From the NCBI GenBank assembly GCA_964404005.1, contig CAYOIH010000001.1, positions 226 to 64,225 on the forward strand: a DNA stretch of 64,000 nucleotides, in the 5' to 3' direction. Origin of the DNA: an uncultured Candidatus Saccharibacteria bacterium. Lineage in GTDB: Bacteria > Patescibacteriota > Minisyncoccia > Minisyncoccales > Staskawiczbacteraceae. A program made the position numbers and the translations under genes. The notes under the pieces were generated by a model, which saw only the letters and a list, made by a program, of their open reading frames with translations, did not search any database and had not been told where the DNA came from. This document shows positions 1-64,000 of this stretch, piece after piece (positions within the stretch are counted from its first letter, which is position 1; each line of letters begins with the position of its first letter).

Positions 1-4
1 TGGT

Positions 5-358
5 ATGATACAGGCTACGTCTGCACCTCAACCCTCTGCTATTGTGGTTCTCGCAAATCTCACCGAAGAGCAACGAGACTTTTTCTTGGAAAGGATGCAC
101 TGGTGGAAGGGCACTCCTATCGGTCAGCACTTGGACCGTGTGGCAAAGGACTTCAACCTCATCAACTCCAAAAAAGGACTCGAGCTTGACGGAGATCAGG
201 TGAGGATTCTGCTCAGCCAGGCTCGCGAAGCGGCTCGCAATGAGTCCGCCAATGCGGTTCACGAGAAGGGCCCCGAGCTCAACGTGCGACGCAACGGCGA
301 AAACAATAAGCCTCGTTGCAAGAGGCGCAGTTCTCGTCCGCTGCAATCGCGGAGATAG
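5..358 (+). CDS. hypothetical protein, probably 5'-truncated by window edge (frame open to position 2); GC-rich unlike rest of window
   Basis: ORF open to window start; no recognisable motifs; composition looks roughly 50% GC by eye versus about one-third elsewhere. Confidence 0.3.
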   Translation: MIQATSAPQPSAIVVLANLTEEQRDFFLERMHWWKGTPIGQHLDRVAKDFNLINSKKGLELDGDQVRILLSQAREAARNESANAVHEKGPELNVRRNGENNKPRCKRRSSRPLQSRR

Positions 359-375
359 TCTGCCCTTCGCCAAGG

Positions 376-417
376 GCTGTGCGCACACATTTTTGTGCGC
401 ACAGCCCGCTTTTTTTG
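376..417 (+). terminator. Rho-independent terminator
   Basis: perfect stem gctgtgcgcaca / tgtgcgcacagc with loop cattttt followed by ccgcttttttt. Confidence 0.7.
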
Positions 418-491
418 CTATTTTTTAGATATTGCAATCAGTCTAAAAGTGTGCTAAAATATTTAAATTAAAGCAATAAACAGTAAAATTC

Positions 492-1115
492 ATGGAAAAT
501 AAAAACAAAGAGACAGGTATGGAGATTGTAAAAAATAAAGAAGGATTTAAAAAATTTACTTCTTTTATTTTTGAGATTGTTAAAATAGCTGTTATCGCTT
601 TTGTTATTGTAGCTCCCATCAGATATTTTTTGTTCCAGCCGTTTATTGTCAGCGGGGCGTCTATGGATCCAAATTTTGCTACGGGAGATTATTTAATTGT
701 AGATGAAATCTCATACAGATTTTTTGATCCGCAAAGAGGGGATGTCGTAGTTTTTAATGCAGGATTTATAAAAGACCCTTCCGGCCAATATGGTTATGCT
801 GGCCAGCGTTTTATTAAAAGGGTTATAGGCCTTCCAGGAGAAACGGTTGATATAACAAATGGCGAAGTGGAAATTATCAAAGACGGCAAGACAACAATCT
901 TAGACGAAAAATATTTACCGAACGACCTAAAGACAATTGGCGAAATAAACATGACTTTAAAAACCGATGAGTATTTTGTTTTGGGAGATAACAGACAGTA
1001 CTCTTACGACTCAAGGGCGTGGGGAGTTGTTTTAAGAAAAGACATAATTGGCAAAGCATTTCTAAGAATTTTTCCGGTGACAACTTTATCGGAAATTTCC
1101 AGGCCAAGCTATTAA
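492..1115 (+). CDS. lepB: signal peptidase I
   Basis: N-terminal TM helix; SGASMDP (catalytic Ser box), GDNRQYSYDSRAWG (box E) motifs. Confidence 0.85.
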   Translation: MENKNKETGMEIVKNKEGFKKFTSFIFEIVKIAVIAFVIVAPIRYFLFQPFIVSGASMDPNFATGDYLIVDEISYRFFDPQRGDVVVFNAGFIKDPSGQYGYAGQRFIKRVIGLPGETVDITNGEVEIIKDGKTTILDEKYLPNDLKTIGEINMTLKTDEYFVLGDNRQYSYDSRAWGVVLRKDIIGKAFLRIFPVTTLSEISRPSY

Positions 1116-1137
1116 ATACTGACAAAACAGTAATATT

Positions 1138-2445
1138 ATGAGCAAAATTAAATACCAATCTTTAACCGGAATGCACGACATATTGCCAGAAGATCAGGTT
1201 TATTTCAAGCATGTTCAAAAAGTGGTTGAAGCCATTGCCAATTCCTACACTTTTGAAAAAATTGAAACGCCCATTCTGGAATTTACGGAGGTTTTCCAAA
1301 AAGCAGTCGGAGACGATACTGATATTGTGGGCAAAGAAATGTATACCTTTAGGACAAAGGGAGGAGATTTGGTTTCCTTGAGGCCGGAAGGAACTGCTGC
1401 TGTAATGAGAAGTTATTTGGAGCATGGGATGCATAATTTGCCCCAGCCCGTAAAACTTTGGTATGAGGGTCCGTTTTTCAGATATGAAAGGCCTCAGGCA
1501 GGAAGGTTCCGCCAATTCCACCAGTTTGGATTTGAAGTAATGGGAGAAAATAACCCTTCTATAGACAGCCAGATTATCCAGATGAGCTACGATGTTTTAA
1601 AAGAACTGGGATTTAAAAATCTGACAATCGAGGTAAATTCCATCGGAGATTCGGAATGCAGGCCATATTTTAAAAAAATATTAGCCAGTTATTTCAAATC
1701 AAAAAGATCTTCTTTGTGTCCGGATTGCCAGAGAAGGCTGAAAGAAAACCCATTAAGAATTTTAGACTGTAAAGAGGAAAAATGCCAAAGAGTAAAAGCG
1801 GGAGCTCCGCAGATAATAGACCATTTATGCGAAAAATGTCATGCGCACTTTAAAGACGTTTTGGAATTTTTAGACGAGTTGGAACTGCCATACACGTTGA
1901 ACCCATATTTGGTGCGCGGATTGGATTATTACACAAAAACAGTTTTTGAAATAGTTGAAAAAAATATCGCCGGAGATGATCTTGAAAAAGCAGTGGGCAC
2001 ATTGATCGGCGGAGGCAGGTATGATAATTTGGCAAAAATACTTGGGGGCAGAGATGTTCCGGGATGCGGATGCGCAGCCGGCATAGAAAGAATTGTAACT
2101 TTAATGAAAAGCAGGGAGATGAAAACCACCGGCAGACACAACTCTAAAAACGAAGCTCCTCAAATATTTTTAGCCCAATTAGGTCAGTTGGCAAAAAGAA
2201 AAAGCATGAAATTATTTGAAGAGTTCAGATCGGCTAAAATTTCAGTCGCAGAATCATTTTCAAAAGATTCTTTAAAAACCCAGTTAAGAACCGCGAATAA
2301 AATGAATATAAGGTGGGTTTTAATTTTTGGGCAAAAAGAAGCATTAGAAGATTTTATTACTTTAAGGGATATGGATACGGGAACCCAAAAAGAAATAAAA
2401 CTTGACAAGGTCGTAAGCGAAATGAAAGAAAAAATTAAAAAATAA
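1138..2445 (+). CDS. hisS: histidine--tRNA ligase
   Basis: class II aaRS HisRS N-terminus (YQSLTGMHDILPED, RPEGTAAVMRSY, motif 2 FRYERPQAGRFRQFHQ), C-terminal anticodon-binding domain; Cys-rich CxxC x3 insertion. Confidence 0.9.
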   Translation: MSKIKYQSLTGMHDILPEDQVYFKHVQKVVEAIANSYTFEKIETPILEFTEVFQKAVGDDTDIVGKEMYTFRTKGGDLVSLRPEGTAAVMRSYLEHGMHNLPQPVKLWYEGPFFRYERPQAGRFRQFHQFGFEVMGENNPSIDSQIIQMSYDVLKELGFKNLTIEVNSIGDSECRPYFKKILASYFKSKRSSLCPDCQRRLKENPLRILDCKEEKCQRVKAGAPQIIDHLCEKCHAHFKDVLEFLDELELPYTLNPYLVRGLDYYTKTVFEIVEKNIAGDDLEKAVGTLIGGGRYDNLAKILGGRDVPGCGCAAGIERIVTLMKSREMKTTGRHNSKNEAPQIFLAQLGQLAKRKSMKLFEEFRSAKISVAESFSKDSLKTQLRTANKMNIRWVLIFGQKEALEDFITLRDMDTGTQKEIKLDKVVSEMKEKIKK

Positions 2446-2452
2446 ATAAATT

Positions 2453-2671
2453 ATGCCGATACAAGTAACAAAAAAAGACAAAGAAACTTCGCAAAACCTG
2501 GTGCACCGTTTTACAAAAACCGTGCGACAATCGGGAGTTTTGCTTCAGATAAGAAAAGGGCAGTTCCACAAAAGAGCCAAATCAGCTTTGGCTAAAAAAA
2601 GATCTGCTTTAAGAAGAGTTGAGAGAAAAGCAGAAAAAATAAAAGAAGACAAATTAGCAAAACCAAAGTAA
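2453..2671 (+). CDS. rpsU: 30S ribosomal protein S21
   Basis: 72 aa, very basic, MPxxVxxKDxEtxxxLxRFTKxxRQSGVLxxxRKxQFHxKP pattern typical of bS21. Confidence 0.8.
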   Translation: MPIQVTKKDKETSQNLVHRFTKTVRQSGVLLQIRKGQFHKRAKSALAKKRSALRRVERKAEKIKEDKLAKPK

Positions 2672-2705
2672 GGTTGCTCTCGGTAACAAACTTTTTTCGC
2701 TTTAT

Positions 2706-3224
2706 ATGTTAAAACAGCAGATACAAAATTCTACTAAAGAAGCCATGAAAGCTGGAGATCAGTTTTTGGTTGGAACTTTGCGTATGTTGTCGGCTTCTAT
2801 TCTTACAAAGGAAAAAGAAAAGCGATATAAAACTTCCAAAGATCACCCGGATTTTGCAGAAGATAAGTTGCTAAAAGAATCAGAATTAACAGACGAGCAG
2901 ATAATTGAGGTTATATCTTCTGAAATTAAAAAAAGAAAAGACGCCGTTGTTTTATACGAACAGGGCAATAGGCAGGAGCTGGCAGACAAAGAAAAAAAGG
3001 AAATTGAAATTTTAATTAAATATCTGCCCGAGCAATTGTCCGAAGACGAATTAAAAAAAATGGTTGAAGAATCAATTGCAAAAGTTAGGGTCGAAATGAA
3101 GGACCCTTCGACAAGCTCAGGGCAAGTTATGGGGAAAGTAATGGCAGATTTAAATCCAAAGATTAAGGGCAAAGCAGACGGCGGGGAGGTAAGTAAAATT
3201 GTAAAAGAACTATTATCTAAATAA
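2706..3224 (+). CDS. yqeY: GatB/YqeY domain protein
   Basis: YqeY-like N-terminal pattern (LKQQIQNSTKEAMKAGD...LRML), ~150 aa Glu/Lys-rich; contains in-frame family-1 repeat (PSTSSGQ). Confidence 0.65.
   Translation: MLKQQIQNSTKEAMKAGDQFLVGTLRMLSASILTKEKEKRYKTSKDHPDFAEDKLLKESELTDEQIIEVISSEIKKRKDAVVLYEQGNRQELADKEKKEIEILIKYLPEQLSEDELKKMVEESIAKVRVEMKDPSTSSGQVMGKVMADLNPKIKGKADGGEVSKIVKELLSK
3104..3124 (+). repeat. family-1 repeat copy (in yqeY, sense)
   Basis: cccttcgacaagctcagggca. Confidence 0.8.
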
Positions 3225-3227
3225 GAA

Positions 3228-3265
3228 AAACCGGCCGGGTTCCCTTTTAGGGCCCGGTTTTTTGT
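3228..3265 (+). terminator. Rho-independent terminator (imperfect GC stem + T-run)
   Basis: aaaaaccggccgggttcccttttagggcccggttttttg. Confidence 0.55.
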
Positions 3266-3364
3266 TTGGAAACTAAACACTTCAATCCGGTCTGAGGTGT
3301 TTAAAAATTATTAAGGTTGCGACTGCTGGCGGAGATTTGCAGTGGAGTTATTAGTGATTGTTAA

Positions 3365-3396
3365 CCCCGTCCGAGCTTAGCCCGGCGGGGTTTTTG
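3365..3396 (+). terminator. second hairpin + T-run ~100 nt downstream of the first; may end a small RNA
   Basis: ccccgtccgagcttagcccggcggggttttt. Confidence 0.45.
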
Positions 3397-3441
3397 TTTA
3401 TTTGGGGAAATGGTGTAAAATAGATAAACATACGGCTTATC

Positions 3442-3903
3442 ATGGAGATAAATAACCTCACTAATTTTTCTGTGGATAAAAAACTTTTTTCCACAGTTGC
3501 AAAAAAAGTATTAAAAGGCGAAAATAGAGGAACGGAAACAGTATCTCTGGCTTTTGTTGACAAAGGAGAGATAAAAAAGCTTAATAAAAAGTTTCGTGGC
3601 AAAAACAAGCCCACCGACGTTTTGTCTTTCGGGCAAAGTATTGACTACAAACTACCAACTACCAACTCGGAATTAGGCGAGATTGTTATCTGTCCGGAAG
3701 TTGTAAAAGAAAATTCCAAGAAGTACGGAGTTTCCGAAAAAAGCGAAATGTTGAAAGTTTTTATCCACGGGATTCTGCACCTATGCGGGTATGACCATGA
3801 AAAATCACCCGCCAGCAACGCTTCGCGTAGCGATGCGGGCTGGGAGAAGGAAGCAGAAATAATGGAAATAAAACAAGAAAAATATTTATCTAAATTAAGA
3901 TAA
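3442..3903 (+). CDS. ybeY: rRNA maturation endoribonuclease YbeY
   Basis: HGILHLCGYDHE metal-binding motif (HxxxHxxGxxH) characteristic of YbeY/UPF0054. Confidence 0.85.
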   Translation: MEINNLTNFSVDKKLFSTVAKKVLKGENRGTETVSLAFVDKGEIKKLNKKFRGKNKPTDVLSFGQSIDYKLPTTNSELGEIVICPEVVKENSKKYGVSEKSEMLKVFIHGILHLCGYDHEKSPASNASRSDAGWEKEAEIMEIKQEKYLSKLR

Positions 3904-3906
3904 TCT

Positions 3907-5154
3907 ATGGCGCGTGGCAATATTGTAGTTGGCCTAGATATAGGAACGCACAGCATAAAAGCGCTGGTGGTCCAGCGGCCCAAAGGGCACCCTGGGAAAG
4001 ACTGGGAGGTTTTGTCGTACGCAGAAATACCTTCTTTCGGGCTCCGTAAGGGAGCTGTTGTTTCGGTTGAAGAAACCGCAAAAAATGTGCAGATGATAAT
4101 GTCGGGAGTCGAAAAAGATTGCAACAGAAAAATTAGTTCTGTCTTTGTAAATATCGGAGGTAGCCATCTTTATGTTACCCCGTCCGACGGAATTATTTCT
4201 GTTTCAAGGGCTGACCAAAGAATTTCCAAGGAAGATGTTGAAAGAGTTTTGCAGGCGACCAAAGCAATAAATATGTCCAGAAACGACGAAGTTTTAGACG
4301 TTATCCCAAGAGAGTATATTGTCGACGACCAGAAAGGTATAAAACAGCCGGAAGATTTAACAGGCATAAGACTGGAAGCAAAAGTTTTATTATTGTGTGT
4401 TTTTTCCCGTTATTTTATTAATTTAACTCAAGCTGTTTTAAATTCAAAACTGCAGATAAATGATGTGATACCATCTCCGCTGGCTGCCGCAAATGCTGTT
4501 TTAACGCCACAGCAAAAAGAATTGGGAGTTGCTTTAGTTGACATGGGAGCGGCTACAACATCTTTAGCGGTTTTTGAAGAAGGAGAACTGATACACTTGG
4601 CTGTTTTTCCGGTAGGCTCGGCGAATATTACAAACGATATTGCAATAGGCTTAAGAACAGAAGTTGCGATTGCCGAGTCTATTAAAAAACAGCATGGCAC
4701 ATGCATGTTTGCTGTTTCTGTCAAAGACCAGTCAAGAAAAAAAATTGAAATTTTTTCGGCCAAAGGCGGATCCGCCTCGGGCGGAGATAATACGCTTAAT
4801 TTTACAAAGAAAAATTTGGTTGATATTATCGAGCCCAGAGTTTCCGAAATTTTAGACCTGGTTCAAAAAGAGTTGAAAAAAATTAATAGGCAGGAATTAT
4901 TGCCGGGAGGAATTGTTTTGACCGGAGGCGGGGCAAAGATGCCAAAAATAAAAGAACTTACAAAAGAAACATTAAAACTTGCCTGCGAAATAGGAACTCC
5001 TAAGGGCATAATTGGTTTGCAGGATGATCCTGCTTTAGCAACTGTGGCGGGGTTGGTGATGGAGGGGGTTGATTCTGGCGGAGATGGTGGTAGAGTAGAC
5101 ATTGCGGGATTGGGAGCCAAAATAAAAAGGTGGCTCAAAAACTTCATCCCGTAA
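3907..5154 (+). CDS. ftsA: cell division protein FtsA
   Basis: actin-like ATPase: VGLDIGTHSIKALV N-terminal phosphate-1 motif, ~415 aa, immediately upstream of ftsZ. Confidence 0.85.
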   Translation: MARGNIVVGLDIGTHSIKALVVQRPKGHPGKDWEVLSYAEIPSFGLRKGAVVSVEETAKNVQMIMSGVEKDCNRKISSVFVNIGGSHLYVTPSDGIISVSRADQRISKEDVERVLQATKAINMSRNDEVLDVIPREYIVDDQKGIKQPEDLTGIRLEAKVLLLCVFSRYFINLTQAVLNSKLQINDVIPSPLAAANAVLTPQQKELGVALVDMGAATTSLAVFEEGELIHLAVFPVGSANITNDIAIGLRTEVAIAESIKKQHGTCMFAVSVKDQSRKKIEIFSAKGGSASGGDNTLNFTKKNLVDIIEPRVSEILDLVQKELKKINRQELLPGGIVLTGGGAKMPKIKELTKETLKLACEIGTPKGIIGLQDDPALATVAGLVMEGVDSGGDGGRVDIAGLGAKIKRWLKNFIP

Positions 5155-5160
5155 GGTTTT

Positions 5161-6099
5161 ATGAATCCAAAAATTAAAGTTATAGGAGTGGGCGGGTCGG
5201 GTTCCAATACGGTTTCGAGAATGGCTCATCTGCGCAGGCAGACAGACACCAATATACAGGAAGTTGAATTATTGGCAGTGAATACCGATGCGCAAGCTTT
5301 ACATTTTTCCAAAGCAGATAAAAAGATTTTAATAGGAAAAGATATCACCAATGGCCTTGGAACCGGTATGGATGCGGATTTGGGTAGAAAGTCAGCTGAA
5401 GAATCCAAACAGGAAATTTTAGAAAATTTAAACGGAGCAGATATGGTTTTTGTGACTTGTGGACTTGGCGGAGGCACCGGCTCGGGCGCTTCGCCAATTA
5501 TTGCCGAGGCTTCAAAAAGCCTGGGCATTTTAACTATTGGGGTGGTCACAACTCCTTTTTCTTTTGAAGGTTTGGAAAGAAAAAAAGTTGCAGAGTCAGC
5601 TTTAAAAAACTTAAAAGGTTCCGTGGATTCTTTACTGGTAATTTCCAACGACAAGCTTTTAAAAATTATTGACGAAAAAACTACAGTATCAAACGCTTTT
5701 TTAATTTGCGACGATATTTTGCGGGAAGCCGTGCAGTCAATCACTGATTTGATTTTGGTGCAGGGAATTATAAATATTGATTTTGCGTCAGTTTTATCTA
5801 CCATGAAAGATTCGGGGTACGCATTGTTTGGTATGGGAAAAACAATGGGAGAAAATCGCGCAGTCAGGGCGGCTGAAATGGCGATAAACTCTCCATTGTT
5901 AGATTTTTCTATAAAAGGGGCAAAAGGAGTTTTGTTTTCAGTTGCGGGAGATGATGTCAGTTTAAATGAAATTAAAGAGGCCGCAAAAGTTATTACCCAA
6001 AACGTTGATCCCAAGGCGCAAATAATTTTTGGCGCCACAAAGGACAATAATCTTAAAAAGGGAGAAATAAAAATCACCGTAATCGCAACAAAACTCTAA
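5161..6099 (+). CDS. ftsZ: cell division GTPase FtsZ (short form, 312 aa)
   Basis: KVIGVGGSGSNTV, tubulin signature GGGTGSGASP, NTDAQAL motif. Confidence 0.9.
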   Translation: MNPKIKVIGVGGSGSNTVSRMAHLRRQTDTNIQEVELLAVNTDAQALHFSKADKKILIGKDITNGLGTGMDADLGRKSAEESKQEILENLNGADMVFVTCGLGGGTGSGASPIIAEASKSLGILTIGVVTTPFSFEGLERKKVAESALKNLKGSVDSLLVISNDKLLKIIDEKTTVSNAFLICDDILREAVQSITDLILVQGIINIDFASVLSTMKDSGYALFGMGKTMGENRAVRAAEMAINSPLLDFSIKGAKGVLFSVAGDDVSLNEIKEAAKVITQNVDPKAQIIFGATKDNNLKKGEIKITVIATKL

Positions 6100-6168
6100 T
6101 AAATAGAAAAAATATCCACGATCAAGGGTGTTTTTTGTTTTATGGCGTAAAGTGGGGCGCATAAATAG

Positions 6169-6177
6169 TTATCCACA
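6169..6177 (+). promoter_or_regulatory. perfect DnaA-box consensus TTATCCACA (isolated)
   Basis: exact 9-mer; second exact copy at 21693-21701; not clustered so not an origin. Confidence 0.25.
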
Positions 6178-6199
6178 GATTTTATATGTAAAACGGGAT

Positions 6200-6227
6200 T
6201 TGACACGCTTTTTTAATGGAGTAAAAT
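6200..6227 (+). promoter_or_regulatory. sigma70-like promoter upstream of nrdDG
   Basis: TTGACA (6200-6205) - 16 nt - TAAAAT (6222-6227). Confidence 0.45.
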
Positions 6228-6359
6228 GTAGTAATCGACGCTTAAAAATAAAATATTAATTAAGGCATTTTAATAAACTCATTGTTTAGGAATCAGTCCT
6301 AGAATTCTTAAACAATAAGCTTAATTAAAGGCAAATGCCTTTTTTTGTCCCCTAAAACC

Positions 6360-8561
6360 ATGGAAGAAGAAGAAAAAAAAATAGGAAATCATATTGAGAA
6401 GGTCCAAAAAAGAGACGGAAGGGTCGTTACTTTTGAGCAGGAAAAAATTGAAGAGGCAATACATAAAGCGGTTGTTGCAACAAATCAGGGAGATGGCGTA
6501 GTTTCTAAAAAAGTTTCCGACAAAGTTGTAAGCCTACTAAATCGCAGATTTAAAAAAGGAGAGGTGCCGAATATTGAACAGATTCAGGATATTGTTGAAG
6601 AGGCGCTGATGTTGGAAGGATTGGTTGAAACAGCCAAGGCGTACGTTTTATATAGAGAACAAAGAAGAAGCATTCGCGAGGCGGCAAAAGCGGTTGACGA
6701 TTCTTCAGAAAAAATAGACAGCTATCTCAAAGAGATTGACTGGCAGGTAAAGGAAAACGCAAATATGACTTTTTCTTTGCAGGGGCTGAACCAGTATGTC
6801 GGTTCTTATATTTCTAAAAAATATTGGCTGAACAAAATTTATCCTAAAGAAATAAGGGACGCCGCAGCCAGCGAAGATTTTCATATTCACAACTTAGAAC
6901 TTTTGGCTCCTTATTGTGCCGGCTGGGATTTATATGATTTTTTGATAAAAGGTTTTGGCGGAGTTCCGGGTAAAATAGAATGTAAGCCCCCAAAACATCT
7001 TAGAACTGCTATGGGTCAATTGGTAAACGTTTTGTTTACTTTGCAGGGAGAAACTGCCGGTGCCAATGCTGTCTCAAATTTTGATACATTATTAGCGCCG
7101 TTTATCAGATATGACAAGTTAGATTATAAGCAGGTAAAACAAGTTATGCAGGAATTTTTGTACAGTTGCATGGTGCCGACGCGCGTTGGTTTCCAAACAC
7201 CATTTTTAAATGTTTCTTTAGATATTAAACCGCCGTCATTTTTAGCAAAACAGCCCGTGATTATTGGTGGAGAGGTGCAAAATGAAACCTATGGTGATTT
7301 TCAGCCGGAAATGGATATGTTTATCAAGGCCTTTTATGAAGGCTTGATGGAGGGAGATGCATCCGGCAGACCATTTACTTTTCCAATCCCGACAGTTTCG
7401 ATCGGAAAAGATTTCGATTGGGATAACCCGAATTTAATAGCAATGTGGGAGGCAACGGCAAAATACGGCGTTAATTATTTTTCAAACTTTATTCACTCAG
7501 ATATGAGCCCAGACGATGCGAGGTCAATGTGTTGCAGGCTTCGCTTAGATAATAGAGAGCTTTATAAAAGGGGTGGCGGATTATTCGGATCCTCCCCAAA
7601 AACCGGATCAATCGGAGTAGTTACAATCAACTTACCAAGAATTGGCTACACCTCTAAAACAAAAACAGAATTTTTTGAAAAATTAAGCCACTTAATGGAA
7701 CTAGCGAAAGAGAGCTTGGAAATTAAAAGAAAGGCATTGGACGACTTTATGGAGAAAGGACTTTATCCATATTCCAGACATTATTTGGAAGAAATGAAAA
7801 AAATGAGAAATACCTATTTTGGAAATCATTTCTCAACCATTGGAATTATGGGGATGAACGAGGCTTTGATTAATTTTTTGGAAGAAGACATCACAACTCC
7901 AAAAGGCAGAAAATTTGCAATTGAGATTCTTGATTTTATGAGAGATAAAATGATTAAGTTTCAGGAAGAAACGGGCAACCTTTATAATTTAGAGGCAACG
8001 CCGGGAGAAGGCACAAGCTATAGGCAGGCCAGAACAGATAAAGAAAAATATCCTGACATTGTTACAGCCGGCACGAAAGAAGTTCCATACTACACAAATT
8101 CAAGTCAGTTGCCGGTTGGTTTTACAGACGACGTTTTCCAGGCTCTTGATTTGCAAAATGATATTCAGACAAAATATACAGGCGGAACGGTTTTGCACAT
8201 ATTTTTAGGGGAAAAAATTTCAGATCCCAATATGGCAAAAAATTTAATCAAAAAAATATTTGAAAACTATAGTTTGCCGTATATTACCCTAACGCCAACA
8301 TTTTCAATTTGTCCTACGCACGGGTATATTTCCGGCGAACACTTTGAATGTCCCCAGTGTACAATAAAACAACCGTGTGAGGTTTACTCAAGGGTTGTAG
8401 GATATATAAGGCCCGTTCAGCAATGGCACAAAGGTAAGCAGGAAGAATATCGTGAGCGAAAAGAATTTGCCTTGCCCCAGGAAATGGCAAAAGAAGTTTT
8501 GGAAAAAGCATCCTCCTTCGCTGAAGCTACGGCGGACAAGGAAGAAAAAGCCACAGCGTAA
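6360..8561 (+). CDS. nrdD: anaerobic ribonucleoside-triphosphate reductase (class III)
   Basis: N-terminal ATP-cone (VQKRDGRVVTFEQEKIEEAI), C-terminal Zn ribbon CPTHG...CPQC and glycyl-radical motif RVVGY; ATG at 6360 preferred over the TTG at 6345 used by the ORF track. Confidence 0.85.
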   Translation: MEEEEKKIGNHIEKVQKRDGRVVTFEQEKIEEAIHKAVVATNQGDGVVSKKVSDKVVSLLNRRFKKGEVPNIEQIQDIVEEALMLEGLVETAKAYVLYREQRRSIREAAKAVDDSSEKIDSYLKEIDWQVKENANMTFSLQGLNQYVGSYISKKYWLNKIYPKEIRDAAASEDFHIHNLELLAPYCAGWDLYDFLIKGFGGVPGKIECKPPKHLRTAMGQLVNVLFTLQGETAGANAVSNFDTLLAPFIRYDKLDYKQVKQVMQEFLYSCMVPTRVGFQTPFLNVSLDIKPPSFLAKQPVIIGGEVQNETYGDFQPEMDMFIKAFYEGLMEGDASGRPFTFPIPTVSIGKDFDWDNPNLIAMWEATAKYGVNYFSNFIHSDMSPDDARSMCCRLRLDNRELYKRGGGLFGSSPKTGSIGVVTINLPRIGYTSKTKTEFFEKLSHLMELAKESLEIKRKALDDFMEKGLYPYSRHYLEEMKKMRNTYFGNHFSTIGIMGMNEALINFLEEDITTPKGRKFAIEILDFMRDKMIKFQEETGNLYNLEATPGEGTSYRQARTDKEKYPDIVTAGTKEVPYYTNSSQLPVGFTDDVFQALDLQNDIQTKYTGGTVLHIFLGEKISDPNMAKNLIKKIFENYSLPYITLTPTFSICPTHGYISGEHFECPQCTIKQPCEVYSRVVGYIRPVQQWHKGKQEEYRERKEFALPQEMAKEVLEKASSFAEATADKEEKATA

Positions 8562-8615
8562 AACTAAAAATAAAAACCACTTTATTCAGAAGCGGTTTTT
8601 TGTTAATATAAATTC

Positions 8616-9344
8616 ATGATTATTGCCGGACTGCAGAAAACAACTCTAATTGACTATCCAAAAAAAGTTGCCTGTACTGTTTTTTTGACCGGGTGCAATT
8701 TCAGGTGTCCGTGGTGTTATTCTTCGGAGCTGGTTTTGCCCGCAAAAATTGTAAAACAGCCGAGAATTGAAGAGAAAGATTTTTTTGATTTTTTAAGGAC
8801 AAGGCAGGGTTTATTGGACGGAGTTGTAATTTGTGGGGGAGAGCCGACAATAAATAAAGATCTACCCCAGTTTATAGAAAAAATAAAAAAATTAGGTTAT
8901 CTGGTAAAATTGGATACTAACGGCTCAAACCCGAAAATGCTGAAAGATCTGGTAAATACAAAGTTGGTTGATTATGTTGCAATGGATATTAAAACAAAGG
9001 GAGAGAGTCCAGTTTACCAAAATCTTATGACAGAGGGAATTATAATAGATAATATAAAAGAAAGCGTTGAATTTCTAAAGGCCCATTCGACAGGCTCAGG
9101 GCAAACCTGCGGGTTTGATTTTGAATTTCGCACAACAGTTGTAAATACTATTCACGTAAAAGAAGATTTTTTGGAAATCGCGAAATGGATTGGAGGGCCG
9201 GGTGTTAAATATTATTTACAAAATTTCAGAGCTGAAAAAACAATTGACCCGGAATTTGAAAAAGTAGAACCGTTCAAGCAGGCATTTTTAGAGGAAATAG
9301 TAAAAGAAATTTCTCCTTATTTTGAAGAGTGCAAAGCGAGATGA
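8616..9344 (+). CDS. nrdG: anaerobic ribonucleotide reductase activating protein (radical SAM)
   Basis: CNFRCPWC radical-SAM CxxxCxxC cluster; adjacent to nrdD; carries in-frame family-1 repeat (HSTGSGQ). Confidence 0.8.
   Translation: MIIAGLQKTTLIDYPKKVACTVFLTGCNFRCPWCYSSELVLPAKIVKQPRIEEKDFFDFLRTRQGLLDGVVICGGEPTINKDLPQFIEKIKKLGYLVKLDTNGSNPKMLKDLVNTKLVDYVAMDIKTKGESPVYQNLMTEGIIIDNIKESVEFLKAHSTGSGQTCGFDFEFRTTVVNTIHVKEDFLEIAKWIGGPGVKYYLQNFRAEKTIDPEFEKVEPFKQAFLEEIVKEISPYFEECKAR
9082..9103 (+). repeat. family-1 repeat copy (in nrdG, sense; 1-nt insertion)
   Basis: cccattcgacaggctcagggca. Confidence 0.7.
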
Positions 9345-10852
9345 CTTCGTCTAAGATATTATTTTTTCTTTGTATCGCGTTTGTTGTTGGAATATTTTTT
9401 GAGTCTTTGGTAAAAATTCCCCAAATTTTTGTTTGTGGGATTTTATTTATCGGAATTTTGCTAATTTTTTCATCATTCGTAATCCGCGAGAATCCGTTAT
9501 TAAGCCGTGTAAATCTGTTAGTCGCAGGATTCTGTCTTTTATTTTTAATTATAGGAATCCTGCGACTCCAGATTTTTGAATTTAATATCTCAAATGACAA
9601 ATTAAGCCAGTTAAACGGAAAAGGTGAAATTACGATTAGCGGAACAATATGCAAAGAGCCGGATGTAAGGGACACGTCGCAAAAATTAACGGTATGCGCC
9701 CAAGGAAGCGAGGTTTTGGTGACTACGAACAGGTATCCCGAATACAAATATTTAGATGAAATAAAAATTACGGGAAAACTTGAGGAGCCGATGGAGACCG
9801 AAGATTTTAGTTATAAAAATTATTTATTGAAAGATCATATTTATTCTGTGATAGGCTTTCCTAAAATTGAAGTGTCGGGCAAAGCCAGCGAAGACCCGTT
9901 CTCCGCTATTTATTCTGGGATATTATTTTTAAAACAAAAAATAAGGCAAAGCATACAGAATAATTTTTTGCCTCCACAAAGCTCTGTATTGCAGGGGATT
10001 ATTTTGGGAGACAAAAGCGCGGTAGGGCAGAATATCAAGGATAAATTTAAAAACACAGGTCTAAGCCACGTGATTGCGGTTTCCGGCATGCATATTGTCA
10101 TATTAAGTTCTATTGTAATGTCATTTTTGCTGTTTTTGGGTTTATGGAGAAGGCAGGCATTTTATGGAGCAGTAGTTTTTATTTGTATTTATGTTGTTTT
10201 AACCGGTTTGCCTCCGTCCGGATTGAGGGCTGGAATTATGGGCATAATTTATTTATCAGGCCAGGCGCTGGGCAGGCAGACAATGAGCTCAAGAATAATT
10301 ATTTTAGCAGCGGCATTAATGCTTTTATTCAATCCTTTGCTTCTGATTTATGACGTCGGATTTCAGCTTTCGTTTTTAGCTGTTTTGGGCTTAATATATT
10401 TTGAACCGGCCATAAGAAATTTTATAAAATTTTTAGCAGACAGGTTTTTTAAGTTAAAAATCAGCGAAAAATACGAAAGCGTCCTTATGGTGCTTACCGC
10501 CACAATATCTGCCCAAGTTTTTACTTTACCGATTATAATTTACAATTTTGGGAATATTTCTTTCATTTCTCCTGTGACTAATATATTAATCGTGCCGATT
10601 ATTTATTATCTGATGTTTTTTGGGCTTTTATCTTCTGTGGCAGGAATAATTTGGGGGTTTTTGGGTTGGTTGCTGTCTTTGCCGTGCTATTTTTTGATGA
10701 CGTATTTTTTATGGGTGATTAATATTTTTGACAAGCCATGGTCGCATAAAATTATTTCAAATGTTTCCTGGGTTTGGCTTCCGATTTCTTATTTAATTAT
10801 TGGCTTTACTACTTGGATTTTGAACAAGAAGTTTGTTCAGAAAATAGTCTAA
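9329..10852 (+). CDS. comEC: ComEC/Rec2 family DNA internalisation channel protein (competence domain only, no beta-lactamase domain)
   Basis: multi-TM protein with GLSHVIAVSGMHIVIL ComEC signature; overlaps nrdG stop by 16 nt. Confidence 0.8.
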   Translation: MQSEMTSSKILFFLCIAFVVGIFFESLVKIPQIFVCGILFIGILLIFSSFVIRENPLLSRVNLLVAGFCLLFLIIGILRLQIFEFNISNDKLSQLNGKGEITISGTICKEPDVRDTSQKLTVCAQGSEVLVTTNRYPEYKYLDEIKITGKLEEPMETEDFSYKNYLLKDHIYSVIGFPKIEVSGKASEDPFSAIYSGILFLKQKIRQSIQNNFLPPQSSVLQGIILGDKSAVGQNIKDKFKNTGLSHVIAVSGMHIVILSSIVMSFLLFLGLWRRQAFYGAVVFICIYVVLTGLPPSGLRAGIMGIIYLSGQALGRQTMSSRIIILAAALMLLFNPLLLIYDVGFQLSFLAVLGLIYFEPAIRNFIKFLADRFFKLKISEKYESVLMVLTATISAQVFTLPIIIYNFGNISFISPVTNILIVPIIYYLMFFGLLSSVAGIIWGFLGWLLSLPCYFLMTYFLWVINIFDKPWSHKIISNVSWVWLPISYLIIGFTTWILNKKFVQKIV

Positions 10853-10908
10853 GATTATATTATTAGTAGCTCTTTGGGGCTTTAAATATGGCCTATTAAA
10901 ATGTATAA

Positions 10909-12240
10909 TTGTATAATAATATAATAATGGAAAATCAAAAAAATTTATTAAATACCGGCAAGGCCTGGATTGTGGCGGCAGATATGGGCTATGGCCACCA
11001 AAGGACAGCTTACCCTTTAAGGGACATCGCTTTCGGGGGTAAGGTGATTTGCGCCAATAGCTATCGGGGCATTCCCAAAAAAGATAAAAAATTCTGGCAG
11101 AAAACGCGATTTTTATATGAGTTTATTTCGAGATTCAAAAGAATTCCCCTCTTAGGAGATTTTGCTTTTTCAATTTTAGACAAGTTTCAGAAAATTTTAA
11201 TTTATTATCCCAAAAGGGATTTATCCAGGCCGGATATCGCCCTAAGGAATATTTTTTATTTTATCAGAAATGGCTGGGGAAAGGATTTAATTGAAAGATT
11301 TAAAAAAAATTCTATACCGTTAATTTCCACTTTTTTTACACCGGCTTTTATGGCAGAGGCTTTCAATTATCCGAATGATATTTATTGCGTTATATGCGAT
11401 GCTGATGTTTCAAGGGCATGGGCGCCGTTAGACCCCAAAAAGAGCAAGATTAAATATTTTGTTCCCAATACCTGGACGCGCGACAGGCTAAAGCTTTATG
11501 GAGTAAGTCCTGAACACATTTTTTTGACAGGATACCCGTTGCCGAAAGAAAATATCGGAGAAAATCTGGAAATTTTGAAGGAAGATATGAGGCGCCGAAT
11601 TATAAATTTGGACCCCAATAAAAAGTACAGAAAACTATACGAGCCTTTAATTAAAGGTATTTTAGGCAAATTACCGGAAAAATCAGACCATCCTTTAACT
11701 ATAATGTTTTCTATAGGAGGGGCTGGGGCGCAGAAAGAAATCCCACTAAATGCGATAAACAGCCTGAAGAAAAGTATAAAAAATAGAAAATTAAGGTTTA
11801 TTATAGCCGTCGGTGTAAGAGAAGAATTGAGAAAATATTTTGCAGAAAATATAAAGGACTTGAAATTAGACGGCTGGGTTCATATTTTATCCGGCATAAC
11901 AACAGATGAATATTTCAAAACTTTTAATGAGGCCTTGAGAGAGACGGATGTTTTATGGACAAAACCGTCTGAACTTTCTTTTTATGCAGGGTTGGGCATT
12001 CCTATAATTATGGCTCCAACAATCGGTTCGCAGGAGGATTTTAATAAAAAATGGCTGTTGCACGTTGGCGCCGGCGTTGCGCAGGAAAATCCAAAATACG
12101 CCGAGCAATGGTTTTACGATTCGTTAAATTCCGGTGATTTGGCCGAAGTTGCTGTGCAGGGCTTTGTAGAAATAGAAAAAATGGGCGCATATAATATAGA
12201 AAAAATAATAAGATCCAATATGTACCATAACAAAACATAA
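10909..12240 (+). CDS. putative GT-B glycosyltransferase (GT28/MGDG-synthase/MurG-like N-terminus)
   Basis: N-terminal WIVAADMGYGHQRTAYP resembles the G-x-G-H nucleotide-sugar loop of MurG/MGDG synthases; assignment tentative. Confidence 0.35.
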   Translation: MYNNIIMENQKNLLNTGKAWIVAADMGYGHQRTAYPLRDIAFGGKVICANSYRGIPKKDKKFWQKTRFLYEFISRFKRIPLLGDFAFSILDKFQKILIYYPKRDLSRPDIALRNIFYFIRNGWGKDLIERFKKNSIPLISTFFTPAFMAEAFNYPNDIYCVICDADVSRAWAPLDPKKSKIKYFVPNTWTRDRLKLYGVSPEHIFLTGYPLPKENIGENLEILKEDMRRRIINLDPNKKYRKLYEPLIKGILGKLPEKSDHPLTIMFSIGGAGAQKEIPLNAINSLKKSIKNRKLRFIIAVGVREELRKYFAENIKDLKLDGWVHILSGITTDEYFKTFNEALRETDVLWTKPSELSFYAGLGIPIIMAPTIGSQEDFNKKWLLHVGAGVAQENPKYAEQWFYDSLNSGDLAEVAVQGFVEIEKMGAYNIEKIIRSNMYHNKT

Positions 12241-12241
12241 A

Positions 12242-13267
12242 ATGAGAAAAAAAACAAAAATGATTATAATTTTTTTACTAATAATTATAGCCACGCTGGC
12301 AGTTGTTTTTTGCTATTTTTTTGCAGGAAAAGCGCCCGTGTCCCAAAATATCACATGGGGCGTTGATTTTTCCCAGATGCAGGCAGAATCTTTAAAACTG
12401 AACTGGAAAGAAGCCTATTTGTCTATAATTGACGATTTGGGCGCAAAAAATATAAAACTTCACACACAGTGGGATTGGGTTGAAGGCAAGCAAGATAAAT
12501 ATTACTTTAACGATATCGACTGGCAATTAGCCGAGGCAAAAAATAACGGAGTTAAGATTATTTATGTTTTAGGCCTAAAAAGCGGGCGCTGGCCGGAGTG
12601 CCACATCCCGGCATGGGCATCTTCTCTGGCAAAAGACCAACAGCAGGAGAAATTATTAAAATATATAAAAACAGTTGTTTTGAGATATAAAGATAATCCC
12701 GCGATTATCAATTGGCAGGTGGAAAACGAGCCTCTTTTTAAGTTCGGCACTTGCCCGGATTGGTACTACGACGGCGGAAAGTTTTTGGCACAGGAAGTGG
12801 CGTTAGTCAAATTTTTAGATCCGTCAAGGCCGGTTATTATTTCCGACTCCGGCGAGCAGTCTAACTGGTTTGGCGCGGCTAAAATAGCAGATATAGTGGG
12901 CATCACAATGTATAGGGAAGTTTGGGCGCACGTAGCAGACGGCTGGGGGTTTTATTTAAAATCGTTTTTATCTCCGGTGACCTATTGGCGCAAGGCCCTT
13001 CTTATACAAAAATTATTCAACAAAAGCGTAATTTGCATAGAATTGCAGGCAGAGCCATGGGCTTCAAAACCGTTTTATGATGTTCCGCTGTTAGAACAGG
13101 CAAAAACCATGAATCCGGAAATATTCGGAAAGAATGTTGAGTACGCAAAAGAAACAGGATTGGACAAAGTTTATATGTGGGGAGTAGAATGGTGGTACTG
13201 GATGAAAACGACCCAAAACCAGTCACAGATTTGGGATAGTGCAAAAGCTTTATTTAACACTAAGTAA
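12242..13267 (+). CDS. membrane-anchored putative glycoside hydrolase (TIM-barrel, GH5-like)
   Basis: N-terminal TM anchor; INWQVENEPLF (NEP catalytic acid/base-like motif), WPECHIP; weak. Confidence 0.3.
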   Translation: MRKKTKMIIIFLLIIIATLAVVFCYFFAGKAPVSQNITWGVDFSQMQAESLKLNWKEAYLSIIDDLGAKNIKLHTQWDWVEGKQDKYYFNDIDWQLAEAKNNGVKIIYVLGLKSGRWPECHIPAWASSLAKDQQQEKLLKYIKTVVLRYKDNPAIINWQVENEPLFKFGTCPDWYYDGGKFLAQEVALVKFLDPSRPVIISDSGEQSNWFGAAKIADIVGITMYREVWAHVADGWGFYLKSFLSPVTYWRKALLIQKLFNKSVICIELQAEPWASKPFYDVPLLEQAKTMNPEIFGKNVEYAKETGLDKVYMWGVEWWYWMKTTQNQSQIWDSAKALFNTK

Positions 13268-13988
13268 AATGTTGTCTATAATTATTCCATCGTTAAATGA
13301 GGAAAAATATTTGCCACTGCTTTTAGAATCAATAAAAAAGCAGGGATTTTCTGATTATGAAATTATTTTGGCTGATGCCGGATCAACAGATAAAACAGCG
13401 GAGATTGCAAAAAAATATAGCTGTATAATTACGCCCGGAGGATTGCCCGGCAAGGGTAGAAACAATGGGGCTAAAATCGCCAAAGGGGATTTGCTGTTTT
13501 TTATAGATGCAGACACCGTTATGCCGGATAATTCCCTTAAAAAAAGTTTAGCCGAGTTTAACGAAAGAAAACTTGAAATTGCCAGTTTTTGTTTAGTTTC
13601 GCTTCCTAAAAGTAAATTTTCATCCTTTCTTTTAAATATTTTTTACAACCAGCCCATTGTTTTATTGGAGAGCGCATTACCGCATGCTGCCATGGGAATT
13701 TTAATCAAAAAAGATATTTTTGAAAAAATCGGAGGATTTGACGAAGATGTCAAGCTGGCAGAAGACCATTATTTAGCGAGGCGCGCCACAGGGGGATTTA
13801 AAGCAAAATTTGGGATTATAAAATCTACAGAATTATTTGTTTCAGATAGAAGATTTAAAACAGACGGCTGGTTTTCAACCGGTATAAAATTTTTTCTTTG
13901 CGAATTGCACATGATATTTTTAGGTCCGGTGAAATCCGACATTTTTAGATATAAATTCGGCCACTACAAAGAAAAGACCAAAAGTTAA
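13239..13988 (+). CDS. family 2 glycosyltransferase
   Basis: IIIPSLNEE...ILADAGSTDKT...FFIDADT (DxD) GT-A fold motifs. Confidence 0.7.
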   Translation: MQKLYLTLSKMLSIIIPSLNEEKYLPLLLESIKKQGFSDYEIILADAGSTDKTAEIAKKYSCIITPGGLPGKGRNNGAKIAKGDLLFFIDADTVMPDNSLKKSLAEFNERKLEIASFCLVSLPKSKFSSFLLNIFYNQPIVLLESALPHAAMGILIKKDIFEKIGGFDEDVKLAEDHYLARRATGGFKAKFGIIKSTELFVSDRRFKTDGWFSTGIKFFLCELHMIFLGPVKSDIFRYKFGHYKEKTKS

Positions 13989-14014
13989 TTTTTATTTTAT
14001 TAATTTTTTTATTT

Positions 14015-15304
14015 ATGCAGTACAATTTTTCAGCGCCAGACATAAAAGGTATTAAAAATAAAATCGTAAAAGTTATAAAAAACAGAAAACTGTGGGCGGG
14101 AGTGGGCTTGGTTATAATAGGATGCGTGGCAGGTATAGCAGTTTTTCATTATTTCCCGTCTCAAACAGACGCGTTTTTGCAATATTTTCAAATGCCGGCA
14201 ACCCAGATTTCTAAAACTACCGGCCAGCCGACGGCAAACCAGTATGTTTCAAGCGTTTCTTATGAGCAGGCGGTAATTGACGCGGCAAAAAATGTTTCGC
14301 CCTCTGTTGTTAGTATTGTGATTTCAAAAAATGTTCCTGTCTATGAGCAACAATTTGTAAATCCGTTTGGCGAAACATTTCCGGAGTTTAATTTTCAGAT
14401 TCCTCAACAGGTGCAAAACGGAACGAAATACCAGGAAGTCGGAGCCGGCTCAGGTTTTATAGTTTCAGTAGACGGTTTGGTTTTAACAAACAAGCACGTT
14501 GTATCTGACAGTAAAGCAGATTACACCGTTTTTACAAATGACGGACAAAAATATCCGGCAAAAGTTTTGGCGTTAGACCCCGTGCAGGATTTGGCTGTTA
14601 TAAAAATAGAACCGCAAGAAGGAAAAACGTTTCAAGCAGTGACGTTGGGAGATTCTGACGGCGTGCAGATAGGCCAAACGGCAATTGCTATTGGAAACGC
14701 GCTGGGGCAATTTTCCAACACAGTTTCTGTGGGCGTGGTTTCCGGTCTTGAAAGGACAATTTCCGCTTCCGACCAAGTCGGTTCGTTTTTTGAAACATTG
14801 GAAAATATTATTCAGACAGACGCGGCAATTAACGCGGGAAATTCCGGAGGGCCCTTATTAAATCTGAAAGGTGAGGTTATTGGGATTGATACTGCCATGG
14901 CGCAAGGAGCCCAGGATATTGGTTTTGCAATACCGATTAATATGGCAAAAAAAGATATAGAGCAGGTTAAGGCAACAAACAAAATTGTTTACCCGTTTTT
15001 AGGAGTAAGATATGTTCTGGTTGATGACCAAGTAAAACAAAAATATAATTTGTCTGTAGATTACGGGGCTTTGGTTCTAAAAGGAAGCAAGGGAGAGGTG
15101 GCTGTGACTTCGGGGTCTGCGGCAGAAAAAGCCGGCGTAAAAGAAAACGACATTATTTTGGAATTAAACGGGCAAAAGATTACTAAAGACAGTTCTCTTT
15201 CAAACATGCTTTTAAATTATAACCCAGGCGACACGGTTTCCTTAAAAATTTTGCGCGACGGAGAGGAGACGAATATAGACGTTGTGCTGGGCGAGAGGAG
15301 TTAG
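14015..15304 (+). CDS. htrA: HtrA/DegP family serine protease with PDZ domain
   Basis: TNKHVV (His), D, GNSGGPLLN (Ser) catalytic triad motifs; C-terminal PDZ; N-terminal TM. Confidence 0.85.
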   Translation: MQYNFSAPDIKGIKNKIVKVIKNRKLWAGVGLVIIGCVAGIAVFHYFPSQTDAFLQYFQMPATQISKTTGQPTANQYVSSVSYEQAVIDAAKNVSPSVVSIVISKNVPVYEQQFVNPFGETFPEFNFQIPQQVQNGTKYQEVGAGSGFIVSVDGLVLTNKHVVSDSKADYTVFTNDGQKYPAKVLALDPVQDLAVIKIEPQEGKTFQAVTLGDSDGVQIGQTAIAIGNALGQFSNTVSVGVVSGLERTISASDQVGSFFETLENIIQTDAAINAGNSGGPLLNLKGEVIGIDTAMAQGAQDIGFAIPINMAKKDIEQVKATNKIVYPFLGVRYVLVDDQVKQKYNLSVDYGALVLKGSKGEVAVTSGSAAEKAGVKENDIILELNGQKITKDSSLSNMLLNYNPGDTVSLKILRDGEETNIDVVLGERS

Positions 15305-15378
15305 TAAAATTTATATTATAAGCTAAAAAAAGCAGGCTGTTATGATGGTCTGTTTTTTATTTTTGTGGGGACATTGAG

Positions 15379-15405
15379 TTATCACTCTTGACTTGAGAGT
15401 GCTAT
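15379..15405 (+). promoter_or_regulatory. CIRCE-like HrcA operator upstream of clpB
   Basis: TTATCACTC-N9-GAGTGCTAT vs CIRCE consensus TTAGCACTC-N9-GAGTGCTAA (2 mismatches, arms nearly perfectly inverted). Confidence 0.7.
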
Positions 15406-15433
15406 TGATTTATCATAAAGTTTGAGCTAAAAT
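15405..15433 (+). promoter_or_regulatory. sigma70-like promoter abutting CIRCE
   Basis: TTGATT - 17 nt - TAAAAT. Confidence 0.45.
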
Positions 15434-15465
15434 AGAAATATAAAACGTAATAATAATATTGAATC

Positions 15466-15555
15466 ACCCTTCGGCAAGCTCAGGGCGCTTCGACTCCGCA
15501 AATTAAATACTTGCGCTGAGCGGAGCCTGAGTCAGACGAAGGCGGAGTCGAAGCG
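15466..15555 (+). repeat. structured palindromic element in clpB 5' leader built on a family-1 repeat copy; sequesters the SD
   Basis: gcttcgactccgc (15487-15499) is perfectly complementary to gcggagtcgaagc (15542-15554), which overlaps the GGAG SD just before the GTG start at 15555; 5' part ccttcggcaagctcagggc is family-1 consensus. Confidence 0.55.
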
Positions 15556-18281
15556 TGAACGGATCAAATTTTACAAACAAGGCTCAAGATGCGCTGATGC
15601 AAGCCCAACAATTGGCTCAGGAAAAAGGGCAGTCGCAGATTGACGCCTTGCATTTGCTTTATGTGTTGCTTGTGCAAGAAGGCAGTATTATAACTACAAT
15701 TTTACAAAAACTCGGTATAGATGGAGACTCTTTAAATAAAAAAGTTGAGTCTCAAATTGCAAAAATTCCGACAACTTTATCTCCGCAGGCATTCGGGCAG
15801 TTTTATCTTACGCAGGACATGGCAAAAGTTTTAGACCGTGCCAGGCAGGAGGCGATAAAAATGAACGATGAATTTATTTCCGTCGAGCATTTATTTTTAG
15901 CGCTTTTAGATACAAAATCAGGAGCTAAAGATATTTTAGAAAAAATTAACTTTATATCCGGATCTTCCGGAGCAGCGGAAGGAAGCAACCTGAAGAATTC
16001 TAAACTTGATTACGAAGTTGTAATAAAAATTTTGTCGCAGATAAGAGGAGGGCAAAGGATTACAGACCCGGAGCCGGAATCAAAATACCAGGTAATCGAA
16101 AAATATACCAGAAACTTAACCAATTTGGCGTCTGCCGGAAAAATTGATCCGATAATCGGTAGGGATAATGAAATCAGAAGATTGATGCAAATAATTTCCA
16201 GAAGGACAAAAAATAATCCGGTGCTAATTGGAGAAGCCGGAGTCGGAAAAACAGCCATTGTTGAGGGGTTTGCCCAAAGAATTGCCAGGGGGAATGTGCC
16301 CGATTTTTTAAAGAACAAGGAAATAATTTCTTTGGATTTGGGTTCTATAATTGCGGGAACAAAATATCGAGGAGAATTTGAAACAAGAATTAAAGCGTTG
16401 TTAAAAGAGTTGTCACGGGCTGCAGGAAAATATATTTTATTTATTGATGAATTGCATACTTTAGTGGGAGCGGGGGCCGCAGAGGGAGCAATGGACGCTT
16501 CAAATCTTTTAAAGCCCGCATTATCCAGGGGAGAATTAAGAGCAATTGGAGCCACAACCACAAGAGAATATCAAAAATACATTGAACAGGACCCGGCTTT
16601 AGAAAGGAGATTTCAGCCGATTTATGTTCAAGAACCTAATGTGGAAGATGCCACCGCGATTTTGCGTGGAATTAAAGAAAAATATGAAGTCCATCATGGA
16701 GTGAAAATAAAAGATTCTGCTATTAAGGCCGCTGTTGAATTGGCAAGCAGATACATTGCCGACAGATTTTTGCCGGACAAAGCGGTTGATTTGATGGACG
16801 AGGCGGCTTCTGCTTTAAGGTTGGAAATTGAATCTGACCCGCAGGAATTGGAAAAATTTGACGAGGCGATTATGAAGCTTGAAATTGAAAAACAAGCGTT
16901 GCGACCCAGAGGGTACCCCGAGCAAGGCTCTGAAAGAAGGCTAAGAGTAATTGCCAGAGAGCTGGCGGATTTAAATGAAAAAACGAAATCATTGAGATTG
17001 AAATGGGGAGCTGAAAAGGAATTGATAAATAAAATAAAAGATATCAGGGAAAAACTGGACAATCTTTCCTACCAGACGGAAATTGCCCAAAGAGATGCGG
17101 ATTTGGAAAAAGTAGCTGAAATAAAATACGGGAAGATTCCGGAGTTATTGAAAGAACAGGCCGCGACAGAGCAAAAACTGATAAAAATACAAAAAGAGCA
17201 TAGATTTTTGAAGGAAGAAGTTACAGAAGAAGAGGTTGCCAAGGTTGTTTCCCGCTGGACCGGAATTCCGGTAATGCGTTTGATTACAGAAGAAGCGAAA
17301 AAATTAGAGACGATGGAAGACACCCTAAACAGGCGGGTAATCGGCCAGCAGGAAGCAATTTCAGCAATCTCAAGGGCTATCCGCAGGGCGAGAGCAGGAA
17401 TATCAGAGGAAGACAAGCCATTGGGCTCATTCCTGTTTTTGGGTCCCACCGGAGTTGGAAAAACGGAAACAGCTAGAGCCTTGGCGGAGTTTTTATTTGA
17501 TGATGAGAAAGCTATGATAAGGCTGGATATGTCAGAATATATGGAACGCCATACAGTTTCAAAAATTATAGGTTCCCCTCCAGGTTATGTTGGTTATGAA
17601 GAAGCCGGCCAACTGACAGAAAAAGTCAGAAGAAGACCGTATTCTGTTTTGCTGTTGGACGAAGTTGAAAAAGCTCACCCCGATGTTTTTAACATTTTAT
17701 TGCAGATTTTTGAAGACGGAAGATTAACAGACTCAAGGGGAAGAGTGGTGTCATTTAAAAATACAATTATTATAATGACTTCTAACTTGGGTTCAGATTA
17801 CATAAACAAAATGTCGTCTATCGGATTTAACACCAGAGAAGAATTGGTTCAAAGAGAATCAATGCGGGAAAAAATATTTGATTCTCTGCGCGACGCATTC
17901 AGGCCGGAGTTTTTGAACAGAATTGATGAAGTTGTGATATTCAATTATTTGCAGAAAGCGCAAATAAAAACGATCGTTGACTTAGAGTTATCCAAGGTTG
18001 AAAAGCGCTTGGCCTCAAAAGAAATTAAAATTGAGATTTCAGAAAAAGCCAAAGAATTTTTGGTAAAAGAAGGCTTTGATCCTAACTTGGGTGCGCGTCC
18101 CCTAAAAAGAGTAATTCAGCGTTTAATTTTAGATCCATTATCTATAAAAATCGTTACCAACGAAATTACAGAGGGTTCACGAATTTTAATCGACGAGAAA
18201 GACGGCAAGATGGTTTTTGAGGTGCCGCGGCAACTGCCCAGAATGAGGTCGGCGCCAAGATTGGCAAAAATAAAAAAATAA
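15555..18281 (+). CDS. clpB: ATP-dependent chaperone ClpB
   Basis: two AAA+ modules (GEAGVGKTA Walker A; GPTGVGKTE second Walker A), coiled-coil M-domain, ~908 aa; GTG start. Confidence 0.9.
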   Translation: MNGSNFTNKAQDALMQAQQLAQEKGQSQIDALHLLYVLLVQEGSIITTILQKLGIDGDSLNKKVESQIAKIPTTLSPQAFGQFYLTQDMAKVLDRARQEAIKMNDEFISVEHLFLALLDTKSGAKDILEKINFISGSSGAAEGSNLKNSKLDYEVVIKILSQIRGGQRITDPEPESKYQVIEKYTRNLTNLASAGKIDPIIGRDNEIRRLMQIISRRTKNNPVLIGEAGVGKTAIVEGFAQRIARGNVPDFLKNKEIISLDLGSIIAGTKYRGEFETRIKALLKELSRAAGKYILFIDELHTLVGAGAAEGAMDASNLLKPALSRGELRAIGATTTREYQKYIEQDPALERRFQPIYVQEPNVEDATAILRGIKEKYEVHHGVKIKDSAIKAAVELASRYIADRFLPDKAVDLMDEAASALRLEIESDPQELEKFDEAIMKLEIEKQALRPRGYPEQGSERRLRVIARELADLNEKTKSLRLKWGAEKELINKIKDIREKLDNLSYQTEIAQRDADLEKVAEIKYGKIPELLKEQAATEQKLIKIQKEHRFLKEEVTEEEVAKVVSRWTGIPVMRLITEEAKKLETMEDTLNRRVIGQQEAISAISRAIRRARAGISEEDKPLGSFLFLGPTGVGKTETARALAEFLFDDEKAMIRLDMSEYMERHTVSKIIGSPPGYVGYEEAGQLTEKVRRRPYSVLLLDEVEKAHPDVFNILLQIFEDGRLTDSRGRVVSFKNTIIIMTSNLGSDYINKMSSIGFNTREELVQRESMREKIFDSLRDAFRPEFLNRIDEVVIFNYLQKAQIKTIVDLELSKVEKRLASKEIKIEISEKAKEFLVKEGFDPNLGARPLKRVIQRLILDPLSIKIVTNEITEGSRILIDEKDGKMVFEVPRQLPRMRSAPRLAKIKK

Positions 18282-18334
18282 AGTTACACTAAAAAATCGT
18301 CTAAGTAGCGATTTCTGCGCAGAAAGTTGGTGTT

Positions 18335-18571
18335 ATGTCGGACTTAACACCAACTACTTTATGTGGAGCAGTAGACAAAACCGATTTAGACCAATATGGC
18401 AGGTGCTTGTGGTATATATTTATAAATAATACCAATATTGATGTGCAACTGGTAAAAGAAGGCCTGGCGATTGCGCGTTTTTATGAACCGGATGTAAAAT
18501 ACAAAGCAGAAATAACAGCAGCCGAAAAATATGCCCAGCAAAATAGTATTGGCTGTAAATGGGTAAAATAA
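18335..18571 (+). pseudogene. staphylococcal/micrococcal nuclease (SNase) C-terminal remnant
   Basis: YGRCLWYIF...VQLVKEGLAIARFYEPD...AEKYAQQNSIGCW matches SNase C-terminal half; N-terminal catalytic half and signal peptide absent. Confidence 0.5.
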
Positions 18572-18624
18572 GCGGTTTGACTTCAATTTCTAAAAAATTG
18601 TAAGATAAGAAAACTATTGCAATT

Positions 18625-20589
18625 ATGATGAAGCTTTTCCCCGGAAAGCATTTTTTTGTTTTCTTCGCCAGTGTTTTTATTACAGTTTTTGTGGGATTTT
18701 TTGCCTGGAGCGCAGTGATGAGCGTTGGAGGTGATTTTGTTAATAAAATTTTAAGCTACGCAGACAAAATCAGCGCAGAATTTTTTCCGGCTTCTATTTT
18801 GCAAAAAGAGCCTCAAATTGGCGATATAATATCTGACGTCAATCTTGCCTCCTATAATGATGTCGATGAAGCGCCCGCAGAAGAAGTGATACAAAATCCA
18901 CCCATTATTGAAGGAAGCAGGCAGGATTTATTAGACGATATTCAGGAAAAATTAGATATAATCCAAAGCCAGGTCAATGCTTTGCTCGAGGAAAATGGCA
19001 TGAAAGAAGACATCCAGCAGGACGACCAAGACGCAGACAAAGAAGACCAAGATAAGCAGGAAGAGGACAAAATTAAAGAAGCAGTTGTTTGTACCGGGCA
19101 AATAAATATAAATACCGCTTTGGCCGAAGATTTGGAAAAAATAACTGGAGTGGGCCCGGTAACAGCTCAAAAAATAATACAAGCCCGTCCATTTTATTCG
19201 TTTGAAGATTTGTTAAAAGTGAGCGGTATAGGAGAAAAAACTTTGCAAAAAATAATAGAGCAAGGTTGCGCTTATATCGATTCGGGTTTAGTGCCACCGG
19301 GCCCAGGGGGTACCCCGGGTGGCGGAGGTGGCGGCTCTGCGCCGGTTATTTATCCGAAAATTTTAATTTCAGAGGTGCAGATAGCTGGCGGAACCGATGA
19401 AAAACAAGAATTTGTAGAACTATACAATCCAAATAACACAGACGTTAGTCTAACTGATTGGTATCTGCAAAAGCAAACAAGCAGCGGAAATGTTAGTTAT
19501 TTTGGTAAAAAATCTTTATTTTCGGGTCAAAAAATATTTGCCAACGGGTATTTTTTAATTGCCAGGGCAGGTTATTTTTCGGATTTAAATCCTCTTTCAG
19601 TTAGCACCGCCCTTTCAGATAACAGCTCGTTAATTTTTAGAAACCCCAACGATGGTATCTCCGACGAGGTTAGCTGGTCGCAAATTCCAGCAGGTTTGTC
19701 CTGGGGGAGAAAATGGGATTCGACCAATAATACGGAACAAGATTTTGAAATAGACACCCCAACTTCAAAAACACAAAATACAGTTTTTGTACCCCCAGAT
19801 ATAACCGCGCCAATAATCACCCTAAATAGCACCTCTGAAATTACAATTGATGTCGGTGATGTTTATAACGATGCGGGAGCAACGGCCCTAGATGATATAG
19901 ACGGGGATGTCACAGCAAATATAATAGCCGTCAACCCAGTCGATGCCAATACGACAGGAGATTATATAATTACTTACAATGTTTCTGATGCGGCAGGAAA
20001 TGATGCTGTTGAAGTTACGAGGTCTATCCACGTTGTTGCAGTAGTCCCACCGCCCCCATCGCCAACAGATATAACTCCACCAACTGGGACGATAATAATA
20101 AATGATGGAGCATTATATGTGAACAATAAAAACGTAACTCTAAATCTTTCAGCAAGTGACGTTTCGGGAGTTGTGCAAATGCGATTTAGTAATGGAGGCG
20201 CATACAGCGAGTTTGAGCCATACGCTGATACAAAGCAATGGGCGTTGTCATCTTCCGGCGACGGTGATAAGACAGTCAGAGTAAAGTTTACGGATGGCGT
20301 AGGCAACGAAAATAGTCCTGGTATTCCTGCAAAAATAATTTTAGATACTGCGCCTCCGATTATCACCTTAAATGGCGATGACGTAATAAATCTTAACGTT
20401 AGCGATACATATCAAGAACTTGGTGCTGCTATTGCAGACGTAAATTCGGATGTTTTAATAATCGGTGGTGATACTGTAGATACATCTGCGTCCAATACTT
20501 TTTACATAACTTACGATACGGTTGATTTGGCAGGGAATAGTGCTATACAAGTTATAAGAACCGTAATAGTAAATGAAATAGAAAATTAA
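18625..20589 (+). CDS. membrane-anchored multidomain protein: ComEA-like HhH DNA-binding region + Gly linker + lamin-tail domain + two Ig-like (DUF5011-type) repeats
   Basis: N-terminal TM; acidic stretch; INTALAEDLEKITGVGPVTAQKII...LLKVSGIGEKTLQKI (tandem HhH as in ComEA); GGTPGGGGGG linker; ISEVQIAGGTDEKQEFVELYNPNNTDVSLTDWYLQ (LTD); two ~80-aa repeats DITAPIITLN.../DTAPPIITLNG... Confidence 0.6.
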   Translation: MMKLFPGKHFFVFFASVFITVFVGFFAWSAVMSVGGDFVNKILSYADKISAEFFPASILQKEPQIGDIISDVNLASYNDVDEAPAEEVIQNPPIIEGSRQDLLDDIQEKLDIIQSQVNALLEENGMKEDIQQDDQDADKEDQDKQEEDKIKEAVVCTGQININTALAEDLEKITGVGPVTAQKIIQARPFYSFEDLLKVSGIGEKTLQKIIEQGCAYIDSGLVPPGPGGTPGGGGGGSAPVIYPKILISEVQIAGGTDEKQEFVELYNPNNTDVSLTDWYLQKQTSSGNVSYFGKKSLFSGQKIFANGYFLIARAGYFSDLNPLSVSTALSDNSSLIFRNPNDGISDEVSWSQIPAGLSWGRKWDSTNNTEQDFEIDTPTSKTQNTVFVPPDITAPIITLNSTSEITIDVGDVYNDAGATALDDIDGDVTANIIAVNPVDANTTGDYIITYNVSDAAGNDAVEVTRSIHVVAVVPPPPSPTDITPPTGTIIINDGALYVNNKNVTLNLSASDVSGVVQMRFSNGGAYSEFEPYADTKQWALSSSGDGDKTVRVKFTDGVGNENSPGIPAKIILDTAPPIITLNGDDVINLNVSDTYQELGAAIADVNSDVLIIGGDTVDTSASNTFYITYDTVDLAGNSAIQVIRTVIVNEIEN

Positions 20590-21654
20590 ATGGATTTAGG
20601 TAATTTAGAAAAAGTTTTGGAAAATGAGCCGGAGTATCGCTTAAAACAGGCGAGAGAAGCGGTTTATAAAAATTTTATCTCTGATTGGTCAGAGGCAACT
20701 TTTTTTACAAAAGATTTACGAGATAAGTTAAATAAAGAATGTCCGCTAAAAATTGAGGCAGATGTTTTAATTTCAAAAAAAGAAGACAGCGTAAAAGCTA
20801 GGATTACCCTAAAAGACGGATTAAAAATTGAAGCTGTTTTAATGCGTCATAAAGATGGCAGGAATACCGTTTGCGTTTCTTCGCAGGTTGGATGCCCTTT
20901 GGGATGCCTTTTTTGTGCCACAGGAAAAATGGGTTTTAAAAGAAATTTAACTTCTGATGAAATTTTAGAGCAGGTGATATTTTTTAGTCGGTATCTAAAA
21001 AATATCACCCTGAGCGAAGTCGAAGGGTCATCCATGCGTGTGACTAATGTCACTTATATGGGAATGGGAGAGCCGTTTTTGAATTATGAAAATGTTTTAA
21101 AATCTATAAGAATTTTAAATAATAAAGACTTTTTTAATATCGGGGCCCGGTCAATTTCTGTTTCAACAGCTGGGATTATTGAGGGTATAAAAAAGTTTAG
21201 CGAAGAAGGTTTACAGCTAAATCTGGCGATTTCTCTACATGCGTCGAACAACGAACTCAGAAAATCTTTAATGCCAATAAGTAAAAAATATTCATTGGAA
21301 GATGTTTTAAGGGCAGTTGATGAATATATTGAGAAAACTAAAAGAAAAGTGATGTTTGAGTATGTTTTAATTGACGGCGTTAACGACTCTGAAGAACACG
21401 CTCAAGAGCTAGCAAAATTAATGCGCAACCCTTCGACTTCGCTCAGGGCAAGGAAATTATATTTTTTAAACTTAATTCTTTACAACGCAACCCCGCCTTC
21501 TTCGGGGCAAGCAGAAATATTTAAGCCTTCAAAAACAAAAAACGTTGAAAAGTTTAAATCTATTTTAGAAAAAAACAAGGTTAATTTTGTTCAGCGTTAC
21601 AGGTTTGGTGATGACATAAACGCGGCTTGTGGGCAATTTGTCACCAATAAATAA
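20590..21654 (+). CDS. rlmN: 23S rRNA/tRNA adenine-C2 methyltransferase RlmN (radical SAM)
   Basis: VCVSSQVGCPLGCLFCATG radical-SAM cluster, MGMGEPFLNYENV; contains two family-1 repeat copies in opposite orientation. Confidence 0.8.
   Translation: MDLGNLEKVLENEPEYRLKQAREAVYKNFISDWSEATFFTKDLRDKLNKECPLKIEADVLISKKEDSVKARITLKDGLKIEAVLMRHKDGRNTVCVSSQVGCPLGCLFCATGKMGFKRNLTSDEILEQVIFFSRYLKNITLSEVEGSSMRVTNVTYMGMGEPFLNYENVLKSIRILNNKDFFNIGARSISVSTAGIIEGIKKFSEEGLQLNLAISLHASNNELRKSLMPISKKYSLEDVLRAVDEYIEKTKRKVMFEYVLIDGVNDSEEHAQELAKLMRNPSTSLRARKLYFLNLILYNATPPSSGQAEIFKPSKTKNVEKFKSILEKNKVNFVQRYRFGDDINAACGQFVTNK
21006..21027 (-). repeat. family-1 repeat copy (in rlmN, antisense)
   Basis: revcomp = cccttcgacttcgctcagggtg. 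Confidence 0.8.
21429..21453 (+). repeat. family-1 repeat copy (in rlmN, sense)
   Basis: cccttcgacttcgctcagggcaagg. Confidence 0.8.
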
Positions 21655-21688
21655 ACAAAAAACCGAGCCACCGAGCTCGGTTTTTTGT
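21655..21688 (+). terminator. Rho-independent terminator
   Basis: aaaaaaccgagccaccgagctcggttttttg. Confidence 0.75.
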
Positions 21689-21757
21689 TTGGTTATCCAC
21701 AGGTGAAGTATTTCTAAGATTATGATACAATTACAAAACGCATAAAAATGCGCTTTA

Positions 21758-21871
21758 CCCCGTTAGAGATCATTAGGGGTAGGGTTTAGTTATTTTTAAA
21801 TATTGCGAATCAGTTTTGGATCGTAAAGACGTTTTTTAAATTTTTTTGTGGGCAATAAATCTCTAACGGGG
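21758..21871. repeat. family-2 inverted-repeat element (13-nt perfect TIRs, 88-nt spacer)
   Basis: ccccgttagagat (21758-21770) ... atctctaacgggg (21859-21871). Confidence 0.55.
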
Positions 21872-21906
21872 TTTACTTTTATTTTTTTTCTTGTTAGATT
21901 TTAGGA

Positions 21907-22632
21907 ATGCAAGATAAATTTCTAAACCCCGTTAGAAAGGCCGAGTTATCTGGACAAGATAATGTTTTTGGAAATAATGAGAAAGAAATACAACATGGAC
22001 AATCATTTTTAGAAATTTCTAAAAAAGAAATTTCTAAAAACAGGCTTTCTAACGGGGTAAAACTAACAAACACAGTTTATAAAGTGCTTGAGTTTTTTCC
22101 GGAATCAGATCCGTTAAAAAACAGGGCAAAAGATCGGGTGTTATCCATAATGGAGTATCTGACACTGATTGATAAAGGCAGTAATGATTCTGTAATTAAA
22201 ACTCATATTTCAGAAGATATAGATGTGCTTTTGGGCTATCTTTGGATAGGCAAATCGCAGGGTTGGTTAAACTCGTCTAACTGCCTTATAATCTCTAATG
22301 AATATGAAAAAATAACCCTTCAGCTTCGTTCAGGGCAGGAAAAAGAAATAGAACCGGCGATACCCGACAAAAGTCCCGCCGTTGCGGGACAATTTGACGG
22401 GCCCGCCATAATCTCGCCAATGGCGAGTTTGGGCGGGGAGCAGTTAGGCACTCGGCAGAAAAAAATTCTTGAATTTTTAGGTAAAAATGAAAAAGCGCAG
22501 GTTATGGATTTACGGGCGATATTGTCGGATGTCACAAAGAGAACCATAAGAAGGGATTTAGACGAATTACTTGAAGCCGGTAAAATAGTAAGATTGGGGG
22601 AGTTTAATCAAGTTTTTTACAAGACTAAGTGA
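21907..22632 (+). CDS. hypothetical protein with C-terminal winged-helix/DeoR-like HTH; N-terminal ~50 codons overlap a family-2 IR element so true start uncertain
   Basis: C-terminus QKKILEFLGKNEKAQVMDLRAILSDVTKRTIRRDLDELLEAGKIV is DeoR-N/HTH-like; carries family-1 copy (LQLRSGQ). Confidence 0.4.
   Translation: MQDKFLNPVRKAELSGQDNVFGNNEKEIQHGQSFLEISKKEISKNRLSNGVKLTNTVYKVLEFFPESDPLKNRAKDRVLSIMEYLTLIDKGSNDSVIKTHISEDIDVLLGYLWIGKSQGWLNSSNCLIISNEYEKITLQLRSGQEKEIEPAIPDKSPAVAGQFDGPAIISPMASLGGEQLGTRQKKILEFLGKNEKAQVMDLRAILSDVTKRTIRRDLDELLEAGKIVRLGEFNQVFYKTK
21927..22058. repeat. family-2 inverted-repeat element (13-nt perfect TIRs, 106-nt spacer)
   Basis: ccccgttagaaag (21927-21939) ... ctttctaacgggg (22046-22058). 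Confidence 0.55.
22317..22339 (+). repeat. family-1 repeat copy (in HTH ORF)
   Basis: ccttcagcttcgttcagggcagg. Confidence 0.75.
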
Positions 22633-22778
22633 TAGGACAAGGTGGGACAAAGATATATATAGATAGGACATTAAGTTAAATAGGTATGTCCTACCTGCCT
22701 CGCCAGTCAAGGCGGTGGTCTAAAATATGGGTAAAAAGCTTGTGTTTTTATAATATTTGTGCTAATATTTAACCTTAA

Positions 22779-23306
22779 ATGGCAGATAGCCTAAACGAAC
22801 AATTTAGCCAGATTTACGACCAATATATTGATAAAATATATAGGTTTGTTTATTTAAAGGTCAGCTCCCAAGAAATGGCCGAGGATATTGTGTCTAAGGT
22901 GTTTTTAAGGGGTTTTGAGGCCTATAAGGCTCAATATCAAACACCCAACACCCAACACCCAATTCAAAATCCGGGTGCCTTTCTATACCAAATAGCCAGA
23001 AACGCGGTTGTAGACCACTACAGAGACAAGGGGAGGTCAAAGGTTGTATCGGTTGACCTTGGCCCGGAAATAGTTGACCCGGGGACAAATGCCCAGGATA
23101 AGGCTATTTTAAGCGCTGATATTACTAATATTAGAAAGGCCATACAAAAGCTTAAAAAAGAGCACCAGGACATAATTATATGGCATTATTTAGAGGATAT
23201 GCCAATTACTGATATCGCCGAGCTATTGGGCAAGCCGGCTGGGACAGTGAGGGTGGCACTGCATAGGGGGCTAAAAGAGCTTAAAGATATAATCCAAGAG
23301 TCATAA
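22779..23306 (+). CDS. ECF-subfamily RNA polymerase sigma-70 factor
   Basis: region 2 (FLYQIARNAVVDHYRDKGR) and region 4 HTH (ITDIAELLGKPAGTVRVALHRGLKELK). Confidence 0.8.
   Translation: MADSLNEQFSQIYDQYIDKIYRFVYLKVSSQEMAEDIVSKVFLRGFEAYKAQYQTPNTQHPIQNPGAFLYQIARNAVVDHYRDKGRSKVVSVDLGPEIVDPGTNAQDKAILSADITNIRKAIQKLKKEHQDIIIWHYLEDMPITDIAELLGKPAGTVRVALHRGLKELKDIIQES
22941..22962 (+). repeat. 7-nt tandem repeat (cacccaa x3) inside ECF sigma coding sequence
   Basis: a|cacccaa|cacccaa|cacccaa; gain/loss of one unit would frameshift. Confidence 0.7.
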
Positions 23307-23342
23307 TCTACAGATTCCCGGAGTCTGTAATTGCTCAAGGCT

Positions 23343-23353
23343 TCTAACGGGGT
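23343..23353. repeat. solo half-site of family-2 element
   Basis: ttctaacgggg without partner within 300 nt. Confidence 0.35.
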
Positions 23354-23397
23354 GTAACAAAACAGCCATCTCAAGCGTCATACTTATAAAGCACACA

Positions 23398-24159
23398 ATG
23401 ACAAAAATAACACAAAAAAAACTTATAGAGTCGTTGTCGCAACTCAAAGAAATAAAACCCAGGAAAGAATGGGCTGTTTTGCTTAAGTCGCAAATCTTGG
23501 CTTCGCCCGCCGAAGCTTTAGCGCAGGAGGGCAGAAAAGCATTGGTTCAAAAAACCAGTATTTTAGATATTTTCTCTTCGGTGTTCTTCCCCTTCGGCGG
23601 GCTCAGGGCAGGCAGAAAATTGGCATATGCTTTTTCAGTCATTCTTTTGTTTGTTGTAGGGGTTTTTGGGTTTGCTGAATATACAGTTCCCGGGGACATG
23701 CTATTCCCGATGAAAAAAATTGCCGAGCAGTCGCAGGCAGCTTTGACAGGACAAACCAAATTAAATCAAGACGTCGCAACGCTAAATAGCAGAATAAACG
23801 ATTTGGCCCAAGTTGCAAAAGCAGGGAGAAAAGACAACATTCCTTCGGCAATAAGTGAGGTTTCAGCAAACGCATCACAGTTGGCAAAAAGCTTAAAAGA
23901 TAATCCTGTAAACGACCCGCAGACACTTAAAGAAATTGCGATTAGTTTAAAAACATTAGCCGACGTACAGGGAACTGACTTAACCGCTACGCCTGGCATA
24001 AGCGACCTTTATCAGACATTAGACCAAAACGAGATTAACGATTACCAAAAAACAACTTTAACAGAAGACCAGCAGAATATATTGGCTGAAGCAGAAGATT
24101 TATACAGTCAGGGGAAATATTATGAAGCGTTCGAAAAAATATTAACAATAGGTAATTAA
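23398..24159 (+). CDS. putative membrane-anchored anti-sigma factor (by position downstream of ECF sigma)
   Basis: single TM (YAFSVILLFVVGVFGFA) after a short cytoplasmic N-domain; carries family-1 copy (FPFGGLRAG). Confidence 0.35.
   Translation: MTKITQKKLIESLSQLKEIKPRKEWAVLLKSQILASPAEALAQEGRKALVQKTSILDIFSSVFFPFGGLRAGRKLAYAFSVILLFVVGVFGFAEYTVPGDMLFPMKKIAEQSQAALTGQTKLNQDVATLNSRINDLAQVAKAGRKDNIPSAISEVSANASQLAKSLKDNPVNDPQTLKEIAISLKTLADVQGTDLTATPGISDLYQTLDQNEINDYQKTTLTEDQQNILAEAEDLYSQGKYYEAFEKILTIGN
23591..23613 (+). repeat. family-1 repeat copy (in putative anti-sigma gene)
   Basis: ccttcggcgggctcagggcaggc. Confidence 0.8.
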
Positions 24160-24217
24160 AATTATAACTGACTCGGCAAGAAACTCGTACTTTTTTGCCG
24201 ATTATTAAAAAAATAAC

Positions 24218-24357
24218 ATTTGACGAGTCGTTTGTTCGTGATTAGTACGCTCGCCCCGTTAGAAATCTGCGGTAAAAACCGCGAATTTCTAACGGGGTAA
24301 ATCGCGAGCTATAGATAAATTAAATATTTGACGAGTCGTTTGTTCGTGATTAGTACG
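24218..24357 (+). repeat. 32-nt perfect direct repeat (24218-24249 / 24326-24357) flanking a family-2 IR element (24254-24296)
   Basis: atttgacgagtcgtttgttcgtgattagtacg x2; between them ccccgttagaaat-ctgcggtaaaaaccgcga-atttctaacgggg. Confidence 0.65.
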
Positions 24358-24474
24358 TAAAATCATGAACGATATAAGGTCGACCGACGAGAAATAAAAA
24401 ACTTAATCAATAATTTCTTATTTACTTAAATATTTATATTTAAATAAACAAGAAAAAAAATAAATAACACAAAA

Positions 24475-26424
24475 ATGAGTATTAAAAGAACAATTATAAC
24501 AACCATATTGGCATTGGCCTTGGTTGCAACAGTTGCTCCTGCAACAACTCAAGCTACAACAATTGACGATTTGTTAGTTCAAATCGCTTCACTTCAAGCT
24601 CAGTTGGTAGCCCTACAAGGAGGCAGCAGCACACCAGTTCCAACTGGAATAGTTGCTTGCTCAGGAGTTACATTCACAAGAGATTTAACAGTTGGCGCAA
24701 CAGGATCAGATGTAAAATGCTTACAGGTCCTTTTAAACACCAACGGCTATACACTTGCAACAGCAGGAGCAGGATCACCTGGGATGGAAACATCTTACTT
24801 TGGTCCAATAACCTTGTCGGCTGTTAGAGCATTCCAGGCAGCAAAAGGATGGACACCTGCAAATCAGGTTGGCCCATTAACAAGAGCAGCATTAAATACA
24901 CTTATCGGTACAACACCGACAACACCAGTTACCCCAACAGCAGGATGCCCGGCAGGAGCAGTTTATAACTCCGTAACCGGAGCATTATGCACAGTAGCAA
25001 CACCTGGAGCAACAGGATTTATTGATGCAGGTACATTGTCTCCTTCGCCAGCAGATAACGCAAATGTTATAACAACATCAAACGTTCCTGTGTTAGGATT
25101 AAATGTTAAAGCAATCGGCTCTAACATGACAGTTACCAGCGCAAAGGTTCAGTTAGCAATAAGTACTGGAGAGCATCCAGCCAACGTAGTGCAAAACCTT
25201 TATGTCTATGACGGAAGCACATTATTGGGTTCATACCCGGTTAATACAAGCACCGTTGTCAAGACCACAACCACTTACTATTTAATCTTGTCAGGATTCA
25301 ACTTTATGGTTCCTGTCAACACTACAAAAGTATTGACTGTTACAGCTGACTTCAATCCATCATTAGAAACAAGCAGAACCCTAACAGTTAACTTGGTTGA
25401 TACGTCTTCATTAAGAGCAGTTGACGGAGCCGGAGTATATACAACCGGTGGCGTAGCTACAGCCAGAACCTACGTAATAGCATACGCAACTGTTGGAACC
25501 TCAACACTGGCAGTTACCACTAACGTTTCTACTCTTGATTCAACTTCGGTTAATGTAAACCACACCAGCGGCAGAACAGATGTTCCAATGTTTATTTTCA
25601 GCGCAAAATCGTCAACAGGAGCTTCTACAATAACAGACTTAGTCCTTACAGCTCAGGGAGATGCCACAGGAATTGCATCAATGTCAGCTGTAAAATTGTA
25701 TGACGGTTCAACATTATTGGGTTCGGTTGCATTAAGCAGCGCAGTATCTGGAGCAACAGCTACATTTACTGACCTTTCAATCCCTGTAGCAAAAGATGCT
25801 ACAAAAACATTTACTGTAAAGGCAGACTTTTCAGCAGCTGTAACTCAAAGCACTTTGGGTGTAAACTTGTCTATATTAATTCCGGCTCACGACGTTACTT
25901 TCGACGAACCGAATTTGACATCAGCACATCCTACAGCATCTGCAGCAGTCTCCGGAAACGCTATGTATTTGTATGACGGTGTAGCAACAACATTTACACT
26001 TGTTAGCGCATCATCTTTATATGAATACAACTCCACAGTGCCGTCAACGTCTTGGACAACAGGTACAATTACCTTGAAGGTTCACTCAGACGGTGGAACT
26101 ACAGTAATGCCACTTTCTGCGCACTTCACAGTTAATGCCTACAGAAACGGTAGCTCAATGGGAGCAGCAGTCACACAGTCTATTACAGTAACACCAGAGT
26201 CTACTATTTCTGATGGCAGTGACGCAGTAGTAGTTATCAATCTTTCAGAGCCAGTAGGATCTGTGGCAGCCGGCGTGGTAGACTCTTTCTCTGGCACTGG
26301 TGCTATTGATTTCAGAGTAGACAGCATTTCATGGCAGTGTTCAGATGGTACACTTACATCCACAGAAGCAAGTCAGGATTGGGGAATATCTACCTTCAAG
26401 ACACCTACAGCAAACGCTCAGTAA
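24475..26424 (+). CDS. secreted Thr/Ser/Ala-rich surface protein with N-terminal peptidoglycan-binding domain (PG_binding_1) and three ~150-aa beta-rich repeats
   Basis: signal peptide; GATGSDVKCLQVLLNTNGY...FGPITLSAVRAFQAAKGW (PGBD); repeated YVYDGSTLLGS / KLYDGSTLLGS / YLYDGVATT modules. Confidence 0.55.
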   Translation: MSIKRTIITTILALALVATVAPATTQATTIDDLLVQIASLQAQLVALQGGSSTPVPTGIVACSGVTFTRDLTVGATGSDVKCLQVLLNTNGYTLATAGAGSPGMETSYFGPITLSAVRAFQAAKGWTPANQVGPLTRAALNTLIGTTPTTPVTPTAGCPAGAVYNSVTGALCTVATPGATGFIDAGTLSPSPADNANVITTSNVPVLGLNVKAIGSNMTVTSAKVQLAISTGEHPANVVQNLYVYDGSTLLGSYPVNTSTVVKTTTTYYLILSGFNFMVPVNTTKVLTVTADFNPSLETSRTLTVNLVDTSSLRAVDGAGVYTTGGVATARTYVIAYATVGTSTLAVTTNVSTLDSTSVNVNHTSGRTDVPMFIFSAKSSTGASTITDLVLTAQGDATGIASMSAVKLYDGSTLLGSVALSSAVSGATATFTDLSIPVAKDATKTFTVKADFSAAVTQSTLGVNLSILIPAHDVTFDEPNLTSAHPTASAAVSGNAMYLYDGVATTFTLVSASSLYEYNSTVPSTSWTTGTITLKVHSDGGTTVMPLSAHFTVNAYRNGSSMGAAVTQSITVTPESTISDGSDAVVVINLSEPVGSVAAGVVDSFSGTGAIDFRVDSISWQCSDGTLTSTEASQDWGISTFKTPTANAQ

Positions 26425-26467
26425 TTATTGCTAATATGCCTTCTTGTGAAAGGTGTATAGCATAACC

Positions 26468-26494
26468 AAAAAGCCACCTTCGGGTGGCTTTTTG
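26468..26494. terminator. bidirectional Rho-independent terminator between convergent genes
   Basis: aaaaagccaccttcgggtggctttttgg. Confidence 0.8.
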
Positions 26495-26570
26495 GTTCAC
26501 GGATTATACTGATAATAGCTGATTTATACTGATAAATTAAACTATCCGCATAAATCAGTCGAAATCTGCA

Positions 26571-26990
26571 TTAATCAGCGTTATTTAATGTCTTAATAGT
26601 ATGTATATATCTTTTAATTATTATTTTCTGTGGGCTGAAATTTATTAGAAATCCTAATTGGTATTTTGACCCTTTCAAGTACCCCCAGAATTGCTTTTCA
26701 TCTTCTTTGGTTGTAAATGACTTAGATTTTAATTCTACTATAATTTTGTTTTCCACAATTATATCCGGAATGTATACGCCAATTTTTTCGTTATTATAGT
26801 AGATATCAATTCTTTTTTCTTTTTCTATTGCCAAGTCGGAAGAAGTTAATTCATTGCATAACGCTCGCTGTATAATTTTTTCTTTAATTCCTCCGCCCAG
26901 AGCATTGTAAACTTTAAAACAAGCCCCTCTGATTTTATAGGATTCTTTTTCATATAATAAATTATCTGTATAAATCTGTTTAATCGGCAT
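26571..26990 (-). CDS. GxxExxY-family small protein (PD-(D/E)xK-like fold)
   Basis: SYKIRGACFKVYNALGGGIKEKIIQRAL ... YIPDIIVENKIIVELK pattern; flanked by 13-nt direct repeat c(c/g)gcataaatcag at 26546-26558 and 26985-26997. Confidence 0.45.
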   Translation of the reverse strand: MPIKQIYTDNLLYEKESYKIRGACFKVYNALGGGIKEKIIQRALCNELTSSDLAIEKEKRIDIYYNNEKIGVYIPDIIVENKIIVELKSKSFTTKEDEKQFWGYLKGSKYQLGFLINFSPQKIIIKRYIHTIKTLNNAD

Positions 26991-29307
26991 AAATCAGTGT
27001 AGATAGAAAGCTATCTATCTGGTCTTCCAGCTCAGGATTTGATTTAATAACTTCCGAAGCAATTTGTCTGGCCATGTTATAATTTCCTAATTCTTTGTAA
27101 ATAAGCATTATAGAAGTTTTGTATTGTATTTGTGAGCCGTTTATTACAAATAGTTTTTGATACAGGGGAAGCATTTCTTTATAGTTTTTGGTTTCCAAAT
27201 AAGCAGCCACCAGTTGCCTTAAAGAAATTTCATTTTCAACAGAATATCCGTCTTCTTTTGCTTTTTCTACAAATTCTTTTCCCGTTTTAACATCTCCCAA
27301 ATAAATATTAATTAATCCGGACATCCATAGGCAATCGCGGATTTTTGGGAATGTTTTTAAACAATAAACAGATTTTTCCTTTGCTCCCTTTAAATCTCCA
27401 AAAGAGACGTCAGCCATAAAAAAACTAAAAAGAATTGAGGGGTCTCTGGGGCTTAGTTCCATAGCCCTCTTAAAAGCTTCGTCGGACTTTTTTATAATTT
27501 CCGGGTCTTTGTTTTCTTTTGCGATTGTTGCCAGAGATTCTCCCAAGCGTAACCAATTTCTGTAGTCATATGGTTGTAATATTGTATTCTCTCCGGAAAT
27601 TTCTTTAACTTTTTGTGAAACAGAGCTATTTTCTTCGGGATGCGCAATAATCCTGTCTATTAGCAAATTTAAATAAACAGAATTGGCATAGGGGAGGAAA
27701 AAGGTGTTTATTTTGGACTGTTCATCCATAATTTTTATAGTATCTTTCCAGTTTTTCGATGATTCTGCCCGCGCAATAACAATTTGTTTATTCATTTGTA
27801 GAGGAATAAGATTATATTGCCATAAGAATATTATTAATATCAAAAATAAAATGACTATTATTATTGGTTTCCACCAGGTACTGTTTTTAGGTTCAGCGTT
27901 TTTCAGCGCCGTTATCAGCGTAGCATCAGCATTATTCAATGAAATTAAATGCAGTGAATAAGCAGATAAAAAGAAAAAAATAAGCATAATAGCAGCGCCG
28001 TCAATGGACGCCAAGCCAGCTATAAAAAAAGCTATGAATCCCGCTTGTAGTCCATGGGCAACCGGGTATTTTTTCTTGATTTTTTGGAGGCCCCATAATA
28101 ATGAAAGGAAAAAAACAAGGTAAAAAATTAAAGCAAAAATTCCGGAATCAACCAAAATTTGTATTAAATAATTATGCGCCCTGTCAAAATCTTTTATGTC
28201 TTCCATTGCAGGCAAATTGGGGTCATAGTGTTTGTTGAAAGCAACGTAAAAGTTTTCCGGCCCATATCCAAAATATGGCTTTTCAAAAAAAGCCGATATC
28301 GATATTTTCCAGGCAGATATTCTTGACGGGTCAACTGCAGCGCCTGTTGTCAGCGATGCTGTCCGGCCGACAGTGTCTTTTATTAAGTTGGGCATCCCTG
28401 CATAAATTTGAGGGTTGGCACTTAAAAAGAAAAGAAAAAAAATAAATACCATTGGTAAAACTACGGCACTTATTTTTAACCACTTAAATTTTTTAGGACT
28501 CGCCCCGTTAGAGATTACATTATCTCTAGCGGGGTAAAAAATTAAAAAACAAAAAAGTCCAACCAACATGCCTAAAATAGCAGCTCTTGTTTGGGTTATA
28601 AAAATAATTACAAAAGAATAAAAAATAACAAGGAACAAATAAGAGTATTTTTTTACTTTATTTGCTTCTGATATAAAAAATGATAAAGAAAGAAAAAGAA
28701 GCGGTAAAAGGTAAAGAGCAAGAATTATTGGATTTCCCAATGTTGAGCTTGGCCTGTAAGTTGTTACGGCCAGAAATGATGCAAAAAATCCAAATTGCTG
28801 AAGGACAGCTATTAACCCTACCAAAAATCCGATAATCAATGAAAAATCAAGCAGTTTTTTCCAGCTTGCCTCGCCCGTTGGCGGGTCTTCTTTTTTTATA
28901 ATTGAAAAACAGAAGATGCAGAAAAGGATAAAAAACGAAAAATTAATAAATCCGGCGCCTCTTTCTGGGGTTCCCCATAAACTACGGGAAACATCCAGGG
29001 AAAATAATGTTGAAATAAAAACCGCGAAGAAATATGCCAAAAGCGAAATTAACGGAAGAAAGGTTTTCGTGTGCGGATTAAAAACTTCTTTAAAATTTAC
29101 CTGCCCTGAGCCGTGCCGAAGGGTTTTTTCTTTAACCAAATAAATAAAACCCAAAACCGCCAATAGCGACCTAAAAACAATGGCCTGTGTGTATGCCGAG
29201 GGAGTAAACCATGGCGGAACATTTAAAGCCGGCAAGGCTAATATTATAAAGAACCCAGCTATATATAACCAGTAAAAATTGTTACTTTTTTCGTTGATTT
29301 TAGCCAT
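26980..29307 (-). CDS. Wzy_C/O-antigen-ligase-family membrane protein with C-terminal TPR repeats (possible protein O-oligosaccharyltransferase)
   Basis: ~12 TM helices, ITQTRAAILGMLVGL Wzy_C motif, C-terminal TPR-like helical repeats; contains in-frame family-1 (TLRHGSGQ) and family-2 (PARDNVISNG) repeats. Confidence 0.6.
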   Translation of the reverse strand: MAKINEKSNNFYWLYIAGFFIILALPALNVPPWFTPSAYTQAIVFRSLLAVLGFIYLVKEKTLRHGSGQVNFKEVFNPHTKTFLPLISLLAYFFAVFISTLFSLDVSRSLWGTPERGAGFINFSFFILFCIFCFSIIKKEDPPTGEASWKKLLDFSLIIGFLVGLIAVLQQFGFFASFLAVTTYRPSSTLGNPIILALYLLPLLFLSLSFFISEANKVKKYSYLFLVIFYSFVIIFITQTRAAILGMLVGLFCFLIFYPARDNVISNGASPKKFKWLKISAVVLPMVFIFFLFFLSANPQIYAGMPNLIKDTVGRTASLTTGAAVDPSRISAWKISISAFFEKPYFGYGPENFYVAFNKHYDPNLPAMEDIKDFDRAHNYLIQILVDSGIFALIFYLVFFLSLLWGLQKIKKKYPVAHGLQAGFIAFFIAGLASIDGAAIMLIFFFLSAYSLHLISLNNADATLITALKNAEPKNSTWWKPIIIVILFLILIIFLWQYNLIPLQMNKQIVIARAESSKNWKDTIKIMDEQSKINTFFLPYANSVYLNLLIDRIIAHPEENSSVSQKVKEISGENTILQPYDYRNWLRLGESLATIAKENKDPEIIKKSDEAFKRAMELSPRDPSILFSFFMADVSFGDLKGAKEKSVYCLKTFPKIRDCLWMSGLINIYLGDVKTGKEFVEKAKEDGYSVENEISLRQLVAAYLETKNYKEMLPLYQKLFVINGSQIQYKTSIMLIYKELGNYNMARQIASEVIKSNPELEDQIDSFLSTLIYAD
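28503..28534. repeat. family-2 inverted-repeat element, 6-nt spacer, in-frame inside Wzy_C gene
   Basis: ccccgttagagat tacatt atctctagcgggg (1 mismatch). Confidence 0.55.
29101..29122 (-). repeat. family-1 repeat copy (in Wzy_C gene, sense to that minus-strand gene)
   Basis: revcomp = ccttcggcacggctcagggcag. Confidence 0.8.
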
Positions 29308-29357
29308 GGTTTGTGATACAAATATAAAATAAAGATTATTCTCTGATAATACAAATT

Positions 29358-29804
29358 ATGAAGCAAAAAAGCAACAGAAAAGTTGTAATAACCTCCGGAT
29401 ACTACAACCCCTTACATATTGGTCATGTAAATTTAATTAGAGAAGCTAAAAACTTGGGAGATTTTTTAGTTGTTATAGTAAACAATGATAAGCAGGTGGA
29501 AGCAAAAGGTTCAGTTCCTTTTATGCCGGAAGGAGAGCGGGTAGAGATAATTAAAGCCGTAAAAGATGTAGATGAAGTATTTTTATCTATAGATGAAGAC
29601 AGAACGGTTATTAAAAGTTTGGAGAGGGTTTTTCAAAAACATAAAGGAAAAGAATTATTGTTTGCCAAGGGCGGAGACAGTACGAGTGAAAATGTCCCGG
29701 AAATGGAGGTTTGTGAGAAATTTGGAGCAAAGATTATTTTTGACGTTGGCGGCGGAAAAGTTCAAAGCTCTTCTTGGCTTATAGAAAAATCAATCAAGAG
29801 GTGA
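29358..29804 (+). CDS. cytidylyltransferase-like nucleotidyltransferase (TagD/RfaE-domain-II-like)
   Basis: VVITSGYYNPLHIGHVNLIREAK (HxGH motif), ~148 aa. Confidence 0.55.
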   Translation: MKQKSNRKVVITSGYYNPLHIGHVNLIREAKNLGDFLVVIVNNDKQVEAKGSVPFMPEGERVEIIKAVKDVDEVFLSIDEDRTVIKSLERVFQKHKGKELLFAKGGDSTSENVPEMEVCEKFGAKIIFDVGGGKVQSSSWLIEKSIKR

Positions 29805-29848
29805 GCGTTATTAAATGACACTTTTTGACCCCTATTGACACCGAGTTA

Positions 29849-30118
29849 ATGGGGGTTTATTATTCATTAATGGAAGAAGAAATACAACCTCGTAAAATAT
29901 ATACCCCGAAAGAGGCCAGGGACTTTCTGAAGGTTTCGGAAAGCACCATGAAAAGAATGCTAAAAAGTGGAATTATCAAGGCTTATAAAGTAAGTGGCCA
30001 GTATAGAATTTGGGGAAGCGAGATATTAATTCTTGTGTCGCCCAAATTGGAATCTAAGGTATATAAAGTTTATAAAAAAATAAGAGAAAATACTCAAAAA
30101 ACCATTGAAAAATGGTAA
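29849..30118 (+). CDS. excisionase-family HTH DNA-binding protein
   Basis: PKEARDFLKVSESTMKRMLKSGIIKAYKVSGQYRI matches MerR-like excisionase-family HTH (xis/AlpA type). Confidence 0.5.
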   Translation: MGVYYSLMEEEIQPRKIYTPKEARDFLKVSESTMKRMLKSGIIKAYKVSGQYRIWGSEILILVSPKLESKVYKVYKKIRENTQKTIEKW

Positions 30119-30127
30119 CTAAAAAAT

Positions 30128-30871
30128 ATGCAATCAAATAAAAAAGTGGGAATTTTGGGATATGGTGAAATCGGCCAGGCAATTGCCAAGTTTTACAAAA
30201 ACCCGAAGATTAAAGATTTAAAAAGGGATGAAGGCCTTGAAGGTATCGAAATTTTGCATATTTGTATCCCCTGGTCAGATAAATTTGTAGAAATTGTAAA
30301 AAAACAGATAAAAGAAACAAATCCAAGGCTTACAATCATCCATTCTACCGTGGCCCCCGGAACCACAAGGAAGATTATCAATGGCTTGCCCCGAGCTTGT
30401 CGAGGGGTTGTCCATAGTCCTGTAAGGGGCATACACCCGAAGTTATATGAGGGAATAAAAACGTTTGTAAAATATATCGGCGCCGATGACAAAAAAGCCG
30501 GGCAAATGGCAAAAAAACATTTTAAAAGTTTAGGGATAAAAACAAAAACTTTTTATCCGACAACCACCACAGAATTAGGAAAAATTTTAGATACTACCTA
30601 TTACGGTGTTTGTATCGCCTGGCACGGCGAAATGAAAGAGATATGCGATAAGTTCGGCGTTGATTTTGAAAGTGCAGTGACAGATTTTAATAAAACTTAT
30701 AATGAGGGGTACACAAAGCTTGGGAAAAAGAATGTTGTAAGGCCAGTTTTATATCCGCCTCAAAATGGTAAACCAAAACACTGCATCATCCCAAACGCTG
30801 AAATTCTCAGCCGATACTACAAAACGCCGATTTTCGAATTATTATTGAAGAAGTATAAAAACAAACTTTAA
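30128..30871 (+). CDS. Rossmann-fold NAD(P)-binding dehydrogenase-like protein (nucleotide-sugar dehydrogenase N-domain-like)
   Basis: VGILGYGEIGQAIA dinucleotide fold; HSTVAPGTT resembles UDP-sugar dehydrogenase N-domain; only 247 aa. Confidence 0.3.
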   Translation: MQSNKKVGILGYGEIGQAIAKFYKNPKIKDLKRDEGLEGIEILHICIPWSDKFVEIVKKQIKETNPRLTIIHSTVAPGTTRKIINGLPRACRGVVHSPVRGIHPKLYEGIKTFVKYIGADDKKAGQMAKKHFKSLGIKTKTFYPTTTTELGKILDTTYYGVCIAWHGEMKEICDKFGVDFESAVTDFNKTYNEGYTKLGKKNVVRPVLYPPQNGKPKHCIIPNAEILSRYYKTPIFELLLKKYKNKL

Positions 30872-30875
30872 AAAT

Positions 30876-31056
30876 ATGAAAAAAGCGCTAATAACCGGAA
30901 TTTGCGGCCAAGACGGGTTTTATTTATTGGAGTTTTTGCTGTCCAGACACCCAAAGAGCAGAAAAAGAGTTTGGTTTTAAGACAAAGATAAAATTAGAAG
31001 ACGGCATAAAAAAACTATTCAATGGTATGAATCAACAAGAGAATAAAAAATATTAA
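30876..31056 (+). pseudogene. remnant: GDP-mannose 4,6-dehydratase N-terminus (34 aa, then stop) fused to an epimerase C-terminal tail
   Basis: [22 protein letters not shown] matches Gmd N-terminus (intact gmd at 44170 starts [22 protein letters not shown]); followed out of frame by FGFKTKIKLEDGIKKLF C-terminal epimerase-like tail. Confidence 0.55.
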
Positions 31057-31077
31057 TTAAATTAACAAATTAAAAGT

Positions 31078-32223
31078 ATGCCAGGATGGGAATTATTAGG
31101 TAAAGAAGAAAAAGAAGCCGTTGATGAAATATTTGATAAAAGCAACGGCGTTTTATGCCGTTATGGCTTAGACCAACGAAGGAACAATATTTTCAGAGTT
31201 AAAGAATTTGAAAAAACCTTGGCGCAAAAATTAGGCGTCAAACATTGTCTTTTTGTCTGCAATGGCACAGCCGCATTAAAAATCGCGCTTGTTGCTATGG
31301 GGGTTAAGGCGGGAGATGAAGTAATTACCCAAAGTTTTACTTTTGTCGCAACAGCCGAAGTGGTTTTGGAATTGGGGGCAAAACTTGTTATAACCGAAGT
31401 TGACGAATCTTTGAATATGGATCCGCAAGATTTAAAACAAAAAATTACTTACAAAACAAAAGTTATAATCCCGGTCCATATGTCGGGAGTTGCGGCAAAA
31501 ATGGACGAAATATTGGAAATTGCGAAAGAAAAAAATATTCATGTTTTGGAAGACAGTTGCCAGGCACTGGGTGGAAAATATAAAGGGAAATATCTGGGTA
31601 CAATTGGAGATGCCGGCGTTTATAGCTTGGATATTGGAAAAATAATTACAACGGGCGAAGGCGGAGTTCTAGTCACAAACGACGACAGCCTTTATTTACA
31701 AGCAAAAGAATATTCAGATCATGGCCATCAGGACAAGATGGGCGTTCCAAGAGGCGAGGATACTCATTCGAGTTGGGGCTTTAATTACAAAGTTACTGAA
31801 CTCCAGGGGGCAGTAGGTTTGGCTCAGTTAAAAAAGATAGATTATATTTTGCAAGCGCAGAAAAAGAATAAAAAAATTATCAAGGAAGCTTTGCAGAATA
31901 TTAACGGAATAGAATTTCGTCAGCTTCCGGACTCAGAGGGTGATGCCGGGGACACGCTTATATTTTTTGTCGAGAATAAAGAAAAAGCATCAGAATTCGC
32001 TAAAAAATTTAAAGAAAAAGGTTTTGGCACTAAAAATTTACCGGATGCTCTTAATTGGCATTTTGCCGGAGACTGGAGCCATATTTTTCCACGGGTTGAT
32101 ATTTGGCCAAAATCAGAAGAAATTTTGAGGAAAGCTATAGCTATTCCTGTAATGGTTAATATGAATGACGAACAAATAAATAATATTATTAAAGCCATAA
32201 AAGAGGCAGCAGAAAAAATATGA
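31078..32223 (+). CDS. DegT/DnrJ/EryC1/StrS-family PLP-dependent sugar aminotransferase
   Basis: CNGTAALKIAL, active-site Lys region IGKIITTGEGG, ~380 aa. Confidence 0.8.
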   Translation: MPGWELLGKEEKEAVDEIFDKSNGVLCRYGLDQRRNNIFRVKEFEKTLAQKLGVKHCLFVCNGTAALKIALVAMGVKAGDEVITQSFTFVATAEVVLELGAKLVITEVDESLNMDPQDLKQKITYKTKVIIPVHMSGVAAKMDEILEIAKEKNIHVLEDSCQALGGKYKGKYLGTIGDAGVYSLDIGKIITTGEGGVLVTNDDSLYLQAKEYSDHGHQDKMGVPRGEDTHSSWGFNYKVTELQGAVGLAQLKKIDYILQAQKKNKKIIKEALQNINGIEFRQLPDSEGDAGDTLIFFVENKEKASEFAKKFKEKGFGTKNLPDALNWHFAGDWSHIFPRVDIWPKSEEILRKAIAIPVMVNMNDEQINNIIKAIKEAAEKI

Positions 32224-32855
32224 TATTAGGCGTGACTCCAGCAAGAGGGGGAAGCAAAGGCGTTCCCAAAAAAAATATAAAAGATATGTTGGGCAAGCCA
32301 CTTCTTGCTTGGACAATAGAATCAGCAAAGAAATCAAATCTTTTGGACAGATATATTGTCTCGACTGAAAACAGGGAGATAATGGCGGTCGCCAAAAAAT
32401 ACGGCGCAGATTTTTTAATAAGGCCCAAAAATCTTGCGACAGATAGCGCAACAACATTGTCTGTTTTAAAGCATGTTCTCGCGAAGATAGATGCTGACAT
32501 TGTGGTTATTTTGCAATGCACTTCCTCGGTGAGAGATGACGGCTTGATAGACAAATGTATTAAGAATTTTAAAGACAAGAGAGCCGATTCCTTGGCAACA
32601 GGATTTATGTGTAATTTTTTTGAATGGGGCAGTTACGATGGCAGGCGCCAGGACCTGAAAAACTTTTTCCACGACGACGGAAATATATACATCCTAAAGG
32701 CTGATTTAATAAAAAAAGCGAGCCATTTGAAGGACGCCTGGGGTAAAAAGCAGGAAAGAGTTGTCGTCAGTAAGGATCAGAATTTTGAAATAGATGATGA
32801 ATTTGATTTTTGGTTAAACGAACAGATATTATTAAAAAGAAAAAATAAATGCTGA
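32220..32855 (+). CDS. CMP-nonulosonic acid synthetase (acylneuraminate cytidylyltransferase family, NeuA/PseF/LegF-like)
   Basis: ILGVTPARGGSKGVPKKNIKDMLGKPLLAWTI N-terminal motif of the CMP-NeuAc synthetase family. Confidence 0.75.
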   Translation: MILGVTPARGGSKGVPKKNIKDMLGKPLLAWTIESAKKSNLLDRYIVSTENREIMAVAKKYGADFLIRPKNLATDSATTLSVLKHVLAKIDADIVVILQCTSSVRDDGLIDKCIKNFKDKRADSLATGFMCNFFEWGSYDGRRQDLKNFFHDDGNIYILKADLIKKASHLKDAWGKKQERVVVSKDQNFEIDDEFDFWLNEQILLKRKNKC

Positions 32856-32856
32856 T

Positions 32857-35544
32857 ATGAAAGTACTTTTTGTAATGCCTAATAAAGATGTTTTTGGCTA
32901 TAAGCCTATTGCACTAGCCCTTTTGTCGGCACTTTCTAAAAGACTAGGATGGGAAACAAAATTGTTTGATACAACAGGGATTGATTTTGGGTTTTCTGAA
33001 AGCAAAACCCTTTTCCAAGCTGCAAAAATATTCAAGCCCGTGGACTTTACGAAATACGACATGGCTAAGAAGAAAGTTGATTTAAAGGAAGAGTTCACAA
33101 ATGTATTTAAGGATTATAATCCTGATATTCTAGCTTTTTCTGTTTTAAGCGATCAGTTTATAATATCAAAGGAAATTTCGGAAACAGCAAAAAGGCTCAA
33201 TCCTAATATCGTAGTTATTTGGGGCGGAGCCCATGCAACATTGGACCCGGAGAATGTCCTGAAAAATTATGGGGCGGATTTCGTTTGTTTGGGGGAGGGG
33301 CTTGAAGCATTCCCTGAATTTTTGAGCGCATTTAAGGACGGGAAAGATCTATATAATATTAAAAATATTTGGGGTATTAGAAACGGGGAGATTATAAAAA
33401 ACGACTTAAGGCCGCTAAAACAGAACTTAGACGATTTGCCCTATCTTGATTGGGATATCTTTGATAAAAGGCATTTCTATAAACCATTTTCCGGAAAAGT
33501 ATATATAGGAGGAGACCATATGCTTAACTGGGGATGCGTAAATAATTGCACATATTGCATTAATAATTTTTATCACAATCTTTACGCAGGCAAAAAATGT
33601 GCTTTTCTTAGGCGTTATTCGCCCAAAAGAATCGTTGAAGAATTGAAATATTTGGAAGAAAAGTATGGAATAGAGTTTTTTAAATTTTTTGATGAAGATT
33701 TTCTGCTAAGACCATTGGACTCGCTTAAAGAATTAAGTGAGTTGTATAAAAAAGAGGTTAATGTCCCTTTTTCAATCGAAACTAATCCAAAATTTGTTGA
33801 CCGTGAGCGAGTAGCACTTTTAAAAAATATGAATTGCGTCAATGCTTCGCTAGGGGTTGAAACAGGCGACCTTAAGGCCCGAAAAGAAATATTGGGCAGA
33901 ATAGATTCCGAAGAAGATATTGTAAGGGCCTTTACTTTGTTGAGAGAGGCCGGGATAAAAACATCTTCTTTTAATATGCTCGGGCTGCCTTTTGAATCTA
34001 GGGAAGCTTATAAAAAAACAATCGAAATAAACAGGAAGGCGAATCCTCAATACCCGCAGTGCGGTTTTTTCTATCCTTTTAAAGGAACAAAACTTAGGGA
34101 TATTTCAATTAGTCTTGGTTTGTTTGACGATAAAAATAAGGATACGGCGATATGGCTATATGACAAGCCAGCTCTTCATTTTAAACACTTGACGGAGGAT
34201 GAGCTAGTGGAGATGAGAAATGTTTTTGTCTTTTACATAAAGCTACCCAGAGAATATGAGCCGTTCATAAGAAGGTCGGAAAAAAGAGATGAAATAGGCA
34301 CGAAACTGAGAAATAAAATTTCTGAAATATATGATAAAACTGTGTGGGCGAATGACGGCTGGTATGCAGACGATGGCTTTAAGGAAAATTATTTGGCGGA
34401 GTTAAAACAGATAACGGACAATATAGGCAGTATTGATTTTAGTGGCTTTTCGGGGTCGGCGAAAAAAAATGAAAATGGTTTTAAAAACTATAAAAATGTT
34501 CCTTATTATTTTTTTGGTAAAGGATCTGTCTCTGAGCTGAAAAATGTATTGTCGAGAAAAAGAGTACAAGGGCTTCCGACAGTTTTTTTAGTTGATGAAT
34601 TTTTTACCGATAAAAATGTGCAGAATATCCTGTCGCTGGAGCCGGCAGACATTTTGATTTTTGTTTCTACAAAACAAGAACCCAAAGCAGAGTATATTGA
34701 TGAAATAACTGATGGGATAAAATCAAAATTTCAAAAAGGCCTACCTTCGGCAATAATAGGAATGGGCGGAGGAACGGTAATGGATATTTCAAAATGTGTT
34801 TCTATTTTATTGACAAATCCAGGCAAAGCAGAAGATTACCAGGGCTGGAATTTAGTTAAAAATCCGGGTGTTTATAAAATTGGCATACCGACAATTTCAG
34901 GCACGGGAGCAGAAACGTCAAGAACAGGCGTGTTTACAAGCAAAAAAGTAAAATTGGGTATGAATAGCGAATATTCCATGTTTGACCAAATTATTTTAGA
35001 TCCAGAATTTTTAAAAACAGTGCCGAAAGAGAAATTCATTTATACCGCAATGGATTGTTACGCTCATGATGTTGAATTATTGAAAGGCAACGACAGCCAA
35101 CTGACTAAAGTTTTTGCCGCTAGTTCGTTAAATCTATTGCGAGGGGCGCTAAAAAATCCCCAGAAAATTGATTATGAAAAGTTGATGCTTTCTTCTTATC
35201 TTGGCGGAATCGCAATGGGAACGGCTTCGGGTGGGCACGTATGCCATCCGACCTCTTACGGCCTTAGTTTTGTTTTAGGATTAAGACACGGGATATCGGT
35301 GTGCATGGCATTTAATGCTTTGGAAGAATATTATGGAGATTTTTTGCCTGAGTTCAGGGATATTTTCTTCAGATTCAACGTGAATTTGCCCAAAGGTGTT
35401 ACAAAAGACGCCACAGAGCAGCAGATAGAAGAAATGGCGCAAGCAACGCTTAAAAATGAAAAACCGCTGGAGAGCGCTTTCGGAAAAAATTGGAGAGAGG
35501 TATTTACAAAAGAAAAAGTAAAAGAGATTTTAAGAAGAATATAA
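32857..35544 (+). CDS. fusion protein: B12-binding radical-SAM domain (N-terminal) + iron-containing alcohol dehydrogenase/DHQS-like domain (C-terminal)
   Basis: N-terminal B12-binding-like Rossmann domain, CVNNCTYC radical-SAM cluster; C-terminal GMGGGTVMD (GGGS motif) and His-rich metal site HVCHPTSYGL of the Fe-ADH/DHQS superfamily. Confidence 0.6.
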   Translation: MKVLFVMPNKDVFGYKPIALALLSALSKRLGWETKLFDTTGIDFGFSESKTLFQAAKIFKPVDFTKYDMAKKKVDLKEEFTNVFKDYNPDILAFSVLSDQFIISKEISETAKRLNPNIVVIWGGAHATLDPENVLKNYGADFVCLGEGLEAFPEFLSAFKDGKDLYNIKNIWGIRNGEIIKNDLRPLKQNLDDLPYLDWDIFDKRHFYKPFSGKVYIGGDHMLNWGCVNNCTYCINNFYHNLYAGKKCAFLRRYSPKRIVEELKYLEEKYGIEFFKFFDEDFLLRPLDSLKELSELYKKEVNVPFSIETNPKFVDRERVALLKNMNCVNASLGVETGDLKARKEILGRIDSEEDIVRAFTLLREAGIKTSSFNMLGLPFESREAYKKTIEINRKANPQYPQCGFFYPFKGTKLRDISISLGLFDDKNKDTAIWLYDKPALHFKHLTEDELVEMRNVFVFYIKLPREYEPFIRRSEKRDEIGTKLRNKISEIYDKTVWANDGWYADDGFKENYLAELKQITDNIGSIDFSGFSGSAKKNENGFKNYKNVPYYFFGKGSVSELKNVLSRKRVQGLPTVFLVDEFFTDKNVQNILSLEPADILIFVSTKQEPKAEYIDEITDGIKSKFQKGLPSAIIGMGGGTVMDISKCVSILLTNPGKAEDYQGWNLVKNPGVYKIGIPTISGTGAETSRTGVFTSKKVKLGMNSEYSMFDQIILDPEFLKTVPKEKFIYTAMDCYAHDVELLKGNDSQLTKVFAASSLNLLRGALKNPQKIDYEKLMLSSYLGGIAMGTASGGHVCHPTSYGLSFVLGLRHGISVCMAFNALEEYYGDFLPEFRDIFFRFNVNLPKGVTKDATEQQIEEMAQATLKNEKPLESAFGKNWREVFTKEKVKEILRRI

Positions 35545-35547
35545 AAA

Positions 35548-36603
35548 ATGGCAGCAGATAAAAATAATAAGAAAAATTCCATCAGTATCCATGGAAGAAA
35601 AATAGGTGAAGAATACGAACCTTTTATTATAGCTGAAATCGGCATAAACCACGAAGGAAGTTTAAAAAAAGCGAAGAAAATGGTAGATGATGCCCAAAAA
35701 TGCGGGGCAGAGTGCGTAAAATTTCAATCGCACGTAATTGAAGACGAAATGATAGAAAATAATGTTATCCCCGGAAACGCCAAAGAATCAATCTGGGATA
35801 TAATGAAACGTTGCGCCCTTACAGAAAAAGAGGAAAAAGAACTTAAAAAATATGTTGAAGACGCGGGCATGGTTTATTTATGCACGCCATTTTCTCGCGC
35901 CGCCGCAGACAGGTTGCAGAAAATGGGAGTGGTCGCTTTTAAAATAGGCTCAGGAGAGTGCAATAATTATCCTTTAATAGAACACATCGCTTCATTTGGA
36001 AAACCAACTATTTTGAGCACAGGCATGAATGACATAAAAAGTATCAGAAAAAGCGTTAATATTTTAGAAAAGGCAAAAGTGAATTATGCTTTGTTACATT
36101 GTACCTCTATGTATCCAACGCCGTACGATAAAGTAAGATTAAATGCCATAGCTGAACTTAGGAGAGAATTTAAAAATGCAGTCATAGGTCTAAGTGACCA
36201 TTCAATCGGCAATTATACATCTTTTGCGTCGATTCCCCTCGGCGCCTGTATAATAGAAAAACATTTTACTTCTGACAGAACTTGGCCGGGTCCCGACGTT
36301 CCTATTTCGATAATCCCATCAGAATTGGAAGATTTAATCAAGGGGACTAAAGCCATACACCAAGCCCTTGGCGGCAAAAAAAATATATTAAAAGAAGAAG
36401 CGCCGACCATAAAATTTGCTTATGCTTCGGTGGTCACAATAAATGATATAAAGAAAGGAGAAATTTTTACAAAAGAAAACCTGTGGGTTAAAAGGCCGGG
36501 AACAGGGGAAATAAAAACGGAACATTATTCAGAAATATTGGGAAAAAAATCGAAAAAAGATATTAAAAAAAATTCGCAATTAAAATGGGGCATGGTCGGC
36601 TAA
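35548..36603 (+). CDS. neuB: N-acylneuraminate-9-phosphate/nonulosonic acid synthase (NeuB/PseI/LegI family)
   Basis: IAEIGINHEGSLKKAKKMVDDAQKCGAECVKFQSH; C-terminal SAF/antifreeze-like domain. Confidence 0.85.
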   Translation: MAADKNNKKNSISIHGRKIGEEYEPFIIAEIGINHEGSLKKAKKMVDDAQKCGAECVKFQSHVIEDEMIENNVIPGNAKESIWDIMKRCALTEKEEKELKKYVEDAGMVYLCTPFSRAAADRLQKMGVVAFKIGSGECNNYPLIEHIASFGKPTILSTGMNDIKSIRKSVNILEKAKVNYALLHCTSMYPTPYDKVRLNAIAELRREFKNAVIGLSDHSIGNYTSFASIPLGACIIEKHFTSDRTWPGPDVPISIIPSELEDLIKGTKAIHQALGGKKNILKEEAPTIKFAYASVVTINDIKKGEIFTKENLWVKRPGTGEIKTEHYSEILGKKSKKDIKKNSQLKWGMVG

Positions 36604-36613
36604 ATTTTTTAAC

Positions 36614-37759
36614 ATGAAGGGAAAGAACAAAAAAAATAAAAAAATGGTTTTTTTAACTGCGACAAGGGCCGATTTTGGGAAGTTAAAACCATTAATAAAT
36701 ATGGTTGAAAAATCCGATTTTTTTGAATGTTTTGTTTTTGTGACGGGCATGCACACATTGCCAAAATACGGCTTAACTCTTAGAGAAGTTGAAAAGCAGG
36801 GCTACAAAAACATTTTCACCTATAAAAATCAGAAAGACGCCACCAACATGGATATTATTTTAGCCAACACGATAAAAGGATTCAGCTCTTTTGTAAAAAA
36901 AATAAGACCGGACATAATTGTGCTACATGGAGACAGGGTTGAGCCATTGGCTGGGGCGATTACCGGTTCTTTGAATAATATTTTGGTTGCCCATGTAGAG
37001 GGCGGGGAGATTTCTGGCACTGTTGACGAATTGATACGCCACGCAATTTCCAAGCTTTCTCATCTGCATTTTGTTGCCAATAAAGAGGCCAAAACAAGAT
37101 TGATACAAATGGGAGAATCAAGCGGCAATATTTTTACCATAGGTTCTCCGGACATTGATATTATGAAGTCGGATAATTTACCGAAAATTGAAGGAGCCAG
37201 GAAAAGATATAATATCCCCTTCAAAAAATATTCAATTTTTATTTATCATCCGGTTGTAGGAGAAATTAGATCGCTCAAAAAAGACATAAAAAAAATTGTT
37301 GAAGTGGCTATAGAATCTAAGAAAAATTACGTTGTAATATATCCCAACAACGATATGGGCGCAGATATTATCTTGAATGAATACAAAAAATTCCGGGGTA
37401 AAAAAGAATTTAAAATTTTTCCGTCGCTGCGGTTCGAATATTTTTTAACACTGATGAAAAATGCAGAATTTATAATGGGAAATTCAAGCAGCGGGATCAG
37501 GGAGGCCGAGGTGTATGGCATTCCTTCAATAAACATCGGGACAAGACAAAAAAACAGGACGAGGAACAAAGACATTATAAACGTCCTCGTCGATAAAAAG
37601 GAAATACTTAAGGCAATTGATATGGCGGGTAAAAAGAAATTGCAAGCGATTAATAATTTTGGCAGTGGCAATAGCGCCGAAAAATTTTACAAAATTATTT
37701 TGGACAAAGGTTTTTGGAATACAGATATCCAGAAACAGTTTTTGGATTTTAAAAAGTAA
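36614..37759 (+). CDS. neuC: UDP-N-acetylglucosamine 2-epimerase (hydrolysing), NeuC/LegG-like
   Basis: FLTATRADFGKLKPL...VTGMHT...HVEGGE motifs of hydrolysing 2-epimerase family. Confidence 0.8.
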   Translation: MKGKNKKNKKMVFLTATRADFGKLKPLINMVEKSDFFECFVFVTGMHTLPKYGLTLREVEKQGYKNIFTYKNQKDATNMDIILANTIKGFSSFVKKIRPDIIVLHGDRVEPLAGAITGSLNNILVAHVEGGEISGTVDELIRHAISKLSHLHFVANKEAKTRLIQMGESSGNIFTIGSPDIDIMKSDNLPKIEGARKRYNIPFKKYSIFIYHPVVGEIRSLKKDIKKIVEVAIESKKNYVVIYPNNDMGADIILNEYKKFRGKKEFKIFPSLRFEYFLTLMKNAEFIMGNSSSGIREAEVYGIPSINIGTRQKNRTRNKDIINVLVDKKEILKAIDMAGKKKLQAINNFGSGNSAEKFYKIILDKGFWNTDIQKQFLDFKK

Positions 37760-37773
37760 AGTGAATAATTAAC

Positions 37774-39213
37774 TTGGAAAAAAGTCTTATAAAAAATACC
37801 GGAATTTACTTTATAGTTAATTTGCTTTCGCAATTTGCTGTTTTTGTTTTGTGGATCATTATAGCAGGGGTGCTTTCTCCTTTGGAGGTTGGCGTATACG
37901 CTCTGGCTATTTTCATAGTTGATTTCTTTGGGGCATTCGCTATTTTTGGGTTGAACTCCGCTATCACCAGATTTTATTATTCTGAAGAGTCGGTTCAGGA
38001 GGTGTTTTTCAATTCACTGATAATTCTTATTGCTTCTATTATTATATCTGTAGCCGCGCTGTTTCTATCTGCGGGTTTTATCTCTTGGTTTATCCCAGGT
38101 ATTTCTGGTATTCTCAACGGCAATATTTTTTTATTTAACTCGCTGATTTTAACCTCTTCCATTTATAATTTTGCGCTCTCTCACTACTCCGCCTTAAAAA
38201 GGACCCTTCTGTATGCTAAAGTTAGTTTATCGCAAACAATTTTATTTTTTCTTTTTGCTTTACTGTTCTTATATATTAAACTCGGAATTTTGGGAATTTT
38301 TTATGCGTTGTTTATTTCCTACTCAATTCCGGCATTGTTGTTTATTTTTCAGGAAATAAAATCCCTCTCCTTCCGATTTTTTTCCATAAAAATTATAAAA
38401 TCACTACTACATTATAGCATCCCTATGATGCTATATTCAATATTGGGGACTATTGTGATGTATGCCGGAAGAATTTTTCTAGACAAATACGCAAGCATTT
38501 CAACTTTGGGAGTTTACGGATTTTTTTTGATAGTGATGTTGCAGATCAATGCCATTTGGTCAACTTTCAACAAGGCGTGGACTCCGGAAATATTCTCTCA
38601 ACTAAAAGAAAATAAAAAAAGGGCGCTGGAAAACGTAAAAAGCATGGCATTCATTTCCAGCTTTGTTTATTCGATATTTTTTATTATGCTTATAATTTTT
38701 AAACAGGTCGGACTTTTAGGATTATTTATAAAACCCATATACCTGTCAAATATTTATATTCTGTACATCCTTTTGTTGGCGCCCTTGTTTACCGGCATTT
38801 ACACATCAGCATATCCTCTTTTTTATTATAAAAAAAAGACAGGAATGATTTTAATGATATCCATTGCTCTTAATTTTTTGTCTATAGCATTAACATTTTT
38901 TATGGTAAAATCATTCAGTCAGATGGGTGCCGCATTAAGCTATTTTATTTCATCCGCCCTGTCTGTATTCGTTTTTTTGTTCGCCTTCAAAAAAGATATG
39001 GGTATTTCCTCAAGCATTATAAAATGGGCTTTATTTGTGTTTTCCGCGGCCGTCCTAGGAATTTACATCTTCCTGGAAACATCGTCAAGTATACTGCTCC
39101 TCTTTATTTTCGTTGCAATCGCGCTTCTGGCTTATAAGTTTGGGTCGTTATCCAAAAAACAATATTTATTAGTATCTCTTTGGAAGGATATTGGGTTTAA
39201 ATTTAAGGTTTAA
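37774..39213 (+). CDS. wzx: oligosaccharide flippase (Wzx/MOP superfamily)
   Basis: ~14 predicted TM helices, 479 aa, polysaccharide-biosynthesis-protein-like profile. Confidence 0.6.
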   Translation: MEKSLIKNTGIYFIVNLLSQFAVFVLWIIIAGVLSPLEVGVYALAIFIVDFFGAFAIFGLNSAITRFYYSEESVQEVFFNSLIILIASIIISVAALFLSAGFISWFIPGISGILNGNIFLFNSLILTSSIYNFALSHYSALKRTLLYAKVSLSQTILFFLFALLFLYIKLGILGIFYALFISYSIPALLFIFQEIKSLSFRFFSIKIIKSLLHYSIPMMLYSILGTIVMYAGRIFLDKYASISTLGVYGFFLIVMLQINAIWSTFNKAWTPEIFSQLKENKKRALENVKSMAFISSFVYSIFFIMLIIFKQVGLLGLFIKPIYLSNIYILYILLLAPLFTGIYTSAYPLFYYKKKTGMILMISIALNFLSIALTFFMVKSFSQMGAALSYFISSALSVFVFLFAFKKDMGISSSIIKWALFVFSAAVLGIYIFLETSSSILLLFIFVAIALLAYKFGSLSKKQYLLVSLWKDIGFKFKV

Positions 39214-39301
39214 TTTAGCAATGAAAAAAAATAGAACCAAAACGCATATCCAAAAATTTCTGATTAGGATGGATTTACATTAATAGAAGAGTTTATTTAT
39301 T

Positions 39302-40654
39302 ATGAATAATAAAAATTCAAACATCAAAGTTCTTTTTTATACCTTTACCGCAAGGGCTTTTAGGACAACCTTGGTCGGTCATTTGTATGAAATATGCCGG
39401 GCTTGGCCTACGGTTTTAATTTCTGAGAAATTGGATCAAGATTCAGAGGATGCTTTGAAAAATAAAGATTTTCCCCACAAATTAGGAAAAATAATACAGA
39501 TTCGTCAGTTCAGCGGGGTAGAAAAAAATAACATATTTGCTCAAAATAAGTATCTTTATAGCTTAGCGAAAAAATTTATTGAAGAAGAAAAGCCCGATAT
39601 AGTTGTTACTGCCAGCGACATGCATTCGTTGTTTGAGATGTATCTGTTGAGGTTGGCAAAAAAGAATAATTCATTGAATTTGTGTTTGCAACCCTCAAAT
39701 ACAGGTGGCATTAAAGTCGTTGAAAAGTGGGTTGATCATATTAACGCTTATTTAAGGTTCCCTATATTTTTACCTTTGTGGTTGAGGATTTTTTTAGTAA
39801 AATGCAGAAAATATTCTGGCCACCTTTTTTATTATTGGATTTTACCGGTAACAGCGGGCCAGATGCCATTTTTTGGGAAATCAAGCCATATACTGGTAAG
39901 AGGCAATTCGGGGATGAGAGATTCGGACTATCAAATAGTTTTTTCTCATAGAGATTACAATTTTTTTATTAAAGATGGAGTGCCAGCTGAAAAATTAAGA
40001 ATTTTGTCACATCCTTTAGCTAGAAAAAAGACAAGGGAATTTTTTGAAAAAATATATTTTAAGAATTATAAGAAAAACAAGGGCAAAAAAACTGTTGTAT
40101 TAATGATTCCTACGGGAATAGAAATCGGATTTTTTAAAAAAGATTTTTCCTTGATTCCTCAAAAAGGAAGGGAGGAGAAATGGGTTGAAACGATAAGATT
40201 AATCAGCAGGATCCTTCCAGGCTGGGACATATTCATAAAACCGCATCCCGATACTAATACTAAAAACTTTGATGATATAAAAAACATGATAGAATCAATT
40301 TCGGAAAATATAAAAATCGCCGACCCCGGAGAGCCAGCGGACAAATATATTGAATTGGCTGATATTATTATAGGTTTGCCACCGTCAACAAGCACGACAA
40401 TTTTCACGGCTTCATTGCAGTGTCCGGAAAAACCGATAATCTCTCTGGATTTTTATCAGGAGGTTTTGGGAGATTTTTACAAGGAATTCGAGGGTATTGA
40501 ATATATCGACAACGAAAAAAGATTTATTGAGATATTGAAAGATATTCGGGATAAAAAATATCAAAAGAAACAAAGATTAAAAAAAGAAGAATTTTCAAAC
40601 ATAGTCGAATTAATAAATAATTTAATCAGCGCAAAAAATGAAAAAAGAAATTAA
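39302..40654 (+). CDS. putative TagF/KpsC-like transferase (candidate nonulosonic-acid or glycerophosphate transferase)
   Basis: IKPHPDTN motif resembling the KxHP motif of CDP-glycerol glycerophosphotransferase / capsule-synthesis families; otherwise no strong match. Confidence 0.3.
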   Translation: MNNKNSNIKVLFYTFTARAFRTTLVGHLYEICRAWPTVLISEKLDQDSEDALKNKDFPHKLGKIIQIRQFSGVEKNNIFAQNKYLYSLAKKFIEEEKPDIVVTASDMHSLFEMYLLRLAKKNNSLNLCLQPSNTGGIKVVEKWVDHINAYLRFPIFLPLWLRIFLVKCRKYSGHLFYYWILPVTAGQMPFFGKSSHILVRGNSGMRDSDYQIVFSHRDYNFFIKDGVPAEKLRILSHPLARKKTREFFEKIYFKNYKKNKGKKTVVLMIPTGIEIGFFKKDFSLIPQKGREEKWVETIRLISRILPGWDIFIKPHPDTNTKNFDDIKNMIESISENIKIADPGEPADKYIELADIIIGLPPSTSTTIFTASLQCPEKPIISLDFYQEVLGDFYKEFEGIEYIDNEKRFIEILKDIRDKKYQKKQRLKKEEFSNIVELINNLISAKNEKRN

Positions 40655-41177
40655 AATTTTTTTAAATCTGTTAATTTATATTTTTGTTGGATTGTTTGAC
40701 TTAATTATTCGCCCTTTCAAAAGATATGTATTTTTTGTGATTCAAAGTGTAAGAATGGCAAAGTGGAAAACAAAATTAGGTAGTTTAGGGGATAATGTAG
40801 AAATATATCCCGATGTAATAATGCATTTTTCCAAGAACATAAAAATTGGAAATAACGTATCAATAACTGAGTTTGTTCATATGTGGGGCGCCGGCGGGAT
40901 AGAGATTGGCGATGACACCGTTATCGCCGCGCACTCAATTATTACTTCACAAACGCATGATGCCAACGCCGATTCTTACAGGTCGACGCAAGTTTTTAAA
41001 CCCGTGAAAATCGGCAAAAATGTTTGGATTGGTTCGGGAGCGATAATACTGCCAGGTATAACGGTGGGAGATAATGCTATCGTAGGTGCAGGTAGTGTAG
41101 TTACACATGATGTTGAGCCGAATATAACGGTTGTGGGGATTCCCGCAAGAATACTGCAACGTATAGAAAGAAAATAA
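40638..41177 (+). CDS. hexapeptide-repeat (LbH) acetyltransferase
   Basis: IGNNVSITEFVHMWGAGGIEIGDDTVIAAHSII... hexapeptide repeats, WbbJ/NeuD-like. Confidence 0.7.
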   Translation: MKKEIKIFLNLLIYIFVGLFDLIIRPFKRYVFFVIQSVRMAKWKTKLGSLGDNVEIYPDVIMHFSKNIKIGNNVSITEFVHMWGAGGIEIGDDTVIAAHSIITSQTHDANADSYRSTQVFKPVKIGKNVWIGSGAIILPGITVGDNAIVGAGSVVTHDVEPNITVVGIPARILQRIERK

Positions 41178-41264
41178 AATTATGGTTAATTCCCGCCCTT
41201 CTTGTAAAAATGATAATATAAGTTATATTGGTGCTGTTCCCGCAGAAGGAACTATAAATGTTTT

Positions 41265-42008
41265 ATGCAAGCCAGATTAAGATTTAAAATGAAAATAATA
41301 AAAAATATAGTAGTTAATTTAATCCATTGGTCGGGGTACGACATTTATAAGATACCTAAAACAGATTTTTCTGGTTTGGATAAATTAAACATTAAAACTA
41401 TTATAGACATAGGCGCTAATCGTGGACAGTTTGCCAGGAGGGTTTTTTTAATCTTTCCAGAAGCAAAAATTTTCTGTTTTGAGCCGGTCGAAGAAGCCTT
41501 TGACGGTTTAAAAAAATGGGCAGAATCTTCAGGTCAGGGAAGGGTTTTCGTTTTTAATGTGGCACTTGGAGATAAGGAGGAAGAAAAAGAAATGTTTTTA
41601 CATTTAAATCACACCGATTCATCCTCAATGCTCCAAACAACCAAAAGCTTCGAAAATGATTTTCATTTAGCCCAGAATCAGAAAAAAATAAAAGTGAATC
41701 AATATACTTTGGATACGGCCTTGGAAAAATTGGTAAAGAAAGAATTAGAAAAAGAAGTATTGGTAAAAATGGATGTTCAGGGATATGAAGGTTTGGTTAT
41801 TAGTGGCGCAAAAAAAATATTGCTAAAATCTAAAGCCTGTATTATTGAAATCGTTAACGATGAATTTTACAAAGGCCAGCCGGATTTCAAGAAAATATTT
41901 TTTTTGATGGACAATTTTGGATTTAAGTATTATGGAAACTTAGAACAAGTTATAGACCATAGAGATGGGCATATTACTTATTACGATGCGATTTTTATAA
42001 AAAAATAA
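41265..42008 (+). CDS. FkbM-family SAM-dependent methyltransferase
   Basis: IIDIGANRGQFA...FCFEPVEEAF motif typical of FkbM family. Confidence 0.7.
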   Translation: MQARLRFKMKIIKNIVVNLIHWSGYDIYKIPKTDFSGLDKLNIKTIIDIGANRGQFARRVFLIFPEAKIFCFEPVEEAFDGLKKWAESSGQGRVFVFNVALGDKEEEKEMFLHLNHTDSSSMLQTTKSFENDFHLAQNQKKIKVNQYTLDTALEKLVKKELEKEVLVKMDVQGYEGLVISGAKKILLKSKACIIEIVNDEFYKGQPDFKKIFFLMDNFGFKYYGNLEQVIDHRDGHITYYDAIFIKK

Positions 42009-42009
42009 C

Positions 42010-42939
42010 ATGAAAAGAGAATACAAAAAAATATTAGTTGCCGGCGGGAGCGGATTTTTGGGAAAGAGCGTGATTCAAAAACTAAAAGAGAGGAATCTCA
42101 ATTTCGTTTCTTTAGATTTAGCAACCGGCCACGATTTCCGTGACTTCGAAAAAAATAAAAAAGTTTTTGATGAAGAAAAATTTGATGCCGTAATACATTG
42201 CGCTGCTTTTGTTGGAGGAATTCAATTTGGATATGAGCATCCTGCCGAACTATTTTACAACAATATTTTAATGACTACCTACCTTATGGAGACCGCCAGA
42301 TTGGCCGGAGTCAAAAGATTTATTAATCCAATCTCAAACTGTGTTTACCCTGGGTCCGCATCCCTTTTTAAAGAAGAAGAATTATGGGACGGACCTATGC
42401 ACGAATCTGTTGCGAGCTATGGACTTACTAAAAAGGCGGGCTTGGTCCAAGGACAGAGTTATTATAAACAATATGGCTTTGACTCAGTTCATTTAATTTT
42501 GCCGAACATGTATGGCCCCGGAGACCATTTTGAAGAAGTAAAGTCGCACGCGTTGGGGGCCCTGATAATGAAATTTGAGGAAGCTAGGAGGAAAAATATT
42601 TCAGAGGTTGCCGTATGGGGAAGCGGAAAACCAATTAGAGAGTGGCTTTATGTCGAGGACGGAGCAGAAGCTTTGGTGAGAGCTTTGTTTATTGATTCAT
42701 ATAACGAACCCGTAAATATAGGAATTGGCAAAGGGATTTCAATTGCAGAATTGGCAATCTTAATAAGGGGGGCAGTTGGGTATAATGGCAAAATAGTTTT
42801 TGATCCATCTAAGCCCGATGGAGCCCCGACAAAAACAATGGAAGTAAGCAAAATGAGAAAAATATTTGACTGGGAACCCAAAATCCAGCTTGAAGATGGA
42901 ATTAGAAAAACAGTAGAATATTATAAAAATAATTTTTAA
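42010..42939 (+). CDS. fcl: GDP-L-fucose synthase (GDP-4-keto-6-deoxymannose 3,5-epimerase/4-reductase)
   Basis: KKILVAGGSGFLG, YNNILMTTYLMETA, catalytic YxxxK (YGLTK) region; 309 aa. Confidence 0.75.
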   Translation: MKREYKKILVAGGSGFLGKSVIQKLKERNLNFVSLDLATGHDFRDFEKNKKVFDEEKFDAVIHCAAFVGGIQFGYEHPAELFYNNILMTTYLMETARLAGVKRFINPISNCVYPGSASLFKEEELWDGPMHESVASYGLTKKAGLVQGQSYYKQYGFDSVHLILPNMYGPGDHFEEVKSHALGALIMKFEEARRKNISEVAVWGSGKPIREWLYVEDGAEALVRALFIDSYNEPVNIGIGKGISIAELAILIRGAVGYNGKIVFDPSKPDGAPTKTMEVSKMRKIFDWEPKIQLEDGIRKTVEYYKNNF

Positions 42940-42950
42940 AACCGCATATT

Positions 42951-44168
42951 ATGTTCAGAAAACTATGCTTAGCATGTAGCTCACAGAATCTTACAAAAAT
43001 TATTGATTTGGGAATGCATCCATTTGCTGACACCTTTATTCCTGAATCGCGACTCAGTGAATCTGAGCCGGTTTATCCGTTGTCGTGTGATTTGTGCAAA
43101 GACTGTGGTCACATCCAGACTTCATGTATAACTAATCCGATGGACCGCTATGCTTCCTATGATTATTCGTATACTTCGGCAAATTCCACATTTTCAAAAA
43201 ACCACTGGCAGAATTATGCAGTGGAAGTTCCTACAAGAATAAATTTAGAAAAAGGAGCCAGTATTATTGATGTTGGTTCAAACGACGGCTTTTTGCCGGA
43301 ACATTTTCAGAAGAACGGATATAGGGTTTTAGGGGTGGACCCATCTCAGTTTATGGTAGATCTGGCAAAAAAAAACAATGTAGAAACCTTCATTGGACTT
43401 TTTAATTTAGAAACCGCAGCAAAAATTTTAGAAGATTTTGGAAAGGTAAATCTAATCACTGCAAATAACGTTTTTAACCATTCAGACGCGCCACAAGATT
43501 TTGTAAAAGCAGTTGAGTTGATTTTGGCTAAAGATGGTGTGTTTGTTTTTGAATCGCCTTATTGGATGTCCACCTTCAAAACAAAAAAATTTGATCAAAT
43601 TTATCACGAGCATGTAAGTTATTTTACGGTTAAGTCCGCTAGAAAAGTTTTGGAAGCGGCGGATTTAGTGATCACAGACGTACAAATGGTAAATTATCAC
43701 GGTGGATCTCTCCGCGTATTTTCAAAAAGAAAAAATGATGCTAAAAATGAAGCCTCAATAGTAAAAGAATTAATTGAAAAAGAAGAAGCGTTAGAACTTT
43801 TTAATCAGGAAAGTTATGTAAAGTTTATGCAAAATATCTTAGACCAGCGCAATGTATTTCTTAAAAAAGTTTATGAAATAAAATCCAACGGTGAACCAAT
43901 TATTGCAGTTGGAGCTGCGGCTAAAGGGAACACCTTTCTTAATTTTTATAATTTAAATCATACTGTAATTGATTATGTGACAGATTCGTCTCCTTATAAA
44001 TGCGGGAAGCACACTCCTTTATCAAGAATTCCAATTAAAAATGATGATATTTTTTCTCAATACAAAGACGTTTATGCTTTGATTCTTTCCTGGAATATTG
44101 CAGACCAGCTTAAAGATAATTTAGGTAAAATAAATAAAAAAATAAAATTTATTTCTCCGGAAAAATAA
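42951..44168 (+). CDS. NDP-sugar C-methyltransferase (TylC3-like; N-terminal Zn-ribbon + class I SAM MTase)
   Basis: CLACSSQN...[11 protein letters not shown] zinc-binding N-domain, [15 protein letters not shown] motif, C-terminal C-methyltransferase-like domain. Confidence 0.6.
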
Positions 44169-44169
44169 T

Positions 44170-45225
44170 ATGAAAAAAGCTTTAATCACGGGGGTTACGG
44201 GGCAGGACGGTTCTTATCTGGCCGAATTCCTAATCCATAAAGGATACGAAGTTCATGCAATAATTCGTAGGTCCAGTACTTTTAATACATCAAGAATAAG
44301 CCACATAATAGTTGATGAACACAATCCTTCTGGAGCAAAATTTTTCTTTTACTACGGGGATATGACAGACAGCACATGTTTAATTTCTTTGATACAAAAA
44401 ATCCAGCCGGACGAGATTTATAATTTAGCTGCCCAGAGTCACGTAATGGTTTCCTTTGAGACTCCGGAATATACAGCCAATTCTGATGCTATGGGAACAT
44501 TGAGAATGTTGGAAGCAATAAGACTTCTGGGGTTAGCCGATAAAACGAAATTTTATCAAGCGTCTTCGAGCGAGATGTTCGGCAAAATACAAGAAACTCC
44601 GCAAACAGAGAAGACTCCTTTTTATCCAAGATCCCCGTATGGGGTAGCTAAGTTATATGCACACTGGATAACCATAAATTATAGAGAGGCTTATAACATG
44701 TTTGCAGTAAATGGTATCTTATTTAATCACGAAAGCCCGAGGCGTGGAGAAACTTTTGTCACCAGAAAAATTACTCGCGCCATAGCGAATATTTTAGCAG
44801 GCAGGGAGGAGAAAATATATTTGGGGAACTTAGATGCAAAAAGAGATTGGGGTTTTGCCCCAGAATATGTTGAAGCAATGTGGCTGATGTTACAGCAAAA
44901 GAATTCGGAAGACTTTGTAATAGGAACAGGGGAAACCCATTCGGTGAAAGAGTTTATTGATGAAGCTTTTAATTACGCCGGATTAGACATTAAAAAACAC
45001 CTCGAAATTGATACAAGATATATGCGTCCGACAGAGGTTGATCTTCTGATTTCTAATCCTTCAAAGGCGAAAAAAGTTTTAAATTGGGAGCCCAAAATAA
45101 AATTTAAGGATTTAGTTAAAATTATGGTCGATGCAGATATGCGAGCCGTTGGTTTAACTCCGCCAGGGGAAGGAGACAAAATTTTAAAAGAAAAATTCCC
45201 AGATAAATGGTGGCAAAAAGATTAA
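44170..45225 (+). CDS. gmd: GDP-mannose 4,6-dehydratase
   Basis: [44 protein letters not shown] (YxxxK) motifs. Confidence 0.9.
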
Positions 45226-45248
45226 ATAAACAAAATAATTTTTTAAAG

Positions 45249-46349
45249 ATGAAAAGAAAAATTATACCTCAGATAGAACCCTTCATAGGCAAAGAAGAGT
45301 TAAAAGAAGTTTCCGAAACCATAAAAAACAAATGGATTTCCGGTGGTTTTAAGTTGAAAGATTTTCAAGGGAAGATTGCTAAATTATGCGGAGTAAAACA
45401 TGCTATAGGAGTATGTAACGGCACACAGGCTCTTTACGTGGGGTTGAAAATCTTAGGAATCGGGCCGGGCGACGAAGTGATTGTGCCGGATTTTACCTTT
45501 ATAGCTTCTGCTAACTCTGTTTTTTGGACGGGAGCTACGCCGGTTTTTGTTGATATTGATAAAAAAACTTTTAATATTGACCCCGTGAAGATTGAAGAAG
45601 CAATTACTCAAAAAACAAAAGCAATAATGCCGGTTCATATTTATGGGCAGTCAGCTGATATGGGAAAAATAATGGAGATTGCGAAAAAACATAAATTATT
45701 TGTTATTGAAGATGCTGCTCAGGGAATTAAGGTAAATTTTAAAGGAAAGCCGGTGGGCGGGTTTGGTGATGTTGGTTGTATGTCTTTTTATGCAGATAAG
45801 GTTATAACAACCGGAGAAGGCGGGATGGTTCTAACTAATGATGATGAATTAGCTAAAAAAGCAGTTATTCTTTTAAACCAAGGTAGGTCAGGAAGGGGAT
45901 GGTATATTCATGATTACATGGGTTATAATTTTCGCCTTACCGACCTTCAGGCAGCTGTGGGGGTAGCCCAAATAAAGAAACTACCGTTGATTATTAAAAA
46001 AAGAAAAAAGATCGAAAAACTTTATAAAAATTATTTGGCCGGGGTAAAAGGAGTTGAGTTCCCATTTGTTGACCCTCGTGGCGATAAAATTCCTTATAGG
46101 ATTACAATTTTAGTTGAGAAGCCACAAGAGTTATTGGATTTTTTGGACAAAGGGGGCATTAAGGCCTCTAGAAGTTTCTATCCGCTACATCTTCAGCCCT
46201 GTTATAATATTAAAGGGAATTTTCCTAATTCGGTTTTTGCATATGAAAGGATTTTACGTTTACCCTCGGGGACGGGCTTAACCGAAAAAGAAATTTGTTA
46301 TGTTTGTGATAAAATTAAATTATTTTTTAAAAATTATGACAGAAAATAA
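45249..46349 (+). CDS. DegT-family aminotransferase, GDP-perosamine synthase-like
   Basis: DegT/DnrJ fold (CNGTQALYVGL, GFGDVGCMSFYADKVITTGEGG); sits directly after gmd. Confidence 0.7.
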   Translation: MKRKIIPQIEPFIGKEELKEVSETIKNKWISGGFKLKDFQGKIAKLCGVKHAIGVCNGTQALYVGLKILGIGPGDEVIVPDFTFIASANSVFWTGATPVFVDIDKKTFNIDPVKIEEAITQKTKAIMPVHIYGQSADMGKIMEIAKKHKLFVIEDAAQGIKVNFKGKPVGGFGDVGCMSFYADKVITTGEGGMVLTNDDELAKKAVILLNQGRSGRGWYIHDYMGYNFRLTDLQAAVGVAQIKKLPLIIKKRKKIEKLYKNYLAGVKGVEFPFVDPRGDKIPYRITILVEKPQELLDFLDKGGIKASRSFYPLHLQPCYNIKGNFPNSVFAYERILRLPSGTGLTEKEICYVCDKIKLFFKNYDRK

Positions 46350-46905
46350 AATAAATAAAAAAAAAGCTGAAGAGATAAAGTTACATTTAGGCTGTGGGAC
46401 AAGATATATCCCCGGATTCATTCATATTGATATTAGAAAACTACCCCATGTGGATTATGCAACTTCAGCTGATAAATTAAAGATGTTTAAAGATAATTCG
46501 GTAGATTTGATTTACGCTTGTCATATTCTTGATCATTTTAAGAGGGACCAGATAGGGGGTGTTTTAAAAGAATGGCACCGGGTCTTAAAACCCGGAGGGA
46601 TATTAAGATTAGCGGTCTCTGATTTTGAGCAGATAGTCAAAGTTTACCTTAAATATAAAGATTTAAAATTGGTTGTAGGACCCCTGATGGGCAGACAAGA
46701 TTATCCCGCGAACACTCATGGCATGAGTTTCGACTTTAGTTATTTGTCCGAATTTTTAAAGAAAGCCGGATTTAAAAAAATCAGGAGATATAATTGGGAA
46801 GAGACAATTCATAAAGATTATGACGACTTATCCCAGGCCTATATTCCTCATATGGATAAAAAGAGCGGTATTTTAATAAGCCTCAATGTAGAAGCTGAAA
46901 AATAA
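46336..46905 (+). CDS. class I SAM-dependent methyltransferase
   Basis: LHLGCGTRYIPGFIHID...DLIYACHILDHF...LKPGGILRL (Methyltransf_11-like). Confidence 0.6.
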   Translation: MTENKINKKKAEEIKLHLGCGTRYIPGFIHIDIRKLPHVDYATSADKLKMFKDNSVDLIYACHILDHFKRDQIGGVLKEWHRVLKPGGILRLAVSDFEQIVKVYLKYKDLKLVVGPLMGRQDYPANTHGMSFDFSYLSEFLKKAGFKKIRRYNWEETIHKDYDDLSQAYIPHMDKKSGILISLNVEAEK

Positions 46906-46907
46906 CT

Positions 46908-47822
46908 ATGAGGAATAAAATTCCAGAAGAAGAAATAAAAGATTTTATATTGAAGCCGAATTTTGACGAGGTAGTTTTACTGAATAAAAACTCTGATTTT
47001 CCAAAAATTTCTGTTGTCATTCCATCTTTCAATGCGGTTCAATTTTTAGAAAAAACCATTCTCAGTGCGCTAAATCAGAATTATCCTAACCTGGAGTTAA
47101 TTGTAATTGATGGCGGCTCCACCGACGGCACGCTTGAAATAATCAAAAAATATGAGAAGTTTATTTATTATTGGAAAAGCGAAAAAGACCGGGGAGAGGC
47201 TGACGCCATAAATAAGGGATTTCCGATAGCGACCGGAGAATTAGTTAACGAAATGAACGCCGACGATATTTTTTTGCCGGGCGCGCTAATGACCGTAGGA
47301 AAGTTTTTTAGAGAAAACAAAAACACGGACGTTATTTTTGGGAACATGCTCAATATAGATGAAAATGACAAAATTGTCGGAGAGTGCGTGTACACTAAAT
47401 TCTCGAGGACAGTTTACCAATATGAAGGAGTCTCGCTAGGGTCTCAAAGTGCTTTCTGGAAAAGAAGCTTATTTAAGAAGATTGGCGCACATGATGCAAA
47501 CTTAAAATTATCGCCAGATTACGACTTTTTTTTACGATTAGGAATTGCGGGAGCCAAATTTAAATATCTTCCTTATTTTTTTAGCGCCATGAGAAGACAT
47601 AAGGGCTCTTTAACCGAAAACTTTGCTTACACTCCAAAGTATTTTGAAGAGATGGCAATTATCGATAACCGCTATGGGAAAAAAAAATGGGCGGAGCCAT
47701 TTTTAAAAGTGTATTCTATTGGATACAGGGTTTTAAACTATTTTTTACAGGGTGACGGAGATTATGTTATTAACGGGTTTATAAGGAGAATTAAAAACAA
47801 AAGCATTTTTAGCGGGAAGTAA
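46908..47822 (+). CDS. family 2 glycosyltransferase
   Basis: ISVVIPSFNAVQFLEKTILSALNQNYPNLELIVIDGGSTDGT, DAD motif. Confidence 0.75.
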   Translation: MRNKIPEEEIKDFILKPNFDEVVLLNKNSDFPKISVVIPSFNAVQFLEKTILSALNQNYPNLELIVIDGGSTDGTLEIIKKYEKFIYYWKSEKDRGEADAINKGFPIATGELVNEMNADDIFLPGALMTVGKFFRENKNTDVIFGNMLNIDENDKIVGECVYTKFSRTVYQYEGVSLGSQSAFWKRSLFKKIGAHDANLKLSPDYDFFLRLGIAGAKFKYLPYFFSAMRRHKGSLTENFAYTPKYFEEMAIIDNRYGKKKWAEPFLKVYSIGYRVLNYFLQGDGDYVINGFIRRIKNKSIFSGK

Positions 47823-47823
47823 C

Positions 47824-48735
47824 ATGGATTTAGAAAATAAAAAGATTTTAGTAACCGGCGGGTTGGGTTTTATCGGAAGCCACACAGTTTTAGCTTTATT
47901 AGAAAGAGGAGCTTGTATTGTTGTAGTAGATAATTTACCGTCAGCAGATATAAAAAGTATTGATGCCAGAATAAAATTTTATGATTTGGATATAGCAAGC
48001 GCATCTCTAGGGAAAGTTTTTAAAAGAGAAATCCCGGAAATTGTTTATCATTTTGCTTTTGATATTTCATTACATAAATCTTTAGGTGAGGACATCGGAC
48101 GGGAAAGTGTAAAAGCCATTTCTAATTTGTTAGAGAATTGTAATAAATACGGAGTTAAAAAATTTATATTAGCTTCTTCGGGCGCAGTTTATGGTAATCC
48201 GGAAAATTTTCCAATTAATGAAGGGGATCCGATGAAGCCAGTCGCCCCTTACGGCGTCATAAAAATTCTTGTAGAGGATTGCGTAAAGAAGTTGCACGGA
48301 TTAAATTATGTAATTTTAAGATATGCGACAGTTTACGGTCCTGGTCAGCGGGGAGGAGCGATGTCTGATTATATCCGCAAATTATCTTCTGGCGAGCAAG
48401 CAGATGTATGGGGGGATGGAAGCAAGACAAGAGATTATGTATATATAAATGACGTTGTTAGGGCCAATCTTCTGGCCCTTCAGGTGCCGGACGATTTCGA
48501 AGATCCAGTTTTTAATGTTAGTACGGGAGTGGAGACAACATTAAATGACCTCTATTATAAAGTAGCAGAACTCTTGAGTAAAAAAGCTGATCCCAGATAT
48601 TTGCCAGACAGGCCGGGAGAGCTAATGAGATATCAGTTAGATTATTCAAAAATAAAAAGAGTTTTAGGGTGGGAGCCAGAATATAGTTTGGAGAAGGGAT
48701 TAAAAAAAAGATTACACGAAGAAAATTTAATTTAA
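47824..48735 (+). CDS. NAD-dependent epimerase/dehydratase (UDP-hexose 4-epimerase-like SDR)
   Basis: KILVTGGLGFIGSHTV, YGVIKILVE (YxxxK). Confidence 0.75.
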   Translation: MDLENKKILVTGGLGFIGSHTVLALLERGACIVVVDNLPSADIKSIDARIKFYDLDIASASLGKVFKREIPEIVYHFAFDISLHKSLGEDIGRESVKAISNLLENCNKYGVKKFILASSGAVYGNPENFPINEGDPMKPVAPYGVIKILVEDCVKKLHGLNYVILRYATVYGPGQRGGAMSDYIRKLSSGEQADVWGDGSKTRDYVYINDVVRANLLALQVPDDFEDPVFNVSTGVETTLNDLYYKVAELLSKKADPRYLPDRPGELMRYQLDYSKIKRVLGWEPEYSLEKGLKKRLHEENLI

Positions 48736-48736
48736 T

Positions 48737-49600
48737 ATGCTTACTTTATTTTCAACGCCACGACCATTCAAGGGTTCTTTTAACAGGATTCAAAGGAATT
48801 CTATAGAAAGCTGGAAAGCAGTATGCCCCGACTGTCAAATTATTTTGTTTGAAGACGAAGACGGGACGACTTCTAAGATTGCGGAAGAATTACGGGTTGA
48901 GTGTGTAAAGAACCGTGAGTCTAGTAAATTTGGCACACCGCTGTTGAGTAGTTTATTCGATATCGCAAAAGAAAAATCCAAACATGAAATTATAGTTCAA
49001 ATAAGCACAGATATTATCTTAACTAATGATTTTTTGCCGTCAGTAAAAAAGGTAGTAGAAGCCATGGGCGATAAGCCGTTTTTAATGGCGGGGAGAAGGC
49101 GGGATTTAAATTTTGAAGAAAAAATTGACTTTACCCAAAAGGATTGGCAAATTAAAATAATAAATTTGGCCGAGAAGAAGGGAAGACTTCACGCTCCGTC
49201 TGCAATGGATTATTGGGTTTTGCCTCGCAATATGCCTTTGGAATTTCCCAAATTTATTATTGGGCGCCCCGGTACCGATAGCTGGCTGGTATATGAATTA
49301 AGAAAAAGGAAGATTTCTGTTATCAATTCAACCGAAGCCATTAGCGCCATTCACCAGAATCACAATTATCCGCAAAAAGGTAAGCCGTTTTTTGCAGTTG
49401 AAAAAGCCTATAATCTAAAGTTGGCAGGCGGATTTATGAATTTATTAACGTTGCGAGAAGCAGATTGGATTTTAACGAAAAATGGCTTAGAAAAGCCAAA
49501 ATTTCCCCAGCGTATTTTTTCCGAATTAGCTCTTTATTACCCATGGAGGCTTTTAATACTAATCAAACGAAAGATTGATATCTTATTAAACAGATGGTGA
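48737..49600 (+). CDS. hypothetical protein (possible nucleotide-diphospho-sugar transferase)
   Basis: no motif I recognise with confidence; conserved position inside glycan locus. Confidence 0.25.
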   Translation: MLTLFSTPRPFKGSFNRIQRNSIESWKAVCPDCQIILFEDEDGTTSKIAEELRVECVKNRESSKFGTPLLSSLFDIAKEKSKHEIIVQISTDIILTNDFLPSVKKVVEAMGDKPFLMAGRRRDLNFEEKIDFTQKDWQIKIINLAEKKGRLHAPSAMDYWVLPRNMPLEFPKFIIGRPGTDSWLVYELRKRKISVINSTEAISAIHQNHNYPQKGKPFFAVEKAYNLKLAGGFMNLLTLREADWILTKNGLEKPKFPQRIFSELALYYPWRLLILIKRKIDILLNRW

Positions 49601-50850
49601 ACAAAAAGATTGTTTATTTATTTTTAGTATTGCTTGTCGCGGCGATATCTTTGTCGCCCAGGCTTTCTTTGGGGCTTATACCAAACACCGGAAGAAGCGT
49701 TGACATAAGAGCAGAAGATATGGTCCTTTGCTTCAGTTTAATCTTGGGGATATTTCATATTTTGGCATCGGGCAGATGTAGATTTAAACGGCCACCACTG
49801 TTTTGGCCTATTTTGGCGTGGATTCTATTTGGTCTTTTCAGCGTGTTGGTAAATTTATTATTTAGGGATGTTAATTTAAAAATAACAATCTTTTATTTTT
49901 TAAAGGAGGTAGAATTTTTCCTTGTTTATTTCTTCGTCTTTTACTGCGCCAGGAGTATTGATCCTGGAAAGCGACTGATAAAATATTGGATATTTTTTTC
50001 TTTGGTAAATATTTTTTGGCTGGTTTATGTTTTTATTTTTAATATCCAGTGGTCTATACAGCCATATGGTCCGAATGCATTTATTGAACCAGGCGGTCCG
50101 TTTCCAAGCGGCGGATTTTTTTTGTTGCTTTTTATATTCTTTTTAAATCTTTTTATTTTTTATTACAGTAAATTAAATACTTCTAAAATCAAAAAAATGC
50201 TCCTTTTTGTTGTTTGCATTTTACCGGCGATAGGCGTGATGTGGTCCGGATCAATGGCGGCTACCATAGGGTTGTTTGTTTCCATAATTGTTTCTTTGTT
50301 TATATTATTTAAGGATCGGCTGGATTTTGCAGGGACAATTAAAATAATAATTTTAATAGCGGTAATTTTGGGAATTGTTATAGCTGCGATACGTGTATTG
50401 CCCGTGCCACAAAAAATAATTTCGTTTAAAAAAATAATTTTTGAATATGATTCAAATTCGCCGGTATCCAGGGGAGGAATTTTTGAGAGGAACTTAACTA
50501 CACTGGCAGAGCATCCGACATATTTAGTTTTTGGAGCGGGCGTTTTAGGCGAAGCCCATAGTCAGTATATGAGAGTGCTTTTAGAAAGAGGCATCATCGG
50601 ACTATTTTTATTTTTTTGGCTGATGTGGTCCATATTGAAAATCTCATATAATAGTTTTAAAGAAAAAGATGATTTATTCAAAAAAGGTCTAAGCGCCGGG
50701 CTATTTGTTGCTACTGTTTCCATGCTAATAATGGCTATTCCAAACGACGTTTTTATGGTGGTGAAGCCCGATGAAGTCTATTGGTTTTTTGCTGCAATGA
50801 CAATGGCGCTAATATCTATGCCTTCAGAAATAAAACAAACAGCCAATTAA
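49594..50850 (+). CDS. multi-TM membrane protein, putative O-antigen/glycan polymerase (Wzy-like)
   Basis: ~10-12 TM helices with one large loop; location between GTs. Confidence 0.4.
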   Translation: MVNKKIVYLFLVLLVAAISLSPRLSLGLIPNTGRSVDIRAEDMVLCFSLILGIFHILASGRCRFKRPPLFWPILAWILFGLFSVLVNLLFRDVNLKITIFYFLKEVEFFLVYFFVFYCARSIDPGKRLIKYWIFFSLVNIFWLVYVFIFNIQWSIQPYGPNAFIEPGGPFPSGGFFLLLFIFFLNLFIFYYSKLNTSKIKKMLLFVVCILPAIGVMWSGSMAATIGLFVSIIVSLFILFKDRLDFAGTIKIIILIAVILGIVIAAIRVLPVPQKIISFKKIIFEYDSNSPVSRGGIFERNLTTLAEHPTYLVFGAGVLGEAHSQYMRVLLERGIIGLFLFFWLMWSILKISYNSFKEKDDLFKKGLSAGLFVATVSMLIMAIPNDVFMVVKPDEVYWFFAAMTMALISMPSEIKQTAN

Positions 50851-50862
50851 TCCATTAATTCT

Positions 50863-51888
50863 ATGGCAGATCAATCATCAATATCTATAATTATTCCGTG
50901 CAGAAATGAGGAAAAATTTATTTCCAAATGCTTGGATTCGATTTTAAACAACGATTATCTCCGCCTTCATCAAGATTTCGGCGGACAGGCAAAAGATAAA
51001 ATGGAAATTTTTGTCGTCGACGGCATGAGCCGGGACAAGACCGCGGAAATAGTAAAAAAATATATAGAAAAATATCCATTTATAAAATTGCTGGATAATC
51101 CAAAATTTATTGCATCGGCGGCTTTAAATATAGGGATTAAGGCATCTAAGGGAGGTATTATTATAAGGATGGATGCGCATGCAATATATGATAAATGTTA
51201 TATTTCAAAATGCGTGAATTATTTAAAAATGAATGGCGCTGACAATGTTGGGGGAGTAATATCTATAATTCCCAGGACAAATACTCCGATTGGCAGGGGA
51301 ATAGCCAGGGCAACCTCTTCATTTTTAGGAACCGGGGGAGCCCGATATAAAACCGGTACTGAAAAATTTGAGGAAGTTGATACGGTTCCATTTGGATGTT
51401 TCAGAAGGGACGTGTTTGATAGAATTGGTTTTTTCAACGAAAATTTAAAGAGGAGTCAGGATATGGAATTTAATATAAGATTGAAAAAATCCGGAGGAAA
51501 AATTTATTTATTTACAGACATAGTTAGTCATTATTATGTAAGGTCAGAATTGAAAGATTTTTTTGTGCATAACTTTAAAGATGGAATTTGGGCGATTTAT
51601 CCTTTTAAATTTACTAAAAGACTTTTTAAACTAAGGCACTACATACCGCTAGTTTTTGTTTCCGGATTAATTATTACTTTTTTTCTGGGCATGCTTATAA
51701 AACCATTTTATTATATTTTCTTAGCTGAAATTTTGTTTTATATTTTGGTTATATTATATGCGGCGGTTGAAGTTTCTTTGAAAGAAAAAGATGCAACATG
51801 TCTATTTTCCCTGCCCATCGCATTAGCTACTCGGCATTTTGCCTACGGTTTTGGTTCAGTTTTTGGTATAATAAAATTGCTAATATGA
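50863..51888 (+). CDS. family 2 glycosyltransferase with C-terminal TM helices (polyprenol-phosphate glycosyltransferase-like)
   Basis: ISIIIPCRNEE...VVDGMSRDKTAEIV..RMDAHA; C-terminal 2 TM helices as in GtrB/ArnC-type enzymes. Confidence 0.7.
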   Translation: MADQSSISIIIPCRNEEKFISKCLDSILNNDYLRLHQDFGGQAKDKMEIFVVDGMSRDKTAEIVKKYIEKYPFIKLLDNPKFIASAALNIGIKASKGGIIIRMDAHAIYDKCYISKCVNYLKMNGADNVGGVISIIPRTNTPIGRGIARATSSFLGTGGARYKTGTEKFEEVDTVPFGCFRRDVFDRIGFFNENLKRSQDMEFNIRLKKSGGKIYLFTDIVSHYYVRSELKDFFVHNFKDGIWAIYPFKFTKRLFKLRHYIPLVFVSGLIITFFLGMLIKPFYYIFLAEILFYILVILYAAVEVSLKEKDATCLFSLPIALATRHFAYGFGSVFGIIKLLI

Positions 51889-52664
51889 TAGAAGAAAGAA
51901 AAAAAACAGAAATTAATCATTATGACAGAAAAGCATCGGAATGGTTAAAAAAAGAACAAAGAGGAGATTTTGAGGGATTCAACCCTTTTTTATTATCCGG
52001 TTATAAATTTTTGCAAGAATATTTAAGAGATAAATGTAAGGGCAAAAAAATATTAGATTACGGCTGTGGCAATGGAGTACATTATCCCTGGTTAGTAAAA
52101 TTTGGCGGAGAAGTTGTGGGCGTAGATTTGTCTGAAAAATCTTTAGAGGTAGCCAAAAAAATAGCAGAAAAAGGGGGGATAAGCGATAAGGCCAAATTTT
52201 TAATTGCAGATTGTGAAAGATTGGAATTTTCCGATAGTTCATTCGATATAATATTTGATGGCGGTACCTTCTCTTCTTTAGACCTAAATAAGGCATACCC
52301 AGAATTAGCTAGAGTTTTAAAGCCGGGAGGGTTTTTGATCGGTATAGAAACTTTTGGACATAATCCGTTCACAAATTTAAAAAGGCAGATTAATAAAATT
52401 GTAGGCAGAAGAACCGGCTGGGCAGCGTCTCATATATTCAGAAATGATGATATAAAAAAAGCAGATACTTTTTTCGGAAAGAAGCAAATATTTTATTTTC
52501 ACCTTATTTCTTGGGCCGCATTCCCTTTATTAAAAATCACAGGAGGTGTTTATCTTTTGAAAATATTGGAGGTTTTTGACAGGATTTTATTAAAAATTTC
52601 ATTCTTTAAAAAATATTCTTTTAAAGTAGTGTTTATATTTTCTGATCCCAAAAAACAATTATGA
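51885..52664 (+). CDS. class I SAM-dependent methyltransferase
   Basis: ILDYGCGNGVHYPWLVKFGGEVVGVDLSEKSLEVAKK, LKPGGFL; ATG at 51885 overlaps the previous stop (ATGA). Confidence 0.6.
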   Translation: MIEERKKTEINHYDRKASEWLKKEQRGDFEGFNPFLLSGYKFLQEYLRDKCKGKKILDYGCGNGVHYPWLVKFGGEVVGVDLSEKSLEVAKKIAEKGGISDKAKFLIADCERLEFSDSSFDIIFDGGTFSSLDLNKAYPELARVLKPGGFLIGIETFGHNPFTNLKRQINKIVGRRTGWAASHIFRNDDIKKADTFFGKKQIFYFHLISWAAFPLLKITGGVYLLKILEVFDRILLKISFFKKYSFKVVFIFSDPKKQL

Positions 52665-52668
52665 TAAA

Positions 52669-52745
52669 CCCCGTTAGAAATTTTACTAAATGGGGATAAT
52701 AAAATAAAGATAATTAGTATGAAAAAACCTGCTATTTCTAACGGG
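52669..52745. repeat. family-2 inverted-repeat element spanning the RBS and start codon of the PglC-like gene
   Basis: ccccgttagaaat (52669-52681) ... atttctaacgggg (52733-52745); the second arm encodes ISNG of the protein N-terminus. Confidence 0.55.
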
Positions 52746-53336
52746 GTAAAAAGATTGTTTGATATAATTTTTTCTGCGATAGGGTTGGTAATTACTTTTC
52801 CAATATTTTTATATGTGGTTTTTTTGATTAAAAGGGAATCGCCCGGGCCGATTTTTTATCGAGCACAAAGGATTGGTAAAAATAGAAAAGCTTTTGTAAT
52901 GTATAAATTTAGGACAATGGTTGTTGGCGCCGATAAAATTGGGGGACCATCAACCGCCGCCGACGACCCCAGGCTTACAAAAATCGGCTTATTTCTAAAG
53001 AAGTACCAACTTGATGAATTGCCCCAACTTATAAACGTTTTTAAAGGCGATATGAGTTTTGTGGGACCAAGGCCAGAAGTGAAGATATACGTTGATATGA
53101 TGACAGAAGAGGAAAAAAATGTTATCTTATCGGTACGTCCCGGTATTACAGACTTGGCATCATTATGGAACTTTCACGAGGCAGAAATATTAAAAGGAAG
53201 CACAGACCCGGAGAAAACATATATGGAGGAAATAAGACCCGAAAAGTTAAGACTCCAGCAAGAATATGTAAAAAAATCTTCTATTTGGCTGGACATTAAA
53301 ATAATTTGGCAGACGGTTTTAAAGGTATTTAAATAA
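52719..53336 (+). CDS. small initiating phosphoglycosyltransferase (bacterial sugar transferase, PglC/WbaP-C-terminal type)
   Basis: KRLFDIIFSAIGLV (re-entrant helix), PGPIFYRAQRIGKNRKAFVMYKFRTM, DELPQLINVFKGDMSFVGPRP. Confidence 0.8.
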   Translation: MKKPAISNGVKRLFDIIFSAIGLVITFPIFLYVVFLIKRESPGPIFYRAQRIGKNRKAFVMYKFRTMVVGADKIGGPSTAADDPRLTKIGLFLKKYQLDELPQLINVFKGDMSFVGPRPEVKIYVDMMTEEEKNVILSVRPGITDLASLWNFHEAEILKGSTDPEKTYMEEIRPEKLRLQQEYVKKSSIWLDIKIIWQTVLKVFK

Positions 53337-54133
53337 TGGAAAAAGGCTACAAACAATTAGCTAATAATGCTCGCAAAAAAGTTTTGGAAATGATTTGGAA
53401 AGCTCAATCCGGCCACATCGGCTCTAATTTTTCGGCAATAGATATACTGACCGTTTTATATAACATTGCCAATATAGATAAAAATATGGAGGAGGGCAGG
53501 GACAGAATAGTCGTTTCCAAGGGCTGGGTCGCAGCTTCAGTTTATTATTTTTTAGCGGAAAAGGGCATAATCCCTCAAAAGGATTTAGAAACTTATTGTC
53601 AAAAAGACAGCAAATATATCGGCCTAGCAGAGCCCAATATAAGGGGGATAGAAGCGGCCGGCGGATCGATGGGTTTTGGCCTGCCCTTTGGAGTCGGGTT
53701 TGCTTTAGCAAAAAAAATAAAAAAAGAGAAAGGTAAAGTTTTTGTTTTAATGTCTGACGGAGAGATAGGAGTAGGAACCACATGGGAGTCGGCCCTAATT
53801 GCCGTTCAACATAAGCTTGATAATTTAACTGTGATTATTGATGCAAATGGATTGCAGGCAATGGGAAAGGTAAAAGATATTTTAAATATTGAACCGCTAA
53901 AAGATAAATGGCTAGCGTTCGGTTGGGATGTTTATGAAATAGACGGTCATGATTTTGGACAAATAGAGGAGACAATTTTGGGTGCAGATAAAATAAAAGG
54001 AAAGCCCAGTGTTATAATTGCCAGAACAACAAAAGGCAAAGGAGTGAGTTTCATGGAGGGAAATAATATTTATCATTACAAAGCCCCATCTGACAAAGAA
54101 TATCAGGCGGCGCTAAAAGAATTATCAAAATAA
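53336..54133 (+). CDS. transketolase, N-terminal (ThDP-binding) subunit
   Basis: SGHIGSNFSAIDILTVLY, GSMGFGLP ThDP motif region. Confidence 0.75.
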   Translation: MEKGYKQLANNARKKVLEMIWKAQSGHIGSNFSAIDILTVLYNIANIDKNMEEGRDRIVVSKGWVAASVYYFLAEKGIIPQKDLETYCQKDSKYIGLAEPNIRGIEAAGGSMGFGLPFGVGFALAKKIKKEKGKVFVLMSDGEIGVGTTWESALIAVQHKLDNLTVIIDANGLQAMGKVKDILNIEPLKDKWLAFGWDVYEIDGHDFGQIEETILGADKIKGKPSVIIARTTKGKGVSFMEGNNIYHYKAPSDKEYQAALKELSK

Positions 54134-54136
54134 AAA

Positions 54137-54643
54137 ATGGCTGAAATAATAAAAAAACAAGATACAAGGCGCGAGTTTGCAAGCACTCTTATGGAATTAG
54201 CCCGAAAGGACAATAAGATTGTTTTAATTATTCCGGACGTTGGTTTTAACTATCTCGAGGAATTCCAGAAAAGTTTTCCTGACAGATTTTTTAATTTTGG
54301 CGTAACAGAGCAATCTGCCATGATAATTGCCGCGGGTTTGGCGCTGTCAGGATTTAAGCCGTATATATATAGTATGATTAATTTTGTTGTCTTCAGGCCA
54401 TATGAAATGGTCAGAAATGCTGTTTGCATGCACAACGCCAACGTAAAAATTATTGGAGTAAAAGGAAGCGAAAAATATAAATTTTTGGGTTTTAGTCACA
54501 ATCTGATTTCTGAAGACGAAGATATTAGGGCTGTAGAAAACCTTCCAAATTTTAAATCTTTTATTATTACAGACCCGAAAGAAGTCAGAAAAATCATTTT
54601 AGAAACATATCAAAATAATTCGCCTTGCTATATAAGAATTTAA
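54137..54643 (+). CDS. transketolase C-terminal-section-like subunit (pyrimidine-binding domain only, short)
   Basis: FFNFGVTEQSAMIIAAGLALSGFKPYIYSM; only 168 aa (typical C-terminal subunit ~310 aa). Confidence 0.6.
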   Translation: MAEIIKKQDTRREFASTLMELARKDNKIVLIIPDVGFNYLEEFQKSFPDRFFNFGVTEQSAMIIAAGLALSGFKPYIYSMINFVVFRPYEMVRNAVCMHNANVKIIGVKGSEKYKFLGFSHNLISEDEDIRAVENLPNFKSFIITDPKEVRKIILETYQNNSPCYIRI

Positions 54644-54651
54644 AACATTAG

Positions 54652-55590
54652 ATGAAAAAAAATTTTGAACAATTAAATAGCCCGGAATTTGGGGAAGCTG
54701 ATGAAGCAATAGAGAAGGAAAAAGTAGCTTATAGAGAAATTATTGGGTTACCCGAGGGTGAGGACCCCGATTTAATTCTTGTATTGGATGCTGGCATCGC
54801 CGAAAGGAAAGTTTTTGGCGAATCACGATACGTTCCCACTTCATATGAAGACGAGACCGGAAATTTTTCAGAGCAAGCCGTGGCCGATAAATCAAAATAT
54901 AACTTGCGCAAAACTGATCAAGGAAATTTTTTAGTTGGCGCAGGGGGCGGTAAGGCGCGGGTATTGGCTGTAAGGAATTTATCGGAGGTTTTTACCAATG
55001 TGGGTATAATTACAGATAGCCGATATCCTGTTGGCGAAAGCGATCAGCCGGATTTTCCCGAAGTTCATTCTCAAATATATAAAAGATATTTAGAGAGAGC
55101 AGGCATTCCTTCTGATAGAATAGAAGAAGAAAATGAATCAACGACAACTTTTGAAGGATTGATAAATTTTTTATTGATTGCTGTGAATGAAAAGAGAAAT
55201 CATCTTGTTGTTGTGACAAACGATTATCATTTACCAAGAACAGAAAAAATAATGGATCTTCTTATGGATAAGGAAAAGGCGCAGAAGCTAAGATATATAT
55301 TTGCAAGGATGCCCGAGGAATACCGAAGGAAGATAGGGGCAAAAATTGAGCACCATGATGACGGAGGGGTTGATTTGTCTTTTGATGACGAAGCATTTTT
55401 TGAAAAGCTGAAGGGTGTTTCCGTAATCGTCGTGTCCGCCGAGGATATCTTGGCCTATGATAATCCGCATTATAAAAATCTGTTTGATAAGGTTAGAAAT
55501 ACCGTCGCATATAAAAAGAGAGTAAATGCTGAGCAGAAAGGCATACGCCAGCTTGAAGATGGGGTATATGGTAAAATAAGAAAAGAATAA
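54652..55590 (+). CDS. DUF218 (YdcF/SanA/ElyC-like) domain protein
   Basis: HLVVVTNDYHLPRTEKIM resembles the VTSxYHMxRA core of DUF218. Confidence 0.4.
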   Translation: MKKNFEQLNSPEFGEADEAIEKEKVAYREIIGLPEGEDPDLILVLDAGIAERKVFGESRYVPTSYEDETGNFSEQAVADKSKYNLRKTDQGNFLVGAGGGKARVLAVRNLSEVFTNVGIITDSRYPVGESDQPDFPEVHSQIYKRYLERAGIPSDRIEEENESTTTFEGLINFLLIAVNEKRNHLVVVTNDYHLPRTEKIMDLLMDKEKAQKLRYIFARMPEEYRRKIGAKIEHHDDGGVDLSFDDEAFFEKLKGVSVIVVSAEDILAYDNPHYKNLFDKVRNTVAYKKRVNAEQKGIRQLEDGVYGKIRKE

Positions 55591-55603
55591 TTTAAAAAAT
55601 ATT

Positions 55604-56704
55604 ATGAGTAAAGTTCCATTTGTTGGATATAGAACCCAATATCAAAATTTAAAGCAAGAAATTGATTTTGCAATGCAGGATGTTTTGGCTAGAGGGGACT
55701 TGATTATGCGGAAAGATAACGATGAGTTTGAAAAGAAGCTAGCGGAATTTGTTGGTACAAAATATGCTATTGGATTGAATAGTGGAACAGACGCCTTATT
55801 TTTATCTTTGCTTGCCTTGAATATTGGGAAAGGAGACGAGGTAATAACGGTTTCCCACACGTTTGTTGCTTCAATAGCTGTTATAGTACAAACAGGAGCC
55901 GTGCCAGTACTGATTGAAGTTGGTGAAGATTTTGAAATGGACGCAGATAAAATTGAAGCTGCAATAACCAAAAATACAAAAGCAATTATTCCAGTCCATT
56001 ATAATGGCAGGATGGCCGATATGGATAGAATAATGGAAATTGCAAAAAAGCATAATCTTTATGTTATTGAAGATGCGGCTCAAGGGTTGGGGGCAAGTTT
56101 AAATGGGAAAAAAGCTGGCTCCATAGGCAATACCGGATGTTTTAGTTTTTATCCTGCAAAAATATTAGGATGCTTTGGAGATGGCGGAGCACTGACTACA
56201 AATGATGAAAAAATAATCGAGAAAATAAAATTATTAAGAGATCACGGCCAGAAAACAAAAACAGAATTGGTTTGTTTTGGCTGGAATTCAAGATTGGATA
56301 ATTTGCAAGCAGCTGTTTTAAATGTAAAAATGAATTATTTACCGCAGTGGCTGGAAAGAAGGCGTGATATAGCAAAAACTTATAATGCCGGGTTGGCTGA
56401 TGTAAAACAAGTAAAAACTCCTTTTGGGTTTGAATCGGAGGATAGATACGATGTTTTTCAAAATTATGTTTTGAGAGCAGAAAAAAGAGATGAATTGTAC
56501 GGCTTCTTAAAAGAAAAAGAAGTAGAAACACTGATAAAAGATCCTGTGGCAAATCACCTGCAGGAAGGTTTAAATCTTTCTTATTTCAGTCTTCCTTTCA
56601 CGGAACTGCTTTCCAAAGAAGTTATTTCTTTGCCGATGTATCCGGAATTAATAGATGAACAAATAAAATACGTCGTAGGGTGCATTAAAGATTTTTATAA
56701 GTAG
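55604..56704 (+). CDS. DegT-family aminotransferase (PglE/ArnB-like)
   Basis: GLNSGTDALFLSL, SFYPAKILGCFGDGG lysine region. Confidence 0.8.
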   Translation: MSKVPFVGYRTQYQNLKQEIDFAMQDVLARGDLIMRKDNDEFEKKLAEFVGTKYAIGLNSGTDALFLSLLALNIGKGDEVITVSHTFVASIAVIVQTGAVPVLIEVGEDFEMDADKIEAAITKNTKAIIPVHYNGRMADMDRIMEIAKKHNLYVIEDAAQGLGASLNGKKAGSIGNTGCFSFYPAKILGCFGDGGALTTNDEKIIEKIKLLRDHGQKTKTELVCFGWNSRLDNLQAAVLNVKMNYLPQWLERRRDIAKTYNAGLADVKQVKTPFGFESEDRYDVFQNYVLRAEKRDELYGFLKEKEVETLIKDPVANHLQEGLNLSYFSLPFTELLSKEVISLPMYPELIDEQIKYVVGCIKDFYK

Positions 56705-56710
56705 AAATTT

Positions 56711-58573
56711 ATGGGAGTATTCTTTTTAAAAAGGACGACAACGACAAGATTATTGTTTTTTTTATTTTTTGACATACTGTTGATTTCGGCTTCGATTTAT
56801 TTGTCCTTTCTTTTAAGATTTGATGGGACAATACCGACGGAATATTTGGACGGGCAAGAAATACAAAAAATCATAATTTGGACACTATTTTTTTGTTTAC
56901 CAATTTTTTATCTCTTCGGGCTATACTCTTTTTCCTGGTCGTACGTAAGCACCCAGGAATTAGTATCTCTTTTTAAGGCTACAACGCTCGGTTTTTTATT
57001 TTTGGGAATCACGATATTTCTTTCAAGAGAATTTCCTTTATTTGTGGGATTTCCCAGGTCGGTCTTTATCATAAGTTATTTTCTGATTTTTATATTTTGC
57101 GGCGGCTTGCGCTTGTCAAAAAAAATCTATCTGATAGTTGTTGGGCGTGGTAAGAAATCGGATAAAGAGAGGACTCTGATTGTGGGTGCGGGGGATGCGG
57201 GCGAGCAGATTTTAAGGAGCATAATTTCTTCAGATAAAAGTCCGTATCACCCCATTGGGCTGGTGGATGACAATCCTATAAAAAAAGGGGTACTAATTCA
57301 TAATTTAAAGGTTTTGGGGAAAATTTGCGATATTCCCGGAATTGTCAAAAGTTTTCAGGTAAAACAGCTGATAATCGCTTTGCCCTCAGTAGACGGGAAA
57401 AAAATAAAAGAAGCGGTTGAGCTTGGAAAAAAAGCAGGCGTATGGAAAATAAAAATTGCTCCGCCCCTGTCTGAAATAATTAAGGGGCAAGTGTCTTTTA
57501 AAAATCTTAAAGACGTAGAAGTTGAAGATTTGTTGGGGCGAGAAGAGGTTGTTTTAGATAAAAAACAGATAGATGAATTTATAAAAAATAAAAAGGTTCT
57601 TGTAACGGGAGCGGCAGGATCAATAGGGTCGGAATTGTGCAGGCAGATTGCAAAATTTAATCCTGAGCTCTTAATATTGCTTGATCAGGATGAAACGGGA
57701 ATTTTTCATATTTCCAGAGAATTGAAAAGCATTTTTTCACAATTGAAAATTGAGCCATTGGTGTGTGACATCGCAGATAAAAATAAAATAAGTAAAGTTT
57801 TTGAGAAGTTTGAGCCGGAAATCGTTTTCCACGCAGCTGCCTACAAACACGTTCCTTTAATGGAGGAAAACTGCGACGAAGCGATAAAAAATAATATTTT
57901 TGGAACAAAAGTAGTGGCTGAAGCGGGATTGGTTTTTGGCGCTGAAAAGTTTATTTTTATTTCAACCGATAAGGCGGTTAATCCCACCTCTGTAATGGGG
58001 GCCACAAAAAGAGCCGGCGAAATGCTTTGCCAGTTGTTGAATGAGAAAGGTAAAACCAAGTTTGTTTCCGTAAGATTCGGGAATGTGTTAAACAGCAGAG
58101 GAAGCGTTATTCCAATTTTCAGAGAGCAAATAAAAAAGGGCGGACCCGTTGAAGTTACGCACCCCGAAATGAAAAGATATTTTATGCTGACTTCGGAAGC
58201 TTGCCTTTTAGTTATGCAAGCTGGAGCCATGGGGCAAGGGGGAGAAGTTTTTGTTTTGGACATGGGAAAACCAATAAAGATAGTTGATTTGGCAAAGGAG
58301 ATGATAAAGCTATCCGGGCTTCAGCTCGATAAGGATATCACGATTGTTTTTATAGGAAAAAGGCCGGGAGAAAAATTATTTGAGGAAATTTTGACAGCAG
58401 AAGAGGGGATACTTGCTACTAAAAACCAAAAAATATTTACGGCTAAACTTTTCTCTGTTAATTTAGAAAAGTTTGAAGAGGATTTGAAAATTTTAGAATC
58501 TATCATTGCCAAAGATGATAAAGATAGTGTGGTGGATTTTCTAAAAAGTTTAGTTCCTTTTTACGAAATATAA
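56711..58573 (+). CDS. membrane-anchored UDP-sugar 4,6-dehydratase (CapD/PglF/WbpM family)
   Basis: 4 N-terminal TM helices; VLVTGAAGSIGSELCRQI; Polysacc_synt_2-type SDR. Confidence 0.8.
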   Translation: MGVFFLKRTTTTRLLFFLFFDILLISASIYLSFLLRFDGTIPTEYLDGQEIQKIIIWTLFFCLPIFYLFGLYSFSWSYVSTQELVSLFKATTLGFLFLGITIFLSREFPLFVGFPRSVFIISYFLIFIFCGGLRLSKKIYLIVVGRGKKSDKERTLIVGAGDAGEQILRSIISSDKSPYHPIGLVDDNPIKKGVLIHNLKVLGKICDIPGIVKSFQVKQLIIALPSVDGKKIKEAVELGKKAGVWKIKIAPPLSEIIKGQVSFKNLKDVEVEDLLGREEVVLDKKQIDEFIKNKKVLVTGAAGSIGSELCRQIAKFNPELLILLDQDETGIFHISRELKSIFSQLKIEPLVCDIADKNKISKVFEKFEPEIVFHAAAYKHVPLMEENCDEAIKNNIFGTKVVAEAGLVFGAEKFIFISTDKAVNPTSVMGATKRAGEMLCQLLNEKGKTKFVSVRFGNVLNSRGSVIPIFREQIKKGGPVEVTHPEMKRYFMLTSEACLLVMQAGAMGQGGEVFVLDMGKPIKIVDLAKEMIKLSGLQLDKDITIVFIGKRPGEKLFEEILTAEEGILATKNQKIFTAKLFSVNLEKFEEDLKILESIIAKDDKDSVVDFLKSLVPFYEI

Positions 58574-58588
58574 TTAAATAAATTTAAA

Positions 58589-59332
58589 ATGGAAAATTAT
58601 AATGGTTACGAAGAGGTTGATTTGATGAATCTTGTAAAAATTACAGCGAGGGGTAAAAAAATAATACTAGTTTGTTTTGTAATAGGATTATTGGTTATCG
58701 CTGGTATGCTCGTTCTTAAAAACATTGGCATAATCCCGAGTACATACGAGGCGGTCTCAGTAATCGAAGTTGGCTATGTTGACTGGGGGGGCGTAGATGG
58801 AACCGTTAATCGGGCGGCAATAGAGGCGCCCGATGAATTAGTTGGAAAGATAAACTATGGAGTATTTAATAAGGGCACAAATTTAAATCCCGGTGATATC
58901 GTGTCTGCCAGCATCGTACTCGATACAAGAATGATAGAAATAAAAGTTAGCTCTAAAAGTCAAGAGAGGGCCAAGGGTTATTCGTCAGATCTCGTTTCAG
59001 CCGTTTTGTTAGAACAGGATGATTTATTGGAATCTTATAAAAACCAAATTAATCAAAAGATAGCAAGAGCAGAACAAACCATGGTAAAATTCACAGCGAT
59101 GGGGCAGCAAGTGTCGGGTATCCAATTAAGGGATTTTGATTTGCATAATCAATTAGATAGTATAGTTCTTTCTAGTTTAGTGGACGGTCCTAATGTCTCA
59201 CATAATAAACAGAATATTATATCTATGCTAGTCATAGGAGCAGTCTTGGGGATTTTTATAGGATTTGTGGTTATTTTTATAAAAGAATGGTGGAACAAAA
59301 ATAAGAGCAGAGCAAAAGAAGCTAGAATTTAA
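58589..59332 (+). CDS. Wzz-like chain-length-determinant-topology protein (TM - periplasmic domain - TM)
   Basis: TM near N-term (IILVCFVIGLLVIAGMLVL) and near C-term (ISMLVIGAVLGIFIGFVVIFI). Confidence 0.35.
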   Translation: MENYNGYEEVDLMNLVKITARGKKIILVCFVIGLLVIAGMLVLKNIGIIPSTYEAVSVIEVGYVDWGGVDGTVNRAAIEAPDELVGKINYGVFNKGTNLNPGDIVSASIVLDTRMIEIKVSSKSQERAKGYSSDLVSAVLLEQDDLLESYKNQINQKIARAEQTMVKFTAMGQQVSGIQLRDFDLHNQLDSIVLSSLVDGPNVSHNKQNIISMLVIGAVLGIFIGFVVIFIKEWWNKNKSRAKEARI

Positions 59333-59376
59333 TTTTTGGGCAGTTTATGATTTTATGATAGAATAAAAAAACAATT

Positions 59377-61101
59377 ATGGAATTTTTCAGCTACAAAAAA
59401 ATAATTTTTTTGGCCGGGGTTTTATTGTTTTTGGCTGTTGGCAATGCTAGAGCCGCTAATGTAGGAGAGGTCGTTAATTTTAATGTAGATAAAAGTTTTG
59501 ATATTAACAGCAGAACAAAACTGTCGGCCACTTTGATAAAAACAAGCGATAAACTGTATTTTTATGTAGATAAATCGTGGTGGGAACAGCAGACGCAGGC
59601 AAAACAAACAGAAGCTTTAACCGGCTTAGATAATTTATCTAATGAGTTTAATAATAATATTTATCCGACCATGACCTCTGTTTTTGGCTCGGAGTGGAAA
59701 CCGGGCATAGACAACGACCCCAGAATTACAGTTTTATTTGAACCAATAAACAGCTCAGAGGGAGGATATTTTAGAGAGGCAGACGAATATGAAAAACTCC
59801 AAGTGCCAACCTCCAATGAAAGGGAAATGCTTTATTTGTCTGTTTCGAGCATTAATGACCCAAATGCAAAAATAGTTTTAGGCCACGAGTTCACCCATTT
59901 AATAACTTTTAACCAAAAAAATAAAATTTATGGAGCAGAAGAAGATACGTGGTTAAATGAGGCAAGGGCAGACTATTCTTCAACTATTTTAGGATACGAC
60001 GATGTTTATAACGGCAGTAATTTGCAACAGAGGGTTAAAGATTTTACAGAAAATCCTTCCGACTCCATAACCGATTGGACCGGTACAAAATATGATTACG
60101 CCAGCGTAAGCCTATTTATGCACTATTTGGTTGATCGGTATAGCGTGAATATTTTATCTAATTCTTTAAGGTCTCAATCAGTTGGCATAGAAAGTATAAG
60201 CCAGACCCTGGCGAAGCCGGCGTCTAAAGAAAATTTTTCACAAATTTTTACTAATTGGACAATAGCTTTGGCAATTAATGACTGTTCTCAAAATTTAAAA
60301 TATTGCTACTCTAATCAAAATCTTAAAGACCTGAGAATAAACCCAACGCTTATTTTTATGCCGTTAACGGGCAGTAGTTCTTTGTCTACAACAAACATAA
60401 CTAAAAATTGGGCAGGTAATTGGCAAAAAATTATTGGGGGAAGCGGAAATTTAAAATTAGATTTTTCCGGTTTGACCGGGCTTGATTTTCAATTACCGTA
60501 TATACTTTACGACAAAGACAATAATTATTCGGTAAAATTTTTAACGCTTGACCAGGAAGAGAAAGGAGAAATCAGTGTTCAAAACTTCGGAACAGATTAT
60601 AAATCCCTGATTATTATCCCTTCTTTACAGACAAAGCTTTCCGAGTTTGATGGCTTAGACCTTACTTACCCATACAGTTTTACGGTTTCTGTCGCGGAAA
60701 AAGATTTGGGAACAGACGACACATTAATACAAAAACTTTTGGCTCAGATAGCCTCTCTAAAAAAGCAAATAGCAGATCTTATCGCCAAAAACCCTTCGGC
60801 AGGCTCAGGGCAGGCAAGTCAAAACAATAGCTGTTCGCAACTAACAACTAATCTTTATTTTGGACTAATTAATAGTAGCCAGGTGACGTGTCTGCAACAA
60901 TTTTTGAAAAATCAAGGGACAAACATTTATCCCGAGGGTTTGGTAACCGGATATTTTGGAAATTTAACAAAGTCTGCCGTGATAAAATTTCAGGAGAAAT
61001 ACGCATCTGAAATTTTAACACCTATAGGGCTTTCGCAGGGAACCGGTTATGTGGGAGCACAAACAAGAGCGAAAATTAACCAAATAATGAGCGGTGTTTA
61101 A
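59377..61101 (+). CDS. secreted protein with HExxH (putative zinc metallopeptidase) and C-terminal peptidoglycan-binding-like domain
   Basis: signal peptide; VLGHEFTHL ... NEARADY (gluzincin-like spacing); C-terminal LQQFLKNQG...GYFGNLTKSAVIKFQEKY; carries family-1 copy (PSAGSGQ). Confidence 0.35.
   Translation: MEFFSYKKIIFLAGVLLFLAVGNARAANVGEVVNFNVDKSFDINSRTKLSATLIKTSDKLYFYVDKSWWEQQTQAKQTEALTGLDNLSNEFNNNIYPTMTSVFGSEWKPGIDNDPRITVLFEPINSSEGGYFREADEYEKLQVPTSNEREMLYLSVSSINDPNAKIVLGHEFTHLITFNQKNKIYGAEEDTWLNEARADYSSTILGYDDVYNGSNLQQRVKDFTENPSDSITDWTGTKYDYASVSLFMHYLVDRYSVNILSNSLRSQSVGIESISQTLAKPASKENFSQIFTNWTIALAINDCSQNLKYCYSNQNLKDLRINPTLIFMPLTGSSSLSTTNITKNWAGNWQKIIGGSGNLKLDFSGLTGLDFQLPYILYDKDNNYSVKFLTLDQEEKGEISVQNFGTDYKSLIIIPSLQTKLSEFDGLDLTYPYSFTVSVAEKDLGTDDTLIQKLLAQIASLKKQIADLIAKNPSAGSGQASQNNSCSQLTTNLYFGLINSSQVTCLQQFLKNQGTNIYPEGLVTGYFGNLTKSAVIKFQEKYASEILTPIGLSQGTGYVGAQTRAKINQIMSGV
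60793..60815 (+). repeat. family-1 repeat copy (in HExxH protein gene)
   Basis: ccttcggcaggctcagggcaggc. Confidence 0.8.
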
Positions 61102-61164
61102 TATAGCCAAAATCGTGAAAACGTAGTAATTTTACTTATTTTTCACGTTTATATTGACAAAATC

Positions 61165-62136
61165 GTGAAAGAAACTATTTTAGAAAAATTAACAGGGGTG
61201 CAGGGAAATATATTGCTGAAAAATTTTACTACTTATAAAATTGGCGGTCCGGCCAAATATTTTTTTGTTGCCAAGACAGAGAAAGATTTAATGCTTGCAC
61301 TCAAAGTTGCAAAAGATTTAAAGTTGTCGGTTTTTATTTTGGGTGGAGGAAGCAACCTTCTGGTGTCTAAAAAAGGATTTAACGGTTTGGTGATAAAAAT
61401 TAGTATTTCAGATGTGGTGCTTGATGGCGAAAGAGCCACTGTGGGGGCCGGTGCAGATTTAACAAAATTATCTTATTTTTTTGCCGACAGTGGACTTTCG
61501 GGATTAGAATGGGCGGCTGGAATTCCATCTGCAACTATTGGTGGGGCGATTTATGGCCACGCTCAGGCCTTTGGTGAAAAAATTTCTGATGTGGTTGAGA
61601 GTGTTGAAGCAATAAATTTAAAAACCTTAAAGCCGCAGACCTTCAGTAAAAAGCAATGCCAATTTTCATTGAAAAATAGTTTTTTCAAAAAAAGTAAAAA
61701 ATTTGTTATTTTTTCCGTAGTCTTAAGGCTTCAAAAAAAGGAAACAAAGGAGGCAAGAGGAAAAATAAAAGAGTTTTTGGAATACAGAAAAAATAATCAC
61801 CCGGTTGATTTTCCGTCAGCGGGCTCAACATTTGTTAATCCGGAAGTGAAAATTAAGGATAAAAAGTTACTGGTAAAATTTCCGGAATTAAATGAATATA
61901 ATAGAAGGGGAACTATTTCTGCCGGATATTTAGTGGCGAGAGCCGGTTTGGCCGGTAAAAAAATAGGTAATGCTCAGATTTCAGAAAGGCATTCTAATTT
62001 TATAATTAATTTGGGAGGTGCTAAGTCGGGCGACGTGGTAAAATTAATAAAACTGGCAAAAAAAGAAGTTAAAAAAAAATTCGGCATAGAATTAGAGCCG
62101 GAGGTGCAACTGATTGGCTTTAAACAAGTGTTTTAA
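61165..62136 (+). CDS. murB: UDP-N-acetylenolpyruvoylglucosamine reductase
   Basis: FAD-binding N-domain (TTYKIGGPAKYF, ILGGGSNLL), C-terminal MurB domain. Confidence 0.8.
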   Translation: MKETILEKLTGVQGNILLKNFTTYKIGGPAKYFFVAKTEKDLMLALKVAKDLKLSVFILGGGSNLLVSKKGFNGLVIKISISDVVLDGERATVGAGADLTKLSYFFADSGLSGLEWAAGIPSATIGGAIYGHAQAFGEKISDVVESVEAINLKTLKPQTFSKKQCQFSLKNSFFKKSKKFVIFSVVLRLQKKETKEARGKIKEFLEYRKNNHPVDFPSAGSTFVNPEVKIKDKKLLVKFPELNEYNRRGTISAGYLVARAGLAGKKIGNAQISERHSNFIINLGGAKSGDVVKLIKLAKKEVKKKFGIELEPEVQLIGFKQVF

Positions 62137-62160
62137 TATTAATTGTGTAATATACAAACC

Positions 62161-62535
62161 ATGAGAATAATTATAAAAACAAAAAATTTGGAATTAACAA
62201 AAGATTTAAAAATTTCCGCTGAAGAAAAAATTGGGTCGCTTAAGAAATTTATAGACATTTTAAAGGAAAATACTCCCGACGGCGAAAAGACATTGGCCGA
62301 AGTTTTTGTTGAATTAGAAAAAGAAACCACTCACCACAAAAAAGGCAATATTTTTTTAGCAACGGTTCAAGTTAATTTGCCGGGGAAAAGCCTAAGAGCT
62401 CAATCAAGAGAAGAGGATCCTATGAGGGCAATTGTAGAGGTTAGGGAAGAATTAAAGAAAGAGGTAGAAAAATATAAAGCCAAAAATACCGAAAAGCGCA
62501 GGAGGGAACAGAGAAAAACAAAATTAGGTTTATAA
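62161..62535 (+). CDS. hpf: ribosome hibernation promoting factor (RaiA/HPF, S30AE family)
   Basis: MRIIIKTKNLELTKDLK...beta-alpha-beta-beta-beta-alpha pattern of S30AE. Confidence 0.7.
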   Translation: MRIIIKTKNLELTKDLKISAEEKIGSLKKFIDILKENTPDGEKTLAEVFVELEKETTHHKKGNIFLATVQVNLPGKSLRAQSREEDPMRAIVEVREELKKEVEKYKAKNTEKRRREQRKTKLGL

Positions 62536-62551
62536 AATTTTTTAAATTATT

Positions 62552-63097
62552 ATGACACCAACAAAAATGTTCTTTACAAAGGGCGTGGGCGTTGCAAAAC
62601 AACAACTAATGTCTTTTGAGATGGCTTTAAGAAATGCGGGGATAGAAAAATTTAACTTAGTTACGGTATCTAGTATCATGCCACCCAGATGCCAGAGAGT
62701 CACAAAAGAAAAGGGTTTGGAGGCGCTTAAACCCGGCGAAGTTGTTTTTTGCGTTATGGCAAGAAATAACACTAACGAGCCGAACAGATTAATTGCAGCA
62801 TCCATAGGTTGCGCCGTGCCGGTTGACCGCGATCAGCAATACGGATATTTATCTGAACATCATCCTTACGGTGAAACAGATGAAAAAACAGCAGATTGCG
62901 CCGAAGATTTGGCGGCCACCATGCTGGCAACAACTTTGGGCGTTGATTTTAACCCTGATACCGCATGGGATGAGAGGGAAAAAGTTTACAAGCTTTCCGG
63001 AAAAATTGTCACAACAACAAATATCACCCAATCAGCGCAAGGAAACAAAGACGGCCTATGGACAACAGTTCTCGCCGCGGCCATCTTTGTGCCATAG
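62552..63097 (+). CDS. pdaD: pyruvoyl-dependent arginine decarboxylase
   Basis: [39 protein letters not shown] (self-cleavage Ser-Ser site). Confidence 0.8.
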
Positions 63098-63117
63098 TTT
63101 TAGTATTAAGCATAACT

Positions 63118-63146
63118 GAAACGCATTGAATAAATGCGTTTTTTCG
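63118..63146 (+). terminator. Rho-independent terminator
   Basis: gaaacgcattgaataaatgcgttttttcg. Confidence 0.8.
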
Positions 63147-63168
63147 TATAGTATAATAGAATAACATT

Positions 63169-64000
63169 ATGTCAATTTTATCTAAGATTTTTGGGGACCC
63201 TAATGAAAAGTTTATAAAGGGGCTCCATCCCATTATTGAGAAAATAAATTCTTTTGAGTCGGAATTTGAAAAATTTTCTGCGGAGCAGTTAAAAGAAAAA
63301 ACCCTTCAACTTCGTTCAGGGCTGGCAAAAGGTAAAACGCTTGACGATATTATGCCTGAGGCTTTTGCGTTGGTGCGCGAAGTGTCAAAAAGAACTTTGA
63401 ATCAACGCCATTTTGATGTGCAGTTGATCGGCGGAATTGTTTTACACCAGGGCAAAATTGCTGAAATGAAAACAGGAGAAGGAAAAACTTTGGCGGCTAC
63501 GCTTCCTGCCTACCTGAACGCGTTGGAAGGAAAAGGAGTGCACATTGTTACAGTGAACGATTATCTGGCAAAAAGGGATATGGTTTGGATGGGGCAGATT
63601 TACGATGCTTTAGGATTATCTACGGGTTGCATTGTAAACGAATCCGGCTACGTTTACGACAGGGAATATAAAAATACTGAGGAGGATAAGGCTCGCGATA
63701 CAGTGGGCAGTTTTAAGGTAATCCAGGATTATTTGAAACCGGTTTCAAGAAAAGAGGCGTATGCCGCGGACATTACTTATGGAACTAACAATGAATTCGG
63801 TTTTGATTATTTAAGGGACAATATGGTTTTTGACTTGTCCCAGCAAGTCCAGCGGGGACACAATTTTGTTGTTGTTGATGAAGTAGACTCAATTTTAATT
63901 GATGAGGCGCGGGTTCCTTTAATAATTTCCGGCGAAGTGCAGGAAACAACGGAAAAATATTATACTTTTGCAAAAGTTGCAGCCCAGTTGGAAAATGGCC
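63169..64000 (+). CDS. secA: preprotein translocase ATPase SecA (5' part, runs off window)
   Basis: [67 protein letters not shown]; carries family-1 copy (LQLRSGLA). Confidence 0.9.
63303..63326 (+). repeat. family-1 repeat copy (in secA)
   Basis: ccttcaacttcgttcagggctggc. Confidence 0.75.

What the first reader, a model, noticed from the sequence alone, without database searches (positions are those of the whole stretch)
29358..59332. ~30 kb surface-glycan locus with nonulosonic-acid and GDP-6-deoxy/amino-hexose branches in a CPR-like genome
Contiguous + strand genes run from a cytidylyltransferase through DegT, NeuA-like, the rSAM::Fe-ADH fusion, NeuB and NeuC. These are followed by Wzx, a KPHP-motif transferase, an LbH acetyltransferase, an FkbM methyltransferase, Fcl, a C-methyltransferase, Gmd, a Per-like aminotransferase, a methyltransferase, GT2, an epimerase, a hypothetical gene, Wzy-like, GT2 and a methyltransferase. 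The locus ends with PglC-like, split transketolase, DUF218, DegT, PglF-like and Wzz-like genes. This predicts a heavily methylated or acetylated glycan containing a sialic/legionaminic-type nonulosonic acid together with fucose/perosamine-type sugars. The adjacent minus-strand Wzy_C+TPR protein (26980-29307) is a candidate protein O-oligosaccharyltransferase. That would fit S-layer or pilin glycosylation rather than LPS in a probably monoderm, episymbiont-type cell.
Basis: partly seen in the sequence, partly recalled or inferred. Interest (0 to 1): 0.6.

Follow-up and report, generated by a model that had tools for sequence, protein, structure and literature searches.

The report
CPR surface-glycan locus, tailored sialic acid
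A tiny-genome groundwater-type bacterium (Candidatus Staskawiczbacteria) carries a real 30-kb surface-sugar gene cluster whose sialic-acid branch includes two unusual tailoring steps, an amine-installing enzyme pair and a vitamin-B12-type radical enzyme, and that radical enzyme turns out to sit next to sialic-acid genes in many anaerobic phyla without appearing in the literature I could search.

Summary
The genome is CPR: its ClpB is 84-90% identical to Candidatus Staskawiczbacteria proteins.

The nonulosonic-acid branch looks Neu-type, not clearly Leg or Pse. NeuB is 54.7% identical to meningococcal NeuB, NeuC passes its equivalog cutoff, and NeuA resembles CMP-Neu5Ac synthetases.

Two points are new:
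- **Amine-installing pair.** The first DegT and the Fe-ADH half of the fusion are specific homologues of Shewanella KdnA and KdnB, which convert the terminal CH2OH of Kdo to CH2NH2. This predicts a 9-amino-9-deoxy sialic acid.
- **B12-radical SAM half.** It belongs to a conserved family that lies within 10 kb of NeuB in 25 of 30 loci from several phyla. It also occurs fused to NeuB, NeuA or NeuC. I found no paper linking radical SAM enzymes to nonulosonic acids.

The 450-aa 'KPHP' protein is a GT-B enzyme most like a polysialyltransferase. The rSAM chemistry, the O-oligosaccharyltransferase role of Wzy_C+TPR, and absence of LPS all remain inferred.

The parts
26980..29307 (-). Wzy_C + C-terminal TPR membrane protein (775 aa, about 12 TM). 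Candidate ligase or oligosaccharyltransferase for the finished glycan.
   Evidence: Pfam Wzy_C 77.4 bits and weak TPR hits. TM count. A homologue sits divergently next to the same cassette in L004 (34% identity), L044 (33%) and L050 (24%).
29358..29804 (+). Small cytidylyl/adenylyltransferase (RfaE-II/TagD-like), substrate unknown.
   Evidence: PF01467 58.9 bits. TIGR02199 scores 75 bits, below its cutoff. Conserved next to Wzy_C-TPR in L004 (63%) and L044 (38%).
29825..30118 (+). HTH_17 DNA-binding protein, likely a locus regulator.
   Evidence: PF12728 40 bits. Homologues of 54-59% identity sit at the head of related loci L044, L050 and L056.
30128..30871 (+). 247-aa Rossmann protein with partial NDP-sugar dehydrogenase similarity. 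Function unknown.
   Evidence: TIGR03026 47 bits, matching only the central part of the model. No Pfam hit.
30876..30980 (+). 34-aa remnant of a GDP-mannose dehydratase N-terminus (pseudogene fragment).
   Evidence: Sequence [22 protein letters not shown]. Interpreted by eye.
31078..32223 (+). KdnA-like PLP aminotransferase. Predicted to aminate the terminal aldehyde of the ulosonic acid.
   Evidence: Best PDB hit is 5K8B (Kdo8N transaminase), 313.8 bits over residues 1-337. The next best hit scores 172 bits. Pfam DegT 291 bits.
32220..32855 (+). CMP-nonulosonate synthetase (NeuA-like).
   Evidence: PF02348 97 bits. PDB hits to CMP-Neu5Ac synthetases score 81.5, 70.2 and 67.8 bits, against 32 for KdsB. 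PseF model scores 123 bits, below its 206 cutoff.
32857..34431 (+). B12-binding radical SAM domain of the 895-aa fusion (aa 1-525).
   Evidence: PF02310 61 bits and PF04055 88 bits. CX3CX2C motif at C227/C231/C234, invariant in alignment A1. AF2 pLDDT 91.1. Best folds are TsrM, AprD4, MgmA, CysS, OxsB and TokK. NeuB-linked in 25/30 loci.
34432..35544 (+). KdnB-like Fe-ADH domain of the fusion (aa 526-895). Predicted terminal-alcohol oxidase.
   Evidence: PDB 3RF7 310.7 bits and 5K8C (Kdo 8-oxidase) 295 bits, both full length. 41.8% identity to 5K8C. Next hit 87 bits.
35548..36603 (+). Nonulosonate synthase (NeuB), Neu5Ac-synthase-like.
   Evidence: PF03102 253.7 bits plus SAF. TIGR03569 381.6 bits (cutoff 399.65), against PseI 263. 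54.7% identical to N. meningitidis NeuB 1XUU.
36614..37759 (+). Hydrolysing UDP-GlcNAc 2-epimerase (NeuC/LegG class).
   Evidence: TIGR03568 413.8 bits, above its 235.9 cutoff. PDB hits to GNE (187.6) and LegG (186) are equal, so the sugar type is not resolved.
37774..39213 (+). Wzx-type flippase.
   Evidence: Polysacc_synt 47.6 bits. About 12-13 TM segments.
39302..40654 (+). Pfam-less GT-B enzyme with an invariant HP motif. Candidate nonulosonate transferase.
   Evidence: PF07388 scores 20.6 bits, below its cutoff. 237 homologues, mostly from Patescibacteria. H315-P316 invariant. AF2 pLDDT 89.4. Best PDB fold is polysialyltransferase 5WCN, E = 3e-12. A homologue is in L044 beside NeuABC.
40638..41177 (+). 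LbH acyl/acetyltransferase (Maa/LacA-like).
   Evidence: Hexapep 60.5 bits. Best NCBIfam hits are O-acetyltransferases, all below their cutoffs. NeuD/PglB family scores only 64.5 against 160.8.
41265..42008 (+). FkbM-family methyltransferase.
   Evidence: TIGR01444 90.9 bits, above its 37.7 cutoff.
42010..42939 (+). Fcl-like GDP-4-keto-6-deoxyhexose epimerase/reductase.
   Evidence: NF047922 251.7 bits (cutoff 500). Fused to a C-methyltransferase in L014.
42951..44168 (+). NDP-hexose C-methyltransferase (Zn-ribbon + MT + C-terminal domain).
   Evidence: PF08484 125.5 bits, PF08421 56.4 bits, PF13489 62.2 bits.
44170..45225 (+). GDP-mannose 4,6-dehydratase (Gmd).
   Evidence: TIGR01472 547.9 bits, above its 415 cutoff.
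45207..46349 (+). Perosamine-synthase-like aminotransferase.
   Evidence: Best PDB hits are 3DR7 and 3BN1 (GDP-perosamine synthase), 273 bits.
46300..46905 (+). Class I SAM methyltransferase.
   Evidence: PF08241 41.6 bits.
46908..47822 (+). GT2 glycosyltransferase.
   Evidence: PF00535 100.8 bits.
47824..48735 (+). SDR sugar epimerase/reductase.
   Evidence: PF01370 173.4 bits. GalE model 159 bits, below its cutoff.
48737..49600 (+). 287-aa soluble protein of unknown family, conserved in L044 (51%).
   Evidence: No Pfam or NCBIfam hit. L044 homologue.
49594..50850 (+). Wzy-type polymerase candidate (418 aa, about 11 TM).
   Evidence: Wzy_C 33.1 bits (cutoff 31.7). TM count.
50863..51888 (+). 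GT2 glycosyltransferase with C-terminal TM segments.
   Evidence: PF00535 98.8 bits. TM count.
51798..52664 (+). Class I SAM methyltransferase.
   Evidence: PF08241 78 bits.
52719..53336 (+). Small (PglC-size) polyprenyl-phosphate phosphoglycosyltransferase, the initiating enzyme.
   Evidence: PF02397 205.7 bits. One TM segment.
53336..54133 (+). Transketolase-like TPP-binding subunit.
   Evidence: PF00456 115.5 bits.
54137..54643 (+). Transketolase-like Pyr-domain subunit, with no Transketolase_C domain.
   Evidence: PF02779 68.9 bits. tblastn with the L010 subunit matches only residues 24-178.
54652..55590 (+). DUF218 protein, function unknown.
   Evidence: PF02698 41 bits.
55604..56704 (+). 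Sugar aminotransferase, closest to the 3-aminotransferase class.
   Evidence: PDB hits: 7B0D 350 bits, QdtB 283, WbpE 245, PglE-type 1O61 112.
56711..58573 (+). PglF/CapD-like membrane-anchored UDP-HexNAc 4,6-dehydratase.
   Evidence: PF02719 385.9 bits plus CoA_binding_3. 4 TM segments.
58589..59332 (+). Short PCP/Wzz-like protein (two TM segments flanking about 170 aa).
   Evidence: Wzz E = 0.011, below threshold. Topology.

Best explanation
The region 26980-59332 is the Wzx/Wzy-type surface-glycan locus of a Candidatus Staskawiczbacteria (CPR) cell.

Assembly, inferred from family membership:
- A small phosphoglycosyltransferase starts the repeat unit on a polyprenyl phosphate.
- Two GT2 enzymes, the 287-aa protein and a GT-B 'HP-motif' enzyme extend it.
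- Wzx flips it, the 418-aa Wzy_C protein polymerises it under a short PCP-like protein, and the divergent Wzy_C+TPR protein hands it to its acceptor.

Three sugar branches feed the pathway:
1. A Neu-type nonulosonic acid. NeuC makes ManNAc from UDP-GlcNAc and NeuB condenses it with PEP. The KdnB-like Fe-ADH domain then oxidises the terminal C9 alcohol to an aldehyde, the KdnA-like aminotransferase converts it to an amine, and the NeuA-like enzyme activates the product with CMP. The B12-binding radical SAM domain fused to the KdnB-like domain adds a further radical modification. A C-methylation is most likely, possibly at the same end of the molecule, as in the GenK/GenQ/GenB1 steps of gentamicin biosynthesis.
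2. GDP-mannose-derived 6-deoxy sugars, from Gmd followed by the Fcl-like reductase, the C-methyltransferase and the perosamine-synthase-like aminotransferase.
3. A UDP-HexNAc-derived 6-deoxy-amino sugar, from the PglF-like dehydratase and the third DegT.

Shown: gene content, family and closest-homologue assignments, taxonomy, and the conserved genomic link between this rSAM family and NeuB/NeuA/NeuC.
Inferred: the substrate (a nonulosonate rather than Kdo), the position aminated, the rSAM chemistry, and the acceptor of the glycan.
For: Gene families.

CPR origin: ClpB-like protein 84-90% identical to proteins named Candidatus Staskawiczbacteria.

Neu-type core:
- NeuC passes its equivalog cutoff.
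- NeuB is 54.7% identical to meningococcal NeuB, scoring 399.7 bits against 166.6 for PseI.
- NeuA-like is closer to CMP-Neu5Ac synthetases than to KdsB.

KdnA/KdnB-like pair:
- DegT_1 scores 313.8 bits to 5K8B against 172 for the next hit, and the match includes the N-terminal 40 aa that other sugar aminotransferases do not align to.
- The Fe-ADH domain scores 295-311 bits to 5K8C and 3RF7 against 87 for the next hit, and is 41.8% identical over the full length.
- The function of KdnB is taken from PMC5125639, which cites Gattis et al. 2013.
- The same set recurs in L016 (KdnB-like 52%, KdnA-like 68%, rSAM, NeuA, NeuB 75%, NeuC 66%), and with a different Fe-ADH in L004, L013, L014 and L048.

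rSAM family:
- More than 300 homologues. Fusions occur to NeuB (P0002, P0003), to NeuB-like + NeuA (P0009), to NeuC (P0113) and to a methyltransferase (P0069), with the rSAM always N-terminal.
- NeuB lies within 10 kb in 25/30 loci with at least 8 kb of flank, and in 11/12 loci with at least 18 kb.
- NeuB is the most frequent Pfam family among 140 neighbouring ORFs.
- Host taxa include Omnitrophota, Desulfobacula, Verrucomicrobiia and Kiritimatiellae.
- The fold is class B rSAM.
- Several loci hold only NeuA/B/C plus the rSAM, with no redox partner found among homologues of the window's proteins. This favours a self-contained step such as methylation.

Candidate nonulosonate transferase.
Against: - No enzyme here has been assayed.
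- KdnA and KdnB are characterised only on Kdo. Transfer of the reaction to C9 of a nonulosonate is by analogy.
- NeuB scores 381.6, just under the TIGR03569 cutoff of 399.65. NeuC matches human GNE and Acinetobacter LegG equally, so a Leg-type product from the PglF-like/DegT_3 genes is not excluded.
- The rSAM fold matches AprD4, a diol dehydratase that does not methylate, with the highest TM-score (0.70). No NCBIfam rSAM model reaches its cutoff.
- In the closest relative, L004, the Fe-ADH is not KdnB-like.
- 4-5 of 30 loci with good flanks lack NeuB, NeuA and NeuC.
- A role of Wzy_C+TPR in protein glycosylation rests on synteny only.
Confidence: 0.6

Rival explanations
1. The nonulosonic acid is legionaminic-acid type. 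The PglF-like dehydratase, DegT_3 and an acetyltransferase make UDP-diNAcBac. The NeuC-like enzyme acts as LegG, NeuB as LegI and NeuA as LegF.
For: - A PglF-like dehydratase and an aminotransferase are in the locus.
- NeuC scores equally to Acinetobacter LegG (186 bits) and to GNE (187.6).
- TIGR03568 covers both classes.
Against: - No PglD/LegH/NeuD-type N-acetyltransferase is present. The LbH protein scores 64.5 against a 160.8 cutoff.
- DegT_3 is closer to 3-aminotransferases than to PglE.
- NeuB is 54.7% identical to a true Neu5Ac synthase.
- Leg is 9-deoxy, so it would give the KdnB-like terminal-alcohol oxidase no substrate at C9 (inference).
Confidence: 0.15
2. The B12-type radical SAM domain is not a methylase. 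It is an AprD4-like 1,2-diol dehydratase acting on the C7-C9 glycerol side chain. The resulting carbonyl is then reduced by the fused Fe-ADH (giving deoxygenation, as with AprD4/AprD3) or aminated by the KdnA-like enzyme.
For: - AprD4 (6FD2) is the structural match with the highest TM-score (0.62/0.70) and is the best rSAM sequence hit in the PDB (48 bits).
- Fusion of a radical enzyme to an alcohol dehydrogenase mirrors dehydratase-reductase pairs (general knowledge).
Against: - The Fe-ADH domain is specifically KdnB-like, and KdnB is described as an oxidase.
- Many loci have the rSAM with NeuABC but no reductase or aminotransferase among homologues of the window's proteins.
- The relative L004 carries a transcobalamin-like DUF4430 gene in the cassette, which hints at real cobalamin use. 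AprD4 does not need cobalamin (my own knowledge).
- TsrM, CysS, TokK and MgmA, all methylases, match with similar E-values.
Confidence: 0.2
3. This is an ordinary LPS O-antigen cluster of a diderm cell. The Wzy_C+TPR protein is a WaaL-type ligase to lipid A-core, and the KdnA/KdnB-like pair makes Kdo8N for the core, as in Shewanella.
For: - Wzx, Wzy, a PCP-like protein and a Wzy_C protein are the standard O-antigen set.
- KdnA and KdnB are known from LPS biosynthesis.
Against: - The genome is Candidatus Staskawiczbacteria. CPR bacteria are generally described as lacking LPS biosynthesis (my own knowledge).
- No lpx, kdsA or kdsB gene appears among the ORFs of at least 90-100 aa listed for the window that I scanned. 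Some shorter ORFs upstream of 24 kb were not scanned.
- The cytidylyltransferase beside the pair is NeuA-like rather than KdsB-like.
- The pair is embedded between NeuA and NeuB/NeuC, and the KdnB-like domain is fused to a NeuB-linked rSAM.
Confidence: 0.05

Closest known systems
KdnA/KdnB of Shewanella oneidensis (Kdo to Kdo8N; PDB 5K8B and 5K8C)
   Same: The first DegT and the Fe-ADH domain are the clear best matches to these two proteins, at 313.8 and 295 bits and well separated from all other PDB entries. The logic is the same: an Fe-ADH-type oxidase followed by a PLP transaminase, acting on a 3-deoxy-2-ulosonic acid before CMP activation.
   Different: The context here is NeuC/NeuB/NeuA and not KdsA/KdsB. 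The KdnB-like domain is fused to a B12-radical SAM domain. The host is a CPR bacterium with no LPS genes in view. The predicted substrate is a nine-carbon sugar, which is an inference.
Bacterial de novo sialic acid pathway NeuC-NeuB-NeuA (for example the N. meningitidis SiaA/SiaC/SiaB capsule genes)
   Same: All three enzymes are present and adjacent. NeuC passes its equivalog cutoff and NeuB is 54.7% identical to SiaC/NeuB.
   Different: There are three extra tailoring activities (KdnA-like, KdnB-like, B12-rSAM). NeuA is short (211 aa) and below the equivalog cutoffs.
Class B (cobalamin-dependent) radical SAM enzymes acting on sugars: GenK (gentamicin C6' methylase, followed by the GenQ dehydrogenase and GenB1 aminotransferase) and AprD4 (diol dehydratase)
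   Same: The domain has the B12-binding + rSAM architecture, the CX3CX2C motif and a fold match to TsrM, AprD4, CysS and TokK. The triad of radical enzyme, dehydrogenase and aminotransferase parallels GenK/GenQ/GenB1 (my own knowledge).
   Different: No NCBIfam subfamily model reaches its cutoff. The family is linked to NeuB and not to aminoglycoside genes. The chemistry is undetermined.
GT38 bacterial polysialyltransferase (PDB 5WCN)
   Same: It is the best structural match of the 450-aa protein (E = 3e-12). Both have the GT-B fold and an invariant HP motif, and the only Pfam signal is PF07388, around that motif.
   Different: Sequence identity is only 13%. The Pfam score is below the gathering threshold. 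A D/E-D/E-G motif was not identified. Generic GT-B epimerases match nearly as well.
PglL/PilO-type O-oligosaccharyltransferases and WaaL ligases (Wzy_C superfamily)
   Same: The 775-aa protein has a Wzy_C domain in a polytopic membrane protein next to a glycan locus.
   Different: It has a C-terminal TPR region and no PglL-specific domain was detected. The acceptor is unknown.

Membership tests
Wzx/Wzy-dependent glycan assembly locus | Initiating polyprenyl-phosphate phosphoglycosyltransferase | tested here: met
   PF02397 205.7 bits, 205 aa, one TM segment.
Wzx/Wzy-dependent glycan assembly locus | Wzx flippase and Wzy polymerase | tested here: met
   Polysacc_synt 47.6 bits. Wzy_C 33.1 bits against a 31.7 cutoff, about 11 TM segments.
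Wzx/Wzy-dependent glycan assembly locus | Polysaccharide co-polymerase (Wzz/PCP) | tested here: inconclusive
   Wzz Pfam hit only at E = 0.011. The two-TM topology fits.
Neu5Ac de novo pathway (NeuC/NeuB/NeuA) | Hydrolysing UDP-GlcNAc 2-epimerase | tested here: met
   TIGR03568 413.8 bits, above its 235.9 cutoff. This does not separate NeuC from LegG.
Neu5Ac de novo pathway (NeuC/NeuB/NeuA) | N-acetylneuraminate synthase | tested here: inconclusive
   TIGR03569 381.6 bits, below its 399.65 cutoff. However, the protein is 54.7% identical to N. meningitidis NeuB, and PseI scores only 263.
Neu5Ac de novo pathway (NeuC/NeuB/NeuA) | CMP-sialate synthetase | tested here: inconclusive
   PF02348 97 bits. 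The nearest PDB entries are CMP-Neu5Ac synthetases. No equivalog cutoff is reached.
Legionaminic acid pathway | 4,6-dehydratase + C4 aminotransferase + N-acetyltransferase making diNAcBac | tested here: not met
   The dehydratase is present. The aminotransferase is closer to 3-aminotransferases. No PglD/LegH/NeuD-type acetyltransferase reaches its cutoff.
Pseudaminic acid pathway | PseB, PseC, PseH (GNAT), PseG, PseI, PseF | tested here: not met
   PseI scores 263 (cutoff 340), PseF 123 (cutoff 206), PseC at most 260 (cutoff 423). No GNAT or PseG-like gene is present.
KdnA/KdnB (Kdo8N) system | Fe-ADH-type ulosonate terminal oxidase homologous to KdnB | tested here: met
   295-311 bits, full length, 41.8% identity, next hit 87 bits. 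The clade is small: 85 representatives at E <= 1e-30.
KdnA/KdnB (Kdo8N) system | PLP transaminase homologous to KdnA | tested here: met
   313.8 bits to 5K8B, next hit 172.
KdnA/KdnB (Kdo8N) system | Substrate is Kdo, in an LPS context (kdsA, kdsB) | tested here: not met
   No Kds genes among the window's scanned ORFs. The neighbours are NeuA, NeuB and NeuC. The whole genome was not available.
Class B cobalamin-dependent radical SAM enzymes | N-terminal B12-binding domain plus a CX3CX2C radical SAM core | tested here: met
   PF02310 61.1 bits (cutoff 32.1) and PF04055 88.3 bits. C227, C231 and C234 are invariant. Fold matches to TsrM, CysS, TokK and OxsB.
Class B cobalamin-dependent radical SAM enzymes | Cobalamin actually bound and methyl transfer performed | not testable with these tools
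   Needs biochemistry. AprD4, which is not a methylase, is an equally good structural match.
GT38-type bacterial sialyltransferase | GT-B fold with an HP motif | tested here: met
   Best fold match is 5WCN. H315-P316 are invariant in 42 sequences.
GT38-type bacterial sialyltransferase | Pfam PF07388 above threshold, and a D/E-D/E-G motif | tested here: not met
   20.6 bits against a 23.3 cutoff. The motif was not identified in A3.
PglL-type protein O-oligosaccharyltransferase | Wzy_C domain | tested here: met
   77.4 bits.
PglL-type protein O-oligosaccharyltransferase | Transfer of a lipid-linked glycan to Ser/Thr of proteins | not testable with these tools
   Only synteny is available, together with a Ser/Thr-rich (27%) secreted PG-binding protein 0.15 kb upstream.

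The most novel reading that the evidence does not exclude
A widespread but undescribed anaerobic route tailors sialic acids by cobalamin-dependent radical SAM chemistry, for example C-methylation that gives a branched or ten-carbon ulosonic acid. In Staskawiczbacteria and some other lineages it is coupled to KdnAB-type oxidation and transamination. CPR cells would then display 9-amino-9-deoxy sialic acids, possibly C-methylated and N-acylated. This sugar class is, to my knowledge, so far known only as synthetic analogues.
Probability: 0.3. Interest if true: 0.8.

Novelty: new variant of a known kind. Interest (0 to 1): 0.62.

Why it matters
Nonulosonic acids are key surface determinants in host-microbe and phage-microbe recognition. 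Their known diversity comes from a few pathways (Neu, Leg, Pse, Kdn) plus O- and N-acyl decorations.

This locus points to two tailoring steps not described for nine-carbon sugars:
- a KdnAB-type terminal amination;
- a B12-radical SAM step that is genomically tied to NeuB across Patescibacteria, Omnitrophota, Desulfobacterota-type, Verrucomicrobiota and Kiritimatiellae genomes.

If confirmed, this would add new natural sialic-acid structures. It would also assign a function to a Pfam-annotated but functionally orphan rSAM family with more than 300 members, and to a Pfam-less GT-B family common in CPR. Finally, it would give a concrete chemical handle (lectins, DMB-LC-MS masses) on the envelope of uncultivated episymbionts.

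Tried and rejected
- **Literature.** 'radical SAM' + 'nonulosonic' gave 0 papers, 'B12-binding' + 'radical SAM' + 'sialic acid' gave 0, and 'nonulosonic' + 'Patescibacteria' gave 0. A five-term search showed no radical SAM overlap among the 25 listed papers. The KdnB search was swamped by 'kDNA'. The primary KdnAB paper PMC3610993 is not held. A search for natural 9-amino or C-methyl nonulosonates was unproductive.
- **Genome scan.** The genome-contig scan returned only 7 loci because of its pattern step. The metagenome scan was needed to get usable statistics.
- **Cluster look-up.** It gave no names or taxonomy. Taxonomy came from ClpB homologues instead.
- **NCBIfam on relatives.** Scans of L004's DUF4430 and DUF6580 proteins, and of L016's Fe-ADH and DegT, added nothing. 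There are no KdnA/KdnB-specific models.
- **L004 genes in the window.** L004's DUF4430, DUF6580, AP_endonuc_2, 469-aa protein and Wzx have no counterpart in the window by tblastn.
- **Transketolase_C.** I looked for a lost Transketolase_C domain in or after the 168-aa subunit and found none.
- **Neu versus Leg.** NeuC could not separate the two. I had no curated LegI references for a NeuB tree.
- **HTH_17 as a mobile-element excisionase.** Considered and rejected, because homologues sit at the head of related loci.
- **tRNA and Rfam.** No hits in the window.

Full report
**Observation.** The window has an uninterrupted array of + strand ORFs from 29358 to 59332. Intergenic gaps are mostly 1-20 nt or the genes overlap. 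GC content is slightly lower (0.33-0.375) than in the upstream housekeeping part of the window (0.37-0.41).
- cytidylyltransferase-like, DegT, CTP_transf_3, and a single 895-aa ORF with B12-binding + Radical_SAM + Fe-ADH
- NeuB + SAF, NeuC (equivalog cutoff passed), Wzx
- a 450-aa protein whose only signal is a sub-threshold polysialyltransferase hit
- LbH, FkbM, Fcl-like, C-methyltransferase, Gmd (equivalog passed), DegT, methyltransferase, GT2, SDR
- a protein with no hit, Wzy_C, GT2, methyltransferase, a small Bac_transf
- transketolase N and Pyr pieces, DUF218, DegT, PglF-like
- a 247-aa protein with a weak Wzz hit but the expected two-TM topology

The divergent Wzy_C+TPR gene (26980-29307) is real. 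The identical 895-aa fusion protein is found on at least 24 independent contigs, so the fusion is not an assembly error.

**Whose genome.** The rest of the window carries HisRS, FtsA, NrdD, ComEC, HtrA, ClpB, MurB, HPF, a DUF5667 protein and PG_binding_1 surface proteins. The ClpB-like protein is 84-90% identical to proteins that NCBI names Candidatus Staskawiczbacteria. 'CPR-like' is therefore supported. No lpx or kds gene was found among the window's ORFs that I scanned, but the whole genome could not be examined. Sialic-acid genes have been mentioned before in another CPR group (Peregrinibacteria, PMC4736985), so a nonulosonate branch in CPR is not new in itself.

**Type of nonulosonic acid.**
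- NeuB is 54.7% identical to N. meningitidis NeuB (399.7 bits), against 166.6 bits for a PseI structure. It scores 381.6 on the NeuB model (cutoff 399.65) against 263 on PseI.
- The cytidylyltransferase is nearer to CMP-Neu5Ac synthetases (81.5, 70.2 and 67.8 bits) than to KdsB (32 bits).
- NeuC matches human GNE and Acinetobacter LegG equally, so it does not discriminate.
- No PseG, PseH or PglD/LegH/NeuD-type N-acetyltransferase is present.
- The aminotransferase next to the PglF-like dehydratase resembles QdtB/WbpE-type 3-aminotransferases more than PglE.

I read the branch as Neu-type. Leg remains a minor rival and Pse is not supported.

**The KdnA/KdnB-like pair.** This is the main new point. 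The DegT beside NeuA is not a Leg/Pse-type enzyme. Its best solved relative is KdnA of Shewanella, the Kdo8N transaminase (5K8B), at 313.8 bits, with the next hit at 172 bits. The alignment starts at residue 1, whereas other sugar aminotransferases align only from about residue 41. The C-terminal 355 residues of the fusion match KdnB, the Kdo 8-oxidase (5K8C), and its homologue 3RF7 over their full length. The scores are 295-311 bits with 41.8% identity, and the next Fe-ADH scores 87 bits. KdnB catalyses the first step of Kdo8N formation (PMC5125639, citing Gattis et al. 2013). KdnA then transaminates the aldehyde (PDB molecule name, and my own knowledge of that work). The KdnB-like clade is small: 85 representatives at E <= 1e-30 out of 1.84 billion, none as long as the fusion. 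Here the pair is embedded between NeuA and NeuB/NeuC, with no Kds genes in view. By analogy it should convert the terminal C9 hydroxymethyl of a Neu-type sugar into an aminomethyl group. This is an inference, but it also argues against a 9-deoxy (Leg or Pse) product.

**The radical SAM half.** Residues 1-525 form a well-conserved B12-binding/radical SAM family. The CX3CX2C motif at C227/C231/C234 is invariant, and mean column identity is 66% over 26 sequences. There are more than 300 homologues, mostly stand-alone proteins of about 520 aa.
- *Fusions.* There are rSAM::NeuB fusions (P0002, P0003), an rSAM::NeuB-like::NeuA fusion (P0009), an rSAM::NeuC fusion (P0113) and an rSAM::methyltransferase fusion (P0069). 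The rSAM is always N-terminal.
- *Neighbourhoods.* I fetched 7 genome loci and 72 metagenome loci and compared their ORFs with the window's proteins. Among non-redundant loci with at least 8 kb of flank, 25 of 30 have NeuB within 10 kb, 16 have NeuA, 10 have NeuC, 15 have a DegT and 9 have an Fe-ADH. With at least 18 kb of flank, 11 of 12 have NeuB. A Pfam census of the 140 ORFs within 2.6 kb of the rSAM puts NeuB first (15), followed by CTP_transf_3 (11) and SDRs (11). A second B12-rSAM paralogue is also frequent.
- *Hosts.* Named hosts include Omnitrophota, Deltaproteobacteria, Desulfobacula, Verrucomicrobiia and Kiritimatiellae.
- *Closest relatives.* L016 has the same six functions as the window: KdnB-like 52%, KdnA-like 68%, rSAM 66%, NeuA, NeuB 75%, NeuC 66%. 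L004/L013, L014 and L048 have the KdnA-like enzyme next to an Fe-ADH of a different subfamily. L004 also carries a DUF4430 gene in the cassette. DUF4430 is the transcobalamin C-terminal domain (PMC4350170), which hints at cobalamin supply.
- *Fold.* The AlphaFold model (pLDDT 91.1) matches class B enzymes: TsrM, AprD4, MgmA, CysS, OxsB and TokK. No NCBIfam subfamily reaches its cutoff.

The data establish that this rSAM family belongs to nonulosonate biosynthesis. They do not establish its chemistry. I favour C-methylation for three reasons. Most class B enzymes are methylases. Several loci contain only NeuA/B/C plus the rSAM, with no redox partner detected. The triad of radical enzyme, dehydrogenase and aminotransferase parallels GenK/GenQ/GenB1 at C6' of gentamicin (my own knowledge). 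The AprD4-like diol-dehydratase alternative is kept as a rival, because AprD4 gives the highest TM-score. Full-text searches found no paper combining 'radical SAM' with 'nonulosonic', or 'B12-binding' with 'radical SAM' and 'sialic acid'.

**The 'KPHP' protein.** The 450-aa protein has no Pfam family and 237 homologues, mostly from Patescibacteria and some from Omnitrophica. H315-P316 are invariant. Its model (pLDDT 89.4) is a GT-B fold whose best PDB match is a bacterial polysialyltransferase with bound CDP (5WCN, E = 3e-12). Generic GT-B epimerases follow closely. A homologue (51%) lies beside NeuA/B/C in L044. It is a reasonable candidate for the CMP-nonulosonate transferase, but it does not meet GT38 membership by sequence.

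**Other branches.**
- *GDP branch.* Gmd is secure. The neighbouring DegT is closest to GDP-perosamine synthase (273 bits). The Fcl-like reductase and the C-methyltransferase are fused to each other in L014, which suggests a C-methylated 6-deoxyhexose. An FkbM methyltransferase, two class I methyltransferases and an LbH acyltransferase predict further decoration.
- *UDP branch.* The PglF-like dehydratase and the third DegT predict a 6-deoxy-amino-HexNAc, perhaps the reducing-end sugar for the PglC-size transferase.
- *Unexplained genes.* The transketolase-like pair lacks a Transketolase_C domain. Its role and that of the DUF218 protein are unexplained.

**Acceptor.** Homologues of the Wzy_C+TPR protein lie divergently next to the same cassette in L004, L013, L044 (there even with the PDDEXK_3 gene) and L050. 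This supports a functional link to the glycan. Whether it glycosylates proteins cannot be tested here. A secreted PG-binding protein with 27% Ser+Thr lies just upstream and is a candidate target. No LCP-type ligase was seen among the scanned ORFs.

**Verdict.** As a Wzx/Wzy glycan cluster the locus is ordinary in kind. Its nonulosonate module is a new variant: a Neu-type core plus a KdnAB-like terminal amination pair plus a NeuB-linked B12-radical SAM enzyme of unknown chemistry. The rSAM-NeuB link extends across several anaerobic phyla and is absent from the literature I could search.

Noticed in passing
window 30876-30980 (+): A 34-aa [25 protein letters not shown]..., looks like the N-terminus of a GDP-mannose 4,6-dehydratase. 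It sits in the 207-nt gap before the KdnA-like gene and is probably a remnant of a past rearrangement of the cassette.
   Followed up: partly
window 29825-30118 (+); L044 4320-4631, L050 5884-6132, L056 5926-6165: An HTH_17 protein is conserved (54-59% identity) at the head of several related nonulosonate loci. It is therefore more likely a dedicated regulator than a mobile-element excisionase.
   Followed up: partly
window 53336-54643 (+): The split transketolase-like pair has a TPP-binding subunit (265 aa) and a Pyr-domain subunit of only 168 aa. No Transketolase_C domain is encoded anywhere nearby. A similar pair with a full-length second subunit lies near the rSAM/NeuA/NeuB genes in the Verrucomicrobiia locus L010.
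   Followed up: partly
L014 2360-5533 (+): A groundwater contig closely related to the window carries a different 1057-aa fusion of an Fe-ADH with a second, distant B12-rSAM paralogue. It sits directly upstream of the KdnA-like, NeuA and rSAM genes. Fusion of an rSAM to an Fe-ADH has therefore arisen more than once.
   Followed up: no
L011, L037, L046, L050, L052, L056, L071 (next to the rSAM orthologue): One or two further B12-binding radical SAM paralogues (24-30% identical) often accompany the NeuB-linked rSAM. Among 140 neighbouring ORFs there are 9 Radical_SAM and 7 B12-binding hits. This suggests multi-step radical tailoring in some lineages.
   Followed up: no
L004 5987-6997 (+): In the closest relative, a DUF4430 (transcobalamin C-terminal-like) protein and a DUF6580 membrane protein sit inside the cassette. 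They may form a cobalamin-binding or uptake pair serving the B12-rSAM. Neither is present in the window.
   Followed up: partly
window 24475-26424 (+) and 59377-61101 (+): Two secreted PG_binding_1 proteins flank the locus. The upstream one is 27% Ser+Thr, with TP-rich linkers and repeated beta-rich modules, making it a candidate glycoprotein. The downstream one contains an HEFTH (HExxH) metalloprotease-like motif.
   Followed up: no
window 26571-26990 (-): A PDDEXK_3 nuclease-family gene overlaps the end of the Wzy_C+TPR gene. The same pairing (55% identity) occurs in L044. Its role is unknown.
   Followed up: no
window 6345-8561 and 20590-21654 (+): The window carries an anaerobic ribonucleotide reductase (NrdD) and a separate radical SAM protein without a B12 domain, downstream of a ComEA-like protein. 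Both fit a strictly anaerobic lifestyle, which the B12-rSAM step would need.
   Followed up: no

Follow-up and report, generated by a model that had tools for sequence, protein, structure and literature searches.

A class-B radical-SAM enzyme fused to a KdnB-type oxidase domain in a sialic-acid-type nonulosonic acid operon

To our knowledge, known sialic-acid biosynthesis proceeds without radical chemistry. As characterised, KdnB is an oxidase that requires O2 (EC 1.1.3.48), and the logic of the Shewanella oneidensis KdnB/KdnA pair is oxidation and then amination of a 3-deoxy-2-ulosonic acid, namely Kdo, at its terminal carbon. In gentamicin biosynthesis, an optional radical-SAM C-methylation is followed by a dehydrogenase that takes the primary alcohol as well as the secondary one formed by methylation, and then by a transaminase; the enzymes concerned, GenK (cobalamin radical-SAM C-methylase), GenQ (dehydrogenase), and GenB1 (PLP transaminase), all work on an amino sugar at its terminal carbon (PMC4039129). 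Here we describe an operon in which a KdnB-type oxidase domain is fused to a radical-SAM enzyme and accompanied by a KdnA-type transaminase. However, the sugar of this operon would be a nine-carbon one of the NeuB/NeuC type and not Kdo.

The operon is part of a surface-glycan cluster of roughly 30 kb in an uncultured Candidatus Saccharibacteria bacterium, and all features given below are on the forward strand of the window (the whole stretch of DNA that was analysed, 64,000 nucleotides). Two genes upstream of the fusion stands a DegT-family PLP aminotransferase gene (31078..32223, Pfam DegT E 1.5e-86), the product of which matches KdnA, the 8-amino-3,8-dideoxy-octulosonate transaminase (5k8b), at E 1.5e-92, the next PDB chain being at 1.7e-49. 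The preliminary description of this DNA had placed the fusion between neuA and neuB, and the flanking genes agree with it. Upstream is a 211-aa NeuA-like CMP-sugar synthetase (32220..32855) with a divergent CTP_transf_3 domain (E 1.8e-27, 97 bits, matched only over profile positions 4-126 of 217) and an NCBIfam PseF score of 123 bits, under the cut-off of 205.7; its orthologs, at 58-68% identity, adjoin the radical-SAM gene and/or KdnA/KdnB in many loci. Downstream are NeuB, an N-acetylneuraminate-type synthase with a SAF domain (35548..36603, PF03102 E 2.2e-75; TIGR03569 381.6 bits, just below the cut-off of 399.65; PseI 263 bits), and NeuC, a hydrolysing UDP-GlcNAc 2-epimerase (36614..37759, TIGR03568 413.8 bits, above the cut-off of 235.9). 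As the spacers between these five genes are of 1 to 10 nt, or the genes overlap, they form one operon of about 6.7 kb (31078-37759). It is followed by a Wzx-type flippase (37774..39213, Polysacc_synt E 2e-12), a possible sialyltransferase (39302..40654) with a weak polysialyltransferase-like match below threshold (PF07388 E 3.6e-4) and no NCBIfam match, and a hexapeptide acetyltransferase (40638..41177, Hexapep E 8.8e-17; weak NeuD/PglB/VioB match, 64.5 bits), which may O- or N-acetylate the modified sugar. An FkbM-type methyltransferase gene comes next (41265..42008, PF05050 E 2.5e-16), and FkbM genes also adjoin the radical-SAM gene at two other loci (L007 and L075). The cluster has the parts of canonical NeuC/NeuB/NeuA clusters, with NeuC above its cut-off, NeuB with SAF, and, in the same operon, a CMP-transferase, a flippase, and possibly a sialyltransferase, but differs from them by the added radical-SAM enzyme, KdnB-type oxidase, and KdnA-type transaminase and by its divergent cytidylyltransferase. 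Neither KdsA nor a Kdo transferase (WaaA) was found among the window ORFs scanned, and an Rfam scan of the window found no RNA genes.

The fusion ORF (32857..35544) starts with ATG and encodes 895 aa without an internal stop. It had been read as one polypeptide joining a B12-binding radical-SAM domain to a domain of the Fe-ADH superfamily, which is borne out by the intact frame and by Pfam matches to B12-binding, Radical_SAM, Fe-ADH, and ADH_Fe_C; the two motifs pointed out earlier, CVNNCTYC and GMGGGTVMD, were located at residues 227-234 and 635-643. That two ordinary genes were merged by a sequencing or assembly error would agree with the lack of the fusion in other lineages, the sole point in favour of such an artefact. 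However, at least 24 contigs encode the identical 895-aa product, which the collection lists in 31 blocks, from independent JGI, ENA, and Logan assemblies, and the three displayed loci translate to the query; this recurrence excludes a frameshift. In addition, a clean linker of about 15 residues (526-540, 34432..34476, the DNIGSIDFSGFSGSAKKNENG region), extending from the end of the radical-SAM family alignment to the first residue aligned to KdnB residue 5, joins a full-length radical-SAM enzyme to a full-length KdnB, and both alternative reading frames contain stops. We thus rejected an artefact, the probability of which is negligible, and 32857-35544 encodes a genuine single polypeptide. 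As for the same fusion elsewhere, it proved rare. Of the best 150 matches in a HMMER scan of 1.84 billion representatives, none covered both halves, and a word-indexed search of 5.8 billion proteins returned radical SAM with Fe-ADH only in the identical protein among its best 120. The best 120 KdnB-domain homologs are all standalone proteins (roughly 250-470 aa, most about 350 aa). Judged from these sequences, the KdnB fusion of this radical-SAM family is unique to the source lineage among the matches listed.

The N-terminal half begins with a cobalamin-binding Rossmann domain (about residues 1-165, 32857..33351), recognised by PF02310 at residues 73-155 (E 1.1e-16, 61 bits against a cut-off of 32), in which S95-x-L97 and G123-G124, 26 residues apart, vary little or not at all across 27 homologs. 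The radical-SAM core follows (33514..34056, PF04055 at residues 226-390, E 8.5e-25), and the cysteines of its C227-x3-C231-x2-C234 cluster motif are invariant in the same number of homologs (alignment A1). A family-specific helical region (34057..34431) extends to about residue 525; conservation reaches residue ~521 in every homolog, and the region is modelled with high pLDDT. The predicted structure of the whole half has a pLDDT of 92.8, and its top structural matches in Foldseek are the cobalamin radical-SAM enzymes TsrM, CysS, MgmA/QCMT, TokK, and OxsB, together with AprD4 (E 4e-22 to 1e-17, TM 0.57-0.66). These share with it the order of an N-terminal Rossmann (cobalamin) domain and a partial TIM-barrel radical-SAM core, and the modelled cobalamin domain superposes on cobalamin-bound TsrM, TokK, and CysS. 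However, identity to these enzymes is only 13-18%, the C-terminal helical region is specific to the query family, and a nonulosonic acid cluster context has been described for none of them. The Pfam matches, conserved motifs, and modelled fold all uphold the earlier assignment of this half, which is predicted to be a class-B (B12-binding) radical-SAM enzyme that binds cobalamin. No NCBIfam equivalog comes near its cut-off, the best matches, HpnJ and BchE, reaching about 100 bits against cut-offs above 480. Since neither is described as a methyltransferase and AprD4 is among the top structures, methylation is no more than the activity most often found in this class.

The C-terminal half (residues 541-895, 34477..35541) aligns end to end over 355 aa with Shewanella KdnB (5k8c, E 1e-86, 42% identity; 3rf7, E 1e-91), whereas the next best Fe-ADH in the PDB stands at E 7e-24. 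Pfam places Fe-ADH at 551-716 (E 1.5e-23) and ADH_Fe_C at 728-860, and the Asp/His/His/His metal ligands D733, H737, H797, and H811 and the glycine-rich motif are identical at the aligned 5k8c positions. This half had been described as Fe-ADH/dehydroquinate-synthase-like; the Fe-ADH superfamily, the glycine-rich motif, and the metal ligands stand, but the dehydroquinate synthase (DHQS) part does not, as DHQ-synthase Pfam models gave no match at E <= 0.1 in the 895-aa protein and no DHQS or 2-deoxy-scyllo-inosose synthase (DOIS) chain was among the 42 PDB matches. In a small tree without support values, the query domain and the KdnBs of NeuB context group apart from those of Kdo context (Shewanella and L080). 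Because the context is NeuC/NeuB/NeuA, with no KdsA/WaaA among the ORFs scanned, we class the domain as KdnB-like, a predicted metal/NAD alcohol oxidase, rather than as a Kdo 8-oxidase.

The radical-SAM half appears, from sequence comparison, to belong to a conserved, uncharacterised class-B family specific to nonulosonic acid clusters. Homolog searches found members only in metagenomes and metagenome-assembled genomes (MAGs) and none in cultured organisms; a second search seeded with a Pseudomonadota member likewise returned only metagenomic or MAG proteins, and cluster look-ups included Scalinduaceae and Nitrospinaceae MAGs but no cultured organism. A scan of the genome collection with a single-sequence query found four loci. 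We counted contexts over 27 ortholog loci, all non-redundant and each with 6 kb or more of flanking sequence, at the level of domains because single-linkage clustering of the neighbours merged radical SAM, NeuB, NeuA, NeuC, and KdnB through fusions. NeuB and CTP_transf_3 each occur at 20 of the 27 loci, DegT at 16, and Fe-ADH at 10, always together with DegT. KdnA orthologs (54-73% identity) accompany the radical-SAM gene in L008, L009, L012, L013, L047, and L051, and within the query's own subclade (at least 66% identity), a KdnA ortholog and Fe-ADH are present at every informative locus. Elsewhere, the radical-SAM enzyme is fused to NeuB (P0002 and P0003), to NeuB and a cytidylyltransferase (P0009), or to a NeuC-like epimerase (P0113), and a minimal radical SAM-NeuB-NeuC-CBS-NeuA context was found in a 4.45-Mb genome. 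In the closest relatives (L008, L012, and L013), the Fe-ADH is not of the KdnB type and the precursor genes are LegB/PseC-like, so the tailoring trio is not confined to Neu5Ac. Next to the cluster, L008, L012, and L014 have a gene for a transcobalamin-like DUF4430 protein and/or one for a DUF6580 membrane protein, which is circumstantial for cobalamin.

KdnB/KdnA modules also occur on their own. A KdnB-KdnA-NeuA-NeuB-NeuC module stands without any radical-SAM gene in L076 and L079. The arrangement is KdnA-NeuA-KdnB in L077 and NanE-NeuB-KdnB-DegT in L081, and KdnB/KdnA pairs adjoin NeuB at all sampled loci of such pairs except one. As the radical-SAM enzyme occurs without KdnA/KdnB and KdnA/KdnB without the radical-SAM enzyme, the fusion is no proof that its two parts share a target carbon or work in successive steps.

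The combination of these data leads us to favour, on balance, an explanation in which the 895-aa protein serves a sialic-acid-type nonulosonic acid pathway as a bifunctional tailoring enzyme. That both halves belong to such a pathway is highly likely, and the fusion protein very probably tailors the nonulosonic acid of the operon. From homology, NeuC, NeuB, and the NeuA-like enzyme would make and CMP-activate a Neu5Ac-like sugar. By analogy with Shewanella KdnB/KdnA, the KdnB-type domain would convert the terminal hydroxymethyl carbon C9, the counterpart of Kdo C8, to a carbonyl, and the KdnA-type transaminase would convert this carbonyl to an amine, giving a 9-amino-9-deoxy sialic acid in which the terminal CH2OH becomes CH2NH2 as in Kdo8N; such terminal oxidation and amination seems probable. 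The enzyme class suggests that the radical-SAM half uses its [4Fe-4S] cluster to generate the 5'-deoxyadenosyl radical, removes a hydrogen atom from the sugar or one of its precursors, and most likely carries out a C-methylation with methylcobalamin as the methyl donor. C-methylation, one of the options of the preliminary description, is thus still plausible, and we put its being a C-methyltransferase at slightly less than an even chance. The side chain would be an attractive site because of the fusion to a C9-acting domain and the precedent of GenK/GenQ/GenB1, although methylation at C9 itself is rather unlikely. The optional methylation in gentamicin mirrors the modular occurrence of radical SAM and KdnB/KdnA in nonulosonic acid loci, but the resemblance is one of mechanism only: the proteins are not orthologous, GenQ is a flavoprotein rather than an Fe-ADH, the three gentamicin enzymes are separate polypeptides, and their substrate is a pseudotrisaccharide antibiotic, not a CMP-activatable sialic acid. 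Further points weigh against the pathway as proposed. The source genome encodes an anaerobic ribonucleotide reductase and the host appears to be an anaerobe, and the radical-SAM cluster in the fusion should be O2-labile, yet Shewanella KdnB uses O2. Moreover, the NeuB and the NeuA-like protein both score under their equivalog cut-offs.

The radical-SAM half could instead be a radical dehydratase, an epimerase, or a rearrangement enzyme acting on the glycerol side chain, with the Fe-ADH domain processing the resulting carbonyl. Reduction by this domain would give a net deoxygenation, as with AprD4/AprD3, and KdnA could aminate the same keto intermediate. Such chemistry would account for the presence of AprD4, a radical-SAM 1,2-diol dehydratase of an amino sugar, among the best sequence and structure matches (6fd2; sequence E 3e-12, Foldseek E 4.5e-20, TM 0.62) and is compatible with the HpnJ and BchE matches; a fused redox domain is also a natural partner of a keto-forming radical step, and O2 would no longer be needed in an anaerobic host. 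However, AprD4 functions without cobalamin, whereas the query has a strong B12-binding match and a conserved SxL...GG motif. In addition, KdnB/KdnA modules with NeuABC in genomes free of the radical-SAM enzyme imply that the KdnB domain has its own alcohol substrate, independent of the radical-SAM product, and the standalone KdnBs of L077 and L075 share 70-79% identity with the query domain. We consider this reading possible but unlikely.

A role of the KdnB domain and KdnA in making Kdo8N for an LPS-like glycolipid, as in Shewanella, with mere co-location in this operon, is far less probable. Indeed, the only characterised members (5k8c and 5k8b) act on Kdo, and the KdnB homolog of L080 adjoins a Kdo transferase (Glycos_transf_N) and a KdsB-like gene. 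However, the lack of KdsA and Kdo transferase among the scanned ORFs and the NeuC/NeuB/NeuA context led us to reject it, and the order KdnB-KdnA-NeuA-NeuB-NeuC recurs in unrelated genomes, the query domain groups with NeuB-context homologs in the small tree, and the fusion partner comes from a family that is itself fused to NeuB, NeuC, and NeuA. More improbable still is the carbocycle chemistry of the preliminary description, in which a DHQS/DOIS-like domain, radical SAM, and DegT would echo aminocyclitol/aminoglycoside biosynthesis. HpnJ is associated with the conversion of a glucosamine ring to a cyclitol in hopanoids, and DHQS and Fe-ADH have a distant superfamily fold in common. Nevertheless, this proposal did not survive the comparison: the DHQ-synthase models found nothing at E <= 0.1, the KdnB match is more than 60 orders of magnitude better than that of any other solved Fe-ADH, and the DegT neighbour is far closer to KdnA than to the 2-deoxy-scyllo-inosose aminotransferases (E 6e-46). 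With these KdnB and KdnA matches, the triad echoes Kdo8N biosynthesis, that is, oxidation and then transamination of a terminal carbon, and not carbocycle formation.

Immune recognition, the adsorption of phages, and surface charge are all influenced by sialic acids and related bacterial sugars. In the literature searched, we found no paper linking radical SAM to nonulosonic acids and nothing relevant joining cobalamin or Fe-ADH to NeuB or sialic acid, or on legionaminic or pseudaminic acid; nor does the term radical SAM appear in the SugarBase preprint's supplements. The gene order and the four distinct fusions that link this family to NeuB, NeuC, and NeuA imply an undescribed C-H functionalisation of sialic acid. 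It is conceivable, although doubtful, that the clade consists of C-methyltransferases adding a carbon to the sialic-acid skeleton, for instance at C9, to give a ten-carbon or branched ulosonic acid that, in the source lineage, the fused KdnB-type domain and KdnA would go on to make into an amino sugar, after the manner of GenK, GenQ, and GenB1. Mass spectrometry has revealed 'higher-carbon' C10 CMP-ulosonic acids in Magnetospirillum gryphiswaldense and Methanococcus (PMC8157484; bioRxiv 10.64898/2026.04.20.719630). As these are still without genes, the radical-SAM family is a testable gene candidate, and the compactness of the operon makes it testable by expression. If true, a C-methylating clade would be the missing genetic basis of these C10 sugars and the first radical-SAM step known in sialic-acid biosynthesis. 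The enzymes of the operon could also serve to produce modified sialic acids whose synthesis is difficult. Finally, KdnB/KdnA beside NeuB predict, by analogy with Kdo8N, natural 9-amino sialic acids, and the locus suggests that this bacterium makes an undescribed modified sialic acid, probably aminated and possibly C-methylated.

The open reading frame at 32857..35544 (+) opens with ATG and runs for 895 residues without an internal stop. Pfam places a B12-binding domain at residues 73-155 (E 1.1e-16), a Radical_SAM core at 226-390 (E 8.5e-25), an Fe-ADH domain at 551-716 (E 1.5e-23) and an Fe-ADH C-terminal domain at 728-860. These matches uphold both superfamily assignments of the preliminary description, and the motifs that it quoted, CVNNCTYC and GMGGGTVMD, lie at residues 227-234 and 635-643. 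An assembly artefact was rejected, as the exact 895-aa protein was read on 24 contigs (31 blocks listed) from JGI, ENA and Logan assemblies, a clean linker of ~15 residues joins a complete radical-SAM (rSAM) half to a complete Fe-ADH half, and both other reading frames contain stops. The single polypeptide proposed earlier is therefore a genuine fusion.

The fusion gene is the third in a run of five (31078 to 37759) that overlap or lie 1-10 nt apart. It is preceded by a DegT aminotransferase gene (31078-32223) and a short, divergent CTP_transf_3 cytidylyltransferase gene (32220-32855), and followed by genes for NeuB with a SAF domain (35548-36603) and NeuC (36614-37759), so that its reported position between neuA and neuB is correct. 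With 413.8 bits, NeuC is above its NCBIfam equivalog cut-off of 235.9. NeuB reaches 381.6 bits under the Neu-type model, just short of the cut-off of 399.65, and 263 bits under PseI. Downstream of NeuC are encoded a flippase, a weakly polysialyltransferase-like protein, a hexapeptide acetyltransferase and an FkbM methyltransferase and, further on to ~58.6 kb, a second deoxysugar pathway, glycosyltransferases, a Wzy-like protein, a priming transferase and PglF/PglE-like proteins. Elsewhere the window has ordinary chromosomal genes (HisRS, FtsA, FtsZ, ComEC, HtrA, ClpB, MurB). Based on this gene content, which includes NrdD, an anaerobic ribonucleotide reductase, with its activase (6345-9344), the host is an uncultured, probably anaerobic bacterium.

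The second sugar pathway (42010-46349) comprises an epimerase, a TylC3-type sugar C-methyltransferase (42951-44168; Methyltransf_13/23/14), a 4,6-dehydratase and a DegT protein, and suggests a branched-chain amino-deoxysugar. At L077, one of the loci fetched around homologs, DegT, C-methyltransferase and epimerase activities are merged in a single 1116-aa protein (2879-6229). A transketolase-like pair within the glycan cluster is split over 53336-54133 and 54137-54643 into an N-terminal TPP domain and a pyrimidine-binding domain, and the same kind of split pair occurs at another such locus, L081 (10458-12289), a few genes from KdnB, DegT and NeuB; these pairs may add a two-carbon unit to a sugar. 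The cluster opens with a small cytidylyltransferase-like gene (29358-29804), and divergent from it, at 26571-29307 (-), are encoded a 775-aa Wzy_C/O-antigen-ligase protein with TPR repeats and a PD-(D/E)XK protein. The Wzy_C protein and the cytidylyltransferase-like gene are syntenic in the related loci L008 and L012 (63% and ~34% identity). Upstream of the cluster, the gene for a ComEA-like surface protein is followed by one for a standalone radical-SAM protein of 354 aa (20590-21654).

The preliminary description saw a dehydroquinate-synthase (DHQS)-like enzyme in the C-terminal half and, in its combination with rSAM and DegT, an echo of aminocyclitol chemistry. No Pfam DHQ-synthase model matches the fusion protein. 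Instead, the alignment of residues 541-895 with Shewanella KdnB, deposited in the PDB as 3-deoxy-D-manno-octulosonate 8-oxidase (5k8c), runs from end to end (E 1e-86, 42% identity). The match to 3rf7, a structural-genomics KdnB homolog, reaches E 1e-91, and the next solved Fe-ADH only E 7e-24. The domain retains the metal ligands D733, H737, H797 and H811 as well as the glycine-rich motif. For the DegT gene product, the best chain is that of the Kdo8N transaminase KdnA (5k8b, E 1.5e-92), and the next one stands at 1.7e-49; by sequence comparison it is of the KdnA type rather than a general-purpose sugar aminotransferase. The Shewanella enzymes KdnB and KdnA together replace the CH2OH group at the end of Kdo with CH2NH2 (PMC5125639). 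With these two matches, the DHQS/aminocyclitol reading proves wrong and is replaced by a much closer parallel, KdnB/KdnA-type terminal amination. What stands of the original interpretation is a genuine fusion of the two superfamilies that probably tailors a nonulosonic acid (NulO).

With 3022 proteins at E <= 1e-30, the KdnB family is a large one, and its best 120 members are all standalone, most of ~350 aa. Many members carry the JGI auto-annotation 'Kdo 8-oxidase'. Among the sampled contexts, the order KdnB-KdnA-NeuA-NeuB-NeuC was found in L076 (7001-12086, on a 3.86-Mb contig) and L079 (6001-11098), KdnA-NeuA-KdnB in L077 and NanE-NeuB-KdnB-DegT in L081 (2995-8312), all without rSAM. The only Kdo-type context was L080, where a WaaA-like transferase and a KdsB-like gene lie beside the KdnB homolog. 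A small neighbour-joining tree, which has no support values, places Shewanella KdnB with the L080 protein and apart from the NeuB-context proteins, among which the window's KdnB domain falls. These contexts and the tree argue for a KdnB/KdnA module that serves NeuB-type sugars and exists independently of any radical-SAM enzyme; a literature search found no paper on such a module. L076, L079 and L081 are capsule or EPS loci, and from the presence there of KdnB-KdnA by NeuA/NeuB/NeuC (or NanE/NeuB) without rSAM, an amino-sialic acid not yet described is predicted.

The N-terminal half (residues 1-525) belongs to a tightly conserved family, with a mean column identity of 65% over 27 sequences that are 51-78% identical to the query. 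All three cysteines of the cluster motif are invariant in this alignment, and S95-x-L97 ... G123-G124 is conserved, with a spacing that fits the cobalamin-binding signature. No NCBIfam equivalog is approached, the best scores being 102 bits for HpnJ and 98 bits for BchE against cut-offs of >480. The AlphaFold model of this half is confident (pLDDT 92.8), and its best PDB matches (TM 0.57-0.66, identity 13-18%) are the class-B cobalamin enzymes TsrM, CysS, MgmA/QCMT, TokK and OxsB and the diol dehydratase AprD4. The conserved motifs, weak NCBIfam scores and structural matches thus identify it, at the level of sequence and predicted fold, as a class-B rSAM enzyme without a characterised close relative. 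The family comprises ~260-340 protein clusters above the search thresholds. The best 120 homologs of each search are at least 51% identical, and those listed are all of metagenomic or MAG origin (Omnitrophota, Chloroflexota, Deltaproteobacteria, Desulfobacula, Nitrospirae, Pseudomonadota), with no cultured organism among them.

Fused relatives carry the rSAM domain at the N-terminus in every case. It is joined to NeuB-SAF in P0002 and P0003 (876 and 875 aa), to a divergent NeuB and a cytidylyltransferase in P0009 (locus L009, 1097 aa), to a NeuC-like epimerase in P0113 (919 aa) and to a SAM methyltransferase in P0069. For a domain-level census, 64 metagenomic and 4 genomic loci were fetched, and 27 non-redundant loci with a flank of at least 6 kb formed the base. 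NeuB and a CTP_transf_3 gene were each present in 20 of the 27, DegT in 16, Fe-ADH in 10 (with DegT each time) and NeuC in 6; all 10 of the NeuBs scored rank Neu/Leg-type above Pse-type. A 4.45-Mb genome holds a minimal rSAM-NeuB-NeuC-CBS-NeuA arrangement without KdnA or KdnB. Every informative locus of the window's subclade (at least 66% identity) contains a KdnA ortholog (65-73%) and an Fe-ADH. The latter is a KdnB ortholog in L009 and a non-KdnB, methanol/propanediol-dehydrogenase-like protein in L008, L012 and L013, where LegB/PseC-like precursor genes take the place of NeuC. L011 (210830-232395) and L017 (416560-438125), on the same 621-kb contig (JGI1356J14229_10000004), are byte-identical over 21,566 bases, through a duplication that is both large and exact or else through an artefact of indexing, and were counted once.

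Other genes recur by the rSAM family, namely those for a SPASM-domain radical SAM protein of ~336 aa (12/50 locus groups), a methyltransferase (Methyltransf_23) whose N-terminal segment is Cys-rich (9/50) and a 583-aa protein without Pfam match (8/50), at L031 8460-9467, L022 1808-2761, L005 15278-17026 and paralogous loci. In the window's closest relatives, the rSAM operon has as neighbours a gene for a DUF4430 protein and one for a DUF6580 membrane protein (L008 3987-4997; L012 4896-5911; L014 3-410), the DUF6580 gene of L014 lying directly upstream of rSAM; neither gene is in the window. Transcobalamin-type B12 binders have DUF4430 as their C-terminal domain (PMC4350170), and these genes may provide dedicated B12 capture.

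The order KdnA-NeuA-KdnB of L077 compares with KdnA-NeuA-[rSAM-KdnB] in the window. L075 (4781-7982) is otherwise orthologous to the window's cluster (KdnB 79%, NeuB 81%, NeuC 83% identity) and encodes, upstream of a standalone KdnB, a different B12-rSAM paralog (33% identity) and then a NeuB'-NeuA' fusion. The latter consists of a divergent NeuB domain, 23-26% identical to canonical NeuB and without SAF domain, and a divergent cytidylyltransferase; the same pair is fused to rSAM in P0009. Judged by the arrangements in L077, the window and L075, rSAM and the KdnB/KdnA pair are two mobile modules that NulO operons use for tailoring, joined in the window's lineage.

Homology supports a scheme in which NeuC, NeuB and the NeuA-like enzyme would make and activate a Neu5Ac-like sugar. 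Given the close homology and recurrent context, the KdnB-type domain would oxidise its terminal alcohol (C9) and KdnA would aminate the oxidised carbon, yielding a 9-amino-9-deoxy sialic acid that the nearby hexapeptide acetyltransferase could acylate. Judging from its enzyme class, the rSAM half would abstract a hydrogen from the sugar or its precursor and, most probably, methylate the carbon that lost it via methylcobalamin. Gentamicin synthesis offers an exact logical precedent for rSAM, KdnB-type oxidase and KdnA: methylation of C-6' by the cobalamin rSAM GenK is optional, the dehydrogenase GenQ oxidises the primary alcohol left without methyl group as well as the secondary one that carries it, and GenB1 transaminates both products (PMC4039129). 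Such a pattern would explain why KdnB/KdnA occurs with or without rSAM, although the analogy is no proof that the rSAM half acts at C9.

Methylation by the rSAM half has to be weighed against the fact that its nearest HMM matches, HpnJ and BchE, and one of its top structural matches, AprD4, are not methylases. As for the oxidation, the characterised KdnB uses O2 (EC 1.1.3.48), yet the homologous domain here (34477-35541) is joined to an O2-labile enzyme in an apparent, NrdD-encoding anaerobe, which is a puzzle. As a third such point, the closest relatives put the rSAM/KdnA/NeuA trio on an apparent Leg/Pse-type backbone, with a different Fe-ADH.

Within the library searched, no paper joined radical SAM with nonulosonic acids, and related searches gave nothing relevant. 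Ulosonic acids with an elongated C10 backbone are known from Magnetospirillum gryphiswaldense and, at lower abundance, Methanococcus, and are now also reported CMP-activated, with genes not assigned, in two papers from one group (PMC8157484; bioRxiv 10.64898/2026.04.20.719630). A cobalamin rSAM C-methylase in NulO operons is a candidate for this chain extension, as a lead and not a finding. The rSAM-KdnB fusion itself is a lineage-specific curiosity. It is outweighed by the family-level result, an uncharacterised class-B rSAM clade tied to sialic-acid biosynthesis by fusions, and by the KdnB/KdnA modules that recur in NeuB operons.

Follow-up and report, generated by a model that had tools for sequence, protein, structure and literature searches.

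A REP-like repeat stands in for conserved secA codons at equal length in a Candidatus Staskawiczbacteria-like genome

Results

The repeat copy in secA

The window, by which we mean the whole 64-kb stretch of DNA analysed here, ends inside secA, and near the start of this gene a run of native codons is occupied by a copy of a short dispersed repeat (family 1). The features of the site are:

63169..64000, + strand: secA, first 277 codons; the ATG is at 63169 and the gene passes the end of the window (Pfam SecA_DEAD, E 1e-103)
63292..63301, + strand: A-rich 5' flank, AAAGAAAAAA; native secA, and the same as the 5' flank of the copy in the wzy gene
63302..63322, + strand: family-1 repeat core of 21 nt, CCCTTCAACTTCGTTCAGGGC, standing in for an equal length of native codons
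63323..63332, + strand: 3' flank, TGGCAAAAGG; native Leu-Ala-Lys-Gly, in the place of the tail (AGG or AAG) of other copies

Codons T45 to A53 (63301-63327) read ACC CTT CAA CTT CGT TCA GGG CTG GCA and encode TLQLRSGLA. Seven secA codons in a length-invariant part of the gene have been exchanged base for base by the 21-base repeat copy, and at the protein level the native KEFKER has become LQLRSG. An earlier note on this DNA had placed a family-1 element at 63303-63326, which is right to within a base, and the family has 11 copies in the window. The AGG tail usual in other copies is absent from this one, which reads CTGG, the native Leu codon, at that point. Allowing up to 3 mismatches, the secA 24-mer has a second match at 22317, with 0 expected (100 shuffles), and a repeat search places it in one group with the copies at 21420, 22307 and, inverted, 29089.

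The replaced segment does not vary in length. All 120 SecA relatives examined (60-87% identity) align ungapped through KT........KG.TLDD across the replaced stretch, where nearly all read KTKEFKERLAKGETLDD or similar. The same holds for 49 further short SecA fragments, found by a search with the 61-aa segment, none of which carries the element, and for solved SecA sequences (C. difficile SecA2, E. coli, B. subtilis and T. maritima), which are ungapped over query residues ~1-150. The length neutrality described in the earlier note is confirmed. At the DNA level the window reads AAAAAAC, then CCTTCAACTTCGTTCAGGGC, then TGGCAAAAGG, and the nearest element-free relative (L002; relatives are given here by L or P numbers) reads AAAAAAC, then AAAAGAATTTAAAGAAAGAT, then TGGCGAAAGG. 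Within the block 14 of 20 positions differ, the flanks are conserved, the edges are sharp and the net change in length is zero. The earlier note allowed that the nucleotide similarity to the repeat might vanish on correct alignment, and it does not. We regard the idea that LQLRSGLA is ordinary helix divergence, or a misalignment, as practically negligible: the 21-nt core is common to 10 other loci where 0 would be expected, which refutes a chance resemblance, it is 100% identical between genes with only 83-84% overall identity, and the alignment has no gap in which an offset could hide. We found no point in favour of this idea.

Among the ~170 SecA relatives we found no secA allele with 24 extra nt and no partial (intermediate) state of the element at this site, which we call site 1. 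The sequence of P0117 (KTLRLKERV) seemed to be a partial element in protein, but its DNA is not element-like, and L100 (KTSELKERL; ACTTCGGAGCTTAAGG) has a faint likeness to the element and was not counted. We also rejected an assembly artefact, since JGI, ENA and NCBI assemblies that are independent of one another contain orthologous copies, each with substitutions of its own, and removal at the RNA level, intron-like or by bypass, since the copies are in frame and stop-free; in secA, such removal would take out conserved helix residues.

The repeat family in the window

The aligned copies give the consensus A-CCCTTCGRC-N3-4-GCTCAGGGC-ARG, a unit of 24 nt (8 codons) made up of an A, an imperfect hairpin core of 20-21 nt and the tail ARG. 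A regular-expression scan and an nhmmer profile agree exactly on 11 copies, which are the secA copy and the following (encoded peptides in brackets):

3104..3123, + strand: copy in yqeY (DPSTSSGQ); gene +7 aa compared with B. subtilis YqeY (1ng6)
9083..9102, + strand: copy in a radical-SAM nrdG-like gene (AHSTGSGQ); +24 nt (8 codons) compared with L036
15465..15552, + strand: GC-rich composite inserted between promoter region and start codon of clpB; present in L006, absent from L008, different in L004; holds a family-1 copy (15467-15486)
21007..21027, - strand: copy at rlmN site 1 (TLSEVEGS), antisense to the gene; +24 nt, gene +8 aa compared with 331-aa forms of RlmN
21429..21449, + strand: copy at rlmN site 2 (NPSTSLRA); clean +24 nt compared with L004
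22316..22336, + strand: copy in a DeoR-HTH gene (TLQLRSGQ); +24 nt compared with L008; the closest relative of the secA copy
23590..23609, + strand: copy in a DUF5667 gene (PFGGLRAG); +21 nt compared with L008
29103..29123, - strand: copy in a Wzy_C/O-antigen-ligase-like gene (TLRHGSGQ), sense; clean +24 nt compared with L012
30388..30407, - strand: copy in an unassigned ORF; the stem has a compensatory change (CCCC...GGGG)
60792..60811, + strand: copy in the variable linker of a peptidoglycan-binding-domain protein (NPSAGSGQ); net +9 nt compared with L003

Ten of the 11 copies lie within coding sequences, which matches random placement in a window that is 94% coding, and the Pfam-supported host products include YqeY, two radical-SAM enzymes (RlmN being one), a DeoR-HTH protein, a DUF5667 protein, Wzy_C, a peptidoglycan-binding protein and SecA. 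The copies are spread over the three sense frames, both strands and both orientations; a TGA in one antisense frame may account for a mild excess of sense copies. The G+C content of the element is ~65%, against 37% for the window. Besides its family-1 copy, the clpB composite contains an inverted degenerate copy and a long inverted repeat, GCTTCGACTCCGC/GCGGAGTCGAAGC.

The ends of the element are constant across unrelated flanks, and the flanks share a bias on the 5' side: position -1, directly before the core, is A in 17 of 20 independent sites (P ~1e-6), and an AAA run directly precedes the copy in 7 of 20 (P ~1e-4). The wzy copy, aligned with its element-free counterpart in L012, shows this arrangement, with AAAGAAAAAA upstream, CCCTTCGGCACGGCTCAGGGCAGG as the copy and TAAAT downstream. 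The core folds as a weak hairpin (-3.6 to -8 kcal/mol). In a set of few, hand-picked sequences, four pairs of the stem (CCCT/AGGG plus an inner G-C pair) are changed on both sides, a number that 0 of 500 shuffles reached. No Rfam family reached its gathering threshold in the window, where only chance-level matches around the clpB composite were obtained, and a literature search by the encoded peptides found no relevant publication.

Most measurable copies are insertions

The earlier note had asked whether the other copies, such as those in nrdG and yqeY, are also length-neutral. They are not: nrdG has gained 8 codons and yqeY 7 residues, the copies in wzy, deoR and at both rlmN sites add 24 nt, and the DUF5667 copy adds 21. 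Where window copies have an element-free orthologue, five of eight (wzy, nrdG, deoR, rlmN site 1 and rlmN site 2) gain exactly 24 nt and six of the eight measurable copies gain 21-24 nt; this leaves the linker copy (+9 nt) and secA. Copies that we measured in relatives of the window are:

htrA of L006: +5 aa compared with the window and L004
third rlmN site of L010: +7 aa compared with the window and others
unnamed gene of L090: +8 aa compared with L096
methyltransferase-like gene of L035: +2 aa compared with L020 and L017

Across copies the net lengths form a series of 0, 0, +6, +9, +15, +21 and +24 nt. In a Moraniibacteria locus (L048), four tandem in-frame 24-nt units follow an A-run within a gene for a thiamine-diphosphate enzyme. 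The same rlmN loops carry unrelated short inserts in other relatives. Since most measured copies add 24 nt and the L048 units stand in tandem at 24 nt, we take the unit to be 24 nt long and insertion into a permissive loop to be the normal outcome for the family, secA with its length-constrained segment appearing as the exception. The earlier note's proposal of replacement rather than insertion is therefore borne out for secA and does not extend to the family.

Conservation at the DNA level

We compared orthologous copies in four taxa for invariant third codon positions:

rlmN site 1: 7 of 7
rlmN site 2: 7 of 8
secA: 5 of 8

Pooled, 19 of 23 third positions are invariant, against a background of 37% where the amino acid itself is invariant (P ~1e-5); for G/C-ending codons the background is only 8-19%. 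Moreover, the secA genes of the window and of L090 are 83-84% identical and the element is identical at 30 of 30 positions. Because most third positions are invariant and the element is fully identical in genes that are not, something acts on or preserves the nucleotide sequence of the element, at the DNA or RNA level. The cause could be a function, or continued homogenisation from other copies.

The same secA site in relatives

A metagenome scan for the junction between element and secA yielded relatives with the element at the same site and in the same register. L090 and L094 (92% SecA identity to the window) have an identical core, and the core of L096 (86.5%) differs by one base. The more distant L097, L098 and L001 (77%) have the core CCTTTCGACTTCGCTCAGGGC, three bases differing in L097 and L001; the window group is marked by A7/T14 and L097 by G7/C14.

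In a tree of SecA N-terminal sequences from which the element region was removed, the window, L090 and L096 cluster (93% and 48% bootstrap) and are sister to the element-free P0001, P0003 and P0004 (joint clade 83%). L097 falls outside the window clade, and monophyly of the four element-bearing sequences receives 0% bootstrap, in a tree whose deeper nodes are weak (8-48%). In a sliding-window comparison of the window with L097, identity is not raised beside the element (0.53 at nt 91-120 and 0.77 at nt 151-180). Since the four element-bearing sequences are not monophyletic and their flanks are not more similar, the net-zero product would have arisen at least twice, or else a very short patch would have passed between lineages.

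A second copy in secA was found in L001 and L097. It is antisense, near residue 477, and reads DPEHSRRV in place of SPEEAEEV, ungapped and thus again net zero. At this second site L096 has a diverged element, with arms CCCTGAG...AAGGGT around a centre in which the native-like Glu-Glu-Ala is kept, written with G-ending codons. L096 and L097 therefore carry element copies at both secA sites, and L090, which is sister to the window, has no second copy.

A single ancient replacement in secA, followed by spread or removal through homologous recombination of secA segments, would account for the two sites common to L096 and L097 and for the lack of the second in L090, and the weak deeper nodes of the tree (8-48%) leave room for it. 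We nevertheless consider it rather unlikely, given that window-L097 identity next to the element is not raised and that the two groups have different core variants (A7/T14 and G7/C14). This reading concerns the distribution among lineages, and may be combined with any mechanism of origin.

Distribution beyond the window

RlmN matches place the organism beside Ca. Staskawiczbacteria within the Parcubacteria. Relatives that bear the repeat have 1-4 copies per locus of 2-21 kb, and three loci of SecA relatives have none. As a rough taxonomic sample, consisting mostly of distant taxa, we used ~1.2 Mb of RlmN-centred loci from many phyla. Among the matches listed, the motif occurs in only three kinds of locus (Staskawiczbacteria-like, one other Parcubacteria and one Moraniibacteria), and it is absent from the ~70 listed RlmN loci of other CPR groups, Elusimicrobia and Chloroflexi. 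The core also occurs three times in an intergenic region of a metagenome contig of 69% G+C, and in plasmids from Sphingobium (as many as 19 places in a single record), Comamonas, Moraxella, Polaromonas, Novosphingobium and Microbacterium, that is, in Alpha-, Beta- and Gammaproteobacteria and Actinobacteria. These plasmid matches never have an annotated feature beneath them. At the Sphingobium and Comamonas plasmid loci that we read, the core forms an intergenic inverted doublet just past stop codons, as in REPINs. Because of these doublets, the family is best described as a REP-like hairpin repeat that is intragenic in a genome with almost no intergenic space.

Discussion

How the repeat may have replaced secA codons

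The two explanations raised by the earlier note, an overwrite and an insertion compensated by a deletion, are both live for secA. The one we favour, tentatively and at somewhat less than an even chance, is a 24-nt insertion offset by a 24-nt deletion. In a genome of this kind (94% coding), the REP-like unit would land within genes right after A-runs and persist where it is in frame and tolerated, usually adding 8 codons to a loop. For secA we infer that the unit entered after AAAGAAAAAA, ahead of CAAAAGAATTTAAAGAAAGACTGG-CAAAAGG, and that the adjoining 24 native nt were then lost, probably by slippage between CAAAAG direct repeats exactly 24 nt apart, which the 3' end of the element would extend to C(A/T)GGCAAAAG. 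The intermediate gene, with its 24 extra nt, would read ...AAAAAACCCTTCNNCTTCGYTCAGGGCAGGCAAAAGAATTYAAAGAA..., and the deletion would have restored the length of the invariant segment, leaving the hybrid end CAGGGC-TGGCAAAAGG. In an essential, length-constrained protein such as SecA, selection would let only the net-zero derivative persist.

Several results argue for this sequence of events. The family has 11 copies in 64 kb where 0 are expected, in three sense frames and on both strands, and behaves as an inserting unit, with exact 24-nt gains, tandem units, constant ends and an enrichment of A-run targets. The replaced secA block has sharp edges, and its missing AGG tail, with the native Leu (CTGG) instead, is exactly what a deletion junction would give. 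Native secA as we reconstruct it reads AAAAAA-CAAAAGAATTTAAAGAAAGACTGG-CAAAAGG, with CAAAAG recurring 24 nt apart, and insertion into this ancestor followed by deletion between the GGCAAAAG repeats (24 nt apart) yields the observed sequence apart from one base; an exact 6-mer repeat at spacing 24 is found at only 0.09% of window positions. On the other hand, element-free relatives living today have CAAAAG only as an imperfect repeat (5-6 of 8 positions match at spacing 24), other spacings score equally, and the perfect repeat exists only in the reconstruction, which makes the argument post hoc. The longer intermediate is absent from the ~170 SecA relatives. With L097 and L001 outside the window clade, the two steps would need to have occurred twice or the product to have spread by recombination, and at the second net-zero copy, in secA of L001, a direct repeat of 24 nt is not obvious. 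Among the host genes of the copies we found no transposase or other gene for mobilisation as the agent that would move the unit.

It is possible, and in our estimate nearly as likely as insertion followed by deletion, that the overwrite was a one-step templated patch, in which a single-stranded copy of another element (that of deoR or wzy, for example) with A-rich flanks annealed at secA microhomologies. The annealing would take place during replication or repair and the sequence between two microhomologies would be replaced, so that the positions of the microhomologies set the net length; in secA only the zero-length outcome would be viable. SPDIR is a documented mechanism of this type (bioRxiv 10.1101/2023.11.22.568220). 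The secA core is identical at 21 of 21 positions to the copy in the deoR gene of L004, whose flanks, GAAAAAATAA/AGGAAAAAG, resemble AAAGAAAAAA/TGGCAAAAG of secA, matching at 7 of 10 and 8 of 10 positions in what is low-complexity A-rich DNA; the wzy copy and secA have a 5' flank of 10-11 nt in common. At the second site of L001, native sequence resembles the arms at both edges (CCAGAA/CCTGAG and GAAGAAGT/GAAGGGT). A patch would also give graded net lengths such as those observed (0, 0, +6, +9, +15, +21, +24 nt), although for the intermediate values the orthologues compared are only 50-80% identical, with variable loops in which later indels are likely. It would place the repeat at the same site and register in non-sister lineages without the flank similarity that marks a long recombination tract, and, as ongoing homogenisation, would explain why orthologous copies are identical at synonymous sites, a simpler account of recurrence and homogenisation than insertion with deletion. 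Against it, in most copies exactly 24 nt are added, with constant element ends beside unrelated 3' flanks, which a discrete unit fits better, likeness between flanks is weak evidence in A-rich, Lys/Glu-rich coding DNA, and no donor-flank bases are visibly carried over. The templated mechanism hinted at in the earlier note thus stands as a candidate, in keeping with the net-zero recurrence, the second net-zero secA copy and the full match to deoR of L004, and fits less well the exact insertions that make up most of the measured family.

Native codons might instead have come to match the motif gradually, through point substitutions and with no indel, if the motif were favoured at the DNA level. 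The favouring force might be selection for the hairpin, a protein that binds the motif, or a bias in uptake or repair, as with uptake sequences and HIP1. Such assimilation is length-neutral by construction, the invariant third positions (19/23 against 37%, P ~1e-5) point to a force on the DNA sequence itself, and the second secA site of L096 looks like a partial state. We judge it improbable all the same: at site 1, 14 of 20 bases differ at once and no intermediate occurs in ~170 relatives, point mutation cannot produce clean 24-nt insertions or tandem units, and the core is found in distant phyla as intergenic doublets, which is unlike a lineage-specific uptake signal. Insertion with a compensating deletion remains our preferred, tentative reading of secA.

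Significance

A more speculative proposal, which we would call doubtful at present, is that the repeat, more than junk that the genome tolerates, is a DNA-level signal actively written into coding sequence, and maintained there, by a short-patch, template-directed process. Such a process would overwrite codons of an essential gene without change of length, and would do so repeatedly at the same secA site. If true, it would be a new route for the spread of REP-like repeats, and would explain the synonymous-site identity of copies whose host genes have diverged by ~20%.

CPR bacteria have tiny, gene-dense genomes, and to our knowledge no short dispersed repeat like this one has been described from them. 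Here a hairpin of REP-like type that crosses phyla survives inside proteins as 8-residue inserts, and secA presents a rare outcome, the same-length overwrite of conserved codons. Should the overwrite prove to be templated, it would show, in nature, essential genes being shaped by short-patch ectopic conversion, and would offer a handle on the movement of REP-like repeats, which is still not well understood. The inserts also explain many small indels and odd peptides in CPR alignments (PSTSSGQ, LRQAQG, PFDKLRA, SLSKG and VEG types).

Comparison with known systems

Length-neutral change has counterparts in other systems. Like SPDIR, the event in secA replaced a short stretch by ectopic sequence, between microhomologies if it was templated, and SPDIR leaves substitution clusters with or without change of length; SPDIR is, however, a rare accident of mutation with no known role in spreading any specific repeat, and the secA donor is a candidate. 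The USS/DUS and HIP1 motifs are likewise short, over-represented within genes, on both strands, length-neutral and conserved beyond coding need. They arise by substitution, whereas the repeat described here mostly appears as 24-nt insertions and tandem units, and, unlike USS/DUS, it is not lineage-specific, being found in plasmids of Proteobacteria and Actinobacteria and in a contig of 69% G+C.

Small dispersed repeats (SDR) are reportedly 21-27 nt long, dispersed, with a hairpin that shows compensatory changes, and thought to be mobile; they are said to be embedded in other sequences, nested or in tandem, and confined to one cyanobacterial subgroup. For these cyanobacterial repeats, whose sequence families SDR1-8 belong to heterocystous cyanobacteria, PMC3116915 cites Elhai et al. 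(2008, Genome Res 18:1484). Our repeat shares the SDR traits of a 24-nt length, dispersal, a covarying hairpin stem and a tandem array (of four units). By description, on which this comparison rests, it differs in sequence and phylum, its core spanning Parcubacteria and plasmids of Proteobacteria and Actinobacteria.

Rickettsia palindromic elements (RPE) are reportedly selfish palindromic DNA, inserted in frame in protein genes including essential ones; they are said to be translated as an extra surface peptide, to measure ~100-150 nt and always to add length. They are mentioned in PMC3733652. The present repeat is also palindromic and in frame within protein genes, the essential secA among them, but its unit is only 24 nt and in secA it adds nothing.

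The mobile G+C clusters of yeast mitochondria and byps are short GC-rich hairpins scattered through an AT-rich compact genome, coding regions included, and byps are translational-bypass elements that the ribosome skips. In contrast to byps, the copies here are in frame, stop-free and presumably translated.

REPs are repetitive extragenic palindromes of 20-40 nt, mobilised by RAYT tyrosine transposases. Our repeat resembles REPs and REPINs in being a short imperfect palindrome with many dispersed copies and a stem backed by compensatory changes, and in that the same core forms inverted doublets between genes on plasmids of Sphingobium and Comamonas; the clpB-upstream composite also has an inverted arrangement, and copies within genes stand singly. 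In other species, REPs have been described within genes (PMC3733652). The family in the window differs from REPs and REPINs in that 10 of its 11 copies are intragenic rather than extragenic, mostly single and translated in frame, that the copy alignment (A-CCCTTC...CAGGGC-ARG) has no terminal GTAG/CGTC tag, that no RAYT was found among the host genes of the copies in the 64 kb, and that the unit length is a multiple of three, with one copy replacing codons instead of adding them. The element represents a new form of REP-like repeat, which in this CPR genome lies within genes and in frame.

Short inserts in SecA and RlmN

Eight residues downstream of the secA element, the family-1 copy that replaces an equal length of native codons, lies a SecA loop (window equivalent about 63328-63340) in which several relatives carry inserts, namely NPPAGGGE, NPLTGGGE and, in the protein relative P0091, KPARIATPARNAVSTAGWQSVAGG. 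These inserts look like other GC-rich repeat families. The loop accepts extra length, whereas the helix directly before it does not. Separately, secA is split into two or three consecutive ORF calls in several relatives' contigs (L001 5497-7801, L002 8079-9782 and L003 3614-6041), which could be assembly frameshifts or real disruptions.

In RlmN, the loop at rlmN site 1, where one of the two family-1 copies of the gene lies (window about 21000-21030), carries many unrelated short inserts across the relatives P0125-P0190, including SGGSPSSALF, ATDPRGLSADRPRGSV, VARGRTPSNF and IDRHRVSIQA, and is a hot spot for several short-insert families. At a third site (window 21491-21508) we found a GC-rich hairpin, CCCCGCCTTCTTCGGGGC, followed by AAG and different from family-1; it amounts to ~7 extra codons missing from three aligned close relatives, and HSTGSG, PSAGSG or similar peptides occupy its position in many more distant RlmN relatives. 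Looser relatives of the family-1 element appear to exist.

Tandem repetition of 24-nt units was observed in a Moraniibacteria MAG (L048 8769-8860), where four of them, encoding TLRQAQDG three times and TLRQAQGG once, lie in frame within a thiamine-diphosphate enzyme beta-subunit-like gene.

Other repeats and insertions in the window

The following features are also present, the motif in both orientations and at intergenic sites:

15465-15552, 88-nt composite GC-rich insertion containing a long inverted repeat
24215-24249 and 24323-24357, 35-nt direct repeat AAYATTTGACGAGTCGTTTGTTCGTGATTAGTACG, copies 97% identical
21857-21889, 22034-22061, 24274-24301, 52651-52683 and 52723-52750, motif TTTCTAACGGGGT(A/T)AA

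The composite lies between the promoter-like region of clpB and its GTG start codon, and supplies the GGAG ahead of that codon. It is present in locus L006 and absent from L008, and L004 has other sequence in its place. The starts of the direct-repeat copies are 108 nt apart, upstream of a gene beginning at 24475. The motif could serve as a promoter or a terminator, or as a signal for regulation.

No family-1 copy was found in the 30 kb between 30410 and 60790, where ~5 would be expected under an even spread (P about 0.005). This region contains paralogous sugar-nucleotide and glycosyltransferase-type genes, and its G+C content is lower (35.8% vs 38.4%). It may be a polysaccharide island, acquired more recently or with fast turnover.

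The family-1 core outside the lineage

We know of no named description of the widespread repeat family with the core CCCTTCGAC-NNN-GCTCAGGGC-GAACGG. This core of family-1 occurs as intergenic inverted doublets in cultured Proteobacteria and in a metagenome contig of 69% G+C:

L099, 1440-1545, Sphingobium plasmid
L102, 19990-20075, Comamonas plasmid
L091, 7980-8135, the 69% G+C contig
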